Origin: Lentimicrobiaceae bacterium
GTDB lineage: Bacteria > Bacteroidota > Bacteroidia > Bacteroidales > UBA4417
Assembly (NCBI GenBank): GCA_028697555.1
Contig: JAQVEX010000003.1
Location: forward strand, 12,450 to 76,449
DNA: 64,000 nucleotides
Direction: 5' to 3'
Shown here: one piece after another, positions 1 to 64,000 of the stretch
How the letters are laid out: the number at the start of each line of letters is the position of its first letter
Numbering within the stretch: the stretch's first letter is position 1
Notes under the pieces: generated by a model
What the model was told of the DNA's origin: nothing
The model's database searches: none
The model's input: only the letters and a program-made list of their open reading frames with translations
Made by a program: the position numbers and the translations under genes

Positions 1-185
1 CAGTTTACAATTTCAAACTTAGCCATATCTGCATTGTGCGAATGCAAATACTCAGATATTAATGTTTCGTCGCCAAACAAAACAATAACATCTTCGTCGT
101 GCAGATAAGGAATAGAAAGAATGGCTCCGTCAAGCGTTGCATTAGGAGCCTTATCCCCTCCCATAACATCTAGTCCTATTCTCAT
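1..185 (-). CDS. plsX: phosphate acyltransferase PlsX, N-terminal fragment (gene runs off the left window edge)
   Basis: Not in the ORF track because it is open at the edge. My translation of the minus strand from the ATG at 185-183 gives MRIGLDVMGGDKAPNATLDGAILSIPYLHDEDVIVLFGDE..., a typical PlsX N-terminus (D-x-MGGD-x-AP). It lies directly downstream of rpmF, as in the conserved yceD-rpmF-plsX cluster. Confidence 0.8.
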   Translation of the reverse strand, partial: MRIGLDVMGGDKAPNATLDGAILSIPYLHDEDVIVLFGDETLISEYLHSHNADMAKFEIVN

Positions 186-200
186 ATCAGACTAAAATAA

Positions 201-383
201 TTATGCCTCTTTTGCCTCTATAACTTGCTTTCCACGATAATATCCGCACTCTTTGCACACACGGTGATACAATACAGGGCTTTGACAATTTGAGCATAGT
301 GTTATTGTAGGTTCTTTCAAAAAGTCGTGTGCTCTGCGTTTTGCCGTTCTAGCTTTTGAATTTCTTCTCTTAGGATGTGCCAT
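201..383 (-). CDS. rpmF: 50S ribosomal protein L32 (bL32)
   Basis: 60-aa ORF MAHPKRRNSKARTAKRRAHD... with a basic N-terminus and a CxxC...CxxC zinc ribbon (CSNC / CKEC). Located between a yceD-like gene and plsX. Confidence 0.95.
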   Translation of the reverse strand: MAHPKRRNSKARTAKRRAHDFLKEPTITLCSNCQSPVLYHRVCKECGYYRGKQVIEAKEA

Positions 384-391
384 AATAATTA

Positions 392-967
392 TTATTTTTC
401 TATTAATTCTTTAAGTTTATCCCAATGCGAAGACACGTTTTTTTCCGAATAAGTCCGCAATAGCTCCAAAGTATCGGCATTGCACGTGGACTCACCTGTT
501 TCGGTGTCCGGATGAACCACATACATAGGCACTGCAAGATAAATAATATCGTATATTTCTTTCGAAAAATTTATTTCGGTGCTTGAGTAATGTATGAACT
601 TCTCTTCAACTGTATCTTCAGTAGGGATATCAGTATATTTAACTATTAATTTTTCTTCAATATTTACCGGATAAATGAAATCTTCGGCGCAACGATTACA
701 CATAACTTCAATCCATCCTTTTCCGCAAATATCAACATCTATTATCGAGTGTCTTTTTTGTAAAACGATAGTAATATCGATGTCGGTTTTTTTTGAGTAA
801 TCGGGATTGAAAATTTGCATAAATTCTTGCGTTACAGAATAATTGAACTCATTTCTGTCGTCGCTCAAGTTTGCCAACGAAATATTAAATTCATCCAATT
901 TATCTGTAGGTTTCATTCCAATAACTATTAAAGTTTGCAAATGTACATTATTTTTAAAATTTTGCAA
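392..967 (-). CDS. YceD/DUF177 family protein (23S rRNA accumulation protein-like)
   Basis: Acidic 191-aa ORF with a central CxxC (MCNRCAEDF) typical of DUF177. Conserved position immediately upstream of rpmF. The start could instead be the internal Met (MKPTDK...). Confidence 0.7.
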   Translation of the reverse strand: MQNFKNNVHLQTLIVIGMKPTDKLDEFNISLANLSDDRNEFNYSVTQEFMQIFNPDYSKKTDIDITIVLQKRHSIIDVDICGKGWIEVMCNRCAEDFIYPVNIEEKLIVKYTDIPTEDTVEEKFIHYSSTEINFSKEIYDIIYLAVPMYVVHPDTETGESTCNADTLELLRTYSEKNVSSHWDKLKELIEK

Positions 968-1016
968 ACATAATAAGTTATTTAATTATAAAATAATGAA
1001 TCACTAATGCAGACAA

Positions 1017-1640
1017 TCAGGCAAATAGCCCGTGCATGTGAGTTTCTATTTTTTGAATTACCTTAGCCAAATCCTGCGGATTATCTTCAAAGTTAAGATT
1101 ATCAACGTCTAAAATAATCAGATTGCTGTACTTGTAGTTGTCTATCCATGCTTCGTATCTTTCGCCCAAACTTTTCAGGTAATCTAATCTTATACCTGCC
1201 TCATATTCCCTGCCGCGCCTTTGTATGTTTCTGACAAGAGTACCTATTTCGGCACGCAAATATATAAGTAGTTCGGGCGGCTTTATAAACGATTCCATCA
1301 GCTCGAACAGTGAAGAATAGTTTTCAAAATCACGTGATTCCATCAATCCCATTGAATGTAGGTTGGGTGCAAAGATGTACGCATCTTCGTATATGGTACG
1401 GTCTTGAATAACATCAAATTCGCTGTTTCTGATATTTATTACCTGACGAAAACGACTATTTAAGTAGTAAACTTGCAAATTGAAAGACCAACGTTGCATA
1501 TCTTCATAAAAACTATGCAGATACGGGTTTGTATCAACATCCTCGTACAAAGGATGCCAATTTAATTGTTTTGATAACAAACGTGTTAGGGTTGTTTTTC
1601 CTGCACCGATATTTCCGGCTATTGCTATATGTTTTCCCAT
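1017..1640 (-). CDS. deoxynucleoside kinase
   Basis: N-terminal P-loop GNIGAGKTT, DRTIYED and RRGREYE motifs, and about 200 aa length match the dCK/dGK/dNK family. Confidence 0.85.
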   Translation of the reverse strand: MGKHIAIAGNIGAGKTTLTRLLSKQLNWHPLYEDVDTNPYLHSFYEDMQRWSFNLQVYYLNSRFRQVINIRNSEFDVIQDRTIYEDAYIFAPNLHSMGLMESRDFENYSSLFELMESFIKPPELLIYLRAEIGTLVRNIQRRGREYEAGIRLDYLKSLGERYEAWIDNYKYSNLIILDVDNLNFEDNPQDLAKVIQKIETHMHGLFA

Positions 1641-1683
1641 TATATTTTTTATTGTGATTATTTATATTTTGCTAACAAAGATA

Positions 1684-3198
1684 TTATTTTTCAGCTAACA
1701 TTTGTAATATTTCGTCAACATAATTTCTTTCATTGTTCAAACGGGGCACCTTATTCTGACCACCTAATCTTTCACGATTTCTCATCCATTCGTAAAAAGT
1801 TCCTCTGGGTACTGCATGTACTTTTGGCGGTTTTAGCATAATATCTTTATGCCTTTTGGCTTCGTAGTCGGAGTTTAAACTTTTAAGAGCCACATCAAGC
1901 TCGTGAGTAAAAGCGTCCACAGAATCGGGCACTTGCACAAACTCAATAATCCACTCGTGCATTGCAGTATTGTTATCTTCGTTGATATAAGGTGCAACGG
2001 TATAGTTTGTAAAATCGGAATTTGTGTTTCTGCAAGCAACTTCTAAAGCCTTGTTGGCATTGTCTTCAATAACTTCTTCTCCGAAAGTGTTGACAAAACT
2101 TGTGGTTCGTCCGGTAACCCTAATTCTGTACGGGTCTAAAGATGTAAATTCAATTGTATCGCCAATCATATACCGCCATAGTCCTGCATTGGTTGAAATA
2201 ACAACTGCATAATTTTTGCCCATTTCTACTTCCCAAATGGGATGACTTTTAGGATTATCGGATTGCAAGTTGCTTAACGGTATAAATTCGTAAAAGATGC
2301 CGTAATCAAGCATTAGCAACATATCGGTAGCTACTAACCTATCTTGTATTCCGAAAAATCCTTCGCTGGCATTGTATGTTTGCAGGTAATACAACGGTTT
2401 ACTCAATATTTTGTCGTAGTGATTTCTGTACGAAGAAAAATTAACACCACCATGAATAAAAAGCTCCAAGTCATTCCAAACTTCGTTGATGTACTTCTTT
2501 CCCGTCATTTCCAAAATTCTGTTAAGCATCACTAACATCCACGATGGGACACCCATAAGAGCAGTAACATTTTCCTTAATGGTTGCGTTTGACATCTGAT
2601 CTAGTTTTTCTTCCCAATCTTCAATCAAAGCTATATCAATACTTGGAGTGCGTGCCAATTGAGCCCAAAACGGAAGATTGTCCATAAGTATAGCCGACAC
2701 ATCACCGCAAGCAATTTGTCCACCAACTCCGTCTTGCTTAAGACTCCCTCCCATAGCCAATGTTTTTCCTTCTAATATTATTGAGTCGGGGTTGTTGTGC
2801 AAATAAATAGCTATTAGGTCTTTGCCGCCTTTGTAATGACAATCGTTGAGAGCTTCGTTAGTTACCGGAATAAATTTACTTTTGCTATTTGTTGTTCCTG
2901 AGCTTTTGGCAAACCATTTTACATCTGTATTCCACAAGATATTATTTTCGCCTGCTCGTAGCCTTTCAATGTATGGTTGCAAATCTTCGTACTTGCTAAT
3001 GGGAACGCGATTTACGTAATCGTAAAAATTGTTTATTGAATCGTAGTCGTATTTTTTGCCCCATTCGGTACTGCTACCGCTTTGCAAAAGCTTTTGTAAC
3101 CATTCCCTTTGTACTTCGTCGGGATACTTCAAAAAGTATTCTATTTGATGCATGCGCCGACGCATAAACCACGATACTATTGAGTTGAATATTGCCAT
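1684..3198 (-). CDS. GH3 auxin-responsive promoter family protein (acyl-adenylate-forming enzyme-like)
   Basis: 504 aa with FAKSSGTT and YNASEGFFG motifs, characteristic of the GH3 family that is widespread in Bacteroidota. Confidence 0.8.
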   Translation of the reverse strand: MAIFNSIVSWFMRRRMHQIEYFLKYPDEVQREWLQKLLQSGSSTEWGKKYDYDSINNFYDYVNRVPISKYEDLQPYIERLRAGENNILWNTDVKWFAKSSGTTNSKSKFIPVTNEALNDCHYKGGKDLIAIYLHNNPDSIILEGKTLAMGGSLKQDGVGGQIACGDVSAILMDNLPFWAQLARTPSIDIALIEDWEEKLDQMSNATIKENVTALMGVPSWMLVMLNRILEMTGKKYINEVWNDLELFIHGGVNFSSYRNHYDKILSKPLYYLQTYNASEGFFGIQDRLVATDMLLMLDYGIFYEFIPLSNLQSDNPKSHPIWEVEMGKNYAVVISTNAGLWRYMIGDTIEFTSLDPYRIRVTGRTTSFVNTFGEEVIEDNANKALEVACRNTNSDFTNYTVAPYINEDNNTAMHEWIIEFVQVPDSVDAFTHELDVALKSLNSDYEAKRHKDIMLKPPKVHAVPRGTFYEWMRNRERLGGQNKVPRLNNERNYVDEILQMLAEK

Positions 3199-3268
3199 CT
3201 CTGTTTTTAATTCTTATTTCCTAAAAATATTAAAAGTGGTAAAGGTAGTATTAAATCGCCAATAAAGG

Positions 3269-4294
3269 TCAAATTTTATATTTTTTAATTACATCAATTG
3301 TTCTATCAATCATATTATCATCGATACCTAAATGTGTTACCATTCTGATATTATTGTAACCCATGTGCATGGTCAGTATGCCGTCGTTCTTTAATTGACT
3401 GACATAATTATCGGCGTCTACTTTTGGGTCTAATTTAAAAAGAACAATATTGGTTTCAACTTTTGCTACGCTTTGCACATAGTTGAGTTTTTCTAATTCG
3501 GTGCTTAAAAGTTTAGCTCTTCTATGGTCGTCTTTCAGACGTAAAATATTATTGTCGAGTGCATAAATACAGGCTGCAGCCAAATAGCCTGACTGCCTCA
3601 TTCCTCCACCAAACATCTTTCGGTAGCGTCTTGCAGTATTTATAAATTTGCTATCTCCCATTAGCACCGAACCCACAGGAGCTCCCAATCCTTTCGACAT
3701 GCACACCGAAATACTGTCGAACAAATTTCCATAGTCTTCGGTTGTTTGCTCGGTTTCAACCAAAGCGTTGAACAGTCTGGCTCCGTCTAAGTGATATTTT
3801 AAATTATGCTTTTTGCATATTTTACCTATTTCCACCAATTTATTAAAATCGTAGATACTGCCACCGCCTTTATTCATGGTATTTTCGACAGACACTAAAG
3901 CTGTTGGCGGACGATGAACATCGTCGGATGGATTTATGTGATTTTCTACATCATCGGGGTCGAGATGACCTCTATCGCCGGATAACAAGCAAGTTGACAA
4001 GCCAGAATGAAAAGCCGGTCCTCCAGACTCATAGTAATATATATGCGACAACTTATGGCAAATAATCTCTTGTCCGGGTTGCGTATGAGTTTTTATAGCA
4101 ACCTGATTAGCCATAGTTCCCGAAGGAAAATACAGAGCACTTTCCTTATTAAACATTTTAGCGATTTTTTCTTCCAATCGCTTGGTTGTCGGGTCGCCTC
4201 CATATACATCGTCGCCAACCTGTGCCTGCATCATGTATTGGAGCATTTCGGGTGTTGGTTTTGTAACTGTATCGCTGAGTAAATCTACTATCAT
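3269..4294 (-). CDS. ltaE: low-specificity L-threonine aldolase (PLP-dependent)
   Basis: 341 aa. Motifs DLLSDTVTKPT, GDDVYGGDPT, FPSGTMANQ and the PLP-lysine region CMSKGLGAPVGS match the beta-eliminating lyase/threonine aldolase family. Confidence 0.85.
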   Translation of the reverse strand: MIVDLLSDTVTKPTPEMLQYMMQAQVGDDVYGGDPTTKRLEEKIAKMFNKESALYFPSGTMANQVAIKTHTQPGQEIICHKLSHIYYYESGGPAFHSGLSTCLLSGDRGHLDPDDVENHINPSDDVHRPPTALVSVENTMNKGGGSIYDFNKLVEIGKICKKHNLKYHLDGARLFNALVETEQTTEDYGNLFDSISVCMSKGLGAPVGSVLMGDSKFINTARRYRKMFGGGMRQSGYLAAACIYALDNNILRLKDDHRRAKLLSTELEKLNYVQSVAKVETNIVLFKLDPKVDADNYVSQLKNDGILTMHMGYNNIRMVTHLGIDDNMIDRTIDVIKKYKI

Positions 4295-4299
4295 ATATA

Positions 4300-5490
4300 T
4301 TATTTTTTAAAATCTTTATCGTATGCTTTTTTAAGACTATTAAGAGCTTTTTTCAGATGCGATTTCGGACAACCAATATTCAAACGCATAAAGCCTTCGC
4401 CTCCACTGCCGAACATAATTCCAGTATTGAGTCCCATATCGGCTTTTTTCAAAAAGAAATGATTTAATCTTTTGTCGCTTAAATTAAGCTCTCGACAGTC
4501 TAACCACATTAAAAAAGTAGATTCGGGGATTACAGGTTTTATTTTTGGCGTATATTCCGACATAAATTCTACAACATAATCGACGTTTTTTTGCAGGTAA
4601 CTCATCAAATCATCAACATATTGGTAGCCATTCTTGTACGCCTCTTTAAGAGCTACATTGCCAAAAATATTTCCGTTGGAAATATGATATTTTTGAATTT
4701 GATTTTCAAATTTACTTCTTAGCTCAGGATTAGGAATAACATAAACCGAAGAAGCCAATCCCGACACATTAAAAGTTTTGCTCGGTGCGGTAAACATAAC
4801 TGTTTGTTGCGCAACCTCTTCCGATAAAGTGAGAATAGGTGTATACTTATATTTTTTGTAAACCAAATCGCAGTGAATATCGTCCGACACAATGATTACA
4901 TTGTATTTGAGAGCTATATCAGTCATTTTGGTCAGTTCTTCAACAGTCCATACGTTCCCTCCAGGGTTGTGCGGATTTGACAGAATAAAAAGTTTAACAC
5001 CTTGTTTAATCTGCTCTTCAAAGTCATCGAAATCTATTTGAAGTCTGCTGCCGTCAAAATTGAGTTTACTTTGCACCAAGACTCTGTTATGGTCGGTTAC
5101 TGCGTTAAAAAACGGGAAATAAACCGGCGGCTGAACCAAAATTTTGTCTCCTTCGTTTGTATAAGCAAGTACAGCAATATTAACAGCCGGAACGACTCCA
5201 GGCGTGAATCCGACAGTGGTTGAGCAAATTTCTAACTGATGCCTATTTTTAAACCACGAAATAAAAGAATCGAAATGATTGGGATTTCTGTAATCGTAAC
5301 CAAAAACCGAGTGTTTAACTCTGTCTTTCAATGCTTTGGTTATAAAATTAGGGGTTTTAAAATCCATATCGGCGACCCACATAGCGTATTTGGCATCGTG
5401 TCCCAAAACTTGCTTCATAGCATCGTATTTCAAGCTACCGCTACCACGACGATTAATTACTTTATCGAAATTATTTTTTACATTTTTCAT
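4300..5490 (-). CDS. MalY/PatB family C-S lyase (class I/II aminotransferase fold)
   Basis: 396 aa. RRGSGSLKYD near the N-terminus, SNPHNPGG, and the PLP-lysine motif PSKTFNVSGL. Confidence 0.8.
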   Translation of the reverse strand: MKNVKNNFDKVINRRGSGSLKYDAMKQVLGHDAKYAMWVADMDFKTPNFITKALKDRVKHSVFGYDYRNPNHFDSFISWFKNRHQLEICSTTVGFTPGVVPAVNIAVLAYTNEGDKILVQPPVYFPFFNAVTDHNRVLVQSKLNFDGSRLQIDFDDFEEQIKQGVKLFILSNPHNPGGNVWTVEELTKMTDIALKYNVIIVSDDIHCDLVYKKYKYTPILTLSEEVAQQTVMFTAPSKTFNVSGLASSVYVIPNPELRSKFENQIQKYHISNGNIFGNVALKEAYKNGYQYVDDLMSYLQKNVDYVVEFMSEYTPKIKPVIPESTFLMWLDCRELNLSDKRLNHFFLKKADMGLNTGIMFGSGGEGFMRLNIGCPKSHLKKALNSLKKAYDKDFKK

Positions 5491-5574
5491 GTAACAAAAT
5501 TAATCTAATTCAAATAAACTTACGAAATTTGCAGACGAATTTATTATTAAAAATTAAAAAAACACTAAAACACA

Positions 5575-6492
5575 ATGGCACACTTCAAAGAAAAGGTGTT
5601 CTCAAAAAGCTGGTTTATCAGTTATTCGCTCATAGTCATCGGTGCTTTTATTTTGGCATCAGGTTTTGTCTTTTTTATTACACCTTATAAAATAGTACCC
5701 GGCGGTTCTTACGGTATATCAATTGTTATACATCACGTAACAAAAGGTGTATTTTCGTGGGCTCCCAACGGTTTGCCTGTCGGTATGATGGCTCTTATGA
5801 TTGACATTCCGCTAACCATCATTGGGGTAAGGGTTTTAGGTCCAAGATTTGGAATTAAAACTGTAGTAGGATTTGTTTGTACGGCAATATTTGTCGATAC
5901 TCTCACATTTTTCTACGGAGAAAGTCCATTGGTGGAAGGTGACGCTTTGCTTTCGTCTATTTTTGGCGGATTGCTGATAGGGATTGGCTTAGGAATTATT
6001 TTTAAAAGTAAAGCTACTTCGGGCGGAACGGATATTGTGGCTATGATTTTGGCAAAATATTCAAAACTGACTGTAGGTCAATTGCTTATTTATGTCGATT
6101 CGGTTATTGTTCTATTAGGATTGGTTGTTTTTGCCGATTGGAAAATTCCGCTTTACTCGTTGGTTGTTATTTTTATTACAGGTAAAACTATTGATATTGT
6201 GAGCGAAGGAACAAACTTCGACCGTACTATGTTTATTATATCGAAAGAGTCGGAACTTATTCGCAACTTTATTATTGAAAAGTTGGAACGCGGTGGGACT
6301 TATATTCCCGGAACAGGTATGTACCAAGGCGATGAAAGAACGATAATATTTGTTGTTGTTAACCGCAGAGAAATGGCTTTGTTGGAAGAATACATACACA
6401 GCGTTGACCCCGAAGCGTTTATTACCATAATTGAAGCAAGCGAAATATACGGCGACGGCTTTAGGTCGCTTACAAAAAAACTATCAGATTAA
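5575..6492 (+). CDS. YitT family membrane protein (DUF2179 C-terminal domain)
   Basis: 305 aa. Multi-pass hydrophobic N-terminal part (PYKIVPGGSYGIS, ATSGGTDIV) plus a soluble C-terminal GGTYIPGTGMY...VVNRRE domain. Confidence 0.85.
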   Translation: MAHFKEKVFSKSWFISYSLIVIGAFILASGFVFFITPYKIVPGGSYGISIVIHHVTKGVFSWAPNGLPVGMMALMIDIPLTIIGVRVLGPRFGIKTVVGFVCTAIFVDTLTFFYGESPLVEGDALLSSIFGGLLIGIGLGIIFKSKATSGGTDIVAMILAKYSKLTVGQLLIYVDSVIVLLGLVVFADWKIPLYSLVVIFITGKTIDIVSEGTNFDRTMFIISKESELIRNFIIEKLERGGTYIPGTGMYQGDERTIIFVVVNRREMALLEEYIHSVDPEAFITIIEASEIYGDGFRSLTKKLSD

Positions 6493-6517
6493 CATTACAC
6501 ACGAATAATTTTAAAAA

Positions 6518-7420
6518 ATGGAAATAAAAAACTTACGCAAAGAAATACCTTTTTCGAAGAGATGGTTTAAATCGTACTCCTACATAACTATTGGCACTTT
6601 GTTGGTTTCGATGGGATACGTGCTGTTTTTAAGTCCGCACAAGATAATACCAGGCGGAATTTATGGTATATCCATTATGCTGCACCACCTGTTTAACACT
6701 CCTATTGGTATGGTTTCATTGGCTTTCAATATTCCTTTAACACTAATAGGAACAAAAATATTAGGGCCCAGGTTTGGAGCCAAAACCGTAGTTGCTTTCG
6801 TACTTACAGGTATTTTTACCGATATTATATCAATGATAAGTGGTAATGTTGCTTTGGTTCCCGATGATACATTAGTTTCGGGTTTATTCGGTGGACTTTT
6901 CGTGGGCGTTGGAGTGGCTTTTACATTTAAAGCCAAAGCCACAAGTGGCGGAACCGACGTTGTTGCTATGATTTTGCAAAAGTACACACGTCTGCCAATA
7001 GGACAATTAATGATGTCGGTTGATGCCGTTATTGTTTTTATAAGCACTATTGTTTTCAAAGATTGGACTTTACCCTTGTACAGTTTTATTTCCATTTTTG
7101 TTATAGGTAGAGTTATAGATGCTGTTATGCACGGATTTTCGTACGATAAAACTTTGTTTATCATTTCCGATAAGCATCAGGAAATACGCGACAGCATTAT
7201 AGGTGATTTGGGACGTGGTGGTACTTTCTTGATTGGTGAAGGTATGTATAAATACAAATCGAAAAAAATAATTTTTACCGTTGTTAACCCTAAGGAGTTG
7301 TACATGCTTCAAGAGTTTATTCACCGAATAGACCCTAATGCTTTTATAGCAGTACTTGATGCTAGCGAAATTTTAGGAAAAGGCTTTAAGAATTTAGAAG
7401 ATAAGTTGGACGAGAAGTAG
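6518..7420 (+). CDS. YitT family membrane protein (tandem paralog)
   Basis: 300 aa. Colinear with the preceding ORF (PHKIIPGGIYGIS, ATSGGTDVV, GGTFLIGEGMY...VVNPKE). Confidence 0.85.
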   Translation: MEIKNLRKEIPFSKRWFKSYSYITIGTLLVSMGYVLFLSPHKIIPGGIYGISIMLHHLFNTPIGMVSLAFNIPLTLIGTKILGPRFGAKTVVAFVLTGIFTDIISMISGNVALVPDDTLVSGLFGGLFVGVGVAFTFKAKATSGGTDVVAMILQKYTRLPIGQLMMSVDAVIVFISTIVFKDWTLPLYSFISIFVIGRVIDAVMHGFSYDKTLFIISDKHQEIRDSIIGDLGRGGTFLIGEGMYKYKSKKIIFTVVNPKELYMLQEFIHRIDPNAFIAVLDASEILGKGFKNLEDKLDEK

Positions 7421-7565
7421 TGGGTGCGGGTTAGTTTTGAGTTTTGAGTTTTGAGTTCCGAGTTCTGAGTTCCGAGTTCCGAGTTCCGAGTCTCCAAACT
7501 CAATACTCTCGACTCAAAACTGACAACTCACCGACCACCGACCACCAACCACCAATCACCCAAAA
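7421..7565. repeat. mosaic heptamer-array intergenic element, copy A (type II, long imperfect hairpin)
   Basis: Fills the whole spacer between the convergent yitT-like and obg genes. Order: TGGGTGCGGGTTAG, then 8 tandem TTYYGAG heptamers (7435-7490), an A/C-rich complement (ACTCAATACTCTCGACTCAAAACTGAC), then 5 tandem CACCRAC heptamers (7529-7563). The outermost TGGGTG pairs with CACCCA. Confidence 0.9.
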
Positions 7566-8558
7566 TTATTCCTCCAACAGCTTCCACAAGTGGTTTTTAA
7601 GCTCGGTTAAGCCTTTTTTGTGATGTGATGAAATAAAAACTGTAGTAATATCCTTTGGTAATTCTTTTTTCAGCATCTCTATCAGTTCGTCGTCTAACAA
7701 ATCTGATTTGCTTACGGCAAGCATCCTTTTCTTATGTACAAGTTCAGGATTGTACATTTGCAATTCGTTTAAAAGAATTTTGTATTCCTTTTTTATACTT
7801 TTCGAATCGGCGGCTATGATGAATAATAATACCGAATTACGTTCAACGTGCCTTAAAAACCTGTGTCCCAAACCTTTGCCTTCGTGAGCTCCTTCAATAA
7901 TACCGGGAATATCTGCCATAATAAACGATTTATAATCGTAGTAAGAAACTATACCCAAATTTGGTCGCAGTGTAGTAAAAGGATAATCGCCTATTTCGGG
8001 TTTTGCTGCCGAAATGGTACTCAACAAAGTTGATTTACCGGCATTTGGGAAACCAACCAAACCCACGTCGGCTAATAGTTTTAGCTCGAAAATAACCCAT
8101 GCCTCGCTACCCGACTCTCCCGGCTGTGCGTATCGTGGAGCTTGATTTGTTGACGATTTAAAATTTATATTTCCAAGTCCGCCTTTGCCGCCTTTAACAA
8201 CTATGTGCTCTTCGTTGTCTTCAACAACTTCGCAAATAGCTTCGCCTGTTTCGGAATCTCTAATTACCGTTCCTAATGGAACTTTAATAACAACATCGTC
8301 GCCATCGGCTCCGGTTTTATTGTTTCCCGAGCCGCCAACTCCGTTTCCGGCATGCAAATGTTTGGTATATTTTAAATGTAGCAATGTCCACAGTTGAGCA
8401 TCTCCTCTGACAATAATATGACCTCCGCGACCGCCGTCGCCGCCGTCGGGACCTCCCTTAGGAATTCCTCTTGCTCTGTAAAAATGAGTCGAACCGCTAC
8501 CGCCATTACCGGAACGGACGTATATTTTTACGTAATCAACAAAGTTCGATAAAGCCAT
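7566..8558 (-). CDS. obg: GTPase Obg/CgtA
   Basis: Glycine-rich Obg fold ([11 protein letters not shown]...[12 protein letters not shown]), G1 motif [10 protein letters not shown]3 motif DIPG. Confidence 0.95.
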
Positions 8559-8574
8559 ACTATTCTATTTTCTC

Positions 8575-9744
8575 CTATCTGATTTTTAAAATTGCCTTGC
8601 CTACCTTAGCCGAAATACGATTAAAAATTTCCGCTTTTTCTCCCGTTGCATCAACAAGAACATGCTTACCTCTTTTTTTGTACAAATCCATAACAGGAGC
8701 CGTTTTGGTTTGGTACTCTTCGAGACGACCAATTATAAGTCCTGTAGATTTGTCGTAAGGACGTCCTTTTTCGGAACGACCTCTCTTGTCTAATCGCTTA
8801 ATGAGCTCGATTGTAGGTGCTGTCATTTCGATAACAAACGAAACATTCATGTTCATCTTTCGCAACAACCCGTCTAAAATGTAAGACTGCAATATTGTAC
8901 GCGGAAATCCTTTAAAAACAAATCCGTTGACATCGCTATGAAGTTTTATCTCACGTTCTATAATTCTTATAACTATCTCATCAGGAACAAGCTCACCTTG
9001 TTCTAATTTTGGTTTAATTACTTCACTCAATTTGGTGTTCATTTCAACCTCTTTGCGTAGCAATGAACCTGTAGAAATATAGTATAAGTTATATTTCTGA
9101 GCAATAAGCCTACCCTGCGTTCCTTTACCAACACCCGGAGGTCCCGAAAGCACCAAATTGAACCATACTTTTTGAAGTGCTTCATCAATAGCTTTTTGAA
9201 GCTTTTTAAAAATATCGGGTATATGCCCAACTCCATTTATTGCCTGATATAAATTTCTTTCCTTGTAATATTCTTTAACAGGAGCTGTTTTTTGATGATA
9301 CTCTTGAAGTCGGAACTGAATTACCTCTTCGTTATCGTCGCTCCTTCCGGACACTTTTCCTCTTTCAATAAGACGGCGGGTAAGCTCTTCGTCGGGAACT
9401 TCCAGACTTAACATACAAGTTAGAGTTGTGTTAAGTTTTAACAACAATCCGTCGAGTATGTACGCTTGTACTAAAGTTCTTGGAAAGCCATCGAAAAGAA
9501 ATCCGTTTTTGTCGGGATTGGTTATTATTCGTTTTTCAATAAGTTCAACCATAATATCGTCGGAAACGAGATTTCCTTTGGCTATCAGGTCATCAACCTG
9601 CTTTCCCAACTCAGTTCCTTCTTTAATTTCTTGACGTAACAAGTCGCCGGTTGAAATATATGCAAGGTTATACTTCTCAATAAGCAACTTTGACTGTGTT
9701 CCTTTTCCTGCTCCCGGAGGTCCGAATATAGCTATATTTAACAT
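8575..9744 (-). CDS. adk: tandem-fused double adenylate kinase (two complete short-LID Adk domains in one 389-aa ORF)
   Basis: Two P-loops (FGPPGAGKGTQ at the N-terminus; SGPPGVGKGTQ near residue 200). Each is followed by YISTG, GFPRT and a short LID region. There is no stop codon between the halves. Confidence 0.85.
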   Translation of the reverse strand: MLNIAIFGPPGAGKGTQSKLLIEKYNLAYISTGDLLRQEIKEGTELGKQVDDLIAKGNLVSDDIMVELIEKRIITNPDKNGFLFDGFPRTLVQAYILDGLLLKLNTTLTCMLSLEVPDEELTRRLIERGKVSGRSDDNEEVIQFRLQEYHQKTAPVKEYYKERNLYQAINGVGHIPDIFKKLQKAIDEALQKVWFNLVLSGPPGVGKGTQGRLIAQKYNLYYISTGSLLRKEVEMNTKLSEVIKPKLEQGELVPDEIVIRIIEREIKLHSDVNGFVFKGFPRTILQSYILDGLLRKMNMNVSFVIEMTAPTIELIKRLDKRGRSEKGRPYDKSTGLIIGRLEEYQTKTAPVMDLYKKRGKHVLVDATGEKAEIFNRISAKVGKAILKIR

Positions 9745-9769
9745 TTACCTTAAGGTTTATTAATATTTA

Positions 9770-10312
9770 TTACTTGTTTTCTTTTTTATAAATATGTGGG
9801 TAATTTCTGCCGTAGCCGTCTAAATCTAACCCATAGCCAACAATAAAATCGTTGGGTATCTCAAAGCCCACATAATCGACAGGGAAACGATTGTTAAATG
9901 AATCGGGCTTTAGTAAAAGTGTTGCTATTCTGACACTTTTAGGATTATGTTCATGCAATCTTGAAATAAAAAATTCAAGCGTTAAGCCTGTGTCAACAAT
10001 GTCTTCTACAATAATAACATCTTTGCCGTTTATATCAATATCTAGACCAAAAACTTCCCTAACTTTTCCCGAACTTTCTAATTTATCATATGAAGACAGT
10101 TTTACAAATGCCAATTGACAATGACCCGAAAATCTTTTTACCAAATCGGATGCAAACATAAAAGAACCGTTAAGTATTACTATAAAAATCGGATCCTTGT
10201 CTTTGTACTCGGAATTTATTGTATAGCTTATCTGATTAATTTTTTCAACTATATCAGTTTCTTCTATATACTTCTTAAAGTCAATCCCGTCAATACTTAT
10301 TTGATTAGGCAT
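9770..10312 (-). CDS. hpt: hypoxanthine phosphoribosyltransferase
   Basis: 180 aa. PRPP-binding motif VIIVEDIVDTGLT and C-terminal DFIVGYGLD typical of Hpt. Confidence 0.9.
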   Translation of the reverse strand: MPNQISIDGIDFKKYIEETDIVEKINQISYTINSEYKDKDPIFIVILNGSFMFASDLVKRFSGHCQLAFVKLSSYDKLESSGKVREVFGLDIDINGKDVIIVEDIVDTGLTLEFFISRLHEHNPKSVRIATLLLKPDSFNNRFPVDYVGFEIPNDFIVGYGLDLDGYGRNYPHIYKKENK

Positions 10313-10486
10313 AAAATTCTATCATTTAATTGCAAAAATGCAAAGTTAGAATTTTATTTAAATTTATTCCTGTCATTTCTAAATAAGTATGACAAATTTC
10401 ATGTTTTTTGCTGATTACTTACTTGTTTTCAAGCATTTTCATCTTTATCATTTACTTTTTTGTTGTGTTTAAAGGATAAAGCTTTT

Positions 10487-10642
10487 GCGTGTTGCGGGGT
10501 ACGAGTTGCGGGTTAGTTTTGTCCCGAAATTTCGGGACAAAACTGACAACTCACCGACCACCAACCACCAACGACCGATCACTCATCACTAATCACCAAA
10601 AGCTAACGGCTAACGGCTAACGGCTAACAGCCAAAAGCTAAT
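10487..10642. repeat. mosaic heptamer-array intergenic element, copy B (type II)
   Basis: Order: GCGTGTTGCGGGGTACGAGTTGCGGGTTAG, a perfect 30-nt palindrome AGTTTTGTCCCGAAATTTCGGGACAAAACT (10515-10544), a CACCGAC/CACCAAC/CATCACT array, then a GCTAACG x3-4 array. Lies in the divergent hpt/purE spacer. Confidence 0.9.
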
Positions 10643-10665
10643 AATTCAAAATAACTTTCAATAAC

Positions 10666-10696
10666 TTTGATAAAACACGCAAATATTATACTTTTG
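10666..10696 (+). promoter_or_regulatory. putative Bacteroidota-type sigma-A promoter for purE (TTTG-N19-TACTTTTG)
   Basis: TTTG at 10666-10669 and TACTTTTG at 10689-10696, matching the published Bacteroides -33 TTTG / -7 TAnnTTTG consensus with 19-nt spacing. The box lies 16 nt upstream of the ATG at 10712. Confidence 0.45.
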
Positions 10697-10711
10697 AAAA
10701 AAATTAAAAAG

Positions 10712-11215
10712 ATGAAAGCAATTGTAAGTATAATTATGGGTAGCACCAGCGACCTAAAAGTAATGGAACAAGCAGCAAAGCTATTTGATGAATTTGAAAT
10801 TCCTTTTGAAATAAATGCTTTATCGGCTCACCGCACACCACAAGAAGTTGAAAAGTTTGCAAGCACAGCAGAAGAAAGGGGTATAAAAGTAATAATAGCT
10901 GCTGCAGGAATGGCGGCTCACTTGCCCGGAGTTATTGCTGCATATACTACGCTGCCTGTTATTGGTGTGCCTATAAATGCCTCTCTCTACGGTATTGACG
11001 CTTTGTTGGCTATTGTCCAAATGCCTCCAGGAATACCTGTTGCAACCGTAGGTATTAACGCTGCTACAAATGCAGGACTATTAGCTATACAAATTTTAGC
11101 TTTGAGTGACGAAAAAATTAACGAAAAGCTAAAACTGTACAAAAGCAATTTGAAACAAAAAATTGTGAATGCTAATAATGAATTATCAAAGTTAGATTAT
11201 AAATATAAAGTGTAG
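10712..11215 (+). CDS. purE: 5-(carboxyamino)imidazole ribonucleotide mutase PurE
   Basis: MKAIVSIIMGSTSDL... and AAGMAAHLPGV motifs. I prefer the internal ATG at 10712 over the track start 10667, because PurE proteins begin right before the GSxSD motif and the putative promoter lies inside the 5' extension. Confidence 0.9.
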   Translation: MKAIVSIIMGSTSDLKVMEQAAKLFDEFEIPFEINALSAHRTPQEVEKFASTAEERGIKVIIAAAGMAAHLPGVIAAYTTLPVIGVPINASLYGIDALLAIVQMPPGIPVATVGINAATNAGLLAIQILALSDEKINEKLKLYKSNLKQKIVNANNELSKLDYKYKV

Positions 11216-11232
11216 CTAAGCCCTGATAACTT

Positions 11233-11886
11233 TCAATTCTTGGTAATTATCATAAAGCCGTCACCAATAGGTAGCATGATATTGTTAATATCGCTGCGAT
11301 TTTGCACGTAATTATTGAATTTGGTAACAGCCATTGTGTCTTTATCGGCTATGTTATCAACTGTTCGCAAATACCACAACACATTATCGACTATTATTAT
11401 TCCGTTGTCGCTTAATTTTGGCAATATCAAATCTACTATCGAGCAATAACTTTCTTTGTTAATATCGACGTAAACAATATCGAAACTGTAATTCAAGGTT
11501 TTGATAACATCTTCCGCATTACCTTTTATATATTCGATTTTATCGTCCAAACCTGCTTTCTTAAAGTATTTCAATGCTATTTGCGAAGTCTCGTCGTTGT
11601 AATCAACAGTGAAGAGTTTGCCGTTTTCTTGAAGACCTTGAGCCAAACACAGAGCCGAATATCCGGTAAACGTACCCAAATCTAAAACAAACTTAGGTCT
11701 GATTACTTTGCTCAAAAACTGCAATACTCTACCTTGATGTGGCAATGTAATCATTTGCGGATAAGCCGTTTTTAAGTTTGTTTCTCTGTACAGCTCTTGA
11801 AGCAAAGGCAAATCCTTGCCCGAGTACTTTTCGGCATACTCATCAACTTGCCAATACAACTTTTGCGGATTCGGAATTTTAACCAT
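11233..11886 (-). CDS. class I SAM-dependent O-methyltransferase (caffeoyl-CoA/catechol OMT-like)
   Basis: 217 aa. SAM-binding motif VLDLGTFTGYSAL and FDIVYVD, as in the Methyltransf_3 family. Confidence 0.75.
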   Translation of the reverse strand: MVKIPNPQKLYWQVDEYAEKYSGKDLPLLQELYRETNLKTAYPQMITLPHQGRVLQFLSKVIRPKFVLDLGTFTGYSALCLAQGLQENGKLFTVDYNDETSQIALKYFKKAGLDDKIEYIKGNAEDVIKTLNYSFDIVYVDINKESYCSIVDLILPKLSDNGIIIVDNVLWYLRTVDNIADKDTMAVTKFNNYVQNRSDINNIMLPIGDGFMIITKN

Positions 11887-11897
11887 AACTATTTCAA

Positions 11898-13118
11898 CTA
11901 CTTATAAATAAGAACACTTAATTTATCATCGTCCAAAACCTGATTGGCAACATCGATAATATCGTTTGATGTTACATTATCAATTTTTTCGCAAATTTCA
12001 TCAAAAGTATCAACCTTATCGAATACTGCATACGACTTTACCATACTCAAAATTTCAGCTTGCGACGATTCTATAGCTAACGCCAATTGACCTTTCATCT
12101 GCTTTTTCGCCATACTAATTTTTTGAGCCGATAGCCTATTGTCTCTCAATTTTTTAAATTCTTTTCTAACTATTGATATAGCCTTGTCGGTATTAATACT
12201 ATCGGTTCCCAAATAAAAAGAAAAACTTCCGGTATCGCAATATGCATTGTAATTAGCCTCCAAGTTGTAGGCTATGCCGTTTCTTTCTCTTAAAGCTAAA
12301 GCTAATATTGAGTTCATGGCTGGACCACCCAACATATTGGTTAGTAAACTCAAAGTTACTCTATTTTCGTCGTGCAAGCTGTACGTAACATTGCCAATAA
12401 CAATATGGTTTTGATGACGCGATTTATTCTTTATAACCGTTTGCGGAACATAATTTAAAACAGATTCGGCTTTGATAATTTCCGACCTCCTATTATTATT
12501 GCCGAAACACTTGTGTACCGTGTTTTGCAACTGTTTCATACTTTTTCCGCTAATAGTAGCTATTACCAAATTATTAACCGCGTAATAAGTGTTATAATAA
12601 TCGACAATATCAGCCTGACTTATTTTTTTCACTGTTGATACTTTGCCCAAAATATTAGAGCCCAACGGGTGGTTTTTGAAAAGAACTTCATCAAATGCAT
12701 CGATAATATTGTCGGCAGGACTATCTTTATACGAATTTATTTCGTCGATAACTACATTTTTTTCTTTTTCAATTTCTTTTGCCGGAAAAACCGAATTGAA
12801 AAGCACATCGCTGATTAGTTCGGCAGCTCTCAAAAAATATTCAGTCAGAAAGGAAGCATAAATAGTTGTATCTTCTTTTGTTGTATACGCATTCAAGTCA
12901 GCTCCAACACTTTCTAACCTGTTTAGCACCTGTACATTGTTGCGTTTACTCGTTCCCTTAAATAATACATGCTCAATAAGGTGCGATATTCCCGAAAGAG
13001 AACTGCTTTCATACCTTGAACCGACCTTAACCAAAACAGCAATATGACTAAGTTTTGAGTCCTTCTGCAAATGAATCCATTTTAAACCGTTAGGCAAAAC
13101 CTGATACTGATAGCTCAT
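11898..13118 (-). CDS. M16 family (pitrilysin/insulinase-like) zinc peptidase
   Basis: 406 aa with the inverted zinc motif HLIEH (HxxEH) near the N-terminus and a downstream E in a typical M16 context. Confidence 0.85.
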   Translation of the reverse strand: MSYQYQVLPNGLKWIHLQKDSKLSHIAVLVKVGSRYESSSLSGISHLIEHVLFKGTSKRNNVQVLNRLESVGADLNAYTTKEDTTIYASFLTEYFLRAAELISDVLFNSVFPAKEIEKEKNVVIDEINSYKDSPADNIIDAFDEVLFKNHPLGSNILGKVSTVKKISQADIVDYYNTYYAVNNLVIATISGKSMKQLQNTVHKCFGNNNRRSEIIKAESVLNYVPQTVIKNKSRHQNHIVIGNVTYSLHDENRVTLSLLTNMLGGPAMNSILALALRERNGIAYNLEANYNAYCDTGSFSFYLGTDSINTDKAISIVRKEFKKLRDNRLSAQKISMAKKQMKGQLALAIESSQAEILSMVKSYAVFDKVDTFDEICEKIDNVTSNDIIDVANQVLDDDKLSVLIYK

Positions 13119-13120
13119 AA

Positions 13121-13708
13121 TTATTCTTCCACAAGGTTAAACGCTTTCGGATAGGTATCGTCGGTAAAAATCCAAAACAAAGGTTTGTTGCCTCTAAAAG
13201 TGCCATCTTCGTTGTATATTTCAACAACAGGACAAATACCTTTAACTTTTTTATCTATCTGCAATGTTTTTTTGTCGAAATACCACTCCTCCAAAAATCT
13301 AATTTTAGTTATGTCCTGAACCGAAATTTCCTTAATCAAAACGGTGTCAACCAACTCGTATGGCGGTTGAGCCGACATTACGCTAATAGTATCAACACGG
13401 CGAATTATGGTTTTTACGTCTTCGGCAGATAACTGTCTGTACGAAAAAATGTCGTGAGCAACAACATTCCCGTCGGTAACTTGCTTGAAAATATGTTTAA
13501 CAAATTCCTCTCTTTTTATTCCTTCTATATTGTTTATCCACCAATAGGAGTCGGCACTTACATCACATATAGGAACATCGTACTGAATACGCTTTGTTAG
13601 CTCATCGCCCACCTTATTCTTATCCGATTTGCAAGAAACAATCAGCGTTAAGCATAATGCAAACAGCGAAAATACAACAAGACCTACTTTAATATTAATT
13701 CTATTCAT
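13121..13708 (-). CDS. GldN-like lipoprotein (short paralog of GldN/PorN)
   Basis: 195 aa. Signal peptide plus lipobox (LIVSC). PPYELVDTVLIKE...EEWYFDKKTLQIDKKVKGICPVVEIYNEDGTFRGNKPLFWIF aligns with GldN at 19343-20194 (PPYDYYDTVLVEK...EDWYFDKQRSMLEVRIIGLCPVVDRFNEDGSYRGPSPMFWINF). It lacks the C-terminal ~75 aa of GldN. Confidence 0.7.
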   Translation of the reverse strand: MNRINIKVGLVVFSLFALCLTLIVSCKSDKNKVGDELTKRIQYDVPICDVSADSYWWINNIEGIKREEFVKHIFKQVTDGNVVAHDIFSYRQLSAEDVKTIIRRVDTISVMSAQPPYELVDTVLIKEISVQDITKIRFLEEWYFDKKTLQIDKKVKGICPVVEIYNEDGTFRGNKPLFWIFTDDTYPKAFNLVEE

Positions 13709-13820
13709 ATGTCTTTATTTATGATATTTCTGATTTAATATTTTGTAAAAATAATAATTGTGCAAAACTACTCTAAAAATGCTTGTCAATATTTTTCAAC
13801 TTTTCGATAAAACCTTGAAG

Positions 13821-13917
13821 TGGTGGCAGATGCAATGAGAAATGAGCAATGTACAGTTAACCCCGAAGTTTCGGGGCTAATTACTAATTGTTAATTATTG
13901 ATTCCCACGTACCCCAT
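13821..13917. repeat. mosaic heptamer-array intergenic element, copy C (type I, short)
   Basis: Order: TGGTGG, CAATGAG-like units, hairpin CCCCGAAGTTTCGGGG (13861-13876), CTAATTACTAATTGTTAATTATTG, then CCCACGTACCCC. Colinear with the cores of copies E and F. Lies in the divergent spacer upstream of porP. Confidence 0.85.
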
Positions 13918-14103
13918 TCAATATTAGGGCTTTAAAGTCTAATCTTATAAAACATCTATCATTTTTTTACAATTATGCATTCAAGTTCTGAGTTTTTAGT
14001 TAAATTTGCAAAATAAATACAAGAAAATCTAACGAGTATTCGTTTAATATTGAAAAAGTATTAATTTAGCACGCTTTAAAACAGGAGGTCTATTACTGTA
14101 AAA

Positions 14104-15066
14104 ATGACAAACAAATCATATCTAATAATACTGTTGGTAACGACTGTAATGTTTATAGCGGGTAAGGATTCGTACTCACAGCAAGACCCCCACTTTACGC
14201 ATTACATGTTCAATAGGTCGATATATAATCCTGCAAATTTTGGTCTCTCCGATGGCATTTCGGTTGTTGGAGTTTTTCGCAATCAATGGTTAGGATTTAA
14301 AGACCCTGAGGGAAATATTGTTTCTCCTGTTACCGTAGAAGCAACTGCCGATGCTCCGATAAGGATTTTGCACGGTGGCATAGGCTTTGGAGTTATGCAA
14401 GATAAATTAGGTTTTACCTCCAATTTAGATGTGAAGCTAGGATATGCCTTTCACGCGTACATAGGCAATAATTTGTTGAGCATAGGAGCAAACGTCGACC
14501 TTAACAATGTAAGCCACGATAATTCTAAATACATTACCACCGATAACGAACCTGTTAACTTAGGTGGTAACGATAAAGGCGCTGTTGTTACCGATATGGC
14601 TGTCGGATTAATATTTAAAAATCCTAAGTACTACATTTCGCTATCATCAAACAAGGTTTTGGAAACAAAAAAAGAGTTGGAAGGACAAAGTTCCATTGCC
14701 CTGCAGAACAGAAGGCATTATTATGCTAACGTTGGTTACAACTTTACATTACCAGCCTACCCCAACTTTGTATTTATGCCAACAGCCTTAATATACAGCG
14801 ATGGAAAAGTTTTTCAAACAAATTTTATGGCAATGGCAAAATATAATAATAAAATTTGGGGCGGAGTTGGGTATCGTTTTCAAGATGCAATAAACCTTAT
14901 TATAGGAACAGAATTTAACGACATAGAAATAGGTTACGCTTTTGACATACCTATTAGTGGGCTTGGGATAAGGACATTTGGGTCGCACGAAATAATGATG
15001 AGATATTTATTTAAAATAGAAAGGCAAAAAACTAATACAGGATACAGAAATACAAGATTTTTATAA
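14104..15066 (+). CDS. porP: type IX secretion system membrane protein PorP/SprF family
   Basis: 320 aa. Signal peptide followed by the family-defining QQDPHFTHYMFNRSIYNPA motif, and a beta-barrel-like C-terminus ending in F-L. Immediately upstream of gldK, as in the porP-porKLMN arrangement. Confidence 0.85.
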   Translation: MTNKSYLIILLVTTVMFIAGKDSYSQQDPHFTHYMFNRSIYNPANFGLSDGISVVGVFRNQWLGFKDPEGNIVSPVTVEATADAPIRILHGGIGFGVMQDKLGFTSNLDVKLGYAFHAYIGNNLLSIGANVDLNNVSHDNSKYITTDNEPVNLGGNDKGAVVTDMAVGLIFKNPKYYISLSSNKVLETKKELEGQSSIALQNRRHYYANVGYNFTLPAYPNFVFMPTALIYSDGKVFQTNFMAMAKYNNKIWGGVGYRFQDAINLIIGTEFNDIEIGYAFDIPISGLGIRTFGSHEIMMRYLFKIERQKTNTGYRNTRFL

Positions 15067-15200
15067 TATTTTTTGTATCTTATAAAATAAAAAAAATATA
15101 AACTCGTTATAAGAAAGACTAAACTAAATCAGACCAACGCAAACACAATAAATTTAAGTTTTTTGCGTTGTAAAAAAACTAACTAAGAATTAAATTTTTC

Positions 15201-16562
15201 ATGATGAAGAAGCTAATATTCGTTTTATTAATAGGTATAGCTGCTTATAGCTGTAAAAACAATGGCAACGGCGAATTAATAGGAGTACAAAACAGAGGTA
15301 AATTTTTCCAACCCGATCCCTACGGAATGGCATACGTGCCAATGGGTAGCTATGCACAAGGTGCAGGCGAAGAAGATGCTTTTTATTCTTTTCAAAATAT
15401 GCCTCGTACCATAACCGTATCGGCTTTTTATATGGACGAAACGGAAATTACAAACAATGAGTATAGGCAATTTGTGTACTACGTTCGCGATTCTATTGCA
15501 AGAACATTGCTTGGCGAAATCAATCCCGAAGAATTCCTAATCTCAGAAAACAAAAAAACAGGCGAAATCTACGACCCGCCATACCTTAATTGGGAAACAA
15601 AAATTGATTTAAGAAATCAGGAGGTAGTTGAAGCTCTCGAACCATTGTACGTTCCCGAAAATGAAAGGTATTTCAGAAAAAAAGAAATTGACGCCAGAAA
15701 ATTATTCTACGAATACTATTTTGTAGATCTATTAGCAGCTTCAAAGAAAAACTTTAAGGAAACAAGCGACCCCAAAAATGCCAACTTTGCTAATAGGCAT
15801 CAAGGTATGAGAGACCGTTCGGTTTACGTTCGTAAAGAAGTTATAAACGTTTATCCCGATACTTTATCTTGGCTACACGACTACTCGTATAGCTACAACG
15901 ACCCTATTGCAAAGATGTACTTTTCGCATCCGGGCTACGATCATTATCCGGTTGTGGGAGTTAGTTGGAAACAAGCCAACGCATTTTGCGTATGGAGAAC
16001 ACGCCTGCTAGAAACGGGTATGAAAAACAGAAAAAAAGGTGCTATGCCTGCAGAGTTCCGTTTACCAACCGAGGCAGAATGGGAATGGGCAGCCAGAGGT
16101 GGAAACACATTCAGCCCTTACCCTTGGGGAGGACCTTATACACGTAACGATAAAGGCTGTTTCTTGGCTAACTTTAAACCACTTAGAGGTAATTACGTCG
16201 ACGATGGAGGAGCCAGAACAATTATAGTTGCACACTATCCGGCTAACGATTTCGGACTTTACGATATGGCAGGCAACGTTGCTGAATGGTGCGTTGATGC
16301 ATACGACGAATCGGCTACACAATTTACTTGGGATATGAACCCAACGTACCAGTACAATGCCAAAGAAGACGACCCTGCAATACTTAAAAGAAAAGTAATC
16401 AGAGGCGGCTCATGGAAAGATATTGCTTATTATCTGCAAGTTAACACCAGATCGTACGAATACCAAGATTCTGCCAAATGCTACATAGGTTTCCGTTGCG
16501 TACAAGACTTCATTGGACGTCAGAAAAACGATAACCCCGCAAAGGCATCAAGAATATACTAA
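15201..16562 (+). CDS. gldK: gliding motility/T9SS lipoprotein GldK (PorK)
   Basis: 453 aa. Lipoprotein signal (AAYSCKNN) and an FGE-sulfatase/SUMF1-like domain (VVGVSWKQANAFCVWR, LPTEAEWEWAARGG, RGGSW). Followed by gldL, gldM and gldN. Confidence 0.92.
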   Translation: MMKKLIFVLLIGIAAYSCKNNGNGELIGVQNRGKFFQPDPYGMAYVPMGSYAQGAGEEDAFYSFQNMPRTITVSAFYMDETEITNNEYRQFVYYVRDSIARTLLGEINPEEFLISENKKTGEIYDPPYLNWETKIDLRNQEVVEALEPLYVPENERYFRKKEIDARKLFYEYYFVDLLAASKKNFKETSDPKNANFANRHQGMRDRSVYVRKEVINVYPDTLSWLHDYSYSYNDPIAKMYFSHPGYDHYPVVGVSWKQANAFCVWRTRLLETGMKNRKKGAMPAEFRLPTEAEWEWAARGGNTFSPYPWGGPYTRNDKGCFLANFKPLRGNYVDDGGARTIIVAHYPANDFGLYDMAGNVAEWCVDAYDESATQFTWDMNPTYQYNAKEDDPAILKRKVIRGGSWKDIAYYLQVNTRSYEYQDSAKCYIGFRCVQDFIGRQKNDNPAKASRIY

Positions 16563-16619
16563 TAGAAAATAATCACAAATTAATAATTAATAAATAATCA
16601 ACAATTAAACATAACTAAA

Positions 16620-17693
16620 ATGGGACTACAAAGTATTGTAACAAGTAAAGGATATAAACTTTTCATGGCTAAGCTCTACGGGATAGGAGCTGCAGTAGCT
16701 ATTACAGGAGCACTTTTTAAAATTGTACACTTACCGGGAGCAAATATTATGCTTATAGCCGGTCTTTCGGCGGAGGCTATAATATTCTTTTTCTCTGCGT
16801 TCGAACCACCTTACGTTGAACCAGACTGGTCTCTGGTGTACCCGGAATTAGCAGGTATGTACGAACACATGCGTCCCACCAAAAAAGAAAAAAAAGTCAA
16901 GGATAAAGATAAAAAACAAGTAACTGCTCCAGGTGTAGCAAAAACGCCAACACAGGAACTTGACGATATGCTTACACAAGCCAAGATAGGACCGGAACTT
17001 ATCGAAAGTTTAGGAGAAGGCATGAGAAGAATGAGCGAAAATGTTAGCAAAATGTCAAATGTTACCGATTCGGCAATTACATCCGACACCTTTGTCAGAA
17101 ATGTAACCGAAGCAAGTAAATCGGCTAGCGAGCTTTCAAAATCGTACCAAAATATGGGTAGAGTGTTAGATGAAGATGCAAAAGTTACAGGAGAATTTTC
17201 TAATAGCATTAAATCGGCTGCAAGTACTGCAAGCAACTTAGCTCAAACATACGAAGAAGTTTCGGGTGCTATTAAAAAGGAAATTAATGTAGCACAAACA
17301 TTTTCAAACACAATGTCGGAAGCAGCAAATTCGGCAAATAATTTAGTACAAAAATATAATGAGTCCGCTGAATTGTTATCGAAATCAGCTGATATACTTA
17401 ATTTTAGTGCTTCCGATAGTAAAAACTACAACGAACAGCTACAAAAAATTTCAAACAACCTTGCAACGTTGAACAATATATATGAAATGCAAGTTAAGTC
17501 TGTTACATCTCAAGTTGATTCCAGCAAAGAACTTACTAACTCAGTAAGTAACTTCCTTTCAACTCTTGAAACTTCAGCCAAAAACATGGATAACTATCAA
17601 AAAGAACTTAGTGCACTTACTCAAAGAGTTGCGGCTCTTAACCAAGTGTACGGTAATATGTTATCGGCAATGAACTTCAATCCAAAAAACTAA
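16620..17693 (+). CDS. gldL: gliding motility/T9SS protein GldL (PorL), long form
   Basis: Two N-terminal TM helices with the GldL signature (KLYGIGAAVAITGALFKIVHLPGAN...AEAIIFFFSAFEP) and a conserved C-terminus (LNQVYGNMLSAMN). The cytoplasmic part is extended and repetitive. Confidence 0.9.
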   Translation: MGLQSIVTSKGYKLFMAKLYGIGAAVAITGALFKIVHLPGANIMLIAGLSAEAIIFFFSAFEPPYVEPDWSLVYPELAGMYEHMRPTKKEKKVKDKDKKQVTAPGVAKTPTQELDDMLTQAKIGPELIESLGEGMRRMSENVSKMSNVTDSAITSDTFVRNVTEASKSASELSKSYQNMGRVLDEDAKVTGEFSNSIKSAASTASNLAQTYEEVSGAIKKEINVAQTFSNTMSEAANSANNLVQKYNESAELLSKSADILNFSASDSKNYNEQLQKISNNLATLNNIYEMQVKSVTSQVDSSKELTNSVSNFLSTLETSAKNMDNYQKELSALTQRVAALNQVYGNMLSAMNFNPKN

Positions 17694-17718
17694 CAACTAA
17701 TACTTGAAAATTTAACAA

Positions 17719-19278
17719 ATGGCTGCATATAAGGAAACACCCAGACAAAAGATGATAGCAATGTTGTATCTTATACTCACTGCTATGTTGGCTCTTAATG
17801 TCTCCGTTGAACTATTGAACGCGTTTTTGATTGTCAACGAAACTATTGCCAAAACAAATGAGACTTTCGATGCAAAAACGGGAGAACTTTATACAAGATT
17901 TGAAAAATATAACTCCGATAATCCTGAAAAAGTAACCCCTTTCTGGAATAAGGCTTTAGAAGCAAAAGCTTTATCCAAAGAACTTAAAGATTATGTTAAT
18001 GAAACAAAATACGAACTTATCTCCATTGCTGAAGGAATTACAAAAGAAGAAGCTAAAACTATTGCTCTTCGCGATATTAAGAAGAAAGATAAGTACGACA
18101 CACCTACCAGATTTTTTATTGGCAACTCTAATGACGGTTCTGCCGGTAAAGCCGGAGAAATGAGAAAGAAAATTGAAAAGTACAAAGAAGATATTATGAA
18201 CTTGGTAGAGCCCGAAAAGAGAGGTATGATAAAAATTGGTTTGGATACAGAAGGTCCATTCTACGACGCAGGCAGAACACAACAAAATTGGGAAATGTAT
18301 AATTTTTATCATACCATATTGGCTGCCGACGTTGCTATATTAAACAACATTGTAGGCGAAATTCAAAATATCGAATATGACGTTGTAAACCACCTTATGG
18401 CTGAAATTGGAGCATCGGACTTTAAAATTGACCAAATAGGTGCTACGGTTGTTCCTAAGAGTCAGTACGTTTTCCAAGGCGAAAACTACGAAGCTGAAGT
18501 GTTTGTTACCGCTATGGATACCAAACAAAGCTTTTCGGCTAACATAGGTGGTGTAAGTCGTTCGAGTGAAAATGGAGTTATTAAAATCTCCCTTCCTTCA
18601 ACTTCGCCCGGACCTAAAAAAGTAACCGGAACCGTGTTTTTCAAAAAACCCGACGGAACCGACGTTACTGCTCCCGTTGAATTTGATTATATCGTCGCTC
18701 CTCCTTCATTAGCCGTTTCGGCAACCAAAATGAATGTATTTTACGTAGGTGTTGACAATCCTGTAACAATTTCGGCAGGCGGTGTTTCTCCCGATCAAAT
18801 TACCGCTACTACTAACAACGGTCAGATTGTTAGAAGCGGAAGCGACTGGATAGTCAGACCAGCAACAGCAGGAGCTTCAAAAATAACTGTAAATGCCCAA
18901 CTTGACGGTAGAGTGAAGAGTATGGGTAGCGTTGATTATAGGGTAAAATATGTGCCAAGTCCAACTGCAATGATAGCTAACATTAATGAAGGTGCTATAA
19001 CTAAGGACAGACTTATTGCCGCACGAGCTATTATCCCTAAAATGCCCGACGATTTTGAATTCGATTTATATTTCGTTATTACTTCTTTCAATTTTTCAGG
19101 AAATAGAAGGGGAGACATTATTGACTTGCCAAGTAAAGGCAATACTCTAACTCCTGAGATGATTGACTTTATTAGAAATGCCAGAACTAGAGAACAAATT
19201 ACGATCAACGATATTCAAGCCAAAGGTCCCGATGGCAGAACCAGAAGACTTACTCCAATTGTTCTAACTATACAATAA
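17719..19278 (+). CDS. gldM: gliding motility/T9SS protein GldM (PorM)
   Basis: 519 aa. N-terminal ETPRQKMIAMLYLILTAMLALNVS single TM signature of GldM, then a long periplasmic region. Confidence 0.92.
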   Translation: MAAYKETPRQKMIAMLYLILTAMLALNVSVELLNAFLIVNETIAKTNETFDAKTGELYTRFEKYNSDNPEKVTPFWNKALEAKALSKELKDYVNETKYELISIAEGITKEEAKTIALRDIKKKDKYDTPTRFFIGNSNDGSAGKAGEMRKKIEKYKEDIMNLVEPEKRGMIKIGLDTEGPFYDAGRTQQNWEMYNFYHTILAADVAILNNIVGEIQNIEYDVVNHLMAEIGASDFKIDQIGATVVPKSQYVFQGENYEAEVFVTAMDTKQSFSANIGGVSRSSENGVIKISLPSTSPGPKKVTGTVFFKKPDGTDVTAPVEFDYIVAPPSLAVSATKMNVFYVGVDNPVTISAGGVSPDQITATTNNGQIVRSGSDWIVRPATAGASKITVNAQLDGRVKSMGSVDYRVKYVPSPTAMIANINEGAITKDRLIAARAIIPKMPDDFEFDLYFVITSFNFSGNRRGDIIDLPSKGNTLTPEMIDFIRNARTREQITINDIQAKGPDGRTRRLTPIVLTIQ

Positions 19279-19342
19279 AATTAAAAAATAAAGATTTGTA
19301 ATAATATTACTAATTTTAAAATTAATAATAAAACAACAAACA

Positions 19343-20194
19343 ATGAAACAAATAATCATAATATTGGCAGCTGTACTATGCATAACTATAAGTAGTTATT
19401 CGCAGGCTATATTAAATACTCCTCCATTAGATGGAGTAATAGATAAAACGGAACGTTTCGAAAAAGAACCTGTGCCTTATGCTTATGTTCGCACATCTGA
19501 CTATGTATGGGAACGCCGTATATGGAGAACCATTGACTTCAAAGAAAAAATGAATCAAGTAATGTACTATCCCGAAGTGCCACACAACAATTGGCGTAAC
19601 TTTATAACCGTCATTATGGACGCTCTTCGTGAAGGAACACTTACCGCATACGATGCTACATCTGCAACAGACGAGTTTACAACTCCTTTAAGCTACAAAG
19701 AACTTATGGAGAGAACCGACCGTACGCAAACTGTACAGCTTCAAAGAAACTATCCTCCATACGACTACTACGATACGGTTTTGGTTGAAAAATTCAATCC
19801 TTCGCATGTTAAATCACTACGTATTAAAGAAGATTGGTATTTCGACAAACAACGTTCCATGCTTGAAGTCAGAATTATAGGTCTTTGTCCGGTAGTCGAC
19901 CGCTTTAATGAAGACGGCTCATATAGAGGTCCTTCGCCAATGTTTTGGATAAACTTTGCCGAAGCCAGACCAGTTCTTGCCAAAGCCGAAGTGTTTAACA
20001 GATTTAACGGTGCCGCTCGTATGTCGTACGATGAGTTTTTCTGGAAAAGAATGTTTTCAAGCTACATTACTAAAGTTGATAACCAGTACGACAGAAGTAT
20101 TGCCGAATACGCTACAGGTATGGATGCTGTGCTTGAATCGCAAAGAATTAAAGATGAATTGCTCAACTTTGAGCAAAACTTGTGGGAATACTAA
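19343..20194 (+). CDS. gldN: gliding motility/T9SS protein GldN (PorN)
   Basis: 283 aa. Signal peptide, conserved EDWYFDKQRS...GLCPV...FW block, last gene of the gldKLMN operon. Confidence 0.9.
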   Translation: MKQIIIILAAVLCITISSYSQAILNTPPLDGVIDKTERFEKEPVPYAYVRTSDYVWERRIWRTIDFKEKMNQVMYYPEVPHNNWRNFITVIMDALREGTLTAYDATSATDEFTTPLSYKELMERTDRTQTVQLQRNYPPYDYYDTVLVEKFNPSHVKSLRIKEDWYFDKQRSMLEVRIIGLCPVVDRFNEDGSYRGPSPMFWINFAEARPVLAKAEVFNRFNGAARMSYDEFFWKRMFSSYITKVDNQYDRSIAEYATGMDAVLESQRIKDELLNFEQNLWEY

Positions 20195-20216
20195 TCAATT
20201 TCCTGCAATCTAACTT

Positions 20217-20245
20217 AAAAAACCGTTTTTATAACGGTTTTTTTT
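20217..20245 (+). terminator. rho-independent terminator after gldN
   Basis: AAAAAACCGTT-TTTAT-AACGGTTTTTTTT: a perfect stem followed by a T-run, 23 nt after the gldN stop. Confidence 0.8.
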
Positions 20246-20290
20246 ATTCTAATTTTATAACTTTGCCATTAGTTTTAGATGTAAATAATA

Positions 20291-22399
20291 ATGCAAGTAG
20301 ATTTATTAGATACTCCTATTGAATACCTTAAAGGAATTGGTCCTAAAAGGGGTAAAATACTGAGAGATGAATTGAATATCAGTACATACTACGATTTGTT
20401 GCATTATTTTCCATTCAGGCATGTTGACAAAAGCAAATTTTATAAAATAAACGAAATCCAATCCGACAACGTTTATATTCAACTGAAAGCTAAGGTAATA
20501 AAAACTGAAACCATAGGTGTTGGCAGAAAAATGCGACTTGTAGTTACGGTTGAAGACGACACCGGAAGCATTGAACTGATTTGGTTTGCAGGTATAAGAT
20601 GGGTTAAAGATAAGTTTAAAATAAACTCCGAATGGGTAATTTTTGGAAAACCCACTTATTTTAAAGGAGTGTACAACATCGCTCACCCCGAAATGGAACC
20701 TGTGAGTGAGTTCTCATTAATAAATATAGACCCTCTACAGCCAATATACTACACTTCCGAAAAAATGAAGCAACACGGCTTGGGTACAAAGCAACTAGCT
20801 AAACTAACTAAAACCCTAATCGACCAAGTTTATGCAGTAATAGGCGAAAATCTTAACAAAGACATAATAAATCGTTATAAATTTTTATCACGAAGAGATA
20901 GTCTGAAAGAAATTCACTATCCTAAAAACGAAAGAAATCTTGACAAAGCAAAAGAAAGTCTGATTTTTGAAGAACTTTTCTTTCTTCAACTCAATATCTT
21001 AAGCTACAAACATCAACGAAGCGTAAGCATAAAAGGCTTTACTTTTTCTGTTGTCGGCGATAATTTCAATTATTTTTACAGCAACCTCCTACCCTTTAAG
21101 CTAACTAATGCTCAAAAAAGAGTGATAAAAGAAATTAGAGCCGATATGCGCTCGGGTAAACAAATGAACCGACTTTTGCAAGGCGATGTCGGTAGCGGCA
21201 AAACCTTAGTCGCTCTTATGTGTATGCTTATAGCCGTCGATAATAACTTTCAGTCTTGCCTTATGGCTCCTACCGAAATTCTTGCAAACCAACACTACAA
21301 CACTATCAGCAAAATGCTAGGCGATATGAATATAAATGTTGGATTACTAACGGGAAGTAGTACGGCTTCGGAAAGAAAGAAACTACATGAAGAGTTGCAA
21401 GACGGTAGCCTACATATTATTATAGGAACACACGCACTTATTGAAGATATTGTTCAATTCAAAAACTTGGGATTTGTGGTAATAGACGAACAGCACAGGT
21501 TTGGCGTAGAACAAAGGGCAAAACTATGGAAAAAGTCGATTACTCCGCCTCACGTGCTTGTTATGACTGCCACTCCTATTCCACGTACTTTGGCAATGAC
21601 ACTTTACGGCGATTTAGATGTTTCGGTTATTGACGAATTGCCACCTGGCAGATTGCCAATAAAAACAATTGCAGCTTTTGAAAAAGACAGACAAAAGGTT
21701 TTCAGGTTTGTGAAAAAGAATATTGACGAAAAAAGGCAAGCATATATTGTTTATCCTATAATTGAAGAATCTGAAACCCTCGATTTGCGCAGTTTGTACG
21801 AAGAATTTGAAAACATAAAACAAATTTTTCCTTCGCCTAAATATTCAATAGATATGCTTCACGGCAAAATGAAACCAGCCGAAAAAGATGAAGCAATGCT
21901 AAAGTTTAAAAATGGCGAAACCGATATCATGGTCGCTACTACTGTTGTTGAAGTTGGAGTTGACGTACCTAATGCAAACATAATGGTAATTGAAAATGCC
22001 GAGCGTTTCGGACTTTCGCAATTGCATCAGCTCAGAGGCAGAGTTGGAAGAGGCAAGTACCAATCGTATTGTATACTGATATCCGATTATAGTAAACTTA
22101 GTAGCGAAGGACGCACTCGTATTCAAACCATGGTCAACTCAAACGACGGCTTTGAAATAGCAGATGTGGACTTACGTTTGAGAGGTCCGGGCGACCTTGA
22201 AGGAACAGCTCAGAGTGGAATTTTGGAACTGAAAATCGCTAATTTAGTTAGAGATGAAAGAATGTTAGTTGTTGCTAAAAATGAAGCCGACAGAGTTCTG
22301 CTATACGAAAACGGACTCAATAATCCCGAAAATATCAATATTTTAAAGCATTTTCTACTTCTAAAGAAAAAACAAAAATCTTTCTCGCAAATCAGTTAA
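20291..22399 (+). CDS. recG: ATP-dependent DNA helicase RecG
   Basis: 702 aa. Wedge/OB N-terminal region, Walker A GDVGSGKT, DEQHRFG, QLHQLRGRVGRG. Confidence 0.95.
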   Translation: MQVDLLDTPIEYLKGIGPKRGKILRDELNISTYYDLLHYFPFRHVDKSKFYKINEIQSDNVYIQLKAKVIKTETIGVGRKMRLVVTVEDDTGSIELIWFAGIRWVKDKFKINSEWVIFGKPTYFKGVYNIAHPEMEPVSEFSLINIDPLQPIYYTSEKMKQHGLGTKQLAKLTKTLIDQVYAVIGENLNKDIINRYKFLSRRDSLKEIHYPKNERNLDKAKESLIFEELFFLQLNILSYKHQRSVSIKGFTFSVVGDNFNYFYSNLLPFKLTNAQKRVIKEIRADMRSGKQMNRLLQGDVGSGKTLVALMCMLIAVDNNFQSCLMAPTEILANQHYNTISKMLGDMNINVGLLTGSSTASERKKLHEELQDGSLHIIIGTHALIEDIVQFKNLGFVVIDEQHRFGVEQRAKLWKKSITPPHVLVMTATPIPRTLAMTLYGDLDVSVIDELPPGRLPIKTIAAFEKDRQKVFRFVKKNIDEKRQAYIVYPIIEESETLDLRSLYEEFENIKQIFPSPKYSIDMLHGKMKPAEKDEAMLKFKNGETDIMVATTVVEVGVDVPNANIMVIENAERFGLSQLHQLRGRVGRGKYQSYCILISDYSKLSSEGRTRIQTMVNSNDGFEIADVDLRLRGPGDLEGTAQSGILELKIANLVRDERMLVVAKNEADRVLLYENGLNNPENINILKHFLLLKKKQKSFSQIS

Positions 22400-22419
22400 A
22401 ACAAATAAAACAATAATTT

Positions 22420-24048
22420 ATGAAACCACTTAAAACCATTTCAGGACACATAGTCGATATTGAAAACCGTAATATTTACGATGGTATTCTTCATATTTCC
22501 GGCGATAGAATAGAAAAAATCACCAAATCCGATGACGTAAGCGATCAATATATTTTGCCCGGCTTCATCGATTCGCACATACATATTGAAAGCTCAATGC
22601 TTGTCCCTTCCGAATTTGCTAAAATTGCAGTTACTCATGGTACAATCGGAGCCGTCTGCGACCCACACGAAATTGCAAATGTTAACGGCGTAAAAGGAGT
22701 TGAATTTATGATTGAAAACGGAAAAACCGTACCGTTTCATTTTTTCAACGGTGCTCCATCTTCCGTTCCTACCACAAGTTTTGAAACAAACGGAGCTAAA
22801 TTAGGTGTTGCCGAAATAGACGAACTTTTAAGCAATAAGGACATCTACCATTTGTCGGAAATGATGAACGTGCCAGGCGTTGTTTTCAACGACGAAACCG
22901 TATCGGCAATAATCGACTTAGCAAAAAAATACAATAAACCTATTGATGGTCATGCTCCGGGCATATCTTCCGAAAACTTAAAATTGTACGCCAAAGCAGG
23001 TATTAGCACCGACCACGAGTGCTCAACAATAGATGAAGCTATAGAAAAAATTAATAGTGGCATGAACATTTTAATTCGTGAAGGTAGCGCTGCCAGAAAT
23101 TTTGATGCTCTTGTTCCCTTATTTGATAAATATCCCGAAAAATTAATGTTTTGTAGCGACGATAAGCACCCCGACGACCTTGTGAAAGGACACATAAATT
23201 TATTGGTTAAAAGGGCTGTAAAATTGAATTACAACCTATTTGATGTGCTCGCAGCCGCCTGTATTAACCCCGTAAAACATTATAACCTTAATACCGGATT
23301 TGTAAAAACTAATGATAAGGCTAACTTCATTGTAGTTAACAATTTGTCCGATTTTGATATTATAAAAACTGTCATAAATGGAAATATCGTTGCCGAAAGC
23401 AATGTTTCTTTAATTGAAACAAAACCGCCTACAATTATTAATAAATTCAACATATCTGAGATTACAGTTGATGAAATTGCTGTAGAATATTCGGGTAACG
23501 AAAGCATAAATGTAATTGAAGCCATTGATGGTGAGTTATTTACAAACAAAATACTTGTAAAACCAACTGTTAAGGACAATAAAATCGTTCAAAATATTGA
23601 TGACGACATACTAAAACTTGTTGTTGTCAATAGATACAACAAAGCCAAGCCTGCCGTAGCCTTTATCAAAGGTTTTAACTTGCAATCGGGAGCTATTGCA
23701 TCTACGGTTGCTCACGACAGCCATAATATTATTGCTGTTGGCACAAACGACAATGACATTACGACAGCAATAAACGCAATAATAGAAACCAAAGGCGGAA
23801 TTTGTTGCAGCAAAGACGGAAAAACCGATATACTAAAACTACCCATAGCCGGACTAATGTCAGACCTTGAAGCATCGGAAGTAGCTACTCAATATCAAAA
23901 CATTGATGCTAAAGCAAAACAATTGGGTAGCACGCTAAAAGCGCCGTTTATGACGCTTTCATTTATGGCGTTGTTGGTTATACCCGAAATCAAACTAAGC
24001 GATAAGGGTTTATTCGACGGTTGCAAGTTTGAGTTTATAAGCCTATAA
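22420..24048 (+). CDS. ade: adenine deaminase
   Basis: 542 aa. Amidohydrolase metal motif GFIDSHIHIESSM and the overall length and organisation of Ade. Confidence 0.85.
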   Translation: MKPLKTISGHIVDIENRNIYDGILHISGDRIEKITKSDDVSDQYILPGFIDSHIHIESSMLVPSEFAKIAVTHGTIGAVCDPHEIANVNGVKGVEFMIENGKTVPFHFFNGAPSSVPTTSFETNGAKLGVAEIDELLSNKDIYHLSEMMNVPGVVFNDETVSAIIDLAKKYNKPIDGHAPGISSENLKLYAKAGISTDHECSTIDEAIEKINSGMNILIREGSAARNFDALVPLFDKYPEKLMFCSDDKHPDDLVKGHINLLVKRAVKLNYNLFDVLAAACINPVKHYNLNTGFVKTNDKANFIVVNNLSDFDIIKTVINGNIVAESNVSLIETKPPTIINKFNISEITVDEIAVEYSGNESINVIEAIDGELFTNKILVKPTVKDNKIVQNIDDDILKLVVVNRYNKAKPAVAFIKGFNLQSGAIASTVAHDSHNIIAVGTNDNDITTAINAIIETKGGICCSKDGKTDILKLPIAGLMSDLEASEVATQYQNIDAKAKQLGSTLKAPFMTLSFMALLVIPEIKLSDKGLFDGCKFEFISL

Positions 24049-24453
24049 TTCTGTTGCCAATCTATACTTTTCAGCAATAGACTCAGCGGTTTTTCTCATC
24101 TCTTCATCCGTTAATTTTACTTTTTCTTTACTAAAGTTCATATCTTCAACCTTAGAAATAGGGATAAGATGTATATGAGAATGGGGAACGTCTAGACCAA
24201 CAACAGCCACGCCTACTCTTTCGCATGGTATTGTTAATTTAATTGCTTTTGCAACTTTTTTAGCAAAATCCCAATAAGCGCGATAAAGATCTTCGGGTAA
24301 ATCGAATATATAATCGACTTCTAGTTTGGGTACCACTAAAACATGACCTCTTGCTTGCGGATTTATATCCAAAAAAGCATAAAAGTCGTCGTTTTCAGCC
24401 ACCTTATACGATGGAATTTCGCCTTTTATTATTCTGGAAAATATACTAGCCAT
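24043..24453 (-). CDS. HIT family protein (histidine triad nucleotide-binding)
   Basis: 136 aa. N-terminal IFSRIIKGEIPS and the histidine triad HSHIHLIP. Confidence 0.9.
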   Translation of the reverse strand: MASIFSRIIKGEIPSYKVAENDDFYAFLDINPQARGHVLVVPKLEVDYIFDLPEDLYRAYWDFAKKVAKAIKLTIPCERVGVAVVGLDVPHSHIHLIPISKVEDMNFSKEKVKLTDEEMRKTAESIAEKYRLATEL

Positions 24454-24457
24454 TTTA

Positions 24458-24937
24458 TTAATGATTATATTTTATTTCAAGTACTTCTAATTTCAGTATT
24501 CCGGCAGGAACGGTAGCTTCAACCTTATCGCCAACGCTTTTGCCTAACAAACTTTTAGCTATGGGCGAGTTTACCGATATTTTTTTCTCCCTAATATTAG
24601 CTTCACTCTCCGGAACAATAGTATAAGTTACCTTACTCTTACTTGTAAGATTGTTTATTGTAACAGTTGCGAGAAGTTGCACTTTATTTGGGTCGAGCCT
24701 CGACTTATCAATTAAGCGAGCATTGCTAATTAAATCTTGCAACTGAGATATTTTATTTTCCAACATAGCCTGAGCATCCTTAGCAGCATCATATTCGGCA
24801 TTTTCCGATAAATCGCCTTTATCTCTAGCCTCAGCTATCAGCTCCGAAATTGCAGGACGCTCAACAGTTATTAGGTGCTTTAATTCAGCACGCAACTTTT
24901 CTAAACCTTCTTCAGTATAAAATACTACTTTTGACAT
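24458..24937 (-). CDS. greA: transcription elongation factor GreA
   Basis: 159 aa. Coiled-coil N-terminal domain with DLSENAEYDAAK and a C-terminal FKBP-like domain. Confidence 0.92.
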   Translation of the reverse strand: MSKVVFYTEEGLEKLRAELKHLITVERPAISELIAEARDKGDLSENAEYDAAKDAQAMLENKISQLQDLISNARLIDKSRLDPNKVQLLATVTINNLTSKSKVTYTIVPESEANIREKKISVNSPIAKSLLGKSVGDKVEATVPAGILKLEVLEIKYNH

Positions 24938-24950
24938 AATAAATGTAGAT

Positions 24951-24988
24951 TAAAAAAACATAAAGACCCTGAACTAACAGGGTCTTTA
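24951..24988 (-). terminator. rho-independent terminator after the PorV/PorQ-like gene
   Basis: The minus strand reads AAAGACCCTG-TTAGTT-CAGGGTCTTT followed by ATGTTTTTTTA. 10-bp perfect stem plus a T-run, between the barrel gene stop and the greA start. Confidence 0.8.
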
Positions 24989-25031
24989 TATTTGGTGAAC
25001 AAAAAGAGTACCAAAATGTATTTCTTCTATA

Positions 25032-26087
25032 TTAGAAATTTAGTCTGGCAGCAATATTGTGAACTCCACCAAATGGATTAGTTGCTCTATACGAATAATC
25101 TACCGCAAATACGGAAGATTTGTCAGAATTTAAAGGAGCTTGAACAGTAATACCTGCACTAGGTCCTGTAAATACTGTCGTTCTTTTTGCATTATCTAAA
25201 ATGCCATCTTCGTAGGTATATGCTCCACGTACTTGCAAGTAGTCGCTTAAGCTATACTCTAGACCTAAAACAAATTGGTCTTTACCGAAGGCATTTGAAA
25301 CAAATGCTCCTGCAAATGTAATTTGGTGAATTTCAGCAAAGTCCAAAGCATAAGAACCTCCAATAAATAGCTGTGTTGGCAATTCAAACGCCGATGAACG
25401 TATGTCCATGGTAAATTGGTTAGAGTTGCCCGGTAAGAATGTTTGAATTGACAAACCGTCTCCCGTATATCTCATGGTAGGTCCAATGTTTTTAAGAGCA
25501 ATACCGAACTTGATGTTTTCTTTAATACCGGTTACGTACTGAATACCGGCATCAATAGCTACACCGCTTGCGCTAAGGTTACTCATTGACTCGTTAATAA
25601 TTTTAAAGTTGAAACCTCCGTATATTGAGTTAGAGAACGCTTTTGCATATGCAAGGTTAATAACCAAATATCTGGGCGAAAAGTTTCCAACTCCTCCTTC
25701 GGGAAGGTCAACTCTAGTAATAGGTATATCTCCAAAATTCATTGTCATAATAGAGGCACCCAAAACGCTTCCAGGTCCAACGCGTTGTGCTATACCAATA
25801 TTATATATACCTATTTCAGCTCCTTTCAACCATTGTGTATGGTTGAAAGAAACTTCAGTACCCGGAGTAAAAGCCAAACCTGCAACGTTTGAAAACAAAC
25901 TTTCCAAACCAAAGGCACAAGCCACGTTGGCTCCATTCCAGCCCGAACTTTTTGCCCACGGGTTTATCAATAACTGGGAAGCTCCAGCTTCTCCAGACCT
26001 GTCTTTATTTCCAGCCTGCATATAACCCGGTAACAACAAGGCTGCAACGACTGTAATTATAACTATTTTATTTAAAATCTTTTTCAT
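25032..26087 (-). CDS. PorV/PorQ family outer-membrane beta-barrel protein (T9SS-associated, FadL-like)
   Basis: 351 aa. Signal peptide, N-terminal EAGASQLLINPWAKSSGWNGANVA block resembling the PorV/PorQ signature, alternating beta-strand pattern, C-terminal ...ARLNF. Family assignment is from recall, not a search. Confidence 0.55.
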   Translation of the reverse strand: MKKILNKIVIITVVAALLLPGYMQAGNKDRSGEAGASQLLINPWAKSSGWNGANVACAFGLESLFSNVAGLAFTPGTEVSFNHTQWLKGAEIGIYNIGIAQRVGPGSVLGASIMTMNFGDIPITRVDLPEGGVGNFSPRYLVINLAYAKAFSNSIYGGFNFKIINESMSNLSASGVAIDAGIQYVTGIKENIKFGIALKNIGPTMRYTGDGLSIQTFLPGNSNQFTMDIRSSAFELPTQLFIGGSYALDFAEIHQITFAGAFVSNAFGKDQFVLGLEYSLSDYLQVRGAYTYEDGILDNAKRTTVFTGPSAGITVQAPLNSDKSSVFAVDYSYRATNPFGGVHNIAARLNF

Positions 26088-26113
26088 CTGTCTTTAATTT
26101 TGTTTGTTACGAA

Positions 26114-29100
26114 TTAAAATGCATTTAAGTCAATTTGACGTGGCGAACCGAAGAATTTAACAACTTTTTCGCCTTGTGGTGATTTAACATATATAATGTA
26201 AATACCTCCTGCAACAGGAATACCGGCATAGTTTGTCAAATCCCAATCGACTGAACTGATAGTTGGGTCGTCTTTAGAAAACTTACGTATTAAGTTACCA
26301 CCTGTATTGTATATCGAAATATCGCAAGTTGGAGGTAGGTTAACAATTTTTACGCGTTTATCTAATTGGTCGGTTTCGTATTGGTTATAACCGTAATACG
26401 GATTAGGTACAACTGCTATTTTATCCAAGTCATTTTCGGCTTTTGCTACATCGTTATATTCTGTTGCAACATTCTCGGTTGTAAACTTATACATGGGCCA
26501 ATAATCGTTATCAGCATGCGCTCCAGCCATTGGAACTGAGAAGTAGCGTTCGTACGGTTTTTGTACTCTTATCTGGATTTTTAAGTCGCAGTTTAGCCAC
26601 TCTCCGGTTTGAGGAGTACTGTAAGGTACAGCTACCCACATAGCATTTGAAAGCTGTTGTGCTCTGAATTGACGAGCAAGTACAGGTATAGCAGGTCTTG
26701 TAATTTGTTTAACAAAGTGTGCACAACCATCATAAGCCGGATGGTCGAATACACTTGCAGGATGTATTGGAGATGTTATACCTAATTTTGCTTTTTTGCC
26801 TGTATATGTGGACATGACGTAAATATAGTGTCTTCCACCTATTGGGAAATCAACCGGAGCATATTCGTAGTCTAATCTCAACGGAGCCGGATTAAAGAGC
26901 AAGTCAGCTCCATTTTCTTCCGGATAACGAGAGTCTTCTCCGAAAACAATGTTCAAACGTTCACCTGTTTCAACATTGATAGCGTATCCCGGGAACCAGC
27001 TCATACCATATGGGTGGATAAAGTCGGAGTTAAGTGCTGGATCAGAACTTACAACAGCTGTATCACCATTTTGATTTAATGAGCGATGTGCACGAAGTTC
27101 AAATTGCTCAACTTTTCCTTGCGATTGATTTTTGGCTCTCGACAACTCAACAACGGCACAACGTGTCCATTTTGATTTATCAGGAGTAAATACTATATCA
27201 ACACTTGACAACTGAGTATTTATGAATTGATTACGCATTGCATCACTTTGAACACTGTATGAAGGAGCTATATATCCATCACTTTGTGCAAAAATCATAG
27301 GTGACCACCTGCCTTCCAAAACTTGCTCGTAAATTCCTTGAGGATCGAAAAAGTTGCCTATAGCTTTCCAGTCCCAATTCTTAATCATACCTGCTCTAAT
27401 CCAGTCGAAAAGCTCATGACCGTCAATATCCGGAACAAAATCAATATATGGTTTTGTCGGGTCTTCAAATTCCATAGTTGCACCAAGGAATCCGTTGTTT
27501 TCCAATTGAGGTTCTCTGGTATAAACATAATCATAACCTGTTAAGTTACCTGCGGTATCATAGTCCGGTCTTATCTCAACATTTGTAACGTACAAGCCAA
27601 AGTATAGACTTTGTTGAATGTTGATAGAAAGACCTAAGTCTAAGAATAATTGTTCGTTTTTAACAACTGTACTTGTATCCGAATGGTACACTTTTCCAGT
27701 TGATAAGTCGGTCAATGTCCATGTGCCAACAGGCATTAACGTATCTTTATTTTGGAATTTATATACAACGTCATGCATAGGATCGAACTTAACAACATAT
27801 TCAGCATTTTTAACATTAAGCGGGTCGATAACTTTAACATCTATAGGTCCTCTACCTTCTTTATACTTTAAATTGTAAGCAATTGGATATGTGTCCATAC
27901 CTAAGGTGTTATTGGTTGAATCCATCATTGGTTTCGACAAAATTTCTTCAATCGAAGATTCGTCTAATTCAAGATAATTTCCACCATTTCCTTGACCTGC
28001 AATACGAGTAATAACTACACCATCACCATATTCTGCTTTAGGCGAAAGCAATCCCACAGTTTGATGAGGAATACCTGTATAAACTCTGATGTTTTTTCTA
28101 CCAGCCAAATAAGGTAGCATCTGACCATCCAACATGTCAGGATCTAGTGGATTATAGGGTTTGTAGTTATTATATGCATAAGCTAATGCCAAATAGTAGT
28201 ATTGTTTGTGATTAACAAGAGCTTCGTTAGTAAACGCGTCTTTTGTAATCTTAACTGAGTGAACAATACCTTTATTTTCGCCTCTAACTTCTTGGTAAGC
28301 TTCATTACTGTTAAGGTCGGCATTGTAATAATAGTTTATGATAGAAGAAACGTCGTTTTTAAGGTCGCATTGGAATACCGGACGAGCTTTATCAACGTCT
28401 TTAATATCGGCAACTGTAACAGTAGCATCTCTAAGTTGGAAAATTTGATAACCTTCGAAACGATATAGCGAGTCCCAAGAAACTGATGGGTCAGGTGCCT
28501 GGATACGAGGATCGTATTCTACGTATTTTTCATTAAAGTTATTTCCATCGTCAGGAGTTCTGCGGTTAGAAATGTAAATAATGATAGCTTTGTCTAATTC
28601 TCTTAAAGTTAAGTCGGGAGCATTTGGTCCGGTGATAACTTTAAAACAGTTGTCGAACAATTGCTGACATTTATCGTCAACAACTTGCAGTTTTCTTACC
28701 GAAGCCATTGGTCCTCCACTTGTTGCTCTTGCCCAAGGAATACCAACGGTAATGTAGTTAACTGCACCTGGTCTTAGAGTAAATGGTCCTGCCGACTGCA
28801 TGAAACGACGGTCGCCTGGAGGGTTACCGCTACTTTCTTCAGTCCAATCTTTAGGTCCGTTGGGTTGCAAACCACCTGTTCCCCAGTCGCAAATATCGGT
28901 ATTTCCAGGGAACATAAAGTCGCAAACAGGTCCGTATGTACCACCCTGACCCGGATAAGCTGTTCCACCATACTCCATTCTTTTACCATCTTTCCAGCGT
29001 CCTGTCAAGTAGTTATAGTAGTCTTTTGCATAATGAGGGTCACCTTGGTTTCCTGACTCGTTGTTGTGATAAACAAATCTTCTCATACCAAAACGTTCGT

Positions 29101-30394
29101 CATCAATAATTCCGTTTCCAAAGTTAACACCGTTAATTGCACATGCATTAACTAAGGTTAAAACAGAGTCGCCGGGCGACTGGTTAAGAGCAACCATTTG
29201 GAGTGTAGAGTCGTACTCAACTATAGCACAACTTCCAAAAAAGGTTGGACCTTCGTCGTAGCTGTACGGATTGAATGAAGGGTTGTCGTAACCGTCGGGG
29301 TCAAGATAAGGACCTTGGAAGAAGTCAACACCGACTGCCGGTGGATTTTCTCCGTATGTCCATACTTGATTATTACCGTCAACAGGACGACCGTTGTAGC
29401 AATATCCCAAACCTCTGATAACATCGCAACCAACATAGTCGTCGTAAGCGAAACCTAACTCAGAGTCAACCCATTGCGAGAAGTAGGTATTATTTAAGGT
29501 ATATGTAGAACGGTTAATAATTTCGTATGAGTAGAAAGTCATATCGTTAATTTCGTCGTTGGTGCTGAAAGCAAAAGCCTGAGCTCTGATTTCCAAGCCT
29601 ATAGGCTGTCCACCGGTTTCTGAGTGAACGTCGCCTTTATCATTGAACACCCACCACAAAGTTCCGTCACCTTTCAACACTTGGTCAACCAAAATACCAT
29701 TACCCTCCATTGTAGGAATATTGGTGTGGCACAACTCGTTTGTCAAGTCGTAGTACGGATAATCTCCATCTTCCCATTTGTATTCTCCGTCTCCGTTTAC
29801 GTCTTTAAAAGGAGCTAAATATCTGGGTTGGTGTAGATTTTCTTTTCCGTGTGCCGGATAGTCTCTAATTGATTCAGGCACTTGATAAGTTGGGTATGCT
29901 GACGGATTTTGGTTATAAGCCAAAAATTCATCTACTTCAGCACGAGATATCGAGAATATTTTATCGTACTCTTCGCAAACTTCTCTGGTAATAGAAGCAG
30001 GGTTATCGCCACTAACCGTGAGCGGTCCGGGGAAGTAGTCGATACCAACTTGGCGGAAACGTTGTGCAGCAAGTTTTAGCTGTCCTTGGTTGTCAAGACC
30101 TCCAATCCACAATGCTGCAGCAAACATACTGGTTTTTTTCGAACCCTTTGGAATTTCGTATTGTCCAATTTCGAAGTCCCACCACATGTCGCCGCTGGTG
30201 TTGATACGTGTTCTTACGTTGTTAATTTCGAGCCACTTAAAGTTAGCACCCGCCTTACATCCTGCGGCTGTGGCTTTTATTTGAGCAGGCGAACTTTTTT
30301 CGTATCTGTATCTTTCGGCTTGTACTTCAGACGAAAACAAGAATAAAAACCCGACTGCTAATAAGCTTAAAAGTATTTTTTTCATTTGTATCAT
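26114..30394 (-). CDS. very large secreted protein of unknown function with a T9SS-type C-terminal sorting domain
   Basis: 1426 aa. Signal peptide (LFLFSSEVQA). I recognise no catalytic domain. The last ~95 aa (VVPNPYYGYN...VKIVNLPPTCDISIYNTGGNLIRKF...VDWDLTNYAGIPVAGGIYIIYVKSPQGEKVVKFF) fit the type A CTD pattern (PNP ... IYxxxGxxV ... GxYxxxV ... K). The start could be the Met 3 codons downstream. Confidence 0.6.
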   Translation of the reverse strand: MIQMKKILLSLLAVGFLFLFSSEVQAERYRYEKSSPAQIKATAAGCKAGANFKWLEINNVRTRINTSGDMWWDFEIGQYEIPKGSKKTSMFAAALWIGGLDNQGQLKLAAQRFRQVGIDYFPGPLTVSGDNPASITREVCEEYDKIFSISRAEVDEFLAYNQNPSAYPTYQVPESIRDYPAHGKENLHQPRYLAPFKDVNGDGEYKWEDGDYPYYDLTNELCHTNIPTMEGNGILVDQVLKGDGTLWWVFNDKGDVHSETGGQPIGLEIRAQAFAFSTNDEINDMTFYSYEIINRSTYTLNNTYFSQWVDSELGFAYDDYVGCDVIRGLGYCYNGRPVDGNNQVWTYGENPPAVGVDFFQGPYLDPDGYDNPSFNPYSYDEGPTFFGSCAIVEYDSTLQMVALNQSPGDSVLTLVNACAINGVNFGNGIIDDERFGMRRFVYHNNESGNQGDPHYAKDYYNYLTGRWKDGKRMEYGGTAYPGQGGTYGPVCDFMFPGNTDICDWGTGGLQPNGPKDWTEESSGNPPGDRRFMQSAGPFTLRPGAVNYITVGIPWARATSGGPMASVRKLQVVDDKCQQLFDNCFKVITGPNAPDLTLRELDKAIIIYISNRRTPDDGNNFNEKYVEYDPRIQAPDPSVSWDSLYRFEGYQIFQLRDATVTVADIKDVDKARPVFQCDLKNDVSSIINYYYNADLNSNEAYQEVRGENKGIVHSVKITKDAFTNEALVNHKQYYYLALAYAYNNYKPYNPLDPDMLDGQMLPYLAGRKNIRVYTGIPHQTVGLLSPKAEYGDGVVITRIAGQGNGGNYLELDESSIEEILSKPMMDSTNNTLGMDTYPIAYNLKYKEGRGPIDVKVIDPLNVKNAEYVVKFDPMHDVVYKFQNKDTLMPVGTWTLTDLSTGKVYHSDTSTVVKNEQLFLDLGLSINIQQSLYFGLYVTNVEIRPDYDTAGNLTGYDYVYTREPQLENNGFLGATMEFEDPTKPYIDFVPDIDGHELFDWIRAGMIKNWDWKAIGNFFDPQGIYEQVLEGRWSPMIFAQSDGYIAPSYSVQSDAMRNQFINTQLSSVDIVFTPDKSKWTRCAVVELSRAKNQSQGKVEQFELRAHRSLNQNGDTAVVSSDPALNSDFIHPYGMSWFPGYAINVETGERLNIVFGEDSRYPEENGADLLFNPAPLRLDYEYAPVDFPIGGRHYIYVMSTYTGKKAKLGITSPIHPASVFDHPAYDGCAHFVKQITRPAIPVLARQFRAQQLSNAMWVAVPYSTPQTGEWLNCDLKIQIRVQKPYERYFSVPMAGAHADNDYWPMYKFTTENVATEYNDVAKAENDLDKIAVVPNPYYGYNQYETDQLDKRVKIVNLPPTCDISIYNTGGNLIRKFSKDDPTISSVDWDLTNYAGIPVAGGIYIIYVKSPQGEKVVKFFGSPRQIDLNAF

Positions 30395-30451
30395 ATTTTT
30401 TTCAGTTATACTCTTTTTAAGAGATTATTTTTTAATTATCTATAGTTTGAA

Positions 30452-33400
30452 TTAAAAGTTTAAACCTATACCCAAGCGAATCATTCTTGGTGAGCTGTAG
30501 TGATAAGGATTATTAACTCTTATTGAATACAAGTCGATAAATGTTTGAGTACTTATTTGGTTGTTTATCTCTGTTTGATACTCAGCTGCACTCAAGAATC
30601 CGTCATCATCGGGGTTACCTGTTGCAGAATAAACACCCATTATGTTTTTAGAGTTAAGAATATTTAGCACCTGTAGATAAACGTTTAGGTAATAATTCTT
30701 TTTATTTCCGTTTTTATCTTTTTGCGTAGCAAAAGTAAAGTCTTTGTCTAAACGTCCGTCGAAACGGAAAGACCATGGCATACGAGAACCGTTATACGAA
30801 CCTTCGATAATTTTTTGGACACGGTATACCGGATATATTTTGCTTGAACGTGTATAAGGAGTACCCGAACCACCGTTCATAGAAATATTTATACCTGTAT
30901 TAGCCAATATATCTTTTCCTCCAACCTTTGGACCGTTGTAGTCTTGTCCTTCGCCATAGCGGAAGTCAAAGTTAAGAACTAAAGCGTGACGTCTGTCGTG
31001 TGTTAGTGGGAATAAGTTACGCAAGTTAGGTTGTCCCGAGCTGATAAGAGCTTTTGAAGTTTCAGGATCGGAACCTGTACCGTTAGCAAACTGTAATGTG
31101 TAGCTTGCTCTTAAACGAACATTACCTGTACGGCGTAAATCGTATGTTAAAGTAAGACCTTTAACTGTACCAAAGTCTATATTATGGTATGAATAATATG
31201 TTTTAGGATATGCTCCTGTATAACGGAACGACTGGATTTGGTCTCTTGATTCGATATAGAACGCCGAAATATTAATTGACGATGTATTGGTTAGTTTTTG
31301 TTTATAACCTAACTCGTAGTTAACGTTTTGTTCGGGTTTCAAATCAGGGTTAGAGAAAGTAGGATTGCTTTCATTAGCCCAGTATAAATAGTTAACAGGG
31401 TCGAAAGTGTTAGCAGATTTAGGACGTTGTGTAATAACGTCGTAGTGAGCATAGAATAAAGCCTCATCGGTAACCGGGAATGAGAATGATATACGAGGCA
31501 TTACAGACCATTGCGGTTTGTAATCGGAGAACGAGCTATTAAAGTTTTCGCGTTCTACCTTATCTAATGTTTTAAAGTAAGGTATAAGACCTATATCTGT
31601 TTTAATAGAACTCTTTTCAGGGTCAACAACTTCGTTTCCACCTGCGTCGTACCAAACATTTTCATGTCTGTAACCTTTAACAGTAGTAGGATTTTCCATA
31701 TTATCGACGTAAATTTTATAATCATCGCCCATGCTTGCAGGGTGAGTAAAATTATTGTCTTCTCCAACTGTTCTGATAGGATATAGAGAATATGGGTCGG
31801 CAAGTACCGGCTGGTTAGCATCGAAACGGTCGACTCTAACACCTACGTTAAATACCAAATCTTCGAAAGCAAATTTATCTTGTAGATAAAATGCCATGTA
31901 AATTGGTTCTTCGGCTGCAATCGGGCGTGTATAAACTCCGTTTTCATCTCTCTTGGTAAAGAAGTCCATATGACTTGGTTTATTAGCTCCGGTAAACTTG
32001 TTGCCGTGGAAATCGTAGCCTCTGGCGTAAGCAAACTGTCTGGAACTGTTAGGACCTAACAACTCATCAGCACTAAAGAAAGTAATATCTATAGGCTTCG
32101 ACAAGGTAACGGTTCTTCTAACCATATCGTTATCGTAGTACGAAATTGTGTACGTTTCGGGATTGTACGAATCTATATCTATGTATTCGCTACCATTTGT
32201 TGGTAAGCCCATTGCTTCTCTTAATCTTCTGTCAAATACGTATTGTGTTTCGGTACCAACTAAGAATTTATAATCACGTTGGTACACATCGCACACTACT
32301 CCGTCTATTTCAATTTGTCTTTGAAGATCAGTGTCTATTGGGTTTTCTAAGTCTAACTGTTTAATATGCGAGTTTGTACTCAAATACATATGACTCCAAA
32401 AAGCTGTAGGTGCATATCCTACATAAGAATATGTTCCACGTTCGAAAGTCATACCGAATTTAACTTCGTGATTTTTAATATCGCCCGATATATTGAAGTT
32501 AGCTGTAAACTGAGTTGACGAACTCATTGAATAACCTGATTGACGTGCACCTGGCATACCAAACAAACTGTAAATTCCGCCAAAACGAGTGTTAGGGGTT
32601 TGTCCGTTTAGCAAACCACCATATCCATATAGTTCCTCTCTGTATTTAAAGCTACCAAATTGTTCGTAAACGTCTGTGGTATGGTTGGCAATAAGCGGGT
32701 TATAAGTTGAAGGTGTGAAAATGATTGCAGTATCTGCATATCCGTCAAATTCATAATAAAATCTTCTATTGGCTGTATCTGCCACCTCATTGTACGCCCT
32801 CTTCTTATGTGTATCAAACTGTCCAACATGTCCGTAAGCCATTAAGTTATCTTTTAGCTCAGCATCTTCTCTTTTGCCAAACGACTGCGAGTAGTCTGCC
32901 TGAAGCTCAAGATATACGTTCTTAAATACCGAATTGCTTTCCGGATTGTTAGGGAAGCGATGAGTATATCTACCGTAAACTCTCCAGGTATTACCACTTA
33001 CCATGCTATTGTTGTCGTAGTTGAACATTGAGTTATAATAACTGAAATCTCTTCTGGAGAATAGATTATACGAACCTCCGAAGGTAAGGTTGGCATTTTG
33101 CGAAAGAGTAACGTCGAACTTACCTGTTGCATTTATACTAAAGTTATTGCTATTACGGGTTGATTTTGAAAATTCAAGATCGTCCTTAGTAATAAATAAG
33201 GCTTTGTAATGGTTTGGGGTATTTGGTTGGAATGGATGCTCTAACATGTCTTCCAAAACATCATCTTTAATATAGTAAGATCCAATTGCAAGAGGACTTC
33301 CGTCTTTTCTATAGGTAGCATCGGCTGCTATAAAGTATCCAACAAGTGCTCTATTTGTTGTTTTGTTAACAAAAATAGGTCCTGTGATGTTAAGCCCTGC

Positions 33401-34147
33401 TCTATTATATCCGTACGGGTCTAGCAATTCTGAGGTTTGAAGTTCAAGACCTCCTCCAAACATTCTTGAAGGTCCTCTTGTTGTAACGTTGGTAATACCA
33501 CCGATAGCATCACCGTATTGTGCCGGCAAACCACCCAACATAACCGATACCTGCTCAATAGCAGATTCGGGGAGGCTGCTCGAACCTATAACTTTAATAC
33601 CGTCGATGTACATAACGTTACCTTCAGTTCTTTGTCCTCTCACACTACCAACTTCACCGTCGCGTGAAAAAACTCCACCAACGCTGGTAGCAACGGATGC
33701 AGCACTTCTGATAGGCATCTTTGCGATTTCCTCAGATGTAACTGTACCGCCTTGTACTGTGTTGTCTTTACTAATAAGAGGTACTTTGTAGTCAACCACG
33801 ACGACTTCTTCCAACTGAGTAGATGTTGACTCTAACTCAATGTCTAAGAATTCGGTTTTGTTGGCTGCAATAACAAATCCTCTGATAAGCACGGGTGAAT
33901 ATCCAACGTAAGAAACTCTTACATCGTATGTTCCCGGCTGTACCGGTTTAATTGTGTAATTTCCATCAAAATCGGTTGTACCACCGCCTGCTTGTGTGCC
34001 ACCGTGCTCAACAACAATATTTGCAAATGGAATCGGTTCTTTGGTTTTTTTATCGTAAATCTTTCCCCTCAACGCACCCGATTGAGCGTATCCAAAGGTA
34101 CTTGCGACTAAAAACCAAACGAAGAATAGGAGTATTTTTCTTTTCAT
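30452..34147 (-). CDS. TonB-dependent receptor-like outer-membrane protein with N-terminal carboxypeptidase-regulatory-like domain
   Basis: 1231 aa. Signal peptide, CarboxypepD_reg-like fold (GKIYDKKTKEPIPFANIVV...TDFDGNYTIKPVQPGTYDVRVSYVGY), plug region (RGQRTEGNVMYIDGIKV...GGLPAQYGDAIGGITNVTT), a long beta-barrel, terminal ...GIGLNF. Confidence 0.8.
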   Translation of the reverse strand: MKRKILLFFVWFLVASTFGYAQSGALRGKIYDKKTKEPIPFANIVVEHGGTQAGGGTTDFDGNYTIKPVQPGTYDVRVSYVGYSPVLIRGFVIAANKTEFLDIELESTSTQLEEVVVVDYKVPLISKDNTVQGGTVTSEEIAKMPIRSAASVATSVGGVFSRDGEVGSVRGQRTEGNVMYIDGIKVIGSSSLPESAIEQVSVMLGGLPAQYGDAIGGITNVTTRGPSRMFGGGLELQTSELLDPYGYNRAGLNITGPIFVNKTTNRALVGYFIAADATYRKDGSPLAIGSYYIKDDVLEDMLEHPFQPNTPNHYKALFITKDDLEFSKSTRNSNNFSINATGKFDVTLSQNANLTFGGSYNLFSRRDFSYYNSMFNYDNNSMVSGNTWRVYGRYTHRFPNNPESNSVFKNVYLELQADYSQSFGKREDAELKDNLMAYGHVGQFDTHKKRAYNEVADTANRRFYYEFDGYADTAIIFTPSTYNPLIANHTTDVYEQFGSFKYREELYGYGGLLNGQTPNTRFGGIYSLFGMPGARQSGYSMSSSTQFTANFNISGDIKNHEVKFGMTFERGTYSYVGYAPTAFWSHMYLSTNSHIKQLDLENPIDTDLQRQIEIDGVVCDVYQRDYKFLVGTETQYVFDRRLREAMGLPTNGSEYIDIDSYNPETYTISYYDNDMVRRTVTLSKPIDITFFSADELLGPNSSRQFAYARGYDFHGNKFTGANKPSHMDFFTKRDENGVYTRPIAAEEPIYMAFYLQDKFAFEDLVFNVGVRVDRFDANQPVLADPYSLYPIRTVGEDNNFTHPASMGDDYKIYVDNMENPTTVKGYRHENVWYDAGGNEVVDPEKSSIKTDIGLIPYFKTLDKVERENFNSSFSDYKPQWSVMPRISFSFPVTDEALFYAHYDVITQRPKSANTFDPVNYLYWANESNPTFSNPDLKPEQNVNYELGYKQKLTNTSSINISAFYIESRDQIQSFRYTGAYPKTYYSYHNIDFGTVKGLTLTYDLRRTGNVRLRASYTLQFANGTGSDPETSKALISSGQPNLRNLFPLTHDRRHALVLNFDFRYGEGQDYNGPKVGGKDILANTGINISMNGGSGTPYTRSSKIYPVYRVQKIIEGSYNGSRMPWSFRFDGRLDKDFTFATQKDKNGNKKNYYLNVYLQVLNILNSKNIMGVYSATGNPDDDGFLSAAEYQTEINNQISTQTFIDLYSIRVNNPYHYSSPRMIRLGIGLNF

Positions 34148-34297
34148 ACTGAATTGGTTTATTTGTAAATAATAGTTTAATTTTATTTATTTTAATTTAA
34201 TTCTTATTTATTCAATACTTATCAAAATAAGGTGTCAAAGATAATATATTTTTAACCAAATTTAACAAGAACAAGAAATTTGATGAAAAATTTTTTG

Positions 34298-34687
34298 TTA
34301 AAAATATTTTTTATTTAGCAACTCGCTGTATATCACAGCCTTTTGCAAATCAAAATTTATTGCTAATTTTTCGTCTTTTATATCTTCTACCTGTATTTTG
34401 TCGATATTTTCTAGTTTATTAGAATAATCGTATTCAATTTCATCAATTATTGTTTCGAGAGAGTCTTCCGAAAGAGGCTTATACCTAGTGCCCGAACTTC
34501 TCGTATTTTCTTCGTAATCGGAAAGAGTATCTGCTTTACTATCAACAATATCCCTCAAAGCGGATTGCTTGTTTAGCTTTTCCTGCTTCTTTTTTTTCGC
34601 TTCGTAAACCGAAAATATAACCCAAAAAGCAGTAAACAGAATGAATAATATCGTGTTCATAGTAAGGCTTAAAAAAATATTTTTCAA
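34298..34687 (-). CDS. hypothetical membrane-anchored protein
   Basis: 129-aa ORF with one N-terminal hydrophobic helix, then a K-rich stretch and an acidic tail. No recognisable family; start uncertain. Confidence 0.4.
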   Translation of the reverse strand: MKNIFLSLTMNTILFILFTAFWVIFSVYEAKKKKQEKLNKQSALRDIVDSKADTLSDYEENTRSSGTRYKPLSEDSLETIIDEIEYDYSNKLENIDKIQVEDIKDEKLAINFDLQKAVIYSELLNKKYF

Positions 34688-34821
34688 AGATAAAAGATTT
34701 TTAATATTTTAACCTGAAAATCGTATTTTTTTTGTTAAAACTGTAATATATTATAATAAGGTATAGCAATTATTTTTTTATCTGAGAAAAATAAATTTGT
34801 AAAAAGCTGATAGGGTTTAAA

Positions 34822-35058
34822 TTACTTTCTGTTAAACCTTTTAGCTTTTTTACGTGTTCTTTTCATCATCTTTTGAGTTTCTTTGTCTTGTTTTTTGAAG
34901 TGAGCCTTTTTCAACTTTTTGTATTCTTTTTGCTGAGCTTTAACTATGGCTCTTTCTCTACGTTCTACTTTTTTTTGCTGGCTACGGCTAAAAATACCAC
35001 ACGATGAAGTTGTAACTATCAAGAATACTAAAAGCAGAATTTTAAAAAATTTGTTCAT
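34822..35058 (-). CDS. small, extremely basic putative lipoprotein
   Basis: 78 aa. Signal peptide plus lipobox (VTTSSC), followed by a K/R-rich helical tail (KKVERRERAIVKAQQKEYKKLKK...). Confidence 0.45.
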   Translation of the reverse strand: MNKFFKILLLVFLIVTTSSCGIFSRSQQKKVERRERAIVKAQQKEYKKLKKAHFKKQDKETQKMMKRTRKKAKRFNRK

Positions 35059-35149
35059 TTCAATAAAATAAAAAGTGTTTAATGTAAGTTGTCTAATTAT
35101 AAAAAAACTTTATCTTTATAGTTCCTTTATATTGAAACGCAAAATTGTT

Positions 35150-35572
35150 ATGAAACGTACATATAAAAATATTTTTTTTACTTTGTTATGCTCCTTTTTC
35201 ATGTTTTTATCGTGTGGCGATAAAAACTATCCTGATATACCCTACGTTAATGTCGACAGGTACTTGTATATTAACTCAATGGATTATATTCCCGTAGGTG
35301 GATACAAGTACATAGACGATGGCTACAGAGGTTTGATTGTTTACAGAATTATGACCAACGAGTTTTCGGTATTTGAAAGGTGCTGCCCACACGATCCCGA
35401 AAAGATAACAGCAAAAGTATTTGTTGAAGAATCGGGCGTTATATGTATTGACACAACTTGTGGAAGTCGTTTTAATTTGGTTGACGGAGGCAAAATTGAA
35501 GGTCCATCGATTTACCCTTTAAAAATGTATCGCCATAGCTTTGATGGGGAGGTCTTACATATATATAATTAG
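35150..35572 (+). CDS. Rieske-fold-like small lipoprotein (incomplete cluster ligands)
   Basis: Start taken at the ATG at 35150 (MKRTYKN...), not the GTG at 35075. Lipobox FLSCGD. CPH box (ERCCPHD) followed by CGSR instead of CxxH, with a GP...L..Y tail typical of Rieske-like domains. Confidence 0.5.
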   Translation: MKRTYKNIFFTLLCSFFMFLSCGDKNYPDIPYVNVDRYLYINSMDYIPVGGYKYIDDGYRGLIVYRIMTNEFSVFERCCPHDPEKITAKVFVEESGVICIDTTCGSRFNLVDGGKIEGPSIYPLKMYRHSFDGEVLHIYN

Positions 35573-35775
35573 TGGTACGGGTTACGGGTTGCGGGGTGCG
35601 GGGTGCGGGTTAGTCCCGAAGTTTCGGAAGAGTTACGAGTTATGAGTCGGGAGTTTTGAGTTAGGAGTTAGGAGTTACGAATATTTTTCCTGACTCAGAA
35701 CTCAAAACTCAGAACTAATTCACTAACCACTCATCACCCATCACCCATCACCCATCACCAACCACCGACCACCAC
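35573..35775. repeat. mosaic heptamer-array intergenic element, copy D (type II, long imperfect hairpin)
   Basis: Order: GGTTACG/GGTTGCG/GGGTGCG heptamers, GGGTTAG, hairpin TCCCGAAGTTTCGGA, GAGTTAYG-type units, a loop, complementary CTCAGAACTCAAAACTCAGAAC, then CATCACC x3 and ACCACCGACCACC. Begins right after the stop of the upstream gene. Confidence 0.9.
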
Positions 35776-35790
35776 TTGCACATTTACACA

Positions 35791-35820
35791 AAAAAAGCTG
35801 CCTTTACAGACAGCTTTTTG
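35791..35820. terminator. bidirectional rho-independent terminator (groEL on the minus strand; Rieske-like gene on the plus strand)
   Basis: AAAAAGCTG-N10-CAGCTTTTT with A-run and T-run on both sides. 26 nt beyond the groEL stop. Confidence 0.7.
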
Positions 35821-35845
35821 TTTTATAAGAATATTTACTTATCTA

Positions 35846-37480
<1,635 letters not shown>

Positions 37481-37518
37481 CGTTGTAAATTTTAAATGTT
37501 GTTATTGTTTTCGGTTAT

Positions 37519-37797
37519 TTAGATAATTGCTAAAATATCACTTTCTCTCATCATAAGATAATCTTCACCGTTATAATTCAATTCGGTTCCCGAATATTTT
37601 CCATACAATACGGTATCGCCTACCTTTACAGTAAGTGGTTCATCTTTTTTGCCGTTACCTACTGCGACAACTTCTCCTTTTTGTGGTTTTTCTTTAGCTG
37701 TGTCGGGAATAATAATACCGCCTGCTGTTTTTTGTTCTGCTTCTGCCGGTTTAACTAAAACACGGTCTGCTAATGGTTTAATGTTAATTTTAGACAT
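37519..37797 (-). CDS. groS: co-chaperonin GroES
   Basis: 92 aa. [12 protein letters not shown]...[13 protein letters not shown] mobile loop. Confidence 0.97.
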
Positions 37798-37997
37798 ATT
37801 ATTAAATTTATTTTTAAGTTAATTTATTATTCAAATACGCCTTAGTATTTCATAATTTATGCCATTTTATTTTTTAAAGGCTTAAAAAATGGTAATTTAA
37901 GAAAGTAAAAGCTGATAATAATTTAAAATGCTGCAATAAAGACGCTGTGTGTCAGCATATTACGCTAAATAAAGGAATTGTTAATGTCCGTCTTAAA

Positions 37998-38032
37998 AAT
38001 AAAAAAAGTGTCAGTTTTTAGACTGACACTTT
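37998..38032 (-). terminator. rho-independent terminator after secG
   Basis: The minus strand reads AGTGTCAG-TCTAAAAA-CTGACACT followed by TTTTTTTATTTTT. 24 nt after the secG stop. Confidence 0.75.
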
Positions 38033-38055
38033 GTCGGAATAATATCTTATCAATT

Positions 38056-38385
38056 TTATTCTTCTGTCGGAATTGGCTGATAATCTTGAATAGGCACTGC
38101 ATTTTCGTCAATAACTTGTCTCAACTCTGTATCAGCTTCGATGTTGTGTCTTACACCACGTGGTATAGCTACAACAGAAATCAATGATAATGCCAAAATG
38201 ACTATTGCAGTTCCCCAAGTAAATTTTTCTAAGAAGTCGGTGGTTTTTCTAACTCCCATGTACTGATTTGACGAAGAAAAATTAGAAGCCAAACCTCCAC
38301 CTTTTGAGTTTTGCACCAACACTACCAATATAGTTAGCACTGCTGCTATAAGAATTAAAATTGCTATAAAAACGTATGCGTTCAT
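38056..38385 (-). CDS. secG: preprotein translocase subunit SecG
   Basis: 109 aa. Two TM helices flanking the LVQNSKGGGLAS motif typical of SecG. Confidence 0.85.
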   Translation of the reverse strand: MNAYVFIAILILIAAVLTILVVLVQNSKGGGLASNFSSSNQYMGVRKTTDFLEKFTWGTAIVILALSLISVVAIPRGVRHNIEADTELRQVIDENAVPIQDYQPIPTEE

Positions 38386-39185
38386 GTTATAAAATTTTGA
38401 CTTTTTTGTATTTCTTTAATTTGGTTTGCAAAGTAAACACTTTTTTCCGGATTAAGCAAAATTAATTTTTCGTAAATTTCAATTGCCTTATCAAAATGCC
38501 CTTGATTTTTATATATTTCAGCCAAAGCTTCCGACACCAAATCGTCGGGTTTAGTATCGCTTTGTTTGGCAACATTGTATGGTCTAAAGAAGTCCCCTTT
38601 TTTGGGTTTTATGCTGGGCTGATTGCTAATAAAGGCATCTATTAAGTCTTGCTGACTATATATTTCATCTTGCTCATCTTGAGTATCGGTGTATTGTTCA
38701 TCTAGTTCAGTCGATGAATTTATATTTTCTGGTGAATTTTCCGACAGTTTTATTCTAATTCTATTTACTAGTTTATTTAACTGCTCATTGGTTGTTTCTT
38801 TTTGAGAAATTGTTTCGGGTTTCTCATCAATGACATCAATATCTGTTTGCTCGGTTTTGGTTACTTCAACATTTTGGGTATCTACTTCCTTATTATTATA
38901 GTAAGCATCTCGACTATGGCTCACACTTTGATTCACCAAAGGTTTTTCTTCTAAAAATTTTTTTAGCATCGCTCTATCCGAAGCATATGCCGAAGCTAAT
39001 TTTAGCGAAAGCGGATAAGCCTTATGTTTGGTATTGAGCAGATTTTTTGCAAGTAAAACTCTAGCCAACTGAAACGACGGATATTTGCGAATAACCTTCC
39101 ATAACTCATTAACAACCAACCTGTCCATGCTTTCGGGTTGCCGGATATACCTTGTTAAATGTGCTATTGTTATATTGTTTTCCAT
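38382..39185 (-). CDS. TPR-containing hypothetical protein
   Basis: 267 aa. Acidic low-complexity centre and a C-terminal TPR-like unit (EALAEIYKNQGHFDKAIEIYEKLILLNPE). 4-nt overlap with the secG start suggests translational coupling. Confidence 0.6.
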   Translation of the reverse strand: MENNITIAHLTRYIRQPESMDRLVVNELWKVIRKYPSFQLARVLLAKNLLNTKHKAYPLSLKLASAYASDRAMLKKFLEEKPLVNQSVSHSRDAYYNNKEVDTQNVEVTKTEQTDIDVIDEKPETISQKETTNEQLNKLVNRIRIKLSENSPENINSSTELDEQYTDTQDEQDEIYSQQDLIDAFISNQPSIKPKKGDFFRPYNVAKQSDTKPDDLVSEALAEIYKNQGHFDKAIEIYEKLILLNPEKSVYFANQIKEIQKSQNFIT

Positions 39186-39189
39186 AGTT

Positions 39190-39720
39190 TTACCAATTTA
39201 CTACGGCTCTGTTAAATATATCGTCGGTAAGTTCTTCATTAATAGTTTCAATCAATGCGTTTTCTACCTGCGATAGTTGTAATCTTGAATCGAAGTCTGC
39301 ATAGCGGCTAAAAGATTGCTCAAAATTTTGTTTTTCGTCTTTTGTATTAACAAACCTGACTCTAACGTTTATTCTGAGTCTTTGCATAGAAGCTCTTTGA
39401 TCGCTTGTAACAGCAACAGGTTCGAGGTTATAGTCGGTTATTTCGCCCTCGAGAGTAAGGTCGCCGTTGTTGTTTACCAAAGATAAAGTCGATTGATTTA
39501 CAAATTTATCTCTAAGTGCTTCGGTAAATACCCTACTCAAGGTCGGATTTACCATTCGAGATTTATTTTGAAAATAATCTATACTTATAGTTTTAACATC
39601 AGGACTAATACTTGCTCCGGTAAATGAATATACACCACACGAGACGTACAAAAACGAAGTAATTACGGTTATCAATCCGAAACACGATATTTTGCAGTAT
39701 TGTCTGAATGTACGACTCAT
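39190..39720 (-). CDS. lptE: LptE-like LPS-assembly lipoprotein
   Basis: 176 aa. Lipobox (YVSCG), then SFTGASISPDVKTISIDYFQN..., resembling Bacteroidota LptE family proteins. Assignment from recall of the family and its conserved position upstream of secG. Confidence 0.5.
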   Translation of the reverse strand: MSRTFRQYCKISCFGLITVITSFLYVSCGVYSFTGASISPDVKTISIDYFQNKSRMVNPTLSRVFTEALRDKFVNQSTLSLVNNNGDLTLEGEITDYNLEPVAVTSDQRASMQRLRINVRVRFVNTKDEKQNFEQSFSRYADFDSRLQLSQVENALIETINEELTDDIFNRAVVNW

Positions 39721-39725
39721 TATTT

Positions 39726-40934
39726 TTACAAATTATATTCTTTAATTTTGCGATAAAGTGTTCGTTCCGAAATTCCTAATTCTTTAGCTGCTACTCTTCT
39801 TTTACCGTTATTTTTAGCCAAAGCTCTTTTTATCAGTTCTTTTTCGTTGTGTTGTAGCTGAAGACTTTCTTCCAAAACTTCGGTAGGTTGAAATTCTTCT
39901 ACGTATTGATTGTCAACAGGAACAACTATATTTATATTATTGGTTTCGGGAATATTTTGCGTAAAATGGTCTTTAGTTACAAGGTCTGAAATTTCGTCAA
40001 TACTTTTGGGATAATTATCTTGCGATAGATACGAAACTACTTTTTTCAGATCCGAAATATCTTTACGCATATCGAAAAGTATTTTGTACAAAATTTCTCT
40101 TTCTCCCAACTCTGATGCGCTTTTTTTATCGACTAAAGTAGGCAGAAACTGATTATCCTGAGGTAAGTATTTTTGAAGTGTTTCGGCGTTAATATTTCTG
40201 TTTTTCTCTATAATTGAAATTTGTTCCGTAATATTTTTCAACTGTCTGACATTGCCGGGCCATCTGTAATTGGTAAGCATTTCAACAGCTTGCTCATCGA
40301 GCTCAATAGTTGGCATACGGTATTTTTCGGCAAAATCGGAAGCAAATTTCCTAAATATCAGATGAATATCTTCCTTTCTTTTTCTGAGTGGAGGAATATG
40401 AATAGGCACAGAACTCAAACGGTAGTACAAATCTTGTCTGAATTTCCCGGTTTCTACTGCTTCGTTAACGTTAATATTTGTAGCTGCAACAACTCTAACA
40501 TCGGTTTTTTGCGGTTTTGAAGAACCAACTCTTAAAAACTCACCCGATTCTAACACACGTAACAAACGAACTTGCGTTGACAATGGCAGCTCGGCGACTT
40601 CATCTAAAAAAATAGTACCGCCATCAGCAACTTCAAAATAACCTTTTCTAGCATCGGTAGCACCTGTAAACGATCCTTTTTCGTGTCCGAAAAGCTCCGA
40701 ATCTATTGTACCTTCAGGAATTGCTCCACAGTTGACAGCAATGTATCTGCCATGCTTACGGGTACTTAGGTGATGTATTATTTGAGGAAACACTTCTTTA
40801 CCCACACCGCTTTCGCCTGTTACCAAAACGCTTAAATCGGTTGCAGCTACTTGCGCAGCTACATCTATAGCATTGTTTAACAGAGGCGAGTTGCCTATTA
40901 TCCCAAACCTTAATTTAATAGCTTGTACGTCCAT
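39726..40934 (-). CDS. sigma-54-dependent transcriptional activator (AAA+ and Fis-type HTH only, no N-terminal sensor/receiver domain)
   Basis: 402 aa. Walker A GESGVGKE starts near residue 40, GSFTGA (a GAFTGA variant) is the sigma-54 contact loop, Walker B is GTIFLDEV, and the C-terminal HTH is AAKELGISERTLYRKIKEY. Confidence 0.88.
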   Translation of the reverse strand: MDVQAIKLRFGIIGNSPLLNNAIDVAAQVAATDLSVLVTGESGVGKEVFPQIIHHLSTRKHGRYIAVNCGAIPEGTIDSELFGHEKGSFTGATDARKGYFEVADGGTIFLDEVAELPLSTQVRLLRVLESGEFLRVGSSKPQKTDVRVVAATNINVNEAVETGKFRQDLYYRLSSVPIHIPPLRKRKEDIHLIFRKFASDFAEKYRMPTIELDEQAVEMLTNYRWPGNVRQLKNITEQISIIEKNRNINAETLQKYLPQDNQFLPTLVDKKSASELGEREILYKILFDMRKDISDLKKVVSYLSQDNYPKSIDEISDLVTKDHFTQNIPETNNINIVVPVDNQYVEEFQPTEVLEESLQLQHNEKELIKRALAKNNGKRRVAAKELGISERTLYRKIKEYNL

Positions 40935-41027
40935 TCTTTTATATTTTCGGCAAAATTAAACATTTCTGTCGTTTAAATAACAAATTTAACGACATTTTGT
41001 CATATAACAACCTTTGTTTGCAAATTT

Positions 41028-43490
41028 TTATTTTCGGATAACGGCTCCGTACTGCTTCTGATACATATTCATTAGCGAATCCATGTATCCGTCAATTTCC
41101 GAATCGGTAAAGGTTTTCTCTTCGTTAATAAATTGAAACCTAAGCGCATACGATTTTTTATCGTCAGCTATTTGTTTACCTTCGTATACGTCAAACAAAA
41201 TCACCTTTAACAAAGGTTTTTTAATGAGTTTAAACGCCGCATTCTCCAAATCGGAATATTTAATATTCTTATCGATAATAAATGCTAAGTCTCTTTCAAC
41301 TATAGGATATTTAGATAAGGTAATTTTAGATTGCTTGGCGTATATAGCTTTGCTTAATACCATTTGCCAATTTATTTCGGCATAAAACACTTTTTGCTTA
41401 ATTCCGAAGTTTTTCAAAACCTTTTCGTCTAATTCTCCGTAGTGTGCCAGAAAATCATTTCTTTGCGACAAAGTTTGTCCGTAGGCAAATATACCACTTT
41501 CTGTGTCGGTTTGTGTTAAACTTTCTAAAGGTATGCCCGATTTTTTTATTATAGCTTCTACAAATGATTTTAAGTGATAAAAATCTGCCTGCTTGTGAGG
41601 ATTATTCCAAATGGTTGGAAGCACGTTGCCTGTAGTTAAGACCGCAAGATTTGAGTTTTGCCAATATTTTTTTTCAACATCTTGTTCGCTCTCATCGGCA
41701 TTAAATCTATAGACGTTTCCAAACTCGAAAAACATTAGGTCTGAATTTTGCCTATTTATATTGAAAGCAACATTTTCTAAAACCGAATAAAGCAATGTTT
41801 GACGCATTACGTTAAACTCTGAGCTTTGAGCATTTAAAACTTTTGCGCATTTGCTCAAAGGATAGCTGTCGTTATTTTCGTAATACTTTGAAGCTGTGAG
41901 AGAGTTGTTCAAAACTTCTACAAAACCATTGGCACTCAAATATTTCGATATATTGGTGCGTAATTTATCGCCATCGGGTTTTTTGCCATAAGATAAAGAG
42001 CTTGAAACTTTATCGTAGAACGGAACATTGTTGTAGCCGTATATTCGCAATATTTCTTCAACAACATCGGCAGGCTGTAAAACTTCGACCTTTGCAGTTG
42101 GTACTAAAACTTTCAGTTCATCTTGACCGAGAAGTTCCACTTCAAAATCCAAGGATTTCAAAATTGAAACAATATCATTCATATCTATTTCAACACCAAT
42201 TAGATTGTCGATATACTGCTTTGTAACGGTTATAGAATGTTTTTGAACCGGATTTGGATAAACGTCAATTATTTCAGATGCAATATTTCCGCCTGCGACC
42301 TCTTTCATCATCATAGCCGCTTTTTTAAGAGCATAAATTGTGATGTTTGGGTCGGTTCCTCTTTCGTATCTGAAAGAGGCATCGGTTGACAAACCGTGAT
42401 GTCTGGCTGTTTTTCTGATATGAACTGGATCGAAACATGCACTCTCGATAAATACCGTGGTTGTTTTATCAGTAATCGATGAATCTATCCCGCCGAACAC
42501 TCCTGCAATACACATAGGTTCGCTACTGCTGCATATCATAAGGTCTTGCGAAGTTAGTTTGCGTTCAACTTCATCTAAGGTTACAAAAGGTGTATCATGT
42601 TCTAACTTTTTAACCACAACGGCGTTGCCGGAAATTTTGTCATAGTCGAATGCGTGCAAGGGTTGTCCCAAATCCATCAGAATGTAGTTGGTAATATCTA
42701 CAATGTTGTTGTGTGGACGAATACCCACAGCCGAAAGGCAATCGCGAAGCCACTGCGGCGACTCTTCAACAGTAACATTATCGACTAAAATACCAGAATA
42801 TCTGATGCAAGCTTCGGGGTTTTGTACCTCAACAGAAATTGGCTTTGACTTACTTTCGATAGCAAAGTTTTTGACTTCGGGAACCGAAAAAGTTATGTTT
42901 TCTTGACTTTTGTTTTGTTTAAGAACAGCGTACAAGTCGCGAGCAGTGCCAAGATGCGAAGTAGCGTCTCCCCTATTAGGCGTAATTGCTATGTCAAAAA
43001 CAGTATCGGAAGTGATATTGTACAAGTCTGCTACCAAAGTGCCGACTTGAGTTTCAGCAGGCAAAACCATAATACCGTCGTGAGATGAACCTATTCCAAC
43101 TTCATCTTCGGCACAAATCATTCCGTAACTTTCTTCACCCCTGATTTTACTTTTTTTAATTTCAAAGGGTTCACCATCGGTGGGATAAAGCTTTGTGCCT
43201 ACAGTTGCTACAACAACTTTTTGTCCGTTAGCAACATTTGGAGCTCCACAAACTATATCTAAAACTTCGGTTCCTACGTTTACCTTACAACAGCTCAGCT
43301 TATCGGCGTTGGGATGTTTTTCTACCGACAACACCTCGCCAACTACTAAGCCTTTTAAACCGCCTTTTATGGTTTCGTAGCTTTCAACTTTTTCGACTTC
43401 CAAACCGCAATTGGTAAGAAATTCCGAAATATTTTCAGCACTTTTATCAATATTAATGTAATTTTTAAGCCAAGATAATGATACTTTCAT
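41028..43490 (-). CDS. pheT: phenylalanine--tRNA ligase beta subunit
   Basis: 820 aa. N-terminal MKVSLSWLKNYI and tRNA-binding OB domain (HPNADKL), followed by B3/4, B5 and a C-terminal FDX-ACB region. Confidence 0.95.
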   Translation of the reverse strand: MKVSLSWLKNYINIDKSAENISEFLTNCGLEVEKVESYETIKGGLKGLVVGEVLSVEKHPNADKLSCCKVNVGTEVLDIVCGAPNVANGQKVVVATVGTKLYPTDGEPFEIKKSKIRGEESYGMICAEDEVGIGSSHDGIMVLPAETQVGTLVADLYNITSDTVFDIAITPNRGDATSHLGTARDLYAVLKQNKSQENITFSVPEVKNFAIESKSKPISVEVQNPEACIRYSGILVDNVTVEESPQWLRDCLSAVGIRPHNNIVDITNYILMDLGQPLHAFDYDKISGNAVVVKKLEHDTPFVTLDEVERKLTSQDLMICSSSEPMCIAGVFGGIDSSITDKTTTVFIESACFDPVHIRKTARHHGLSTDASFRYERGTDPNITIYALKKAAMMMKEVAGGNIASEIIDVYPNPVQKHSITVTKQYIDNLIGVEIDMNDIVSILKSLDFEVELLGQDELKVLVPTAKVEVLQPADVVEEILRIYGYNNVPFYDKVSSSLSYGKKPDGDKLRTNISKYLSANGFVEVLNNSLTASKYYENNDSYPLSKCAKVLNAQSSEFNVMRQTLLYSVLENVAFNINRQNSDLMFFEFGNVYRFNADESEQDVEKKYWQNSNLAVLTTGNVLPTIWNNPHKQADFYHLKSFVEAIIKKSGIPLESLTQTDTESGIFAYGQTLSQRNDFLAHYGELDEKVLKNFGIKQKVFYAEINWQMVLSKAIYAKQSKITLSKYPIVERDLAFIIDKNIKYSDLENAAFKLIKKPLLKVILFDVYEGKQIADDKKSYALRFQFINEEKTFTDSEIDGYMDSLMNMYQKQYGAVIRK

Positions 43491-43540
43491 TTTATTATTA
43501 TTTATCGTTGAACAAAGATAAGGTAATTACAGCAATTGCA

Positions 43541-43957
43541 CTATTTTATCGATTTATTTTCAATAAACTGCTTTAAATTGAGCAATATTTCTTTTAAAAA
43601 ATTATCGAACATTGAAGAATAGGCAATCATCACAATTGGTGGTATGTCGGCTTTTGAAGCAATATTAACATCAACATTATCGCCGTTGTCGGTTATATTA
43701 AAAACGATGTCGGCATTTTTCACTATGTTGCTTGTCATTTTCCAAACCACTTGCTCGTAAGCTACAGCGTGTTCATTTGTGAAAGTAATATCAACAATAT
43801 TGCGATACGAAAAAGAACAAGTGCCTTTTGTAGCTTGCCAATTATCGATGTATTGTGGAATAACTTCCGAAAAATTTGTAAAATCGTTCAGAATATCGAA
43901 GGTTCCTGATGCTGTACTCTTTATGTTAACAGGATCGGAAATATTTTCTTTTATCAT
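43541..43957 (-). CDS. hypothetical protein (possibly SRPBCC-like fold)
   Basis: 138-aa ORF tightly coupled (1-nt overlap) to pyrE. No motif I can name. Confidence 0.4.
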   Translation of the reverse strand: MIKENISDPVNIKSTASGTFDILNDFTNFSEVIPQYIDNWQATKGTCSFSYRNIVDITFTNEHAVAYEQVVWKMTSNIVKNADIVFNITDNGDNVDVNIASKADIPPIVMIAYSSMFDNFLKEILLNLKQFIENKSIK

Positions 43958-44604
43958 TATTCAATTCCCCAAGTTGATGGATTGCTTCTCCATTGTATAA
44001 GCGACTGCATATCACTTTCTTTGATATAATCGTGTTGTAAGGCTGTTTTGATAAGGTCGTTATAATTTGTTAGCGAAAAAAGCTGACAATTTGCAGCTTT
44101 AAAATTTTCGATGGCTTCTTCCAATTGATACGAAAAAATCGACACCATACCTTTAACGTTGGCTTCAGCTTCGCGAAGTGCAGCAACAGCATTCAGACTA
44201 CTTTTGCCTGTGCTTACAAGGTCTTCTATTACAACCACCGATTGTCCGCTTTCAACAACGCCTTCAATCTGGTTTTTCATTCCGTGATCTTTTTTCTCGC
44301 TTCTAACGTAAGCAAAAGGCACACCCAAATCTTGTGCAACCAATGCTCCTATAGCTATTCCGCCTGTAGCAACACCTGCAATTACAGCAACAGGTCCGAA
44401 CTCAATATTTATTATTCTAGCCATTTCCTGACGAACATAAGTTCTTATTTTTGGAAAAGACAAAATCCTGCGATTGTCGCAGTATATAGGCGATTTTATG
44501 CCCGATGCCCATGTAAATGGAGTTGTATTATTTAATTTTATTGCTTTAATTTGCAAAAGAGATTCTGCTGTTACTGCCGAAATTTCATTTAAATATTCCT
44601 TCAT
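43957..44604 (-). CDS. pyrE: orotate phosphoribosyltransferase
   Basis: 215 aa. PRPP motif VVVIEDLVSTGKS and FTWASGIKSPIYCDNR. Confidence 0.93.
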   Translation of the reverse strand: MKEYLNEISAVTAESLLQIKAIKLNNTTPFTWASGIKSPIYCDNRRILSFPKIRTYVRQEMARIINIEFGPVAVIAGVATGGIAIGALVAQDLGVPFAYVRSEKKDHGMKNQIEGVVESGQSVVVIEDLVSTGKSSLNAVAALREAEANVKGMVSIFSYQLEEAIENFKAANCQLFSLTNYNDLIKTALQHDYIKESDMQSLIQWRSNPSTWGIE

Positions 44605-44605
44605 A

Positions 44606-45247
44606 ATGCAAAGATATACTGTTTATTTTCATCAACGTTGTATCAACTTTTACAGCAACAATAAAGCTTTACGCAAAAAAAACGTTGAAGACAATATTGT
44701 TTACTACAACGCCGAATCAAATTTATTTGATCATGTTTTAAATTTTTTATCTGACGACAAAGGTATAAATTTAACTATAATTGCAAAGAAAAGTGAAATA
44801 AAAAATGCTATAAAAAAGTTCAAATCTTTGTTTATCAAAATTGACGCAGCAGGAGGAATTGTAGTCAATAGCAAACAAGAAATACTGTGGATTTACCGAC
44901 TTGGGAAATGGGATTTACCCAAGGGAAAAATAGAAGAGGGTGAAAGCCGAAAAAATGCCGCTTTAAGAGAGGTTGAAGAAGAAACAGGACTTAGCAACCT
45001 AACTATTTTAAGAAAATTGGGAGTTACAAGGCATATTTTTTCAAAAAAAGAAAAATACCATTTAAAACATACGCATTGGTTTTTGATGTATTGTGCAGAT
45101 AATAGCGAGCCAATACCACAAACAGAAGAAGATATACAAATTGTAAAGTGGTTGGATAGGGATAAAAGTTTAGTATGTATAAACAACACATATGACTCTA
45201 TTAAAGATTTGCTGTTGGAAATTGATATTGATAATTTGTTTTTATGA
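44606..45247 (+). CDS. NUDIX hydrolase
   Basis: Nudix box GKIEEGESRKNAALREVEEETGL. Start placed at the ATG at 44606 (MQRYTVYF...) because the track's longer ORF (44474) overlaps pyrE on the opposite strand. Confidence 0.8.
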   Translation: MQRYTVYFHQRCINFYSNNKALRKKNVEDNIVYYNAESNLFDHVLNFLSDDKGINLTIIAKKSEIKNAIKKFKSLFIKIDAAGGIVVNSKQEILWIYRLGKWDLPKGKIEEGESRKNAALREVEEETGLSNLTILRKLGVTRHIFSKKEKYHLKHTHWFLMYCADNSEPIPQTEEDIQIVKWLDRDKSLVCINNTYDSIKDLLLEIDIDNLFL

Positions 45248-45258
45248 TTAATTAGCTA

Positions 45259-45600
45259 TTGGTGAATGGTGGTGGGTGAATGGTGGTGGGTGAATGGTGG
45301 TGAGTGATGGGTGGTGAGTGATGGGTGGTGAGTGATGGGTGGTGAGTGATGGGTGGTGAGTGATGGGTGGTGAGTGATGGGTGGTGAGTGGTGGCTTATA
45401 TCAATTATCAATTATCAATTATCAATTATCAATTATCAATGAACAATGAACCCCGAAACTTCGGGACTAATTACTAATTGTTAATTGCTAATTAAAAATT
45501 ACCACGTAACACGCAACACGTAACCCGCAACACGCAACACGCAACACGCAACCCGCAACCCGAACCCGCCAACAGCTAACAGCTAAAGGCTAAAAGCTGC
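45259..45600. repeat. mosaic heptamer-array intergenic element, copy E (type I, largest, ~340 bp)
   Basis: 3 x GGTGAATGGTGGTG plus 6 x AGTGATGGGTGGTG (nine contiguous 14-mers, 45261-45386). 5 x ATCAATT plus ATCAATG plus AACAATG (45400-45448). Hairpin CCCGAAACTTCGGG (45452-45465). CTAATTA/CTAATTG/TTAATTG units. ACACGCA/ACCCGCA heptamers (45502-45570). AACAGCT/AAAGGCT units (45571-45598). Confidence 0.95.
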
Positions 45601-45692
45601 TATCACGGTTAATTTCTGTTAAAAACAAATTTTATTTTAAATAATAAGTCATATTAATTACTTTTGCAGAGCATATATTTATATGATAAGAG

Positions 45693-46589
45693 ATGAAACA
45701 AAACACAGGAGGACAAAAAATACGTTCATATTTAAAACAACGCCTAAAAGACAGGTTTCGTTTTATCATCTTAAATGAAGACACTTTACAACAAAAGCTA
45801 TCGTTTAAGTTGTCGCGTTCAAATGTGTTTATTATAATAAGCATTTTATCGATATTGCTTGTATTGCTTACGGCGTACATTATAGCTTTTACTCCTTTAA
45901 AAATGTACATACCCGGATACACCAATCCTACACTTCAACATCGTGTTTATGAAGCCGAAATTAAAGCCGACTCTATTGAAAAGAAACTATACTCGTATGA
46001 GTTGTACTTACAAAACATAAAAAACGTTTTGAGCGACAATATTCCGGTAGAAGTTCCCGAACCTGCCACCGACAGCAGCGAAAATAAGGGTGTTACGGTG
46101 GTTGCCGACAATACTTCGGCAAAGGATTCATTGCTACGAAAAGAATACGAAGCCTACATCAACTTGAACTACTTTAGCTCGGAAGAGCAGAAAGAACAAA
46201 ACCTTATTACGGAAGCAAAAATCTACAACTTTTATCCACCGATAAACGGTATAATTTCGTCGAAATTTAACCCCGCAATAGGTCATTACGGAATTGATTT
46301 GGTTGCCGAAACAGATGAAGCAGTGAGAAGCGTGCAAGACGGCACTGTCATGTTTTCCGATTGGACTATAGAAACAGGCTACGTTATAATAATTCAACAT
46401 AGCGGAAGTATTACATCAGTATATAAACACAATTCCGTTTTGCTTAAAAAAACAGGTGAAAAGGTTATTGCCGGAGAAGCAATCGCCATTATTGGAAATA
46501 GCGGAGATTTTTCCAGCGGTCCGCATTTACATTTTGAATTGTGGATAGACAGAATTCCGGTAAATCCCCAAGATTATATTTTATTTTAA
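45693..46589 (+). CDS. M23 family metallopeptidase (membrane-anchored)
   Basis: 298 aa. One TM helix, and a LytM/M23 domain with HYGIDL and GNSGDFSSGPHLHFEL motifs. Confidence 0.88.
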   Translation: MKQNTGGQKIRSYLKQRLKDRFRFIILNEDTLQQKLSFKLSRSNVFIIISILSILLVLLTAYIIAFTPLKMYIPGYTNPTLQHRVYEAEIKADSIEKKLYSYELYLQNIKNVLSDNIPVEVPEPATDSSENKGVTVVADNTSAKDSLLRKEYEAYINLNYFSSEEQKEQNLITEAKIYNFYPPINGIISSKFNPAIGHYGIDLVAETDEAVRSVQDGTVMFSDWTIETGYVIIIQHSGSITSVYKHNSVLLKKTGEKVIAGEAIAIIGNSGDFSSGPHLHFELWIDRIPVNPQDYILF

Positions 46590-46606
46590 TCAATACAAAC
46601 AACGAA

Positions 46607-47773
46607 GTGGCAAAAAAACACATAGCAATTTTAGGGTCAACAGGTTCGATAGGCACACAAGCTCTTGAGGTTATTGAGTTTCACAAAGATTTATTTGAAG
46701 TTGAAGTGCTTACTGCCAATACCAATGCCGAATTGCTAATAAAACAAGCTATCAAATTCAAGCCCAATGTTGTTGTAATTGCCGATAAAAGCAAGTACAA
46801 AGAAGTTTCGGATGCTTTGTTTGACCACGGCATAAAAGTATATTGCGGAAATGAAGCAATATGTCAAGTTGTTGAAATGGAAACGATTGATATTGTTTTG
46901 GTAGCATTGGTTGGTTGGTCAGGTGTTGAACCTACTTTAAAGTCAGTTGAAAATAATAAAACCATTGCCTTAGCTAATAAAGAATCGTTGGTAGTTGCCG
47001 GTAGCCTGATTTACAAAGCCATTGCTAACTCCAAAAGCAATATTATTCCTGTTGACTCCGAACACTCAGCGATATTCCAATGTCTATCCGGAGAATACAA
47101 TAATCCAATAGAAAAAATTATACTTACAGCTTCGGGAGGACCGTTCAGAGGTAAAGACCTTAATTATTTGGGAAATGTGAGTGTGCAAGAGGCTTTGGCT
47201 CACCCCAATTGGGTTATGGGCAAAAAGGTTACTATCGACTCTGCAACGCTTATGAATAAAGGCTTAGAAGTGATTGAAGCCAAGTGGCTTTTTGGTGTTG
47301 AGATAAGCAAAATAGAAGTTGTCGTTCACCCCGAAAGTATAATTCACTCTATGGTGCAATTTGAAGACGGCTCTATAAAAGCACAGTTGGGGGCTCCAGA
47401 TATGCGTTTGCCTATTCAATACGCATTTTCGTACCCCGACAGAATAAAAGCTTTTTACAAAACCTACGATTTTGCAAATCACACAACATTTCATTTTGAA
47501 AAGCCTGATTTAAACACATTCCCTTGCTTATCTTTAGCATATTCTGCAATAGAAAAAGGAGGAAATACAACATGTGCACTCAACGCCGCCGACGAAGTCG
47601 CTGTTGAAGCATTTTTAAATTCGCAAATAAAATTTACCGATATACCCAAAGTAATAGAAAAAACCATGCAAAAGTGCTATTTCATTGAAAGTCCTGATTT
47701 GGACGACTTAAAAACAACTCATGCCGAAGCCACAGAAATAGCCAAAGCGATTATTAACAACAAAAACAGATAA
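46607..47773 (+). CDS. dxr: 1-deoxy-D-xylulose-5-phosphate reductoisomerase
   Basis: Canonical Dxr (AILGSTGSIG, DSEHSAIFQC, HPNWVMG). A GTG start at 46607 (VAKKHIAILGSTGSIG) gives a normal N-terminus. The track's ATG at 46541 overlaps the M23 gene by 49 nt. Confidence 0.92.
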   Translation: MAKKHIAILGSTGSIGTQALEVIEFHKDLFEVEVLTANTNAELLIKQAIKFKPNVVVIADKSKYKEVSDALFDHGIKVYCGNEAICQVVEMETIDIVLVALVGWSGVEPTLKSVENNKTIALANKESLVVAGSLIYKAIANSKSNIIPVDSEHSAIFQCLSGEYNNPIEKIILTASGGPFRGKDLNYLGNVSVQEALAHPNWVMGKKVTIDSATLMNKGLEVIEAKWLFGVEISKIEVVVHPESIIHSMVQFEDGSIKAQLGAPDMRLPIQYAFSYPDRIKAFYKTYDFANHTTFHFEKPDLNTFPCLSLAYSAIEKGGNTTCALNAADEVAVEAFLNSQIKFTDIPKVIEKTMQKCYFIESPDLDDLKTTHAEATEIAKAIINNKNR

Positions 47774-47779
47774 CTATAT

Positions 47780-49105
47780 ATGGTAGTTTTAATAAAAATA
47801 GCTCAATTATTACTCAGTTTATCAATTTTAGTACTAGTTCACGAATTTGGTCACTTTATAGCTGCAAAAATTTTTAAAGTTAGAGTTGAAAAGTTTTACA
47901 TCTTTTTTAACCCTTGGTTTACACCTTTCAAGAGACTAGTTGGGGAAACCGAATACGGTATTGGCTGGTTGCCTTTGGGCGGATATGTAAAACTGTCGGG
48001 AATGATTGACGAATCGTTAGACACAGACCAAATGAAGAGCGAACCCAAAAGCTATGAGTTTAGAACAAAACCTGCTTGGCAACGGTTTATAATTATGGTT
48101 GCAGGAGTTATTATGAACATAATCTTAGCAATAGTAATTTACATTGTAGCTATGTGGGTTTGGGGCGAACAATACCTTCATAACAGCGAAGTTAAATACG
48201 GCATTTCCGTCGATTCAATAGGATACGAAATGGGCTTACGCAACGGCGATAAAATTATTTCTGTTGACAATATCATTTACGAAGATTTTTACGAAATACC
48301 TGCCGCAATAATTCTCGAAAATGCCGAAACTATACAGGTAGAACGCGATGGTAAAAATGAAAATATAGTTATCCCCGACGGATATATTTCGAAAATAATA
48401 AAATCAAAATCGGGGAGTTTTATAACTCCGAGAATACCTTTTATAATTGGCGGTTTTACCGAAGTTTCGGCTGCAAGAGATGCCGGAATGCAGGTTGGCG
48501 ATAAAATCATATCAATTGACGGCAAGCCTGTTTATTTTGATGAATTTAGAGAAGAAGTTAAAAATTACAAGTCGGCTACAACGCCTATAACCCTTGTAAG
48601 AGACAGCGACACGCTAACCCTTATGGTTAATATTAGCGATGAAGGTATGATTGGTGCTGCTGTACAATCGCCGTTGTCTATTTTTAATATTACAAATAAA
48701 GATTACAGCTTGATAGAAGCAATACCGGCAGGAACTAAAAAGACCTTCACTGTTGTTAATGATTACTTCAAACAGCTTAAACTGATTTTCTCGCCCGAAG
48801 TTAAGGCTTACGAATCGGTTGGTGGCTTTATTACCATTGGAAAAATCTTTCCCGACACTTGGAATTGGCGTGCATTTTGGAGTCTTACAGCATTTTTATC
48901 GGTTGTTCTTGCAATTTTAAATATACTACCAATCCCCGGATTAGACGGAGGGCACGCCTTGTTTGCTTTGTTTGAAATCGTTACCGGAAGAAGACCCGGC
49001 GACAGATTTTTAATTAACGCTCAAGTTGTGGGTATGATAATTCTGTTTGCATTAATCATTTTTGCCAACGGCAACGATATAGTGCAACTTTTGTCGGGAA
49101 AATAA
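47780..49105 (+). CDS. rseP: RIP (site-2) metalloprotease RseP
   Basis: 441 aa. HEFGH zinc motif in TM1, PDZ regions, and NILPIPGLDGGH near the C-terminus. Conserved dxr-rseP pairing. Confidence 0.93.
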   Translation: MVVLIKIAQLLLSLSILVLVHEFGHFIAAKIFKVRVEKFYIFFNPWFTPFKRLVGETEYGIGWLPLGGYVKLSGMIDESLDTDQMKSEPKSYEFRTKPAWQRFIIMVAGVIMNIILAIVIYIVAMWVWGEQYLHNSEVKYGISVDSIGYEMGLRNGDKIISVDNIIYEDFYEIPAAIILENAETIQVERDGKNENIVIPDGYISKIIKSKSGSFITPRIPFIIGGFTEVSAARDAGMQVGDKIISIDGKPVYFDEFREEVKNYKSATTPITLVRDSDTLTLMVNISDEGMIGAAVQSPLSIFNITNKDYSLIEAIPAGTKKTFTVVNDYFKQLKLIFSPEVKAYESVGGFITIGKIFPDTWNWRAFWSLTAFLSVVLAILNILPIPGLDGGHALFALFEIVTGRRPGDRFLINAQVVGMIILFALIIFANGNDIVQLLSGK

Positions 49106-49136
49106 TAATTTGAAATCTCTGAAATAATAATCATAT

Positions 49137-49604
49137 ATGGAAAACAAACTTGATGTCCCAAAAAAAGAAAAAAATAAAAGCAAGTTAGGAAGAAAAGTAA
49201 AGCGTTTTTTTGTTTTCGTACTTATTTTTCTTGTCCTGATAGGCGCCGGCTATACATATTGGAAATATTTTTTCGTTTACAGCAAAGGAAATCGCACAGG
49301 AATATTGCAAAAGTTTTCAAACAAAGGAACTTTATTTAAAACCTACGAAGGCGAAATGAACCTGATTAGTATTAGGGAATTGAACAGCCTGAACCCTAAC
49401 TACGAAAAGTTTATGTTTTCGGTTGTAAACGACAGCGTAGCAAGTGAAGTTAACAAGCTACAAGGCGAACACGTTGTTGTAAGATACAAAGAATACAAAG
49501 GCGTATTACCCTGGAGAGGTAATTCCAAATTCATAGTTGATAGCATTGGTATTGCACAACCTTATAGCAGTGCCCCGAACAGTAAAAATATTATGAAGTA
49601 TTGA
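49137..49604 (+). CDS. hypothetical membrane-anchored protein
   Basis: 155 aa. Basic N-terminus, one TM helix, and a small soluble domain. No family recognised. Confidence 0.5.
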   Translation: MENKLDVPKKEKNKSKLGRKVKRFFVFVLIFLVLIGAGYTYWKYFFVYSKGNRTGILQKFSNKGTLFKTYEGEMNLISIRELNSLNPNYEKFMFSVVNDSVASEVNKLQGEHVVVRYKEYKGVLPWRGNSKFIVDSIGIAQPYSSAPNSKNIMKY

Positions 49605-49607
49605 TTG

Positions 49608-49780
49608 CTTGGCTGTTAGCTGTTAGCTCTTAGCCTTTAGCTGTTGGCAATGAGCAATGAGCAATGAGCAATGAGCAATGAACACCGAAACTTCGGGGTT
49701 AATTATTAATTGATAATTGTTAATTGAAAATTGCCACGCACCTCGAAACCCGCAACCCGCAACCCGTACCAACCACCACC
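49608..49780. repeat. mosaic heptamer-array intergenic element, copy F (type I)
   Basis: Order: GCTGTTA/GCTCTTA units, 5 x GCAATGA (49647-49681), hairpin CCGAAACTTCGG (49685-49696), TTAATTA/TTAATTG/ATAATTG units, CCACGCACC, CCGCAAC x2-3, then ACCAACCACCACC. Fills the whole spacer between the convergent hypothetical gene and udk. Confidence 0.95.
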
Positions 49781-50388
49781 TACTGTAGCTTCATCAAAAT
49801 GCCTGAAACAATCAAATCTATTGCGTTGTCGTTTTCGCCGCCTTGCGGGACGATAATATCTGCCAGACGCTTGCATGGCTCTATAAACTGCAAATGCATA
49901 GGTTTTACCCATTTATAGTAGTGTTCTAAGACTTGCTCTACAGAGCGTCCTCTTTCAACAGTGTCACGTCCGATAATTCTGGCGAGTCTATCGTCGCTTT
50001 CGGCATCAACAAAGACTTTTAGGTCTAACAAATCTACCAATTTTCTATTTGTAAAAACCATTATGCCTTCTATAATAATTATATCGCTGGGCAAAACTGT
50101 TATTGTTTCGGTTAAACGCGAAGAGGTAATATATGAATATGTAGGCATTTCAATTGCCTTTCCGTTGCGCAACTGTTTTACGTGCTCTATCAACAATGAC
50201 CATTCAAAAGAATCGGGGTGGTCGAAATTTACGTTCAGTTTTTCCTGAGCCGTCAGATGCGAACTATCTTTATAGTAAGAATCTAACGATATTGTTGAAA
50301 TAGAATCGGTTGGTAGTTGTTTTACAATTTTTCTAACCACCGTAGTTTTACCACTACCTGAGCCACCGGCAACACCAATAATAAACAT
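49780..50388 (-). CDS. udk: uridine kinase
   Basis: 202 aa. P-loop GVAGGSGSGKTT and the NFDHPDSFE motif. Confidence 0.92.
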   Translation of the reverse strand: MFIIGVAGGSGSGKTTVVRKIVKQLPTDSISTISLDSYYKDSSHLTAQEKLNVNFDHPDSFEWSLLIEHVKQLRNGKAIEMPTYSYITSSRLTETITVLPSDIIIIEGIMVFTNRKLVDLLDLKVFVDAESDDRLARIIGRDTVERGRSVEQVLEHYYKWVKPMHLQFIEPCKRLADIIVPQGGENDNAIDLIVSGILMKLQ

Positions 50389-50428
50389 AATCGTATATTT
50401 ATAATAGTTATTAAGACAATTTACAATT

Positions 50429-51589
50429 TTATCCTAAAAAGCTCAAAAGTACACCGGCAGCAACTGCACTACCAATAACTCCTGCAACATTAGGTCCCAT
50501 AGCGTGCATTAGCAAGTGATTGCTTTTATCGTACTCCTGACCAATAACTTGCGATATTCTGGCACTATCGGGAACAGCAGAAACTCCAGAGTTACCAATA
50601 AGAGGATTAATTTTATTTCCTTCTTTCAGGAATAAGTTAAAGATTTTAACAAATAATACACCTGCAGAAGTAGCCAAAATGAATGAGATTGCGCCTATTA
50701 TAAAAATACCAAGTGATTTTGGACTTAAAAAAGTTGTAGCTTGAGTTGAAGCTCCAACTGTTAATCCTAATAATATAGTAACAATATCGACAATAGGTCC
50801 TTTTGCGGTATCGGCTAAACGTTTGGTAACCGTGCTTTCTTTTAATAGGTTACCAAAGAACAACATTCCTAACAGAGGTAACCCTGACGGAACTATAAAA
50901 GTAGTAAGCAAAAGCCCCATAATTGGGAACATGATTTTTTCAATTTTAGAAACACTCCTTGGTGGTTTCATACGTATAAGTCTTTCTTTTTTGGTAGTGA
51001 AAGCACGCATGATAGGAGGTTGAAAAACCGGTACAAGTGCCATGTACGAATACGCCGATATTGCAATAGCACCCATTAAGTCGGGAGCTAATTTAGATGA
51101 AAGAAATATAGCTGTAGGTCCGTCGGCTCCGCCTATAATACCTATAGCACCTGCTTCGGCAGGCGAAAAACCTAACATTAAAGCAGCTGTGTAAGCTCCA
51201 AAAATACCAAACTGAGCAGCTGCTCCGATTAGCATTAGTTTTGGGTTAGATATAAGTGCCGAAAAATCTGTCATGGCTCCTATACCCAAAAATATCAGAG
51301 GAGGATAAACCCCTTTAATAACACCAAAATATAAATAATTTAGCACGCTACCCGACTCGTAAATCCCAAGTTGTAAGCCCGGCACAAAAGCAATATTACC
51401 AATCAAAATACCGAAACCTATAGGTACTAGTAGAAGTGGCTCAAACTCTTTTATTATTCCTAAATATAAAAAAAACAGTCCGAAACAAATCATAATGATA
51501 TGCCCCGAAGTCATATTGGCAAAAGCCGTGAAATTTAAAAACTCTCGTAAATTATTTAGGATAAAACTTATAAAACTTACATCTTCCAT
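50429..51589 (-). CDS. sodium ion-translocating decarboxylase, beta subunit (MmdB/OadB family)
   Basis: 386 aa polytopic membrane protein with the conserved GIIGGADGPT and NPLIGNSGVSAVP blocks of OadB/MmdB. Confidence 0.9.
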   Translation of the reverse strand: MEDVSFISFILNNLREFLNFTAFANMTSGHIIMICFGLFFLYLGIIKEFEPLLLVPIGFGILIGNIAFVPGLQLGIYESGSVLNYLYFGVIKGVYPPLIFLGIGAMTDFSALISNPKLMLIGAAAQFGIFGAYTAALMLGFSPAEAGAIGIIGGADGPTAIFLSSKLAPDLMGAIAISAYSYMALVPVFQPPIMRAFTTKKERLIRMKPPRSVSKIEKIMFPIMGLLLTTFIVPSGLPLLGMLFFGNLLKESTVTKRLADTAKGPIVDIVTILLGLTVGASTQATTFLSPKSLGIFIIGAISFILATSAGVLFVKIFNLFLKEGNKINPLIGNSGVSAVPDSARISQVIGQEYDKSNHLLMHAMGPNVAGVIGSAVAAGVLLSFLG

Positions 51590-51594
51590 ATCTA

Positions 51595-52023
51595 CTAGCC
51601 TCCTATTTCAACTAATACATCACCTTCCATAACCGAATCTCCTTTTTTGAAGAAGACCTTTTTAATTGTTCCGTCTGACGGTGAATCTATGTTATTTTCC
51701 ATTTTCATAGCTTCTAACAAAATAAGTCGGTCGCCCTTCTTAACAACGCTACCTTCGCTTACAAAAATATCAAGTATAACGCCTGGCAAGGGAGATTTAA
51801 GTTTGGTTTCGGCAGTCGTTGTAGATGTTTCTGCCACCGGAGTAATCCCACTTGTAGGTTTAGGACTTCTGACAAGTTTTGGGGTTTTGGTTGGTGTTAA
51901 CTGACGGTCAATTTCGACTTTATACTTAGTACCGTTTACTTCTATCTTAGCAATATTGTCTTCAATTTTTAAAATTTCAGCATCGTAAATATTGCCGTTT
52001 ATAGTAAATTTGAATTTTTTCAT
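51595..52023 (-). CDS. biotin carboxyl carrier subunit of the decarboxylase (MmdC-like)
   Basis: 142 aa. P/T-rich linker and a biotinyl domain with EAMKMEN. Confidence 0.88.
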   Translation of the reverse strand: MKKFKFTINGNIYDAEILKIEDNIAKIEVNGTKYKVEIDRQLTPTKTPKLVRSPKPTSGITPVAETSTTTAETKLKSPLPGVILDIFVSEGSVVKKGDRLILLEAMKMENNIDSPSDGTIKKVFFKKGDSVMEGDVLVEIGG

Positions 52024-52057
52024 TTATGTTATTATTTCTATTTATTTAAGCCTATAA

Positions 52058-52942
52058 TTATTCTCTCGGATTTTTAGTTAATCCATATATTTTTGAACTC
52101 CAAGGCGAATACGTTCTTGTTACTTTTTTAATTGTTAAAATAGTGTTCTCATTGTCGTGTATAGAACTTGAGTGCAAGTGTAACGCCATTGAAATAGCTG
52201 CCGTAACCTCACCTGATATGTCGGGAACAACAGTAGGTTGTACTTCCGGCTTATTTTTCTTCGATTTAAAAAGTCCTTTTATATCTATTGAGTACAATCT
52301 TTTAGTGTTTTTAAATAGAAGGTACAATAGGATAAGAGATATAAAAACAACGCTCATTGCAACAATAGCCATCCCTACTCCATAAGGATCCATTTTTAAG
52401 AACATTTCATTCTTGGTAATAACTTTTCCCACAAAGTTGCTGGCTTTAGGTGTTGTTTTTTCTAACATACCAAATTCTGCTCCACCGTCAAGTAATCTAC
52501 CATATGTAACATCTGGGATTTGTTCGCCAAAAATAATTTCATCTACTTTGGTTCTACCGTTGACATCGTACAAAGCAATGTAATTGGTTTCGGTGAGCGT
52601 AAAATTAAGGTGCAAAATTCCATGTGTTTCCTTAGCATCGGCATAGAAAACAACGAAATTTCGCGGTGGAATTAAGGTTCTGGGGTCGCCTGGAGGTATC
52701 CAGTACTTAGTAGGATTTGTAGAATCGTTAGTTAGATACATTCCGCCCATATCAACATAGTTATAATCAGCATTAAATATTTCTATCCAACCAACACGCT
52801 CGCCGTAATCATCAATATAATTAGTTTCGTTGTGAACTAATATCTCGTTTATAAATAACTCTTTGACAACCTGCGCATTAGCAACAAAGGCAAAAGTTAA
52901 CAAAATAGTTACAAATACAGATTTTAAAATACTTCTATTCAT
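52058..52942 (-). CDS. lamin-tail-domain / OadG-like (decarboxylase gamma/delta subunit) fusion protein
   Basis: 294 aa. Signal peptide, N-terminal LTD-like region (INEILVHNETNYIDDYGERVGWIEIFN), then an OadG-like TM segment (GVGMAIVAMSVVFISLILLYLLF) and the Bacteroidota-type tail EVTAAISMALHLH...YSPWSSKIYGL. Confidence 0.65.
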   Translation of the reverse strand: MNRSILKSVFVTILLTFAFVANAQVVKELFINEILVHNETNYIDDYGERVGWIEIFNADYNYVDMGGMYLTNDSTNPTKYWIPPGDPRTLIPPRNFVVFYADAKETHGILHLNFTLTETNYIALYDVNGRTKVDEIIFGEQIPDVTYGRLLDGGAEFGMLEKTTPKASNFVGKVITKNEMFLKMDPYGVGMAIVAMSVVFISLILLYLLFKNTKRLYSIDIKGLFKSKKNKPEVQPTVVPDISGEVTAAISMALHLHSSSIHDNENTILTIKKVTRTYSPWSSKIYGLTKNPRE

Positions 52943-54501
52943 TACAACGGTAGATTTGAATGTTTTTTAGGAGGATTTATAACTTTTTTTGTGGCTAATG
53001 CTTGGAAAGCTCTGATAACTCTAAAACGTGTGTTACGTGGCTCTATAACGTCTTCGATATAACCATAGCTGGCAGCGTCGTAAGGATTTGCAAATTTATC
53101 TTTGTATTCCTCTTCGTATTGTGCTGTCATTTTCTCTCTTTCTTCCTCAGTTTCTAATTCCCTAATATTTTTGTTATACAAAATTTCTATAGCGCCTTTA
53201 GGTCCCATAACGGCAATTTCAGCGGTGGGCCACGCGTAGTTGATATCGCCTCTTAAATGTTGCGAACTCATAACACAATATGCGCCTCCGTATGCCTTAC
53301 GCAAAATAACAGTAACCTTAGGAACTGTGGCTTCGCCGTACGCATACAAGAGTTTTGCTCCGTGAATAATAATTCCACCGTATTCTTGTGCTGTTCCGGG
53401 TAAGAATCCAGGCACATCTACCAAGGTAAGCAGTGGTATATTAAAGGCGTCGCAAAAGCGTACAAATCGGGCTGCCTTACGCGAAGCGTTAATATCTAAA
53501 ACACCAGCCAAATAGCTTGGTTGGTTTGCAACAATACCAACGGGCATACCGTTGAAACGTGCATAACCGGTAATAATATTAGGTGCATAATGACGAGCTA
53601 CTTCTAAAAATTCTTGCTCATCAACTATAGCATGAATTACATCTAATACATCGTAAGGCTTGTTAGGATTTTCGGGTATTATATAGTTTAAACTATCGTC
53701 TAATCTGTCTATTGGGTCGGTACATGGAATAATTGGCGGGTCTTCCAAGTTGTTTTGAGGCAAATAGCTAAGTATTTTTCTAATCAGCATTAAGCCTTCT
53801 TCTTCGTCGTCGGCAATAAAGTGGCTTACACCCGACTTACTACCGTGCACCATAGCACCGCCAAGTTCGTTCTCATCAACTACCTCGCCTGTAACGGTTT
53901 TAACAACTTTAGGTCCGGTAACAAACATGTAGCTGTTTGATTTTGACATGATGATGTAGTCGGTAAGAGCCGGACTATAAACCGCTCCACCTGCGCAAGG
54001 TCCAAAAATAGCCGATATTTGGGGAATAACTCCACTTGCCAAAATATTACGCTGGAATATCTCGGCGTAGCCTGCCAAACTCTGTACTCCTTCTTGGATA
54101 CGTGCACCACCCGAATCGTTGATGCCAATAACAGGAGCACCCGAACGCATGGCGTGATCCATTACTTTGCATATTTTTTTGGCGTACATCTCGCTAAGGG
54201 AACCTCCGAAAATGGTAAAGTCTTGAGAAAACACGTAAACCAAACGACCGTCGATAGTGCCGTAGCCTGTAATAACTCCGTCGGTTAGGTATTTTTCGTT
54301 TTCAATACCAAAATCTCTACAGCGGTGGGTTACAAACATATCAAATTCTTCGAAGCTACCTTCGTCTAAGAGAATATTAATACGTTCGCGTGCTGTAAAT
54401 TTTCCTTTGGCGTGTTGTTTTTCGATTCTTTTTTCGCCACCACCAAGCATTGCTTTTTCACGCTTGGCGATTAAATTTTTCATTTTATCTTCAATAGCCA
54501 T
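52942..54501 (-). CDS. methylmalonyl-CoA decarboxylase alpha subunit / acyl-CoA carboxyltransferase
   Basis: 519 aa. Two crotonase-like carboxyltransferase halves ([36 protein letters not shown]). Confidence 0.9.
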
Positions 54502-54506
54502 AACAA

Positions 54507-54917
54507 TTATTTATTCTTATCTTCGCAAAATTCTGTGAGTACTCCGTGGGTAAATTTAGGATGCAAGAATCCTATGCTTAAGCCTTCGGCTCCTTTTCGT
54601 GGGACTTCGTCAATTAGTCTGACGCCTTTTTCTTTGGCTTCCGACAAGGCTCCTTCAATATTATCGACTGCAAAAGCAATGTGATGAACGCCTTCGCCCT
54701 TATTGGCTAAAAATTTACCTACAGGCCCTTCGGGGTCGGTGCTTTCTAAAAGCTCAATTTTCGTTTGTCCGACTTTAAAAAAAGCCGTCTTAACTTTTTG
54801 ATCGGCTACTTCTTCGATGGCGTAGCATTTTAAGCCTAAAACGCCTTCCCAATATGGTAAGCTTTCTTCTATACTTTTTACTGCAATACCAATATGTTCA
54901 ATATGTTTGATGTTCAT
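54507..54917 (-). CDS. methylmalonyl-CoA epimerase (VOC/glyoxalase fold)
   Basis: [18 protein letters not shown]...[11 protein letters not shown]... Start placed at the internal ATG (54917), because the 28-aa upstream extension is hydrophobic junk that overlaps the neighbouring gene. Confidence 0.85.
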
Positions 54918-54997
54918 AATAAAATTTGTTAATTTTGTTTGTGGCAAAGTTATATCTTTTTTGTTTAAATAATAGCAAATTTGAAAAAAGATTATTA

Positions 54998-55732
54998 TCA
55001 AAGCATACGTTTCTCACAATCAACCTGCTTGGGTACTATCTGAATTCTTTCGGTATTTTCAATCCTCCATGAATATGCTGTCATTATTTCGGTTAATATG
55101 GTTTGCATTTGCGATGCAGCATATTCTTTAAGTCCACTCTGATTGACCGCATTTTCTAATTGCTTTTTGCCTTCGTACTGTATTTTGTTTATATCTTCGG
55201 GCTTTATTGGATTAAATATATTGTTTTCGATATTGTAATATTTGTAATCGGTTTCTAATGAAATTATTTCGGGTTCGGGAAAGGATATAATCGTAATCTT
55301 TCTTTGTGGCTCGCTAGCTTTCCAGACAAATTTTTCAAAATCGTAGCCTATCAATACCTTAGCCTTAACTACAACCAAAGCTCTTTTTACATTTGGAATA
55401 ATTTTGAAATACATTTTGTTTTCCTCGTAATTGAATATTTCTTGTAGTTGTCCCTCGGTAGTAACAATTTTAAACACCTTTTTCATGCCCTCAACCACTG
55501 TATTAGTATCAATTTTTACCGTAGCTATTTCTGCAGATTTTTTACCTCTCTTGTAAGCGAAGTAAAACAAAATTCCAACTAAAGCAAGGTTAACTGCAAG
55601 AATTTCAATCAATCTCCATAAACTAATTTTTGTAATACTTGGTAATATTATGGTTGCAAGTATGTTTAGAGCTAACAAAATAAGAACCATTGTTAATAAT
55701 GTTACCCTTGATTTTTCATTTTTTGCTTTCAT
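54998..55732 (-). CDS. DUF4230-like membrane-anchored protein
   Basis: 244 aa. N-terminal TM helices, then a pattern (KIVTTEGQLQEIFNYEE...ALVVVKAKVLIGYDFEK) resembling DUF4230. Assignment from recall. Confidence 0.5.
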   Translation of the reverse strand: MKAKNEKSRVTLLTMVLILLALNILATIILPSITKISLWRLIEILAVNLALVGILFYFAYKRGKKSAEIATVKIDTNTVVEGMKKVFKIVTTEGQLQEIFNYEENKMYFKIIPNVKRALVVVKAKVLIGYDFEKFVWKASEPQRKITIISFPEPEIISLETDYKYYNIENNIFNPIKPEDINKIQYEGKKQLENAVNQSGLKEYAASQMQTILTEIMTAYSWRIENTERIQIVPKQVDCEKRML

Positions 55733-55744
55733 AGCCGTAAAAAA

Positions 55745-56551
55745 TTATATGAAATTATTGCAGCACCTAAGTGCAAAATGTTTAATTGCTTTAAAAGTTA
55801 CTTCGGGAGCCTCGATGTATCCCATATGTCCGACATCTTCCAACAAAAGTATTTCGCTATGCGAAGGAAGTATTGCCTGAGCAAACAGTCTGTCGTACGA
55901 CATTCTGGCGTCTTGTTTACCAATAATAAATAAAATAGGCATTTCGGCAAGCAATAATAAATCCAAGCTGTCTTTTCTATCGCGTATTCCCGCTATAGAA
56001 GCTATAACAGCCTCTTTACTCATTTTTAAGGCTTCTTGCTTTGCCGAATTAATTTGCTCGGTGTATTTATCTACATGCTTTTTATCGAACAAGTTGGGAA
56101 TGAAGTCTAAGATGAATCCTTCTCGGTTTGCCTCAACAATATTTATCATCCTCCTTCTGTTTTCTGTTTGTCTTTCGGTATCTGACGTTGCCGACGAATG
56201 AAATAACACCAATCCGATAACAGCTTCGGGCATTTGTTTTGCTACTTGCAAAGCTGCGTATCCGCCCATTGAATGTCCGCAAATAACAAATTGTTTAACA
56301 TTTTCTGCTTCGACAATTTGCTTTACAATATCAGCAATAAGTTCCATGCTACTTATAGTGTCAACCAATTGGCTTTCGCCATGACCCGGCAAATCGGGAG
56401 CTATCACCAAAAAATCGGATTTCAGTTTTGATATAAAATCGTTCCATATTTTTTTTGTCCCCATAAAACCGTGAAGCAATATAATGCAATTGCCAGTACC
56501 TTCAACGTTGTAGGATATTGTTTTTTCTTTATATGTTATTGTTTTGGTCAT
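55745..56551 (-). CDS. alpha/beta hydrolase
   Basis: 268 aa. HGF oxyanion motif (ILLHGFMG) and nucleophile elbow GHSMGG. Confidence 0.85.
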   Translation of the reverse strand: MTKTITYKEKTISYNVEGTGNCIILLHGFMGTKKIWNDFISKLKSDFLVIAPDLPGHGESQLVDTISSMELIADIVKQIVEAENVKQFVICGHSMGGYAALQVAKQMPEAVIGLVLFHSSATSDTERQTENRRRMINIVEANREGFILDFIPNLFDKKHVDKYTEQINSAKQEALKMSKEAVIASIAGIRDRKDSLDLLLLAEMPILFIIGKQDARMSYDRLFAQAILPSHSEILLLEDVGHMGYIEAPEVTFKAIKHFALRCCNNFI

Positions 56552-56702
56552 ATAAAAGACGTTATATTTCCATTCGAAATATTTGTCGGCAAATGTAATA
56601 TTTTGTTTCTAATTTTTAGATATAATTTAATTAATAATTAGCAAATAAATTTATAAAAATAACTTACCTTTGTTACCTCAAACAATTTAAACCTCAAACA
56701 TT

Positions 56703-58112
56703 GTGAAAATATTTAGAAACATTTTATTAATCGGTTTTACGGCTTTAATAATGTTCCAAACAGGGAATATTAAGTGCCAAACGGTAAACAGTTACGATTA
56801 TCAAAAAATAGACATAAAACCCATTGAGTTGCCAGTACCCGACAGACCCGAAGGTGTAACAGACGTGTTGGGTCTGGCTTGTGAACCTATTCCGCTTGTA
56901 AGGGTTGGAATAATAGGTTTAGGTATGCGTGGATATATGGCAGTTGATAGATTTAGATATATTGAAGGTGCCGAAATTGTTGCTTTATGTGATTTGTATC
57001 CCGAGAGAGTTGAACAATCGGAAGAACTTTGGCATAAAGTGAGAGACAATAAAGTTTACGGGTACAGCGGACAATATGGCTGGCGTGAAGTATGCGAACG
57101 AAACGACGTTGATTTGGTGTACATTTGTACTCCTTGGGATAGCCACGTTGAAATGGCTTTGTATGCGATGGAAAAGGGAAAGCACGTTGCTTTGGAAGTC
57201 CCTGCTGCAATGACTGTTGAAGGATGTTGGCAATTGGTAGATATGGCGGAAAAAACTCGCAAACATTGTATTATGTTAGAAAACTGCTGCTACGACTTTT
57301 TTGAGCTTGCTACACTGAACATGGCTCAAAACGGTGTGTTTGGCGAAATTATGCACGTAGAAGGTGCTTACATTCACGACCTTAGAGATTTGCAGTTTTT
57401 GCCCGAAAAAGATGGCGGTTATCAAGGCAAATGGCGTATTAATCATAATGCGGTACATACGGGAAATCCCTACCCTACTCATGGATTAGGTCCTGTTTGT
57501 CAGATTCTTGACATTCACCGTGGCGACAAAATGGAATACTTGGTTTCAATGTCAACAAAACAAAAAGGCATAACCGAATATACTACCGAAAAATACGGCG
57601 AGAATTCGGCGGAAGCCAAACGCCACTATGAGCTTGGAGATATGAATAACACCATCATTTACACAAATAAAGGCAAAACCATTCTTATACAGCATGATAT
57701 AACTAGTCCGCGCCCATATAACCGACTGCATACCATAAGCGGCACTAAGGGTTTTGCTCAAAAATATCCTATAAAGCAAATTGCTCTTGAGCCAAATGCT
57801 CATAAAAGACTTAACGACTCTACAATGAATGCTTTGCTTGAAAAGTGGGAACATCCTTTTGTAAGCGAAATCGGCAACAAAGCCAAAGAAGTTGGTGGAC
57901 ACGGCGGTATGGATTTTATTATGGACTATCGTTTGATTTATTGCTTAAACAAAGGTCTTCCTTTAGACCAAGACGTTTACGACGCTGCTGAGTGGTCGTG
58001 CATAGTCGAGCTGTCGGAAATATCGGCAAGAAATTATAGTGTTCCCGTTGCAATCCCTGATTTTACAAGGGGTGCATGGAACAAGCTGAAAGGATACAAA
58101 CAACATCATTAA
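56703..58112 (+). CDS. glycoside hydrolase family 109 (NAD-dependent alpha-N-acetylgalactosaminidase-like; Gfo/Idh/MocA fold)
   Basis: 469 aa, GTG start, signal peptide. Colinear with my recollection of Elizabethkingia GH109 NagA (VGIIGLGMRG, CTPWDSH, LENCCYD, GNPYPTHGLGP, GGHGGMDF, IPDFTRGAWN). Confidence 0.8.
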   Translation: MKIFRNILLIGFTALIMFQTGNIKCQTVNSYDYQKIDIKPIELPVPDRPEGVTDVLGLACEPIPLVRVGIIGLGMRGYMAVDRFRYIEGAEIVALCDLYPERVEQSEELWHKVRDNKVYGYSGQYGWREVCERNDVDLVYICTPWDSHVEMALYAMEKGKHVALEVPAAMTVEGCWQLVDMAEKTRKHCIMLENCCYDFFELATLNMAQNGVFGEIMHVEGAYIHDLRDLQFLPEKDGGYQGKWRINHNAVHTGNPYPTHGLGPVCQILDIHRGDKMEYLVSMSTKQKGITEYTTEKYGENSAEAKRHYELGDMNNTIIYTNKGKTILIQHDITSPRPYNRLHTISGTKGFAQKYPIKQIALEPNAHKRLNDSTMNALLEKWEHPFVSEIGNKAKEVGGHGGMDFIMDYRLIYCLNKGLPLDQDVYDAAEWSCIVELSEISARNYSVPVAIPDFTRGAWNKLKGYKQHH

Positions 58113-58140
58113 TCAACAATTAATTTTCTTTTTAATAGAT

Positions 58141-59232
58141 ATGTACGACAAACAAACACTGAAATCTATTGCAGAAAAATTCTACATTCAAGATAGTATT
58201 ACCAATATTAAAGACAATGCTGCAGGTTTTATTAACGATACGTTTTTTCTGAACGGCGAAAAACGAAATTACATCTTGCAACGCAAAAACTCTTACGTTT
58301 TTAGCGATATAAAAGGCATGATGAACAATATTCTCGGTGTTACCGAACATATAAAAAGCAAACTTGTTAGTCAGAATAAAGACCCCGAAAAAGGCACTAT
58401 TACCTTGTTCAAAACAAAAGACGAACTGCCCTACTACATTGACGACAATGGCGAGTATTGGTCTTTGTTTTTGTTTATAGATGATACAATAACACACAAC
58501 GAAGTCAGCAATTTAAAAATAGCTTACAACGCAGGTGTAGCAACCGGCGAGTGGCAATATATGCTCAGTGATTACACAAAACCTTTGGCGGAAGTTTTAC
58601 CCGGATTTCACGACATGGCTTTCCGCTTTGAGCAATGGAACGAATGCATCAGTAACAACTTTGCTAATCGCATTGAATCGGTTAAGGACTTGGTGTTTGA
58701 AATTGAAAGTCGCAGAAATGATATTTTAAATATTAGAAAGCATTTCGACGACAATAGTATTCCCAAACGCGTTTCGCACAACGATACGAAAATTAGCAAT
58801 TTTTTATTCGATAGTCAGGACAATGTTGTTGCTCTTATTGATTTGGATACTGTTATGCGATTGTCGGTTCTGTTCGATTACGGAGATGCTATTCGTTCGT
58901 ACGTTAACACTGCTGCCGAAGATGAGCCCAACACCGACGCCGTAAACGTAGATTTCGATATTTTTAAATCGTACACCGAAGGCTACCTTAAATACGGAAA
59001 ACTATTTTTAAACAACACCGAAATAGAAAACCTGTTAAATTCGGCTATTTACATAGTATATGAACAAACTTTACGCTTTTTGGTCGATTACATAGACGGC
59101 GATAAATACTACAAAATATCATATCCCGAGCATAATTTGGTCAGAACTAAAGCCCAACTCAAATTGCTTAAAACGTTGGAGTTGAATAGAAATAGGTTGC
59201 TTGACATTGTTTACAAAGCAATCAGTGATTAG
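58141..59232 (+). CDS. N-acetylhexosamine 1-kinase-like phosphotransferase (APH fold, NahK-like)
   Basis: 363 aa. RVSHNDTKISNFLFD, LIDLDTVM and FDYGDAIR catalytic motifs, and a C-terminal YPEHNLVRTKAQLKLL block that matches Bifidobacterium NahK as I recall it. Confidence 0.7.
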   Translation: MYDKQTLKSIAEKFYIQDSITNIKDNAAGFINDTFFLNGEKRNYILQRKNSYVFSDIKGMMNNILGVTEHIKSKLVSQNKDPEKGTITLFKTKDELPYYIDDNGEYWSLFLFIDDTITHNEVSNLKIAYNAGVATGEWQYMLSDYTKPLAEVLPGFHDMAFRFEQWNECISNNFANRIESVKDLVFEIESRRNDILNIRKHFDDNSIPKRVSHNDTKISNFLFDSQDNVVALIDLDTVMRLSVLFDYGDAIRSYVNTAAEDEPNTDAVNVDFDIFKSYTEGYLKYGKLFLNNTEIENLLNSAIYIVYEQTLRFLVDYIDGDKYYKISYPEHNLVRTKAQLKLLKTLELNRNRLLDIVYKAISD

Positions 59233-59372
59233 TGGTTGGTGGTCGGGGTTGGGGTTAGTTCTGAGTTATGAGTTATGAGTTACGAGTTACGAGTTCTGAG
59301 TGTCAAAACTCCAGACTCAAAACTCGAAACTCGAAACTCACACGCAACACACAACTAATAACGCTTTATAAC
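59233..59372. repeat. mosaic heptamer-array intergenic element, copy G (type II, long imperfect hairpin)
   Basis: Order: TGGTTGGTGGTCGGGGTTGGGGTTAG, GAGTTAT/GAGTTAC/GAGTTCT heptamers, complementary CTCAAAACTCGAAACTCGAAACTC, then CACGCAACACACAAC. Fills the spacer between the convergent NahK-like and M20 genes. Confidence 0.9.
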
Positions 59373-59374
59373 CA

Positions 59375-60754
59375 CTACGCTACAATATCGTGAGCATCAG
59401 CATAATACTTGTAGAACCAAGCAATTGTTTCAATACCTTTATCGAAGCATGCAAGCTGGAAGTTTTCGTTAGGCGAGTGTAATGCATCGGTATCTAAGCC
59501 AAAGCCCATCAAAAGTGATTTAACTCCCAATACTTGTTCAAAAGTAGAAATAATTGGAATACTGCCACCGCTACGTGTTGGGTTTGGCGTTTTACCGAAT
59601 GTTGTTTCATATGCTTTTGCTGCAGCTTGGTATCCAACAGAATCGATTGGCGAAACGTATGGGAATCCTCCGTGATGCTCCGACACCTTAACCGTAACGT
59701 AATTAGGTGCAATCTTTTCTATATGGTCGATAAATAGTTTCGCTATTTTCTTAGGGTCTTGATTAGGAACTAATCGCATACTAACCTTAGCAAATGCTTT
59801 TGAAGGCAGAACCGTTTTAGAACCTTCGCCTATATACCCGCTCCAAATACCATTAACATCAAGTGCAGGACGTATTCCTGTGCATTCGTTTACCGAATAG
59901 CCTTTTTCGCACAATGTTTCTTTTATTTTGATGTTTTCTTTGTATTGGTTGATATCAAAAGGAGCACGAGCCATTAGTTCACGCTCTTCTTCAGAAACTA
60001 TAAGAACATCGTCGTAGAAACCCGGAATGTTAATTTTATGGTTTTCATCGTGCAAAGAAGCAATAATATCGGCAAGCACATTAGCCGGATTTGCAACAGC
60101 ACCGCCGTATAATCCTGAGTGTAAGTCGTGGCTTGGACCTGTAACTTCAATTTCCATATAAGCTAAACCTCTAAGTCCGGTTGTAATGCTTGGTTTGTCC
60201 AATCCTAACATCGACGTATCCGAAACAAGCATAATATCGGCTTTTAGTAGGTCTTTATTTTCGGGCAACCACTTTGCAAGAGACGGCGAGCCCATTTCTT
60301 CTTCACCTTCAAGCAAAAACTTGACGTTAACCCTCATTTGTCCGCTGCTAACCATATATTCAAATGCCTTGAGTTGCATAAACGACTGTCCTTTATCGTC
60401 GTTGGCTCCCCTAGCCCATATTCTTCCATCTCTGATTTCGGGTTCAAAAGGTGGCGAATCCCAAAGTTCAATCGGGTCGACAGGCATAACATCATAGTGT
60501 CCGTACACAAGGACTGTCGGCACATTGTCGGAAATTATACGTTCGGCATAAACAACAGGATGTCCTTCTGTTGGCATAACTTCGGCTTTGGTAGCTCCAA
60601 TTTTTAGCAAATGTTCTTTCAAATATTCGGCGGCTTTGTGCATATCCTCTTTATGAGCCGGAACAGAGCTTATCGAAGGTATTCTGATTAAACCGAATAA
60701 TTCTTCCAAAAATCGTGGTTGGTTTTCCTTAATAAATGATTTTAAATTTTCCAT
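59375..60754 (-). CDS. M20 family dipeptidase/metallopeptidase
   Basis: 459 aa. M20 metal-ligand context (YGHYDVMP, RGANDDKGQ, EGEEEMGS) and a dimerisation-domain insert. Confidence 0.85.
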   Translation of the reverse strand: MENLKSFIKENQPRFLEELFGLIRIPSISSVPAHKEDMHKAAEYLKEHLLKIGATKAEVMPTEGHPVVYAERIISDNVPTVLVYGHYDVMPVDPIELWDSPPFEPEIRDGRIWARGANDDKGQSFMQLKAFEYMVSSGQMRVNVKFLLEGEEEMGSPSLAKWLPENKDLLKADIMLVSDTSMLGLDKPSITTGLRGLAYMEIEVTGPSHDLHSGLYGGAVANPANVLADIIASLHDENHKINIPGFYDDVLIVSEEERELMARAPFDINQYKENIKIKETLCEKGYSVNECTGIRPALDVNGIWSGYIGEGSKTVLPSKAFAKVSMRLVPNQDPKKIAKLFIDHIEKIAPNYVTVKVSEHHGGFPYVSPIDSVGYQAAAKAYETTFGKTPNPTRSGGSIPIISTFEQVLGVKSLLMGFGLDTDALHSPNENFQLACFDKGIETIAWFYKYYADAHDIVA

Positions 60755-60771
60755 ATTGTTGTTTTTATTTG

Positions 60772-61542
60772 TTATAAATTATTTTTATTAAATGCTTTAA
60801 GTTCAAGATTTTCGCCGTCGAAAACCGCATAAGAATAATGTTCAAGCCAATCGCCGACAAAGGTTAATGTGGTTTTATCGTTAAGATTTATTTGACGTGG
60901 CTTATGCAGATGCCCGAACACAAAATAATCAATTTCGGGATTTTGCTCCAAAACTTTCTTTGCATACTTAAACTGTTGCAAATCCTCTGGTTTAAGATTA
61001 TGTGTTTTCAGATATTCGGGTTTATCCTGCTTTGAGATACGACTTTTTCTCGAAAAATAATTGGCAATGCCGAAAGCAAGGTCAGCGGGAAGAAGACTGT
61101 AAGCTTTTTGATTAAACTTCGACTCGAATATTCTTCTCAAAAGTTTGTAGCCATTGTCGCCGGGACCTAATCCATCGCCATGAGCCAAAAAGAACACCTT
61201 ATCGTATATAGTAACTATTTCTGGCTTTCTGTACAAAGCGATGTTAAATTCTTCTTTCAAGTAGCGAAACAGCCACAAATCGTGATTACCTTTGAATAGA
61301 TGCAACTTGATTCCAAGTTTGTCAAGCTCAATAAATTTATTGAAAATAGAGATATATCCCTTAGGTACAACATGTTTATACTCGAACCAAAAATCGAAAA
61401 GGTCGCCCATGATGTAAATTGCATCGGCATCATTTTTAACATACTCAAGCCAATCTACAAAAAGCTGCTCACGGACAAGACTTTCTTCCCTAGATGGAAT
61501 ACCAAAATGTAAATCGCTTATAAAGTACGTTTTTCTAGTCAT
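60772..61542 (-). CDS. lpxH: UDP-2,3-diacylglucosamine diphosphatase
   Basis: 256 aa calcineurin-like metallophosphoesterase with the LpxH-type motifs ISDLHFG, MGDLFDFWFEY, GNHD and GHLH. Confidence 0.85.
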   Translation of the reverse strand: MTRKTYFISDLHFGIPSREESLVREQLFVDWLEYVKNDADAIYIMGDLFDFWFEYKHVVPKGYISIFNKFIELDKLGIKLHLFKGNHDLWLFRYLKEEFNIALYRKPEIVTIYDKVFFLAHGDGLGPGDNGYKLLRRIFESKFNQKAYSLLPADLAFGIANYFSRKSRISKQDKPEYLKTHNLKPEDLQQFKYAKKVLEQNPEIDYFVFGHLHKPRQINLNDKTTLTFVGDWLEHYSYAVFDGENLELKAFNKNNL

Positions 61543-61547
61543 TACGG

Positions 61548-62768
61548 CTACTTTTGAATATATCTGTTTTCAATTTCAACTTTCATTCCTTTAGACCCTA
61601 TGGCAGTGCCAATGCGCTCTTTGAGTAATGCAGGAGATGGATTTATAGCCAATACCTTTTTCTCATAGTCAAGCAAAAACATTGTCGGTACAATACTTAC
61701 ACCATATTTTTGCAAATATTCCGACTGTACTCCTCTGCTGTCGATTGTCTGTATCCAATAAGCTTTATCTTGCTGTATTGCTTCTTTCCATTTTTGAATA
61801 TCATTATCTAAAGATACTGAAAATATTTGAACTTCTTTGTTTAGTTCGGCGTGCAAGGTTGTAAGTTGCTTATTTATCATCCGGCTGTTGTTATCGTATA
61901 TGCTCCAAAAATAAACTATTACCAACTTATCTTCAATGCTGTACAAACTCATTGTTTGGTCTGACATATCCGGCAGTTCTATGTTAGGAACCTTGTCGCC
62001 TAATTTCAAAACATTTTCAGCTCTAACATTTCTCGATTTTTCAAAATCTATAAGACGTTGAGAATAACCTTTTACCAACTCATTTTCAGGATAGCACAAC
62101 ATTAAACTGTCGGAAAGAGCTTTCAACAGTTCAAAATCGTTTGCTACGTTGAGCATAGGACGATTCGCAAAACGATTGTTGACAACCAATAAGGAAGACA
62201 ATGACTTGATATTGTTTTTAACATAATCTCTCGCTTCTTGATTTTGGCTTAAAATCACCTCGTTGAAAGATTTATCGATTAAAGGTTTTAGAGTTTCAAA
62301 ATCGTCAGTGCCCTTTATTTCGCGGTACGCGTGTGTAAGCGAATCTAAAGCGGCATAATTATTATAAGCAGTTTGGTTAAACAATAAATAATTCTCAGAA
62401 TCAGGCGAACCGCTTATTTTACAAGTATTGACTACATCCTCAGCATTAGCAGAAAAATCAACCTTTTGATTAGGTTTTAAAACCAACATCACAAACTGAT
62501 TGTTACCAAAGTTTAGCCTATAAATATTGTCGGCATCGTGCAAAATGTTGAAATAAAAGTTTCCCTCCGAATCAGTTTTTGTAGAATCGATTTTTACTAT
62601 ATTGTCCTCTATAATTTGCATAAGCACAACCATAGAGTTTGAAGCATTGGACAAATTGCCCCGAATTTCGGTAATATTGTCTTTTTTGTTGCAGCCTGAA
62701 ATTATTGTTACAAAGCATAACAACATGGAAATAAGTAGTAAGAAAAATTTATTGTATAGTCGATTCAT
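61548..62768 (-). CDS. TlpA/AhpC-like thioredoxin-fold lipoprotein with DUF4369-like N-domain; lacks the CXXC active site
   Basis: 406 aa. Lipobox (IISGC). The C-terminal thioredoxin-like domain aligns to the TlpA pattern, but FWSIYDNNS replaces FWASWCxPC. Confidence 0.7.
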   Translation of the reverse strand: MNRLYNKFFLLLISMLLCFVTIISGCNKKDNITEIRGNLSNASNSMVVLMQIIEDNIVKIDSTKTDSEGNFYFNILHDADNIYRLNFGNNQFVMLVLKPNQKVDFSANAEDVVNTCKISGSPDSENYLLFNQTAYNNYAALDSLTHAYREIKGTDDFETLKPLIDKSFNEVILSQNQEARDYVKNNIKSLSSLLVVNNRFANRPMLNVANDFELLKALSDSLMLCYPENELVKGYSQRLIDFEKSRNVRAENVLKLGDKVPNIELPDMSDQTMSLYSIEDKLVIVYFWSIYDNNSRMINKQLTTLHAELNKEVQIFSVSLDNDIQKWKEAIQQDKAYWIQTIDSRGVQSEYLQKYGVSIVPTMFLLDYEKKVLAINPSPALLKERIGTAIGSKGMKVEIENRYIQK

Positions 62769-63017
62769 ATTCTTAAAAATTGTGGGTACAAATATAATTA
62801 ATCTATTTAAATATAACTTTATTTAGCAACTGTAAAATAGTTTAATTATTCTTAAACGAAACAGAAAGAAGCTTATTGTTAAATAATTGTATTAACTGGA
62901 AAATTTGCTATTAGCCGATTGTTTATAAAATTTCGTTGTTCGGTAAATATTAATTACAAAAACATATATCTCTACAGCTTCCTATTATTAGTCTTTTGTA
63001 TTTTTATTTTCCAAGAT

Positions 63018-63204
63018 GGTTCGGTGCTACGCACCTTTAATATAACATGTACAATTTATGCTATAAATTGTTCGGTGCTAACGCACCTTTGTTACAAAAG
63101 CAACATCTCTGTTTTCAAAAGTATTTAACTAAAGCCGTGGAACGGCGACCCATTTGTAACTACGTAATAATAAATATAAACAAGGTGCGTAGCGCCGAAC
63201 AATT
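63018..63204. repeat. three copies (two direct, one inverted) of a ~21-24 nt hairpin-containing repeat, GTTCGGTGCTACGCACCTT
   Basis: 63018-63038 GGTTCGGTGCTACGCACCTTT. 63067-63090 ATTGTTCGGTGCTAACGCACCTTT. 63181-63204 CAAGGTGCGTAGCGCCGAACAATT, the reverse complement of copy 2 with 2 mismatches and 1 indel. Each unit contains GGTGC-N3/4-GCACC. Confidence 0.85.
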
Positions 63205-63341
63205 AAAGATTTTTGCGAAAATTTATCTGTCAAAAAAAATCAAAAAATGTATTTATATATAACCGACGGTTTCCTTATTTTAAGATTTTATCAGACTTTA
63301 ATGGTAAAATTTATAAATTTGCACTCAAAGATTGATTTTTA

Positions 63342-64000
63342 TGGATGATATTAAAATTGTTTCCGTTTCATATACAAATACGCTTCCCTTTATATACGGT
63401 ATAGAAAATTCAGGTTTCATAAAAAATTATGCCTTGCAGTTGTTGCCTCCTTCGGGATGTGCCAAAGCTCTTAAAAACAACGAAGCCGATATAGGTTTAG
63501 TTCCGGTGGGTGCATTAAGCGATTTTGAAAAATATTTTATTCACACCGACTACTGCATAGGAGCTGTAAACTACGTCAAAACAGTTCTGTTAGTCAGCAA
63601 TACTCCGATTGATAAAATCGAAACCATTTATTTGGATAGTCATAGCCGAACATCGGTTAAGCTGTGTCGGGTGCTAGCAAAAAATCACTGGAAAATAAAT
63701 CCCAAGTGGAAAGATTTTGTTTACGATAAAGATAATTTCGCTTTGCAACCCAACGAAGCCGCCGTCTTGATTGGCGACAAAACTTTTGAAGTTTTTGATA
63801 AATACAAGTACGTTTTAGATTTGGCAAATCAGTGGTACAATTTTACTTCACTTCCATTTGTTTTTGCTTTGTGGATTTCTGCCAAAGAAATAAAAAAAGA
63901 AATTATCGACAAATTAAACTCAGCTCTGTGTTACGGTATTAACAGCATTGACGATTGTATCGATAATGCCAAAAATTTAATTATTACCAGGGAAAGGGCT
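63342..64000 (+). CDS. mqnA: chorismate dehydratase MqnA (futalosine pathway), 5' part; gene runs off the right window edge
   Basis: Not in the ORF track because it is open at the edge. Translation from the ATG at 63342 gives MDDIKIVSVSYTNTLPFIYGIENSGFIKNYALQLLPPSGCAKALKNNEADIGLVPVGAL..., the typical MqnA/DUF178 N-terminus. Confidence 0.8.

Follow-up and report, generated by a model that had tools for sequence, protein, structure and literature searches.

We place the probability at roughly 60% that the seven elements described here form a dispersed family of non-coding quasi-palindromes that is specific to this lineage and represents, in Lentimicrobiaceae, the intergenic heptamer arrays known as STRR and LSSRs, and that slippage, hairpin-templated copying and exchange among the copies diversify them. 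The window, which is the whole stretch of DNA that we analysed, is 64,000 nt of a Lentimicrobiaceae MAG (Bacteroidota) and does not come from a cyanobacterium, and the elements, A to G, lie in seven intergenic spacers.

Heptamer arrays in seven spacers

TRF reported arrays with periods of 7, 14 or 21 at 7433-7560, 10485-10641, 35574-35774, 45268-45598, 49612-49766 and 59234-59340. These have 2.7-9 copies with 69-100% matches, and the units are contiguous and 7 or 14 nt long. We also ran an autocorrelation scan over periods 2-15, in which a dense array had to reach 80% identity across 42 nt. Periods 7 and 14 alone yielded dense arrays, all within six of the seven spacers, and the same scan found no heptamer arrays in the coding sequence of the window and no dense arrays in 20 shuffles. 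Element C (13821-13917) is under the array thresholds and has the hairpin and the CAATGA/TAATT units of the other elements. The initial annotation had proposed arrays of 7- or 14-nt units in seven spacers (seven per 64 kb), and we consider them real because TRF and autocorrelation agree and the shuffles are empty, with C as the weak case. The gene orientations around the elements are also as it gave them. Rfam had no matches at gathering score anywhere in the window, which contains no rRNA, and a search of 45000-50000 returned a single sub-threshold match, to a plant miRNA model, that is due to chance.

The elements, which have no assigned strand, and the one neighboring terminator are as follows.

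7421-7565: element A, type II; fills the spacer between the convergent yitT-like and obg genes. Module order: GGGTTAG (7428-7434), GAGTTYY array (7433-7491), RAAACTC array (7497-7530), CACCRAC array (7524-7560).
10487-10642: element B, type II; between divergent hpt and purE. Module order: GTTGCGG units, GGGTTAG (10510-10516), 16-nt palindrome TCCCGAAATTTCGGGA (10522-10537), CACCRAC units, GCTAACG array (10602-10641).
13821-13917: element C, just a type I core (about 13822-13911); flanked by the gldN-like and porP/sprF genes, which diverge. Module order: GGTGGC, CAATGAR units, CCCGAAGTTTCGGG (13862-13875), TAATTR units, CCCACGTA.
35573-35775: element D, type II; between a 165-aa ORF and groEL, convergent. 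Module order: GGGTTRC array (a G4-type motif), GGGTTAG (35607-35613), CCCGAAGTTTCGGA (35615-35628), GAGTTNN array, NNAACTC array, CATCACC array.
35792-35823, minus strand: intrinsic terminator of groEL, canonical, with a 12-bp stem, a tetraloop and a U7 tail; outside the repeat family.
45259-45600: element E; between co-directional nudix and M23-peptidase genes. Outer arrays: nine copies of the 14-nt unit GGTGGTGAGTGATG (45268-45394) and ACGCAAC/CAGCTAA arrays (45503-45598). Inner type I core (about 45390-45508): GGTGGC, six ATCAATT, two CAATGAA, CCCGAAACTTCGGG (45452-45465), TAATTNN units, ACCACGTA.
49608-49780: element F; fills the spacer between a 155-aa ORF and udk, convergent. Module order: GCTGTTA array, type I core (about 49646-49740), AACCCGC array. 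The core has five GCAATGA, CACCGAAACTTCGGGG (49683-49698), TAATTGN units and GCCACGCA.
59233-59372: element G, type II; fills the spacer between convergent genes for an APH-family kinase and a dipeptidase. Module order: GGTTGG units, GGGTTAG (59252-59258), GAGTTNN array (59257-59301), NAAACTC array (59303-59340), ACACGCA units.

Palindromic build and shared modules

Each element is a long imperfect palindrome whose arms are formed by tandem 7-nt units. When an element was aligned locally with its own reverse complement, C scored z = 3.2 against shuffles and each of the other six scored z = 7-11. The inverted arms are 18-45 nt long with 73-94% complementarity, and they pair in helices of about 4-7 bp that are split by internal loops of 1-2 nt. 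Folded as RNA or DNA, A, B, D, E and G reached z-scores against shuffles of -3.0 to -5.3, C reached -2.7 to -3.8 and F reached -1.8. It had been noted that the elements have no terminal inverted repeats of the usual kind, which is half of the picture: each element as a whole is an inverted repeat, and the type I core is bounded by recognisable ends, GGTGGC ... CCACGYA. These two ends are complementary over only about 5 nt. A G/T-rich left half and an A/C-rich right half had been described for every copy and are found in six of the seven; C is flat (0.48/0.53). The uniform chirality, with the G/T-rich arm at the 5' end, is not accounted for by slippage.

There are two recurrent grammars, type I (C, E and F) and type II (A, B, D and G), and the core of type I can be aligned between seven loci from two genomes. 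GGGTTAG is not enriched overall in the window (8 found, 4.5 expected), and it is on the plus strand at the same junction in all four type II elements. With modules, junctions and hairpin common to the copies, we agree that the seven are a single related dispersed family. The family is not confined to the window, because the same grammar, with the window's units and hairpin, is present at four loci of a related MAG, GCA_033809755.1.

Five elements (B-F) carry a GC palindrome of 14-16 nt, CCCGAA-NN-TTCGGG, which amounts to one CCCGAAR heptamer and its complement. Its placement varies and its loop occurs in either orientation: in B, TCCCGAAATTTCGGGA sits on the symmetry axis of the element, and in D, CCCGAAGTTTCGGA is degenerate and located in the left arm. 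The hairpin core CCGAARYTTCGG has six exact copies in the window where 0.5 would be expected, and five of these are in B-F. The sixth, at 48459, is inside a coding region, lacks the CCC/GGG extension and is probably a chance match. Among the loci scanned, 18 of 18 copies of the palindrome were inside heptamer elements, with 0.01 expected per shuffled window. D has the palindrome in the window and not in the related sequence L139, and G has it in the related sequence L146 and not in the window. The flanking arrays at D and G differ between strains as well, and we did not recover a clean insertion-only difference for the palindrome between strains. Its distribution suggests that the palindrome may be mobile. 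The small dispersed repeats (SDR) of Nostoc, which Elhai et al. reportedly described in 2008 (Genome Res 18:1484; cited in PMC3116915 and PMC2884548), are said to be 21-27-nt hairpin elements that are often nested in other repeats. SDR share with our palindrome that they are very short dispersed hairpins, apparently mobile, nested in repeats and present or absent between strains. The palindrome here is shorter, at 14-16 nt, and has another sequence.

Variation between strains

In related strains (89-99.7% gene identity) the elements are in the same spacers and their interiors are altered. Both lineages, at about 89-90% gene identity, have heptamer elements in spacers A, B, D, E and F, and a strain that is about 96% identical has one in spacer G as well. 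Element B is roughly inverted between the lineages. Unit-number polymorphism, which the initial annotation had raised, is present in steps of 7 or 14 nt. In spacer E, L143 has one extra GAGTCAG unit compared to L139 (436 vs 429 nt), with pheT 99.7% identical, and in spacer F, L149 has two extra GCTGTTA units (+14 nt) compared to the window. The CATCACC-type units of spacer D number about 4 in the window and about 13 in L139.

Other differences involve whole cores, with type I in place of type II in spacers E and F. Strains about 96% identical have a type II core in spacer E, within the same outer arrays as the window, and three independent assemblies concur on this; the window version of E was recovered in an independent Logan contig. 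In spacer F, divergence between the strains starts exactly at GGCAATG. Element C is missing from the sister lineage, which has about 170 nt of unrelated sequence there instead. Most of the compared sequences are MAG or short-read contigs and the assemblies often break inside the elements, so some interiors could be mis-joined, although E was confirmed twice.

Low complexity, the MAG source and the many contigs that end inside elements are what we would see if these were unrelated random microsatellites or artefacts of assembling a metagenome bin. We give this explanation, already disfavoured, almost no credence: only period 7 is seen, modules, junctions and hairpin are common to copies and genomes, independent assemblies concur, and flanking synteny is intact in every strain compared.

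Judging from these end states, we believe that units would be gained and lost by slipped-strand mispairing, that hairpin-templated copying would restore the complementarity of the arms, and that modules would travel when copies with arrays in common undergo ectopic recombination or gene conversion. The elements would then persist mainly by self-regeneration and by tolerance in spacers, above all in 3'-3' spacers. Among the roles that had been suggested for the elements, a hotspot for slippage or recombination is the only one that these data support. The groEL gene beside D has its own canonical terminator.

Possible RNA-level effects and binding proteins

A different explanation is that the elements are selected by the host as RNA, acting as bidirectional terminators that are independent of a U-tract, as 3'-end stabilisers or as insulators of convergent genes; pairing of the G/U-rich 5' arm with the A/C-rich 3' arm would give the long hairpin. 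In the window, each of the four convergent spacers that exceed 20 nt contains an element, no canonical terminators were found at A, F and G, and the folds are much more stable than shuffles on both strands. Since the same spacers are kept across about 10% gene divergence, and A, F and G fill 3'-3' spacers that have no canonical terminator, selection for function fits these data equally well as self-regeneration. Other observations count against host selection. D covers 203 of the 273 bases of its spacer and the remainder contains groEL's own terminator, which our simple terminator scan missed and which is conserved in sister strains, so D is not needed for ending groEL transcription. The genes around B and around C are divergent, and B is upstream of the purE promoter (read by eye), which means that a purely RNA-level role cannot apply to every copy. 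Wholesale replacement of interiors between close strains, together with a dispensable C, is unlike what a tuned functional RNA would do. We consider host selection as RNA to be unlikely as the reason for the elements. Self-regenerating elements that are transcribed would still fold into long, periodically interrupted hairpins, and such hairpins would stop 3' exonucleases, give substrates of the RNase III type and insulate convergent genes. We infer that these RNA-level effects are a side effect and not the reason for the existence of the elements.

The strict 7-nt phase could also mean that a protein which reads heptamers, single- or double-stranded, uses the elements as phased binding arrays. 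Cold-shock-domain proteins would be an example, with one heptamer each, and they would tune hairpins or nucleoid structure. The GAGTTNN units, with their first five positions conserved and last two variable, fit this, and so does the evidence that CspB binds heptamer repeats with one protein per heptamer (reviewed in PMC4679880). However, the species in the window has 38 classes of unit sequence, many of them unrelated, which speaks against a single sequence-specific reader, and nothing links a candidate protein to the elements. We think binding arrays are very improbable.

Comparison with known repeat classes

The initial annotation could name no described family with this architecture, and here we disagree, as tandem heptanucleotide arrays between genes have already been described as a class. 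Cyanobacterial STRR, reportedly described by Mazel in 1990, are such arrays. The long simple-sequence repeats (LSSRs) of Mrazek 2007 are a further case, going by the part of PMC4679880 that summarises them. Bacteroidetes spacers hold "larger assemblages of heptamer repeats" (PMC4679880), and 7-nt intergenic arrays are found in cyanobacteria, Xanthomonas, Beggiatoaceae and some Bacteroidetes (PMC4679880, PMC4692102, PMC6344855). Our elements have at least three head-to-tail 7-nt units, dispersed intergenic loci and unit-step variation between strains, as STRR and 7-nt LSSRs do. They also resemble these classes in having several units per spacer and assemblies that break at the arrays. Other features set the window elements apart: their arrays are the mirror-image arms of one palindrome with fixed chirality, they have two module orders and a GC mini-palindrome, and their spacers exchange whole cores between close strains. 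The elements are thus a structured local variant of widespread bacterial heptamer repeats. Our literature search found no prior description of heptamer elements in Lentimicrobiaceae.

The distinctions that had been drawn from REP/BIME, CRISPR and classical MITEs are supported. REP/BIME and REPINs (PMC3116915, PMC2817692) are similar in that they are extragenic palindromes in mosaic clusters, often between convergent genes, and can form hairpins in RNA or ssDNA. However, REPs are 20-40-nt imperfect palindromes in hundreds of copies, not tandem heptamers, with a conserved 5' GTAG head and a partner RAYT transposase. The only small palindrome that recurs in our elements measures 14-16 nt, its listed flanks show no GTAG head, and a family-library scan of the proteins flanking the elements found no transposase. 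CRISPR repeats are 23-50 nt with unique spacers of about their own length, whereas the units here follow one another directly and measure 7 or 14 nt. MITEs, including the minisatellite MITE of Porphyromonas gingivalis (PMC4596501), are likewise short, non-coding and dispersed, have inverted repeats and an internal tandem repeat, and differ in presence between strains. Comparison with the sister lineage showed no target-site duplication flanking C and no clean empty site, no related transposase is known, and the strain differences at E and F are replacements, not simple insertions.

PF05635 genes between inverted heptamer arrays

All 15 of the PF05635 (23S-rRNA-IVS/Avd-like) genes that we examined, from Bacteroidota, Cyanobacteriota, Spirochaetota, Bacillota and Chloroflexota, are located between inverted heptamer arrays. 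The best period was 7 in 29 of the 30 flanks, and the upstream and downstream flanks are reverse complements of each other (z = 2.3-58, greater than 5 in 12 of 15). On plasmids of Bernardetia and Treponema, the arrays flanking the gene are the sole period-7 arrays in the 40 kb around it. A relative of the window organism (L057) has two PF05635 genes between arrays, with gene-less arrays of the same units nearby. In Coxiella, the 23S IVS has a variable tandem heptamer just upstream of the S23p ORF (PMC4990558). A PF05635 protein from a Bacteroidales contig is 66% identical to one from Anabaena, which fits the taxonomic range that the heptamer arrays share. PF05635 genes are also wedged within restriction-modification, CRISPR-cas, DISARM and efflux operons.

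These observations raise the possibility, which we treat as doubtful, that the window elements are related to IVS-like cassettes as gene-less (non-autonomous) forms, in which the arms were kept and the PF05635 four-helix-bundle gene was replaced by the short GC hairpin. The arms would pair in the transcript or in ssDNA, and would be what is processed or mobilised. IVS/PF05635 cassettes (PMC4990558, PMC10053308) have a long stem from inverted flanks, with or without a small ORF, and heptamer repeats in the stem region that vary between strains; the long stem is present in our elements according to the folds and to the arm and self-complement alignments. Such cassettes are also marked by a PF05635 ORF in the loop or a site in helix 25/45 of 23S rRNA, and by RNase III acting on the stem to excise or process it. 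Against this, the window elements resemble the cassettes in architecture only. They have no ORF, are outside rRNA and have different units: the exact heptamer words common to the arrays of the window species and the PF05635 flanks are 2 classes where 0.8 are expected, which is not beyond chance. Neither the window nor about 150 kb of DNA from sister strains contains a PF05635 gene, the left/right order of the inner AT-rich arms of type I is opposite to that of the PF05635 arms, and no activity of PF05635 proteins in binding or mobilising such arrays is known.

More broadly, inverted heptamer arrays may be the working arms of IVS-like cassettes found across phyla, with PF05635 in the complete members. 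The palindromes of the window, and possibly many enigmatic heptamer repeats in cyanobacteria, Bacteroidota and other bacteria, would then be their non-autonomous relatives. We put this forward tentatively, well short of even odds. If it is true, the 7-nt period would reflect how the arms of the cassettes are made or read.

Heptamer elements of the window

The seven intergenic elements of the window, A to G, form a dispersed family of non-coding repeats built from 7-nt units, with mirror-image arms and with modules that are common to several copies. They gain and lose sequence in 7-nt steps, exchange whole cores and carry a tightly associated mini-palindrome. Their place in the genome persists while their content turns over rapidly.

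On re-reading the sequence, all seven stretches matched the initial annotation. The tandem 7-nt build described there was recovered by TRF and by autocorrelation in six of the seven named spacers. The elements and their TRF arrays (periods 7, 14 and 21) are as follows. Type I elements have CAATGA and TAATT cores around a hairpin, and type II elements have a GGGTTAG junction.

7421-7565: element A, type II; TRF array 7433-7560
10487-10642: element B, type II; TRF array 10485-10641
13821-13917: element C, type I; weaker array
35573-35775: element D, type II; TRF array 35574-35774
45259-45600: element E, type I; TRF array 45268-45598
49608-49780: element F, type I; TRF array 49612-49766
59233-59372: element G, type II; TRF array 59234-59340

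Autocorrelation of the window over periods 2-15 gave dense arrays only at periods 7 and 14, inside six of the named spacers, and 20 shuffles of the window contained no dense arrays at all. Element C is a weaker array, yet it has the hairpin and flanking units seen in the other elements.

Palindromy. When each element was aligned to its own reverse complement, the scores stood at z = 7-11 against shuffles, with C at 3.2. The complementary arms are 18-45 nt long and 73-94% complementary. Predicted folds of A, B, C and G on both strands, and of D and E on the plus strand, were well under those of shuffled controls; that of F was just marginally so. The GAGTTNN/NNAACTC arms pair in helices of about 4-7 bp that are split by internal loops of 1-2 nt, and transcripts running across the elements would fold into long interrupted hairpins.

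Chirality and motifs. A left half rich in G/T and a right half rich in A/C had been proposed for every copy; this held in six of the seven elements and failed in one. We regard the asymmetry as chirality and not as orientation, because a palindrome reads alike on both strands. The GGGTTAG junction does occur at the same position in all four type II copies, although the motif has no overall enrichment in the window. The sequence CCGAARYTTCGG has six exact occurrences in the window against 0.5 expected. Five of these are inside elements B to F, and the sixth lies within a coding region and is without the flanking C/G bases.

The left arm of D (35574-35612, five units of GGGTTRC/GGGGTGC) fits the usual G-quadruplex motif and is similar to telomere-type repeats. 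This arm can be compared with the heptamers of Xanthomonas and Nostoc that form G4 structures (PMC4692102). Rfam searches returned nothing real, whether by gathering score over the whole window or by E-value over 45-50 kb. These heptamers are ordered palindromes with a grammar, located in defined spacers, and not loose microsatellites.

Relation to described repeats

The initial annotation could name no described family with this architecture. That claim does not stand, since intergenic heptamer arrays are a described class (PMC4679880, PMC6344855). TAACTGA and "other heptamer direct repeats" have been reported from spacers of Gramella, Aequorivita, Elizabethkingia, Flexibacter and Paludibacter, and heptamer repeats also from cyanobacteria and Beggiatoaceae, together with insertions and deletions in multiples of 7 nt and with contig ends inside the repeats (PMC4679880). 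No other periodic repeat is reported to be as abundant as tandem heptamers in the intergenic DNA of prokaryotes, and there is said to be no clue to what they do (PMC6344855). G-rich heptamers were the subject of a study in Xanthomonas and Nostoc (PMC4692102), and regulatory effects have been proposed in Nostoc in a bioRxiv preprint (10.1101/2022.06.06.494920). In the literature that we searched, we found no account of heptamers ordered into palindromes, of the two grammars or the GC mini-palindrome, of cores swapped among close strains or of an occurrence in Lentimicrobiaceae.

The repeats look cyanobacterial, but the host is a member of the Bacteroidota and no cyanobacterium. The window genes include type IX secretion genes of Bacteroidota, and its proteins match those of Lentimicrobiaceae, which rules out a cyanobacterial STRR in a cyanobacterium.

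The family is not confined to the window, as the type I core, the units and the hairpin are found at loci of other MAGs. A scan for the type I core, with one genome per species, gave 49 loci against about 17 expected by chance (our own estimate), and a scan of IMG/VR gave 0 matches. Four loci of another Lentimicrobiaceae MAG (GCA_033809755.1) have the same units, hairpin and chirality as the window elements, and a Flavobacterium MAG has heptamer arrays plus the hairpin. The type I core can be aligned over seven loci from two Lentimicrobiaceae genomes, with an invariant centre of CCGAA..TTCGGG..TAATT. The GC palindrome (14-16 nt, CCCGAA-NN-TTCGGG) was inside a heptamer element in 18 of 18 copies from the Lentimicrobiaceae loci scanned. 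Every copy in the window species and in the Flavobacterium MAG is G/T-rich on the strand entering the spacer. As a general law of heptamer arrays this fails at other Bacteroidales loci (e.g. L109 and L089), so we treat the chirality as a family trait.

A more distant relative, the Bacteroidales contig L057, has an adenylate-kinase-like protein 74% identical to that of the window and carries six heptamer arrays of other units in 21 kb. At L057:17100-17900 another GC-rich repeat (ttgacctcacccccggcccct...) is present in two direct copies, each about 330 nt long, that adjoin a long heptamer array. We also came across a sequence of about 176 nt repeated in tandem at L013:3540-4110, each copy having a CCAACAG heptamer array and a short hairpin; this is a higher-order repeat from the same vocabulary. 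In the Omnitrophota MAG CSMAG_1427, five loci (L004, L005, L026, L027, L048) share gaatttaaccCCGAAGCTTCGGGGTTAATTcg, a palindrome with a second hairpin after it. These are a separate dispersed family of another phylum with a related GC core.

Comparison of strains

Orthologous loci were drawn from cluster members and homologues, and relatives from the metagenome scan (<=82% identity) were set aside. The gene identity to the window is about 89-90% for a sister lineage (L051-54, L139-143) and about 96% for L146-151; L139 and L143 are 99.7% identical to each other. Nearly all of the compared sequences are MAG or short-read contigs, and assemblers handle the heptamer repeat badly. Many short-read contigs of the lineage end inside elements.

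The window lineage and the lineage at 89-90% both hold heptamer elements in spacers A, B, D, E and F, and spacer G is likewise occupied in one strain that is about 96% identical. The sister lineage lacks C and has unrelated sequence of about 170 nt at the site. In every occupied spacer that we compared, the content of the element was altered.

Unit number. Polymorphism between related strains, one of the expectations for these elements, was observed as gains and losses in 7-nt steps at E and F. At E, L143 carries one GAGTCAG unit beyond those of L139 (436 vs 429 nt), though the two strains are 99.7% identical. At F, L149 carries two GCTGTTA units beyond those of the window. The CATCACC-type units of D number about 4 in the window and about 13 in L139.

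Core exchange. In the window the core of element E is type I; in the strains at about 96% it is type II (GAAGTCG, GAGTYAG and AAGACTC units), and the same outer arrays, GGTGAGTGATGGGT and ACGCAAC/CAGCTAA, enclose either core. Three independent assemblies agree on the type II core, and an independent Logan contig matches the window version exactly. In F, the sequences of the window and of L149 part exactly at GGCAATG. Element B is roughly inverted, in that the end of the sister version is the reverse complement of the window GTTGCGGGTTAG junction.

The GC palindrome comes and goes as well. It is present in D of the window and absent in D of L139, present in G of L146 and absent in G of the window, and in L139 the right arm of E holds two additional copies and F holds three. 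Its loop is AGTT, AACT or AATT while the orientation of the flanks is unchanged, as would be expected of an element able to sit in either direction.

Insertions. In spacer D of L141 (9691-10569) and L143 (17654-18532), an IS-like insertion with an HTH_Tnp_1 ORF stands in place of the left half of D, and at L141:1-277 another foreign sequence splits the spacer-E element at its centre. In the sister strains, heptamer elements of spacer A (L051-L054) and of spacer F (L139, L140, L143 and L149) contain a nested module of some 75 nt whose terminal inverted repeats are ACATTTTCGGCA / TGACCGAAAATGT; a search of the window for this module found it absent. Other mobile DNA apparently uses the elements as landing sites.

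We believe that slipped-strand mispairing creates and deletes units, and that template switching in the quasi-palindromes, with copying across the hairpin, may keep the two arms alike. Recombination among copies that share arrays would carry cores between spacers. The elements would survive through regeneration and tolerance, chiefly at sites where two genes end.

Gene context

Genes beside the elements include gldN, porP/sprF, groEL, obg, purE, hpt and udk. The arrangement in the initial annotation was correct: A, D, F and G are between convergent genes, E is between co-directional genes, and B and C are between divergent genes. Small ORFs adjoining D and F had no family match and no relation to each other. 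On the minus strand at 8575-9744 there is a 389-aa protein with two tandem adenylate-kinase domains, whose length is kept across Lentimicrobiaceae and other Bacteroidales.

One terminator was found next to an element:

35792-35823, minus strand: groEL intrinsic terminator, 12-bp stem, tetraloop, U7; -16.2 kcal/mol

It stands between D and the groEL stop codon and is kept in all sister strains. A simple terminator consensus scan was uninformative and overlooked even this one because of its loop length. The sigma-70 consensus scan was uninformative too; the tool leaves out Bacteroidota promoters. Reading by eye, we noted a putative Bacteroidota-type purE promoter at window 10640-10712 (TTTG about 20 nt upstream of TACTTTTG), directly downstream of B and kept in sister strains. 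With the promoter at this position, B would be outside the purE transcript.

The elements might instead have a dedicated host function as terminators, insulators or stabilisers. A, D, F and G take up every convergent spacer of the window longer than 20 nt, so that all of its long 3'-3' spacers are occupied, and we found no canonical terminator in A, F or G, both of which speak for such a role. We consider it less likely, since groEL retains its own terminator beside D, B and C are located in promoter regions, and the interiors of elements are exchanged wholesale between strains. Regeneration and tolerance remain our preferred explanation.

PF05635 genes between heptamer arrays

L057 has two genes of PF05635, the family of 23S-rRNA-IVS and Avd-like four-helix-bundle proteins, at 2031-2560 and 3900-4500, each enclosed by inverted heptamer arrays. 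The same was true of all 15 PF05635 genes that we examined, from five phyla (two in L057, the others in L157, L158, L168 and L178-L187). This sample consists of metagenome contigs and of plasmids of Bernardetia, Chondrinema, Treponema, Monoglobus, Chlorohelix, Nostoc, Anabaena, Dolichospermum, Planktothrix and Euhalothece. The best period was 7 in 29 of the 30 flanks, and upstream and downstream flanks were reverse complements of each other at z = 2.3-58 (>5 in 12 of the 15). Within 40 kb around the gene on the Bernardetia and Treponema plasmids, the sole period-7 arrays are those adjoining it. The genes are placed inside R-M, CRISPR-cas, DISARM, RND-efflux and other operons.

In Anabaena sp. 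UHCC 0204 (L157), the gene is between cas2 and cas1 and is enclosed by nested inverted TTGACAA arrays. Arrays of this type also flank the L057 gene for P0253, a protein 66% identical to P0360 of L157. This suggests that the cassette was transferred between phyla.

In Nostoc punctiforme pNPUN01 (L181), the PF05635 gene has GAAGTCG/CGACTTC flanking arrays and is directly upstream of an xisH-family gene; a similarity between heptamer repeats and XisH/XisI in taxonomic range had been noted before (PMC4679880).

A variable tandem heptamer lies directly upstream of the S23p ORF in the Coxiella 23S IVS (PMC4990558). Our literature search found no description of an association between PF05635 and heptamer arrays. 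The findings suggest that heptamer palindromes with and without a PF05635 gene are one class. Against a link to the window elements, the gene was not found in the window or in sister loci, and the heptamer vocabulary common to the window species and the PF05635 flanks is two classes against 0.8 expected, which is not significant. We therefore offer the link as a reading of fairly low probability and not as our conclusion.

The element set is a tractable case of intergenic heptamers, with turnover far faster than that of the surrounding genes; strains at 99.7% identity differ already in element content, and the elements cause breaks in the lineage's short-read assemblies. If the PF05635 link is true, it would join intergenic heptamer repeats, 23S rRNA intervening sequences and the orphan Avd-like four-helix-bundle genes of defence operons, and all three puzzles would become testable through binding, processing and mobility.

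Follow-up and report, generated by a model that had tools for sequence, protein, structure and literature searches.

A lineage-specific mosaic family of tandem heptanucleotide repeats occupies convergent gene junctions in a Lentimicrobiaceae bacterium

The window analysed here is a 64,000-nt stretch of DNA from a Lentimicrobiaceae bacterium (assembly GCA_028697555.1, contig JAQVEX010000003.1, positions 12,450 to 76,449 of the forward strand). Its GC content is 36.9%, and 6.5% of it (4.2 kb) is intergenic. The Obg, GroEL, YitT, and APH proteins encoded in the window were identical to NCBI entries of the series MDD37378xx. The assignment of the 1426-aa and 1231-aa ORFs as rpoC and rpoB was wrong; the homologue of the 1231-aa ORF carried TonB-dependent-receptor/Plug domains, and no Pfam domains were found in the homologue of the 1426-aa ORF. 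Seven repeat elements, designated A to G, lie in the intergenic DNA. Three of them (A, D, and G) lie between the convergent gene pairs yitT/obg, Rieske-type gene/groEL, and APH/M20 peptidase, respectively (Table 1).

Table 1. Coordinates and layout of the repeat elements and of neighbouring features, counted from the first nucleotide of the window.
Feature	Coordinates	Strand	Description
YitT-family membrane protein gene	6518–7420	+	TAG stop (7418–7420) directly adjoins element A
Element A	7421–7565		Whole yitT/obg convergent spacer, 145 nt; outer GGGTGCG-GGTTAG, (GAGTTYY)x8, degenerate (NNAACTC)x5, outer (CACCNNN)x5
A, 5′ inner arm	7433–7491	+	Eight TTYYGAG/GAGTTYY heptamers (TRF, period 7, 90–93% matches)
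A, 3′ arm	7492–7561	+	Degenerate NNAACTC units, then CACCGAC/CACCAAC array
obg (GTPase ObgE)	7566–8558	−	TAA stop directly adjoins element A
Element B	10470–10645		Divergent hpt/purE spacer; left and right modules as in A, core palindrome GTCCCGAAATTTCGGGAC at the centre, outermost (GCTAACG)n array
Element C	13818–13912		Divergent spacer; (GCAATGA)-like units, core CCCCGAAGTTTCGGGG, then (CTAATTA/TTAATTG) units
Small Rieske-type gene	35075–35572	+	Left neighbour of D
Element D	35573–35775		Directly 3′ of the Rieske-protein stop (TAG, +1); G-rich (GGGTTRC/GGGGTGC) array, core-like TCCCGAAGTTTCGGAA, (GAGTTNN)x7, loop, (NNAACTC)x3, (CACCCAT/CACCNAC) array
Terminator beside D	~35786–35820		Canonical A-tract/stem/T-tract downstream of groEL; outside the repeat family
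groEL	35846–37480	−	Right neighbour of D
Element E	45262–45600		Tandem (+/+) spacer; 14-mer (2x7) GGTGGTGAGTGATG array, (TATCAAT)x6, core CCCCGAAACTTCGGGAC, (CTAATTR)n, (CACGCAA/CCCGCAA)n, (CAGCTAA)n
Element F	49605–49779		Fills the convergent 155-aa ORF/udk spacer; (GCTGTTA)n, (GCAATGA)x5, core ACCGAAACTTCGGGG, (TTAATTR)n, (AACCCGC)n, CCAACCACCAC
APH-family phosphotransferase (kinase) gene	58141–59232	+	Left neighbour of G
Element G	59233–59372		Convergent APH/M20 peptidase spacer; starts +1 after TAG; GGTTGGTGGTCGGGGTTGGGGTTAG, (GAGTTNN)x6, (NNAACTC)x5, CACACGCAACACACAAC, then non-repeat tail
M20 peptidase gene	59375–60754	−	Right neighbour of G

The TAG stop of yitT was followed directly by TGGGTGCGGG, as the initial annotation had stated. 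At the other end, CACCCAAAA (7557–7565) touches the obg stop codon, leaving a gap of 0 nt instead of the two nucleotides claimed previously. The eight TTYYGAG units described for the 5′ arm of A were recovered, whereas the arm that faces them holds only about five degenerate NNAACTC units, so the two arms are unequal. The left arm has grown to eight homogeneous units without compensation in the right arm, and the homogeneous GAGTTCC run suggests a recent expansion. The best ungapped arm pairs of A were 73–88% complementary. The CACCNNN array pairs with the short outer GGGTGCGGGTTAG, which bears out the proposed pairing between the G-rich and C-rich ends. The 3′ arm also had 25 identical nucleotides in common with the equivalent half of B.

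D and G follow the same GAGTTNN/NNAACTC logic and begin beside a stop codon, as had been noted; both start at +1 after a TAG. Immediately past the stop, the left arm of D has five G3+ tracts (GGGTTACGGGTTGCGGGGTGCGGGGTGCGGG), read on the coding strand. The canonical terminator lies between D and groEL, and hence D does not fill its junction by itself. G reaches to 2 nt before the M20 peptidase stop, and its final ~30 nt are of non-heptamer sequence. With these minor corrections, the earlier description of the three copies was confirmed.

The predicted folds of A, D, and G were compared with 100–200 dinucleotide shuffles each, and 0 shuffles were as stable. As RNA, A reached −50.8 and −56.0 kcal/mol on the two strands (z = −5.2 and −4.4; 0/200 shuffles as good), in agreement with the view that the 145-nt spacer can fold as one long imperfect hairpin readable from either strand. 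The corresponding z values were −5.8 and −4.8 for D and −3.3 and −5.5 for G; the three elements therefore beat their shuffles on both strands, with z values between −3.3 and −5.8. Folded as DNA, A gave a z of −3.3. The overall fold of F was weak (z = −1.9 and −0.2), and on one strand it was no better than the shuffles.

The seven mosaic elements are composed solely of period-7 repeats and a 16-nt core palindrome. TRF assigned a period of 7 (or 14/21) to repeats in A to G. We detected 21 period-7 arrays in the window and none with periods of 5, 6, or 8–11; the period-7 arrays span about 860–930 bp, as compared with 0–27 bp for periods 5, 6, 8, and 9. At least eight heptamer unit types were present, and the period-7 density was higher by a factor of ~10 than in 1.28 Mb of sequence from obg loci of other Bacteroidota. 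All of the heptamer arrays are intergenic, and the seven elements make up ~30% of the 4.2 kb of intergenic DNA. They measure 95–339 bp, and no pair of copies is colinear from end to end. No Rfam family matched anywhere in the window at the gathering score (0 matches).

The elements are built from a recurring set of modules. The core CCCGAAnnTTCGGG occurred in five copies in the window (B, C, D, E, and F), against 0.04 expected, and all four copies of GGGTTAGT lay within A, B, D, and G. Halves of separate elements had exact segments of 12–25 nt in common and in the same module order, including GGTGGTCGGTGAGTTGTCAGTTTTG in A and B and AATTAACAATTAGTAATTAG in C and E. From the outside to the centre, this order is GCYGTTA; GGTGRTN or GCGKGTT; TTAG; GAGTTNN or CAATTAN/GCAATGA; and the core. 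The two halves of an element usually differ in their outer type, implying that the outer parts pair only through general complementarity between G-rich and C-rich sequences. Each element thus consists of two compound arrays placed face to face, in which the G/T-rich strand runs 5′ to 3′ toward the spacer centre from both sides. The centre itself is often a short palindrome, such as TCCCGAAnnTTCGGGA.

The spacers occupied by A, D, F, and G are convergent, those of B and C divergent, and that of E tandem. All four convergent spacers longer than 20 bp carried an element, as compared with one of about 42 tandem spacers (Fisher p = 4e-4); two convergent gene pairs, with a 17-bp spacer or an overlap, had none. 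At the convergent elements, seven of the eight gene ends had a K-rich array at +1 in the gene's own sense. The eighth end is that of groEL, whose own terminator sits between the gene and D. Additionally, a TAG stop was found in 5/8 genes adjoining an element and in 8/47 genes elsewhere (p = 0.013), which suggests that the array often supplies or shapes the stop codon of its neighbour. In the metagenome sample, paired elements occurred at all junction types, and a convergent preference was not evident with the crude ORF calls used.

No U-tract followed the hairpins of A, D, and G on either strand; the sequence past the A hairpin reads AAAATTATT and CTACTTCTC. A scan for intrinsic terminators (a GC-rich hairpin with a U-tract within 0–2 nt) gave no match at A, F, or G, and the sole match within an element was the core of E, with a weak tail. 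For yitT, obg, the 155-aa ORF, udk, APH, and M20, we found no canonical terminator of their own. Canonical terminators were nevertheless confirmed elsewhere in the window, as previously reported (20217–20243, 24956–24993, and 38005–38032), and the one claimed to follow D was found as well. The earlier statement that the elements are not simply standard terminators is upheld, since they have no U-tract on either strand, unlike the A-tract/hairpin/T-tract terminators present. Furthermore, D lies upstream of a conserved bidirectional-type terminator, indicating that D is not needed for termination there. The elements are probably not dedicated terminators.

Orthologous loci were collected from several MAGs and metagenomes through exact-protein look-ups, and their flanks were 85–99.7% identical at the nucleotide level. 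An Obg-based contig scan yielded relatives that were 63–72% identical among the matches listed and that formed a background set only. The distant Lentimicrobiaceae loci L004 and L043 had no synteny downstream of obg, and such loci accordingly served as background alone. Every orthologous junction was occupied in all strains examined, while its content had been replaced, expanded, or recombined, even where the flanking genes were 92–99.7% identical. Spacer identity was 36–77%, well below that of the flanks, and the lengths varied across strains (145, 187, 196, and 226 bp for A; 273 and 343 bp for D; 142 and 167 bp for G; 175 and 351 bp for F). The stop codons mark the exact start of the variable region. 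For APH, strains differed in the final three codons as well as in the stop (..AISD-stop versus ..ASIC-stop), showing that the variable region reaches into the gene end.

The right arms of L087 and L088 differed even with flanks that were 99.5% identical. Conversely, the spacers of L083 and L088 were 99.5% identical, although their flanks showed only 96.7–98% identity. Two left-arm and two right-arm types were found, and the window, L091, L083, and L087 between them show every one of the four possible pairings, which indicates recombination, or repeated replacement, inside the spacer. Unit numbers were also polymorphic, with TGAATGG in zero or four copies and CACCCAT/CACTCAT in four or eleven. 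The 16-nt core behaved as a clean presence/absence indel at a unit boundary: in D, it was present in the window and absent from L098, and in G, it was present in L094 and absent from the window. A second dispersed central palindrome, GCCGTGnCTTTAAAGnCACGGC, occurred at two loci of strain L085. By contrast with the replaced heptamer arrays next to it, the groEL terminator by D was kept in L098, and in the B spacer the portion proximal to the hpt promoter was conserved between strains. Many short-read contigs terminated inside the elements.

The strain variants all retained good folds (z = −3.3 to −5.7). Native elements had a folding energy of −0.332 kcal/mol/nt, as compared with −0.317 ± 0.10 for chimeras of left and right halves. 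The chimeras being equally stable, we rejected the idea that each hairpin is tuned at its own locus; the fold stems instead from the order of the arms and from the repertoire of units that the elements share, and locus-specific matching is not its source. In 26 unrelated metagenome GAGTTNN hairpins among the matches listed, the arms shared the variable dinucleotide at a frequency of 0.50, against 0.18 ± 0.05 by chance. In the central hairpin of L087 and L088, the differences fell at paired positions only, as one A-T/T-A swap and one loop-proximal flip, implying that pairing is preserved to some degree, whether through selection or through conversion of one arm by the other. The constant occupancy of convergent spacers longer than 20 bp could reflect selection for function rather than tolerance. 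At the strain level, all unconstrained spacer is occupied right up to the stop codon, the arms recombine freely, any halves pair, and the G/T-rich arm always lies 5′. Taken together, these facts speak for a hairpin that arises as a by-product of the architecture rather than one tuned as a terminator.

This arm order was strict. In all seven elements of the window, the 5′ half contained more G than C, and the 3′ half more C than G, although the excess of C was only weak. Over all sequences examined, the G/T-rich arm came first in 33 of 34 inverted heptamer pairs of any unit, the metagenome part being drawn from the matches listed. A metagenome scan for (GAGTTNN)x4 returned at least 120 contigs with 40–67% GC. 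Among the matches listed, an NNAACTC array within 200 nt of the GAGTT array lay downstream in 24 cases and upstream in none. With the G/U-rich arm first and the A/C-rich arm last, U-runs lie 5′ and A-runs 3′ of the stems, which is the reverse of an intrinsic terminator. The GAGTT-array contigs among the matches listed were also enriched ~3-fold over background in heptamer arrays of other units and were not enriched in other periods, so the shared trait is the 7-nt step and not a motif.

We considered whether the arm order could arise through self-priming of a G/T-rich nascent strand by G·T pairs. This idea was unsupported, as the K-rich arms alone do not fold under DNA parameters: pure arrays gave minimum free energies of 0 to −0.7 kcal/mol, and none was better than its shuffles. 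The left half of D, which contains a core-like hairpin, reached −7.4 kcal/mol as DNA and was likewise no better than shuffles. In viral contigs, the 16-nt core gave scattered single matches among those listed, as expected for a palindrome with 14 specified bases in a very large collection.

A, D, and G belong to a lineage-specific mosaic intergenic family of tandem heptanucleotide long SSRs of the STRR/LSSR type. The periodicity, the order of the arms, the location, the hypervariability, the mosaicism, and the generic nature of the fold were all shown by the analysis. We favour, with a probability of roughly 0.6, the reading that these are hypermutable, recombining microsatellite mosaics that fill unconstrained spacer, with the hairpin as a generic by-product that has, perhaps, a REP-like effect on mRNA 3′ ends. 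Array units would be gained and lost by slipped-strand mispairing, and modules would be swapped between loci and between strains by recombination. The arrays may spread across every base that is free of coding, promoter, or terminator constraint, which would explain why they start right after a stop codon and sometimes include it. Since the two halves draw on the same small unit repertoire, either DNA strand, or its transcript, can fold as a long imperfect hairpin. The hairpin would then be a general consequence of the architecture, without tuning at each locus. A putative effect is that the 3′ UTR, being structured, would slow down read-through or 3′ exonucleases, in the manner of a REP and not by intrinsic termination.

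The initial annotation had proposed a dedicated barrier or insulator at convergent junctions, in which the hairpin RNA would halt RNA polymerase or 3′ exonucleases, or offer an RNase III site, and so insulate converging genes. Such selected bidirectional barriers would be consistent with the element in every convergent spacer longer than 20 bp and the near absence from tandem ones, with the six neighbouring genes that have no canonical terminator of their own, and with the significant folds on both strands. The occupancy of the junctions in all strains and a fold potential that is kept despite sequence turnover point in the same direction, as does the report that, in Xanthomonas, starts or stops of transcripts are more frequent at G4-capable repeats than at controls (PMC4692102). 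However, the hairpin lacks a U-tract on either strand, and its arm order is opposite to the terminator layout. B, C, and E lie outside convergent junctions, the two convergent pairs described above are element-free, and D stands upstream of a conserved canonical terminator. The arms are interchangeable between loci, stability is not locus-specific, F does not beat its shuffles on one of the strands, and paired metagenome elements appear at junctions of every type, as far as crude ORF calls show. We consider barriers of this kind unlikely, and a putative terminator or insulator role is not favoured. The elements might otherwise be non-autonomous mobile DNA resembling MITEs, REP/BIME sequences, or small dispersed repeats. 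An enzyme encoded elsewhere in the genome, either a transposase or one that recognises hairpins, would copy them into new intergenic positions, with the heptamer arrays as internal, expandable parts. The exact segments common to several loci, the conserved module order, the presence/absence polymorphism of the dispersed 16-nt core, and the second palindrome at two L085 loci all fit this proposal, and the elements favour sites where insertion is harmless. Against it, the window copies have no constant termini, fixed terminal inverted repeats, or target-site duplications; their ends vary (TGGGTG.., TTGCTTGG.., TAAAGG..), which, with the range of lengths and the absence of flanking duplications, sets them apart from MITEs. 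There are no whole-length colinear copies and no transposase within the window, and orthologous junctions are filled in all strains with no empty-versus-filled site, which argues against recent insertion. A mobile origin appears improbable.

DNA-level structural or regulatory sites, such as G-quadruplexes, cruciforms, or a protein bound to a 5-nt core every 7 nt, could in principle modulate the neighbouring genes. The five G3+ tracts in the left arm of D give it G4 capacity (at least four G3 tracts), and in vitro G4 formation by such repeats is reported for Xanthomonas and Nostoc (PMC4692102). Within the GAGTTNN unit, the first five bases are conserved and the last two vary, and heptamer sites in Geobacter, mostly paired, are annotated as putative regulator sites. 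Nevertheless, A has just two G3 tracts, and most of the units here (GAGTTNN, GCAATGA, TATCAAT, and GCTGTTA), the AT-rich ones included, are incapable of forming a G4. The unit types, at least eight, are alike in length only and have no common motif, and content is replaced among near-identical strains with no site conserved. This explanation is very doubtful. None of the mosaic, barrier, or mobile-element accounts explains the strict arm order or the 7-nt step, and slippage alone explains neither the G/T-first order nor the conserved module order. Conceivably, though we think it improbable, these three features are the footprint of a dedicated directional process of DNA synthesis or repair. 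One possibility is that repeats are added onto 3′ ends, which then meet within the spacer and are joined at the self-complementary core. If so, neither plain slippage nor selection on an RNA hairpin would be the cause, and heptamer-rich genomes would share an enzyme or a lost safeguard.

The elements also have practical consequences. They break short-read assemblies, they can alter how a neighbouring gene ends, in its last codons and its stop, and their annotation as terminators or sRNAs should await 3′-end data. The locus set provides strain-level facts for a Bacteroidales lineage with respect to occupancy, arm recombination, interchangeability of halves, and arm order. What most merits further study is the strict arm order, together with the 7-nt step.

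Among the long microsatellites of bacteria, tandem heptamers form the commonest class, and to our knowledge no explanation for them has emerged since 1990, when the cyanobacterial STRRs were described. Cyanobacterial STRRs reportedly comprise several families of tandem heptanucleotides that are intergenic and turn over rapidly between strains. Nostoc is said to possess hairpins whose arms are complementary heptamer arrays, with dispersed palindromic inserts of ~20 nt embedded in them, and heptamer-armed hairpins are also found in Nostoc tRNA-Leu introns. The elements described here differ from these reported STRR and Nostoc SDR systems in phylum and in unit sequences. With REP/BIME sequences they share an intergenic location, a mosaic make-up, palindromic units that alternate in orientation, and an enrichment at gene 3′ ends. 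Transcribed REP/BIME hairpins can stabilise upstream mRNA without U-tracts. REPs, however, are fixed-sequence units of 20–40 nt mobilised by RAYT transposases, unlike tandem 7-nt arrays; no REP-like consensus or RAYT was found in the window, where the sole conserved palindrome is the 16-nt core. With intrinsic (Rho-independent) bidirectional terminators, the elements share a stable hairpin between convergent genes that is readable on both strands, but they lack the A-tract/T-tract frame, and their stems are imperfect and 40–100 nt long.

Closer parallels are found among other heptamer arrays. As in the LSSR class (Mrazek 2007), heptanucleotides are the dominant long SSRs, and their phylogenetic distribution is sporadic. 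TAACTGA repeats were described in Beggiatoaceae, cyanobacteria, and some Bacteroidetes (MacGregor 2015; PMC4679880). Gramella, Aequorivita, and Elizabethkingia carry several different heptamer arrays per intergenic region that are absent from the orthologous spacers of close relatives, and their assemblies break in these arrays (PMC4679880). The TAACTGA arrays, however, are mostly direct repeats just upstream of start codons and were proposed as sites for translational regulators; the inverted nested arrangement and arm order of the window elements were not described for them (PMC4679880).

The tandem heptamers of Xanthomonas (GGGAATC) and Nostoc (GGGGAYT) reported by Rehm et al. (2015, PLoS One; PMC4692102) form 70–75 convergent inverted G-rich pairs per genome, located on opposite strands and adjoining stop codons. 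Their array length varies among relatives at conserved loci, most are transcribed, and no function was identified (PMC4692102). Like these repeats, the window elements are tandem heptamers with one G-rich strand, are strongly intergenic, and form convergent pairs able to adopt a stem-loop; unit number and sequence likewise vary among close relatives while the locus is kept. The Xanthomonas and Nostoc repeats prefer aligned ORFs, whereas the window elements favour convergent junctions. Further differences are that many unit types, instead of one dominant unit, are nested outer-to-inner around a core palindrome, that most of the units cannot form a G4, and that the host is a low-GC (37%) Bacteroidales MAG. 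The window elements are thus a Bacteroidales member of a known, functionally unexplained class of convergent heptanucleotide-repeat arrays, to which they add the nesting of many unit types in a fixed order and the dispersed 16-nt core.

Copies of a 16-nt palindrome, TCCCGAAnnTTCGGGA, are scattered through this Lentimicrobiaceae lineage. Five copies were found in the window, compared with 0.04 expected, and further copies were present in relatives, while 1.28 Mb of other Bacteroidota loci contained none. In some strains, we identified a second small dispersed palindrome, CAATTGCCGTGTCTTTAAAGGCACGGCAATTG, at the centre of the heptamer element between obg and yitT, and it was found again in another L085 spacer. 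Between strains with 99.5% identical flanks, CAATTGCCGTGTCTTTAAAGGCACGGCAATTG differed only at paired positions: one T-A pair was swapped to A-T, and one loop-proximal pair was flipped in an inversion-like manner. A further module, enriched in CGAA-containing units (..GTCGAAATGCCGAAG.., ..CCGAAAATGGAG..), is shared by several spacers of related strains and absent from the window.

Heptamer arrays with quite different units were also present in other Bacteroidota (L042, L057, L044, L032). The Paludibacter sp. MAG locus (L042) carried ten arrays within 21 kb, with units including GACTGGA, GACGCCG, and CGGAAAA. Each of the other three loci contained a hairpin formed by two complementary heptamer arrays, in which the G-rich arm comes first. 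The sole clear exception to the 5' placement of the G/T-rich arm in inverted heptamer pairs was observed in L212, where (CAAAACT)n is followed by a GC-rich central hairpin, (TTTTGAG)n, and a T-run. Judging by this layout, the L212 segment looks like a true intrinsic terminator.

Coordinates of the repeats, junctions, and genes discussed here
Feature	Locus	Position
TCCCGAAnnTTCGGGA	Window	10523-10536, 13862-13875, 35615-35628, 45452-45465, 49684-49697
TCCCGAAnnTTCGGGA	L091	11086-11101
TCCCGAAnnTTCGGGA	L094	1619-1634, 11133-11148
TCCCGAAnnTTCGGGA	L098	20390-20405
CAATTGCCGTGTCTTTAAAGGCACGGCAATTG	L083/L088	11102-11137
CAATTGCCGTGTCTTTAAAGGCACGGCAATTG	L087/L089	11109-11144
CAATTGCCGTGTCTTTAAAGGCACGGCAATTG	L085	3190-3225
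CGAA-rich module	L085	2958-3230
CGAA-rich module	L083	11010-11095
Heptamer-armed hairpin	L057	4795-4879
Heptamer-armed hairpin	L044	11167-11225
Heptamer-armed hairpin	L032	5557-5628
Arm-order exception	L212	10741-10914
Rieske gene/groEL junction	L100/L101	10424-10723
APH-family gene	Window	58141-59232
APH-family gene	L094	10001-11092
1426-aa ORF, minus strand	Window	26114-30394
1231-aa ORF, minus strand	Window	30452-34147

The variable repeats also reach into a gene end. The APH-family protein terminates in ..KAISD* in the window and in ..KASIC* in a close relative (L094); on sequence comparison, the last three codons lie within the hypervariable repeat region, which also provides the stop codon. 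TAG stops were commoner in element-abutting genes (5/8 vs 8/47). Elsewhere in the window, the minus strand contains two adjacent, very large ORFs; a homologue of the 1231-aa product has CarboxypepD_reg/Plug/TonB-dependent-receptor domains, and no Pfam match was recorded for that of the 1426-aa product.

Contigs from independent short-read assemblies ended inside heptamer elements (L001, L002, L086, L090, L097, L100-L103), so repeat units may have been collapsed, and hence undercounted, in each individual assembly, the window among them. At the Rieske gene/groEL junction, two assemblies (L100/L101) retained the left heptamer arm, followed by unrelated AT-rich sequence up to the contig end. The element has either been rearranged or received an insertion here, or else the contigs are mis-joined.

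Between strains, TCCCGAAnnTTCGGGA was present or missing as a clean indel, with breakpoints at heptamer-unit boundaries. In this clean presence or absence at unit boundaries, it is similar to the small dispersed repeats of Nostoc.

Follow-up and report, generated by a model that had tools for sequence, protein, structure and literature searches.

Enzyme dynamics and Mg2+-assisted phosphoryl transfer are commonly taught with adenylate kinase (Adk) as the model, and the bacterial enzyme is viewed as an essential protein that is small, monomeric and built from a single domain. Chains with two or more complete ADK domains are known from eukaryotes, as in AK5, AK8 and the flagellar multi-Adk proteins; for human AK5 and AK8, activity of both domains has been reported. 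A multi-domain Adk has also arisen from the hpt-adk gene pair of Bacteroidota, in the form of the HGPRT/adenylate kinase bifunctional fusion of Zobellia galactanivorans, for which both activities were measured (PMC7326950). This fusion was the only one returned by a literature search on tandem, fused, duplicated or two-domain bacterial Adks.

The Zobellia protein joins hpt to adk, whereas in the locus described here, located within a 64-kb window (the whole stretch of DNA that was analyzed), hpt is a separate gene and adk is duplicated. The resulting 389-aa protein gave no match to the Pribosyltran domain; Pribosyltran-ADK proteins (P0195 and P0254, 375-382 aa) are among the best matches to its second module. 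Compared with single-domain short-LID Adks (NF001381/PF00406), the fused protein adds a second module and bears a Lys at the Mg2+ anchor of that module. A tandem Adk overturns no concept; the form is widespread and seems never to have been studied.

The adk-adk gene between hpt and obg

The fused gene is a single open frame of 389 aa without stop or frameshift, flanked by hpt and obg on the same strand:

9770..10312, minus strand: hpt, phosphoribosyltransferase (Pfam Pribosyltran, E = 1.2e-26; synteny in related loci)
8575..9744, minus strand: complete gene of the adk-adk fusion, with 389 codons followed by the stop codon TAG at 8575-8577 (ORF list and sequence)
9166..9744, minus strand: module 1 (aa 1-193), canonical short-LID adenylate kinase (NF001381, residue conservation)
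9157..9174, minus strand: junction QKVWFN (aa 191-196), with no stop and no internal Met
8578..9165, minus strand: module 2 (aa 194-389), diverged Adk-fold domain without the Mg2+-anchoring Asp
7566..8558, minus strand: obg GTPase (Pfam GTP1_OBG, E = 1.7e-57, and MMR_HSR1; synteny)

Pfam ADK (PF00406) matches the protein twice (E = 5.5e-92 overall), and modules 1 and 2 can be aligned end to end with 42% identity (E = 1e-50). The preliminary description of this DNA had recognized two tandem Adk modules in the ORF, and these matches bear it out; the motifs it quoted are all present, including FKGFPRT and the diverged, longer LID of module 2, and its estimate of the module border (about 9168/9169) falls within 3 nt of the boundary, which we place at about residues 193/194 (nt 9166/9165). 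Immediately at this junction, W194, F195 and N196 are almost invariant among 49 aligned close relatives.

The end of hpt lies 25 nt upstream of adk-adk, and obg starts 16 nt downstream of it, so that the hpt-adk-obg context noted previously is present. Single-domain Adks of other Bacteroidota, which are 50-53% identical to module 1, are encoded at the same hpt-adk-obg position. The obligate tandem protein is found where related Bacteroidota carry a single adk, which fits the earlier proposal that the fusion replaces the housekeeping gene. Within the 64-kb window, no second adk was detected. A promoter and terminator scan of 7300-10700 gave nothing better than shuffled sequence, and no Rfam families were found in the window.

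Distribution and origin of the tandem form

The double-ADK architecture of approximately 389 aa recurs in over 240 independent clusters formed at 90% identity, which answers the earlier call for a search for orthologous fusions in relatives. Its carriers belong to the Bacteroidales (Lentimicrobiaceae, Salinivirgaceae) and the Opitutales (Pelagicoccus isolates), with one additional metagenome-assembled genome of Cloacimonadota. Among the 120 closest 90%-identity clusters, which were drawn from NCBI, JGI, ENA and Logan assemblies and include contigs of more than 5 Mb, 117 have a length of exactly 389 aa, with a query coverage of 99-100%. Isolate genomes contribute members such as WP_062045167.1 (Lentimicrobium saccharophilum) and WP_200358942.1 (Pelagicoccus mobilis). 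Several families of Bacteroidales, and likewise the Opitutales, have the tandem fusion as their standard form of Adk. All fused members are annotated merely as "adenylate kinase", a label that hides the two-module form. The preliminary description had named, as an outcome that would speak against its view, that the double-domain form be the standard and already characterized Adk of this lineage; standard it is, while the literature search yielded no characterization.

Could the ORF be an artefact, that is, two adjacent adk paralogues merged by a sequencing or assembly error? A lone protein in the representative library, P0141 (202 aa), has the appearance of a stand-alone module 2 and would fit such a scenario. 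However, the contig that carries P0141 is 1,089 bp long and ends 25 nt from the start of its frame; because of this position at the contig edge, P0141 is to be regarded as a fragment of a truncated fused gene. The frame is continuous across 8575..9744, the junction residues are conserved in relatives, and independent assemblies (more than 240 clusters) as well as isolate genomes yield the same 389-aa product. An artefact or a split gene is thereby ruled out, with virtually no chance left to it, and the stop or frameshift at the junction for which a check had been advised is likewise excluded by the comparison of the closest clusters.

In a neighbor-joining tree, all module-1 sequences fall into one clade and all module-2 sequences into another, and the two clades are sisters with respect to the sampled single-domain Adks. 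The terminal sister pairs L002 with the window sequence (WIN), L003 with L005, L006 with L010 and L008 with L009 recur in both module clades. The order hpt-adk-obg is seen around the fused genes in loci L001-L005, as well as around single-domain adk in five loci of other Bacteroidota (L017, L018, L020, L022 and L024). Sister module clades with matching sub-groupings imply one duplication/fusion event, and together these observations point to a single ancient tandem duplication with in-frame fusion at the hpt-adk-obg locus. The two modules are mutual closest relatives among the bacterial short-LID Adks sampled, which suggests an origin independent of AK5/AK8, in a tree confined to bacterial short-LID Adks. 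In the two non-Bacteroidota loci, L013 and L014, the neighbors of the fused gene encode glutamate dehydrogenases, TetR, an Hsp70-like protein, DUF2760 and NadA; hpt, obg and the ribosomal cluster are absent around the fused genes there.

Conservation and predicted structure of the two modules

Both modules carry the characteristic Adk motifs, at the following positions:

9694..9723, minus strand: module 1 P-loop GPPGAGKGTQ (aa 8-17)
9475..9495, minus strand: module 1 FDGFPRT (aa 84-90), with D85 as the counterpart of the Mg2+ anchor D84 of E. coli
9442..9468, minus strand: module 1 helix QAYILDGLL (aa 93-101), a fusion-family-specific signature
9325..9348, minus strand: module 1 short LID GRSDDNEE (aa 133-140)
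9115..9144, minus strand: module 2 P-loop GPPGVGKGTQ (aa 201-210), K207 kept
8896..8916, minus strand: module 2 FKGFPRT (aa 277-283), with K278 (codon AAA at 8911-8913) in place of the Mg2+-anchoring Asp
8863..8889, minus strand: module 2 helix QSYILDGLL (aa 286-294), the same fusion-family signature
8740..8781, minus strand: module 2 LID GRSEKGRPYDKSTG (aa 322-335)

Module 1 scores 225.9 bits against the NCBIfam short-LID adk equivalog NF001381 (cutoff 187) and, like the whole 389-aa protein, is a member of this equivalog; module 2 alone, at 174.7 bits, stays under the cutoff and is not. We examined 12 catalytic residues per module (E. coli numbering) in 246 full-length fused proteins. In module 1, K13, T15, R36, D84, R88, Q92, R119, R123, R156, D158, D159 and R167 are all invariant (246/246), in agreement with the canonical nature ascribed to this module before. 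The catalytic P-loop Lys (E. coli K13) is K14 and the Mg2+-anchoring Asp is D85, each in 246/246 sequences, and the LID Asp pair is formed by the equally invariant D136 and D137. Judged by these residues, module 1 is presumed to be the housekeeping catalyst, a Mg2+-dependent ATP:AMP phosphotransferase.

Module 2 differs at the metal site. The Mg2+-anchoring Asp at the end of strand 3 (D84 in E. coli, D93 in AK1) is replaced by Lys in 246/246 fused proteins. When the motif xG[FYW]P[RK], present once per Adk-type domain, was scanned in the 150 best representatives, Lys occupied the D84 position in 8 of 303 occurrences, all of them in the fused family. The representative library also holds large multi-Adk proteins in which the Walker-B Asp of individual domains is replaced by A, T, S or E; the invariant change to Lys is specific to the bacterial fused family among the 150 best representatives. 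This invariant Asp-to-Lys swap constitutes a natural experiment on the roles of the metal anchor and of the residues in the LID. In E. coli Adk, the D84A exchange lowers kcat from 330 to 1.8 s-1, an approximately 180-fold drop that leaves 0.5% of the activity, and the bound Mg2+ is lost from the crystal structure (PMC11313852). As this variant still has 0.5% of the activity, a crippled module 2 need not be a dead one, and the full retention of the P-loop Lys and of all six catalytic Arg in part of the family (type A, see below) is what one would likewise see in a module 2 still capable of phosphoryl transfer.

The LID of module 2 is two residues longer than that of module 1. Its Asp pair is reduced to the invariant D331, the partner position being Y330 (conserved in 245/246) or K332, depending on the alignment, and the equivalent of E. 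coli D33 is S. D33 and D158/D159 belong to the LID/NMP closing interface. This module 2 has retained the equivalents of all four AMP-site residues, T31, R36, R88 and Q92, the last of which reads the adenine, and R36, R88, R119, R123, R156, R167 and Q92 are present in both modules of the 389-aa protein. Divergence in the NMP-binding region is greater in module 2 than in module 1, but those changes that are invariant in module 2 affect the metal site and the LID and leave base recognition untouched.

Both fused modules share a helix with the pattern Q-[AS]-Y-I-L-x-G-L that sets them apart from single-domain Adks. Y95, I96 and G99 of module 1 are 100% conserved in the fusion family, as are Y288, I289 and G292 of module 2; among 48 single-domain Adks, Tyr occurs in the corresponding column in none, Ile in one and Gly in one.

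The P-loop Lys position of module 2 divides the family: among the 246 sequences, Lys is found in 127, Arg in 117 and Cys in 2. Type A, to which the window protein belongs, retains the Lys in every sequence, together with invariant T209, R282, Q286, R317, R321, R328, D331 and R340 (the Lys being K207), and R230, the equivalent of R36, in all but one member. Type B (n=119, including the Pelagicoccus isolates) forms a reciprocally monophyletic sister group, in which module 2 has R or C for the P-loop Lys, mostly E or D for R36 and, with two exceptions, M for R156. Type B module 2 is nevertheless conserved, with a mean identity of 76% compared to 78% for module 1; additional catalytic residues have been lost step by step while selection on the module persisted. 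Across 121 sequences, 56 of 195 module 2 positions are at least 98% conserved. In the same close pairs, to which the analysis was limited, dN/dS amounts to 0.026-0.059 for module 2 and to 0.022-0.133 for module 1, with dS being saturated for WIN-L002, L008-L009 and L010-L012. Strong purifying selection acts on both halves, and module 2 is, by its pattern of conservation, a functional rather than a decaying domain.

AF2 models were calculated from 49 type A sequences (pLDDT 88.6, pTM 0.65) and from 146 type A and type B sequences (pLDDT 87.7, pTM 0.62). Per-domain confidence is good, and confidence in the inter-module arrangement is low. The models place the C-terminal helix of module 1 (H175-191), a three-residue linker and strand 1 of module 2 (E195-200) in direct succession. 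From the fixed 389-aa length and the short linker we infer that the modules may be rigidly or tightly coupled, the pTM bearing on the inter-module arrangement being only 0.62-0.65. One idea is that the Y-I-L-x-G-L-L helices of the two modules form a pseudo-symmetric interface. By sequence, the closest PDB entries are 8pvw_A (E = 2.6e-44) and 3cm0_A, and Foldseek comparison with single-domain Adk structures gave TM values of 0.79-0.89 per domain. The top Foldseek match, chain 9fqr_G8 of the bovine sperm axoneme (475 residues), was aligned over both modules, but the superposition is poor (rmsd 17.9 Å, TMq 0.40); the inter-domain geometry of the AF2 models is itself uncertain (pTM 0.62-0.65). All other Foldseek matches were single-domain Adks. 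Foldseek found no solved structure with this two-module arrangement in the PDB.

Possible functions of module 2

The reading that we favour, and that we hold to be moderately probable on the basis of residue conservation, is that module 1 acts as the housekeeping enzyme and module 2 as a non-catalytic, nucleotide-binding regulatory or structural partner. Module 1 (aa 1-193) would be a working Mg2+-dependent ATP:AMP phosphotransferase. Module 2 (aa 194-389) would keep the Adk fold and most likely still bind adenine nucleotides, because in its subfamily, type A, the P-loop Lys, the AMP-site residues and all phosphate-binding arginines are kept; it would support little or no normal phosphotransfer, because the Mg2+-anchoring Asp is replaced by K278 and acidic residues are lost (D33 to S and one of D158/D159). 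As a pseudo-kinase partner, it could serve in nucleotide or energy-charge sensing or as a stabilizing domain for module 1. We thus infer loss of catalysis, retained nucleotide binding and coupling to module 1, which would make module 2 a likely bacterial pseudoenzyme domain partnered with an active paralogue. A regulatory role for module 2 was one of two alternatives raised in the preliminary description, and of the two it is the better supported.

Alternatively, both modules could be active adenylate kinases in the manner of AK5 and AK8, providing doubled sites or isoenzyme-like sites with different kinetics, with Lys278 being tolerated or acting as an electrostatic stand-in for Mg2+ in a metal-independent or metal-relaxed transfer. 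This reading, which we consider rather unlikely, draws on the confident Pfam ADK match to module 2, on purifying selection as strong as on module 1 and on the type A residues, as the P-loop Lys/Thr, R88, Q92, R119, R123, R156 and R167 are kept and R36 is kept in all but one sequence. Against it stand the Lys at the Mg2+ anchor in every member of the family (246/246) and the consequences of D84A, which costs approximately 180-fold in kcat and removes Mg2+ from the active site (PMC11313852); a cationic side chain at this position should repel Mg2+ further. Module 2 also remains under the NCBIfam adk equivalog cutoff. In type B, moreover, module 2 has stayed conserved despite the loss of its P-loop Lys, R36 and R156, and therefore the shared ancestral function of module 2 cannot be canonical catalysis. 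The other earlier suggestion, an altered NMP specificity that would turn module 2 into a CMP, UMP, GMP or dAMP kinase, seems improbable to us. Its more diverged NMP-binding region and weak partial matches to UMP-CMP kinase and cytidylate kinase models could be taken as hints, but module 1 gives such partial matches, too, the best NCBIfam matches are all adk models, and the UMP-CMP kinase family model TIGR01359 reaches only 111.5 bits against a cutoff of 207.6. The AMP-site residues T31, R36, R88 and Q92 are all present in this module 2, its invariant changes spare base recognition, and the problem posed by a D84K exchange would affect any kinase activity.

A further-reaching proposal, which we put forward tentatively as possible though doubtful, is that module 2 represents an unrecognized class of bacterial pseudo-adenylate kinase domain, in which Mg2+-free ligand binding via Lys278 allosterically sets the activity of the fused Adk. 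Lys278 could conceivably supply the positive charge that normally comes from Mg2+; occupying the place of the metal, it would allow binding of adenine nucleotides or of a strongly charged ligand, for example Ap4A/Ap5A or (p)ppGpp. In a variant of this proposal, type A module 2 would be a lysine-assisted, Mg2+-independent phosphotransferase. The products of hpt and obg are (p)ppGpp targets in other bacteria. If the proposal holds, the enzyme that sets the adenylate balance would contain a built-in energy-charge or alarmone sensor, encoded between these two genes.

Gene architecture, origin and distribution

The gene at 8575..9744 (-) comprises 389 codons in an unbroken frame ending in a TAG stop (ORF list and translation), and a Pfam search detected the ADK domain (PF00406) in two stretches of its product (E = 5.5e-92). 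The tandem double Adk in one ORF of the preliminary description is thereby borne out, all motifs quoted there were found in their places, and the proposed hpt-adk-obg setting is reflected in the ORFs on either side:

7566..8558, (-), obg (GTP1_OBG/MMR_HSR1 ORF), starting 16 nt downstream of adk-adk
9770..10312, (-), hpt (Pribosyltran ORF), ending 25 nt upstream of adk-adk

No additional adk-like sequence was found within the 64-kb window. The two modules align end to end with 42% identity (E = 1e-50) and meet at residues 193/194; in AF2 models, three linker residues connect the helix that ends module 1 (H175-191) with the first strand of module 2 (E195-200).

In a neighbor-joining tree with bacterial short-LID sequences as the single-domain Adks, module-1 sequences formed one clade and module-2 sequences another. 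With respect to the sampled single-domain Adks, these clades are sister groups, and the same terminal sister pairs recurred in both. The fused gene lies between hpt and obg at five of the loci compared (L001-L005), and a single-domain adk occupies the equivalent place in other Bacteroidota (L017, L018, L020, L022, L024). The simplest history would be a single ancient event, in which the ancestral adk was duplicated in tandem in situ and the copies fused in frame, followed by co-divergence of the modules.

Among the best 120 clusters from a search of 5.8 billion proteins, identity to the window protein was 62-98% at 99-100% coverage, and 117 had a length of exactly 389 residues; a Lentimicrobiaceae MAG (L001) encodes a 98% identical protein. 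The full-length fusion was recovered from 14 GTDB species representatives. Orthologous fusions in related Bacteroidota, for which a search had been proposed, were found among them in Lentimicrobiaceae, other (unclassified) Bacteroidales and Salinivirgaceae, alongside one Cloacimonadota-labelled and one Puniceicoccaceae-labelled MAG. Seeding with the Puniceicoccaceae protein yielded 120 more clusters, including further Bacteroidota MAGs and the Opitutales isolates Pelagicoccus sp. SDUM812003 (WP_309016685.1) and P. mobilis (WP_200358942.1). Cultured Lentimicrobium saccharophilum also carries the fusion (WP_062045167.1). "Adenylate kinase" is the sole source name for every member, and NCBIfam holds no fusion-specific model.

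At the locus of the Cloacimonadota-labelled MAG (L013), the region upstream of the fused adk contains two tandem glutamate/leucine dehydrogenase genes (795-2138 and 2565-3911) and a gene for a TetR regulator; neither hpt nor obg is present. The one apparent stand-alone module 2, cluster representative P0141, was rejected as such, its gene being cut short where a 1,089-bp contig ends. The 50%-identity representative P0134 (395 aa), itself a fused Adk, turns Ala/Gly/Arg/Pro-rich directly after the FKGFPRT of module 2, in a stretch that does not resemble the fused Adk family; the gene appears to have been called with a frameshift in its source assembly.

Active-site residues and possible roles of module 2

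Positions in an alignment of 246 full-length members were numbered after E. coli Adk and human AK1; the alignment gives the published residue numbers of both references. In module 1, K13, T15, R36, D84, R88, Q92, R119, R123, R156, D158, D159 and R167 are invariant (246/246), and the D33 position holds Asp in 233 members and Glu in 13. Module 1 is presumably the housekeeping catalyst. Module 2 has diverged, as the preliminary description had stated: the D84 position is Lys in all 246 members, a single Asp of the LID pair is left, and most members have Ser, Pro or Ala at the D33 position. R88, Q92, R119, R123, R167 and D331 are invariant, and Y330 is Tyr in all but one (245/246). Closure of the LID over the NMP domain involves salt bridges such as D33-R156 and R36-D158. 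The changes in module 2 coincide with these positions, D33 and one LID Asp being altered throughout the family.

Among the best 150 50%-identity representatives, the motif xG[FYW]P[RK], scored once per Adk-type domain, occurred 303 times; the anchor position was Asp in 275 occurrences and Lys in eight, all of the latter within the fused Adk family. In E. coli Adk, D84 places Mg2+ via two water molecules; D84A crystals lacked Mg2+, kcat fell from 330 to 1.8 s-1 and Km rose from 70 to 470 µM (PMC11313852). By analogy, a cationic Lys at this site should harm Mg-ATP chemistry at least as much as D84A.

The family falls into two reciprocally monophyletic subfamilies. In type A (127 sequences, including the window protein), module 2 retains the P-loop Lys and Thr as well as R156, and R36 in all members but one. 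In module 2 of type B (119 sequences from Opitutales and some Bacteroidota MAGs: P0272-P0390; L014 5010-6179; P0318/P0393 from Pelagicoccus), the P-loop Lys is replaced by Arg or Cys and the Thr by Ser, R36 is mostly Glu or Asp, and R156 is Met except in two sequences, so that two further salt-bridge positions are changed. The spread of type B across phyla points to horizontal transfer or to a very ancient origin. For close pairs, in which dS was unsaturated, module 1 gave dN/dS values of 0.022-0.133 and module 2 values of 0.026-0.059. Between the subfamilies, module 1 shares a mean identity of 57% and module 2 one of 46%, indicating faster divergence of module 2 at long range; within type B, the modules are equally conserved (78% and 76%, respectively). 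The dN/dS values and this conservation within type B argue that module 2 is functional in both subfamilies, including type B, which lacks the P-loop Lys.

In the window protein, module 2 has kept its nucleotide- and phosphate-binding residues and lost the metal anchor. We lean, with some reserve, towards a domain that binds nucleotides but catalyzes little or nothing, and which would regulate or stabilize module 1. This reading builds on the order of events, the Asp-to-Lys exchange being common to all members and further catalytic losses being confined to type B, where the module is nonetheless conserved. Its main rival, that module 2 of type A is a still-active kinase, possibly Lys-assisted and less Mg2+-dependent, appears rather unlikely to us. 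The altered NMP specificity considered in the preliminary description is quite improbable, as the NMP-site residues of module 2, including Q92, are intact and the score against the NCBIfam UMP-CMP kinase model is far under the cutoff. The fused protein is thus a conserved tandem Adk of bacteria, with a probable pseudo-kinase as its second domain.

Structural models and related multi-domain Adks

In the helix after GFPRT, the motif Q-[AS]-Y-I-L-x-G-L is invariant in both modules; Y95, I96 and G99 of module 1, like Y288, I289 and G292 of module 2, show 100% conservation across both subfamilies. The same three columns in 48 single-domain Adks are mostly Glu, Ala or Lys (Tyr in none, Ile in one, Gly in one). 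Conceivably, this signature could form an inter-module or oligomer interface. Two AF2 models reached pTM values of 0.65 and 0.62, with the relative module orientation not fixed. Confidence in the second was higher for module 2 than for the mobile parts of module 1, its LID and NMP segments (LID pLDDT 86 for module 2 vs 66 for module 1, in 10-residue blocks), a weak hint from modeling that module 2 may be the less dynamic.

The best sequence matches among solved structures (8pvw, 3cm0 and others) are all single-domain Adks, with which each module of the AF2 model aligns at TM 0.7-0.89 in Foldseek. The only two-domain Foldseek match, axonemal 9fqr_G8, superposes poorly (rmsd 17.9 Å), the AF2 module orientation itself not being fixed. 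Eukaryotic AK5, AK8 and flagellar multi-AKs share a multi-domain Adk organization with the fused bacterial protein but differ in origin, according to the tree of bacterial sequences. The only characterized bacterial multi-domain Adk to emerge from the literature comes from Zobellia galactanivorans, where HGPRT is fused to Adk (PMC7326950). The literature searched, with most subscription journals outside coverage, yielded no account of an adk-adk fusion in bacteria, and the conserved tandem Adk appears to be uncharacterized.

Two of the best representative matches of module 2, P0195 (382 aa) and P0254 (375 aa), are Pribosyltran-ADK fusions with the architecture of Z. galactanivorans HGPRT/AMPK (PMC7326950), indicating that the hpt-adk pair was fused independently in another lineage. 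Multi-Adk-domain proteins of 466-1529 residues contain individual domains with Glu, Ala, Thr, Ser or Gln for the Mg2+-anchor Asp (P0129, P0136, P0144, with at least four motif occurrences, P0146, P0161, P0164, P0165, P0179, P0197, P0199, P0200, P0212 and P0269); domain degeneration seems to recur in tandem Adk arrays.

Surroundings of the operon

Beside the operon, two adjacent YitT-family membrane protein paralogues, each with a C-terminal DUF2179, represent a tandem gene duplication:

5575-6492, (+), YitT-family membrane protein
6518-7420, (+), YitT-family membrane protein

No Rfam family matched anywhere in the window. Many short tandem arrays have a period of 7 bp or multiples thereof, with repeat units such as AGTTTTG/GAGTTCC, GCTAACG, GGTGGTGAGTGATG (x9), TATCAAT (x6) and CACGCAA (x8):

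7433-7491, short tandem array
10602-10641, short tandem array
35574-35774, short tandem array
45268-45574, short tandem array
49647-49733, short tandem array
59257-59339, short tandem array

All 7-bp-period arrays lie outside the listed ORFs of at least 150 aa, two of the arrays bordering the hpt-adk-obg operon.

Follow-up and report, generated by a model that had tools for sequence, protein, structure and literature searches.

The perfect 30-nt palindrome between hpt and purE in a Lentimicrobiaceae genome is probably the tip of a hypervariable element made of heptamer arrays

Since about 1990, the year in which Mazel et al. reportedly described the STRR sequences of cyanobacteria, it has remained unexplained how heptamer repeats of bacteria arise and what they do. 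In the strict sense, cyanobacterial STRR units are CCCCAGT, TTGGTCA or CAACAGT, and they belong to heterocystous cyanobacteria. From Nostoc, Elhai et al. are further said to have described, in 2008, small dispersed repeats (SDR) of 21-27 nt, which lie embedded in repeat contexts and are present or absent at orthologous sites.

The GGGAATC/GGGGAYT heptamer repeats of Xanthomonas and Nostoc vary strongly in both length and sequence between close relatives, and according to the same study the literature had not yet covered heptameric repeats in any detail (PMC4692102). TAACTGA repeats occur in Beggiatoaceae, Cyanobacteria and some Bacteroidetes, with close relatives that carry no repeats, and other heptamer repeats are found in intergenic positions in Gramella and Aequorivita (PMC4679880). 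Heptameric long simple sequence repeats were treated by Mrazek in 2007, as cited in PMC4679880 and PMC4692102. A second class of relevance here, the REP, BIME and REPIN sequences, consists of short extragenic palindromes that often lie at convergent gene ends and form composite mosaics (PMC3116915, PMC3733652), and one end of a REP bears the conserved tetranucleotide GTAG or CGTC (PMC3733652).

The window, by which we mean the whole 64-kb stretch of DNA that was analysed, contains elements that resemble the known heptamer repeats in their tandem 7-nt units, their mostly intergenic position, the presence of several unit types per genome and their variability among relatives. In Xanthomonas, some of the known repeats are arranged as inverted pairs. 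For the known repeats in general, no function has been established, and slippage of the polymerase has been put forward. The elements of the window differ from them in their units (GTTGCGG, AGTTnnG, CACCnAC, GCTAACG, GCAATGA, TTAATTG and others) and in their host, a member of the Lentimicrobiaceae within the Bacteroidales, and also in the fixed, dyad-symmetric order in which several unit types are nested and in the recurrent 16-nt hairpin that they can embed. The properties of STRR-like repeats and heptameric long simple sequence repeats are all found, namely many head-to-tail 7-nt arrays in intergenic positions with unit variation among relatives, but neither the units nor the organism are those of the strict cyanobacterial STRR. 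An STRR-like, REP-like hypervariable intergenic repeat is the best reading of the family. A literature search found no earlier description of the nested heptamer arrangement with a recurrent hairpin, and no paper was found for the hairpin sequences themselves.

The sequence AGTTTTGTCCCGAAATTTCGGGACAAAACT, at positions 10515-10544, is a perfect 15+15 palindrome without a spacer, as the first-pass annotation had claimed. It is the longest perfect palindrome of the window, with an arm of 15 nt against 8 nt for the runner-up and a maximum of 12 nt in 100 block shuffles, and as single-stranded DNA it folds with -15.2 kcal/mol (z = -7.5). The arrays said to flank it were recovered by TRF, and its placement inside a copy of a repeat family, in a divergent spacer, likewise holds. 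The two flanking genes had been named correctly, as both are NCBIfam equivalogs above cut-off, and the tandem-domain adk and the obg gene downstream of hpt were identified by Pfam. The features of the spacer are as follows.

9770..10312, minus strand: hpt, hypoxanthine phosphoribosyltransferase (NCBIfam equivalog TIGR01203, 171.7 bits, cut-off 150)
10341..10348, minus strand: candidate hpt -7 box TAACTTTG, inside the conserved hpt-proximal block (motif match and conservation only)
10474..10642, no strand: element B, the whole variable insert of 169 nt (boundaries from the alignment with six relatives and from TRF)
10485-10514, no strand: TTGCGGG/GTTGCGG-type array in element B (TRF)
10515..10544, no strand: palindrome, AGTTTTG + TCCCGAA-AT-TTCGGGA + CAAAACT
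10522..10537, no strand: 16-nt hairpin module TCCCGAAATTTCGGGA, whose core CCGAA-NN-TTCGG is common to four other elements of the window
10538-10600, no strand: CAAAACT/GACAACT/CACCRAC/CACTNAT units in element B
10547-10576, no strand: CAACCAC-type array in element B (TRF)
10578-10596, no strand: ATCACTA array in element B (TRF)
10601-10642, no strand: GCTAACG-type array in element B (TRF: GCTAACG x3.9, 100% matches, 10602-10628)
10666..10696, plus strand: purE promoter-like motif TTTG-N19-TACTTTTG, 3' of element B (TTTG at 10666-10669, TACTTTTG at 10689-10696)
10712..11215, plus strand: purE, N5-CAIR mutase (NCBIfam equivalog TIGR01162, 208 bits, cut-off 149.6)

As this anatomy reveals, the 30-nt palindrome is a composite of one AGTTTTG unit, the 16-nt hairpin module and one CAAAACT unit. 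The Bacteroidota-type motif annotated as the purE promoter is present, with element B just upstream of it, and the left end of the element lies about 175 nt from the hpt start codon (ATG, 10312), the distance that had been given. With promoter positions assigned by motif, 121 nt separate the end of the palindrome from the purE -33 box downstream of it, and its start lies about 167 nt away from the hpt -7 box. Two conserved promoter-proximal blocks enclose element B, which places it upstream of either putative promoter; for this reason it probably stays untranscribed, forming part of neither mRNA, and is probably not a gene-specific operator.

The palindrome has the GC-rich stem and AT-rich loop of an intrinsic terminator, and an identical core is followed by T-runs in unrelated metagenome contigs. 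In element B, however, the stem is followed by CAAAAC and not by a T-run on either strand, and the element lies upstream of promoters rather than at a 3' end, so that an intrinsic terminator is ruled out; no terminator-like site was reported on either strand at 10484-10642. Rfam 15 gave no matches in the whole window at the gathering score, and an E-value scan of the spacer returned nothing relevant, the palindrome receiving only spurious sub-threshold miRNA matches.

Self-similarity in the window, compared at lags 3 to 12, is seen at lag 7 only, and it marks seven elements. According to TRF and direct reading, all seven are intergenic and composed of tandem 7-nt units of at least eight types, and together they cover about 1.9% of the window. 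Element B has been given above; the other six are listed here.

7421..7562, no strand: element A, with a B-like scaffold and long AGTTnnG / nnAACTC arrays but no CCGAA hairpin; fills the convergent gap between a yitT-like gene and obg
About 13818..13912, no strand: element C', in the divergent spacer between a gldN-like gene and porP; hairpin CCCCGAAGTTTCGGGG
35572..35776, no strand: element C, downstream of groEL; hairpin TCCCGAAGTTTCGGAA away from the apex, within the left arm
45258..45600, no strand: element D, between NUDIX and M23 peptidase genes; hairpin CCCCGAAACTTCGGGA
49608..49775, no strand: element E, in a convergent gap beside the uridine kinase gene; hairpin CACCGAAACTTCGGGG
59226..59352, no strand: element F, in the convergent gap that separates APH and M20 peptidase genes; no CCGAA hairpin

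The outermost units are rich in GGTG or GCGG on one side of an element and in CACC or CCGC on the other, and the inner layers pair AGTTnnG with nnAACTC units or GCAATGA with TTAATTG units. Since these nested unit types are partly complementary on the two sides, each element folds as a long imperfect hairpin, and such hairpins are predicted for all elements on both strands (z about -1 to -6). No consistent strand preference in RNA folding, which served as a probe for RNA- versus DNA-level selection, was found across the elements. Elements A and B share GCGGGTTAGT on the left and the exact 25-mer CAAAACTGACAACTCACCGACCACC on the right. Where element A holds about 14 AGTTnnG / nnAACTC units, element B has AGTTTTG, TCCCGAA-AT-TTCGGGA and CAAAACT, one of each.

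When gaps of at least 60 nt were counted, elements were found in four of four convergent, two of five divergent and one of nine tandem gaps (hypergeometric p ~0.011, with F reassigned by hand, since it overlaps a stop codon by 7 nt). The copy that had been noted between the gldN-like gene and porP exists and is element C', and the family does reach beyond 3' ends, with copies also in divergent spacers. Canonical terminators and sigma-70 promoters are no more frequent than chance near A, B, E and F, and the gaps of A, E and F contain no canonical terminator. Together with the occupancy of all four convergent gaps, this suggests a possible 3'-end role for other copies.

The hairpin core CCGAA-NN-TTCGG matches six times in the window, as compared with 0.04 matches expected. 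Five of these lie inside elements B, C', C, D and E, and the sixth falls within the rseP coding sequence. The central dinucleotide is AT in element B and GT, GT, AC and AC in its four siblings, and the perfect symmetry of the palindrome in B is therefore one transition away from them. In element C, the hairpin directly follows GGGTTAG within the left arm. The genes beside the other copies are groEL, the NUDIX and M23 peptidase genes, the uridine kinase gene udk (at its 3' end) and the gldN-like/porP pair; these neighbours are unconnected with purine metabolism, and the hairpin therefore does not mark a purine regulon. It is an optional part of the heptamer elements.

The five hairpin copies in the elements are extragenic repeated palindromes of the kind that defines REP sequences (20-40 bp, imperfect), and a further likeness to REP, BIME and REPIN sequences, which are targets of insertion sequences, is the IS found inside an array of two relatives as described below. 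Unlike REP sequences, the hairpins possess no GTAG or CGTC tag, the flanks on one side being TTAG, TTAA or TGAA, and they occur in few copies per flank within a mosaic of 7-nt tandem units. The window holds no gene for a RAYT, the IS200-like Y1 tyrosine transposase associated with REP sequences, and none for any other transposase, a reverse transcriptase or another mobile-element protein. The terminal inverted repeats and target-site duplication of a MITE are likewise not seen; rather than having been inserted, the content between fixed flanks has been replaced.

Orthologous loci were taken from relatives whose PurE is 93-98% identical to that of the window. Six assemblies retain the hpt-purE synteny (L003, L007, L009, L010, L012 and L013; PurE 93-95% identical), and in these about 166 nt at the hpt side and about 75 nt at the purE side of the spacer are conserved. 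The motif TTTG-N19-TACTTTTG, within the purE-proximal block, is invariant in nine of nine aligned sequences. The middle of the spacer is occupied in the six relatives by a different heptamer element, built from GAAGNCN, AACTCAN, AACCCGC and AACACGT units and one unit longer in L012, and neither CCCGAAATTTCGGG nor the palindrome occurs in any of the six. In the closest relative (L001/L002, PurE 98% identical), a phosphoglucomutase gene and not hpt precedes purE, and the element upstream of purE has only AGCnnTT / GCTAACG arms, again without the palindrome. The first-pass annotation had considered the palindrome a plausible operator of a dimeric regulator or a cruciform site, and had proposed asking whether relatives retain the palindrome or only the promoter. 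The comparison speaks against the operator, in that six of six orthologous spacers keep the promoter blocks and lack the palindrome. As judged from the aligned sequences, the palindrome is specific to the lineage of the window, while the putative promoters are conserved.

The left arm of element B matches the reverse complement of the relatives' right arm over 19 nt, with a score of 33 where shuffled sequences reached 28 at most. The block involved, GCGGGTTAGT, is a module found across the family, so the match fits a local inversion and replacement by another copy alike. Because element B was seen in a single MAG contig and a metagenome scan found no second palindrome of its type in a heptamer context, a co-option of the element in this lineage is conceivable. 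The PurE of the window is identical to that of a Lentimicrobiaceae MAG; exact-protein look-ups found neither the window's PurE nor its GroEL on record.

Two other loci show the same behaviour. In L161, L162 and L165, whose GroEL is 97% identical, the flanks, the canonical terminator and the array scaffold at the groEL locus are the same as for element C, yet these relatives have 13 GTGATGR units where the window has 5, and the 16-nt hairpin is absent from all three. In L163/L164, an IS with an HTH_Tnp_1 ORF sits inside the array of the groEL locus, and L167 (GroEL 90% identical) has the terminator and no element. Element C' is present with a 7-nt indel in L001/L002 and missing from L003/L007. 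These differences in unit number and in presence at groEL and C' show that the arrays are hypervariable, and that the hairpin is an optional insert. With unit gain and loss and block replacement this clear between genomes whose PurE and GroEL are 93-98% identical, the family offers a natural system for studying how such arrays arise, and it is one in which heptamer repeats are ordered and dyad-symmetric, with an optional hairpin.

Together, these observations make it probable that the palindrome forms the apex of an element of hypervariable heptamer arrays which is most likely neutral at hpt-purE. The palindrome is then the tip of one copy of a non-coding intergenic family with nested 7-nt arrays. 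Its anatomy, its membership of the family, its absence from orthologous spacers and the optional character of the hairpin were shown directly, whereas the mechanism of turnover and the neutrality are inferences. Turnover of such copies would be fast: we infer that whole 7-nt units are gained and lost by replication slippage, and that whole blocks are swapped or replaced through recombination or template switching between copies. The elements would pile up where extra DNA is tolerated, and any effect at hpt-purE would be generic and structural, arising from spacing or from cruciform-prone DNA.

One alternative concerns the origin of the hairpin and is compatible with this explanation. Here, the 16-nt hairpin would be a tiny non-autonomous mobile module put into heptamer arrays by a trans-acting enzyme, and the palindrome of element B would represent one such insertion. 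While we hold this to be possible, the balance of the evidence leans against it. In its favour, the hairpin is present or absent in an otherwise orthologous scaffold at groEL. It also recurs further afield: among 185,579 species genomes, the pattern GGGTTAGT-N(0-6)-CCCGAANNTTCGG matched 12 times, and 9 of these matches reach TCCCGAA-NN-TTCGGGA, a stem longer than the pattern required. One match is in the Lentimicrobiaceae relative L144, which has, at another locus, a heptamer element whose left arm holds a hairpin with an AT centre, and the hairpins of B, C and L144 all stand right after GGGTTAG(T). Other matches came from Flavobacterium, Pedobacter, a Chitinophaga MAG, a Marinimicrobia MAG and other phyla, some of them with two hairpins about 130 nt apart. 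The recurrence of the hairpin beside GGGTTAG across these groups, which include several genera of Bacteroidota, hints at a conserved function or a mechanism of spreading.

Against mobility, neither the groEL nor the hpt-purE locus shows a target-site duplication when filled and empty hairpin sites are compared, the end tag of REP sequences and a gene for a candidate enzyme in the window are both missing, as noted above, and 12 is a small number of matches with the GGGTTAGT flank for so many genomes. A metagenome scan for TTGTCCCGAANNTTCGGGACAA gave 11 matches, several of them with T-runs like those of ordinary terminators, so that the bare palindrome sequence counts as a generic stable hairpin, for which an independent origin in unrelated contigs is possible. 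None of the 11 matches was a B-type palindrome orthologous to that of B or lying in heptamer arrays. The nearest parallels for the hairpin are REP/BIME sequences and the SDR of Nostoc. The SDR reportedly are likewise too short to code, reside in repeat contexts and are present or absent at orthologous sites. They differ from the hairpin in sequence, phylum and size (21-27 as compared with 16 nt), and mobility would here be deduced from one comparison of a filled with an empty site. More speculatively still, TCCCGAA-NN-TTCGGGA might be mobile, a minute module landing by GGGTTAG-type units in Lentimicrobiaceae, Flavobacterium, Pedobacter and Chitinophaga with the help of some trans-acting enzyme, the nested arrays being its landing pads or by-products. 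Doubtful as this proposal is, it would, if true, amount to an undescribed Bacteroidota counterpart of the cyanobacterial system of STRR and small dispersed repeats.

A link between the family and phages was also considered and dropped. The hairpin with a TTAG flank had no match in a viral scan of IMG/VR. The pattern (GAGTTNN)x4 was found in at least 120 viral contigs, some of which hold unit types of the window, but scrambled cores gave at least 120 and 56 matches and a period of 8 gave 56, which makes the pattern nonspecific. The viral result means only that tandem heptamers are widespread.

The palindrome might, alternatively, be extruded as a cruciform by negative supercoiling between the divergent promoters, where it would absorb torsion or insulate the promoters from one another. 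The twin-domain supercoiling argument on which this idea draws is established, and 30 bp is close to the lower limit for stable cruciform extrusion in vivo. Given a perfect palindrome of that length which is AT-rich at its centre, GAAATTTC, can adopt a stable hairpin and is located between divergent promoter-like motifs, formation of a cruciform is physically plausible and thus possible, to the extent that sequence allows such a judgement. A cruciform that matters at hpt-purE is nonetheless improbable, since the palindrome is not conserved there and the stems of other copies, which lie in convergent gaps, are imperfect; the length limit also counts against it.

The operator proposal, in which a dimeric transcription factor bound to the palindrome would co-regulate the divergent purine genes hpt and purE, fares worse. 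Palindromic purine operators are well known, among them the PUR box of E. coli PurR and the PurBox of B. subtilis and L. lactis, and the PurBox of Firmicute PurR, AWWWCCGAACWWT, has the core CCGAAC. A perfect palindrome in the divergent spacer of two purine genes is indeed reminiscent of these, and TGTCCCGAAATTT fits the PurBox at 9 of 13 positions. This likeness was rejected as a coincidence of the 5-nt core CCGAA. An operator would be expected neither to be missing from six orthologous spacers with conserved promoters and from the 98% relative, nor to recur beside unrelated genes, at 3' ends and as an optional insert at groEL; the palindrome is conserved in none of the orthologous spacers compared and recurs upstream of no related genes. 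It is also far from both promoters, and the window contains no PurR-like gene, the only other protein with a PRTase domain being PyrE. We therefore regard the operator as very improbable. We advise against annotating the palindrome as a purine operator or inferring a regulon from it; a tempting false lead is thereby removed.

An equally slim chance attaches to an outward promoter carried by the element, which would be a second one for purE, composed of TTG at 10492-10494, N19 and TAGTTTTG at 10514-10521. Motif and spacing do fit the Bacteroidota -33/-7 consensus, but TAnnTTTG occurs 125 times in the window, a TTG recurs at 7-nt intervals in the GTTGCGG arrays, which almost guarantees a well-spaced pair, and the motif is absent in the relatives. 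Least credible of all is that the palindrome or the whole element arose as an artefact when a MAG contig rich in repeats was assembled, as could be suspected from B being present in one assembly only and from the many short-read contigs of relatives that terminate inside the hpt-purE element: the hpt-purE synteny and both flanks are found in six independent assemblies, NCBI, JGI and Logan assemblies contain heptamer elements at orthologous sites, and the palindrome is just 30 nt long with non-complementary flanks, unlike a fold-back chimera. The elements do break short-read assemblies and coincide with a change of synteny, and for this reason they matter for MAG quality.

The heptamer-array elements that lie upstream of purE break assemblies. 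Ten independent short-read contigs of relatives (L002, L004, L005, L006, L008, L011 and L014-L017) end within the heptamer element upstream of this gene, at positions some 60-146 nt from it. In the closest relative, whose purE locus is L001 (98% PurE), the gene upstream of purE is a phosphoglucomutase gene rather than hpt, and the break in synteny (L001 3846-4001, compared with 10474-10711 in the window) is located within a GCTAACG heptamer array. The change in gene order may represent either a true rearrangement at the repeat or a chimeric join of short reads.

Element B, the heptamer-array insert carrying a perfect palindrome in the divergent hpt-purE spacer (10474-10642), itself contains a promoter-like motif:

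10492-10521, directed towards purE: TTG-N19-TAGTTTTG, which fits the Bacteroidota -33/-7 consensus

Since TAnnTTTG is present 125 times in the window, this match is of low information.

Two purE loci of relatives, L003 (~770-800) and likewise L007, retain an orthologue of element A, the heptamer-array element of the yitT-like/obg gap. The left arm, GTGGGTGCGGGTTAGTTCTG..., is kept in this orthologue, which has a different palindrome, CAATTGCCGTGCCTTTAAAGACACGGCAATTG, together with heptamers built on a TTCGG core (TTTCGGC ATTTCGG GCTTCGG).

In element C, the heptamer-array element 3' of groEL, the GGGTTAC/GGGTTGC/GGGGTGC array (35576-35612) comprises five runs of three to four guanines separated by spacers of 3-4 nt, as opposed to only two runs of this kind in element B. 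Judged by its sequence, the plus strand of this array conforms to the canonical G-quadruplex motif. The region downstream of groEL also varies among relatives. In L163 (~3290-4014) and L164 (~3290-3422), an insertion sequence, which bears an ORF with an HTH_Tnp_1 domain, lies within a GTGATGR heptamer array and truncates the heptamer element. At ~3230-3315 of L167, from a relative with 90% GroEL identity, element C is replaced by a different tandem repeat of ~20 nt (CAACTTTGAAATATCT...).

Similar arrays were found in IMG/VR viral contigs. L062 (GC 34%) carries 14 heptamer arrays in 12.7 kb (482-5157 and beyond), which occupy the short gaps separating small co-oriented ORFs; its units include AATTCAT and AACTCAT, and a GAGTTTT array and an AACTCAT array face each other as a dyad. 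The GAGTTAT, TAGCTTT and AAGCTAA arrays of L065 and L070 resemble those of the window. Controls showed heptamer arrays to be common in general among such contigs.

Five of the six matches to the hairpin core CCGAAGTTTCGG in the window fall inside heptamer elements. The sixth (48459-48470) is located within an ORF that encodes an RseP-like protease (M50/PDZ), outside any heptamer context, and is probably coincidental.

The adenylate kinase gene next to hpt is a tandem fusion:

8575-9744, minus strand: adk, 389 aa, two complete ADK domains in tandem

The same fusion is present in L009-L013. The adk genes of L003 (1923-2516) and L007 (1921-2499) encode single-domain proteins of 192-197 aa, and are separated from hpt by ~600 nt with no called gene.

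The window holds two GldN-family genes:

13121-13708, minus strand: short GldN paralogue, 195 aa, divergent from the porP-gldK-like-gldL-gldM-gldN operon
19343-20194, plus strand: gldN of that operon, 283 aa

Two further ORFs have no Pfam match:

25032-26087, minus strand: 351-aa ORF
26114-30394, minus strand: 1426-aa ORF

Both adjoin the gene for a TonB-dependent-receptor-like protein of 1231 aa that carries CarboxypepD_reg domains.
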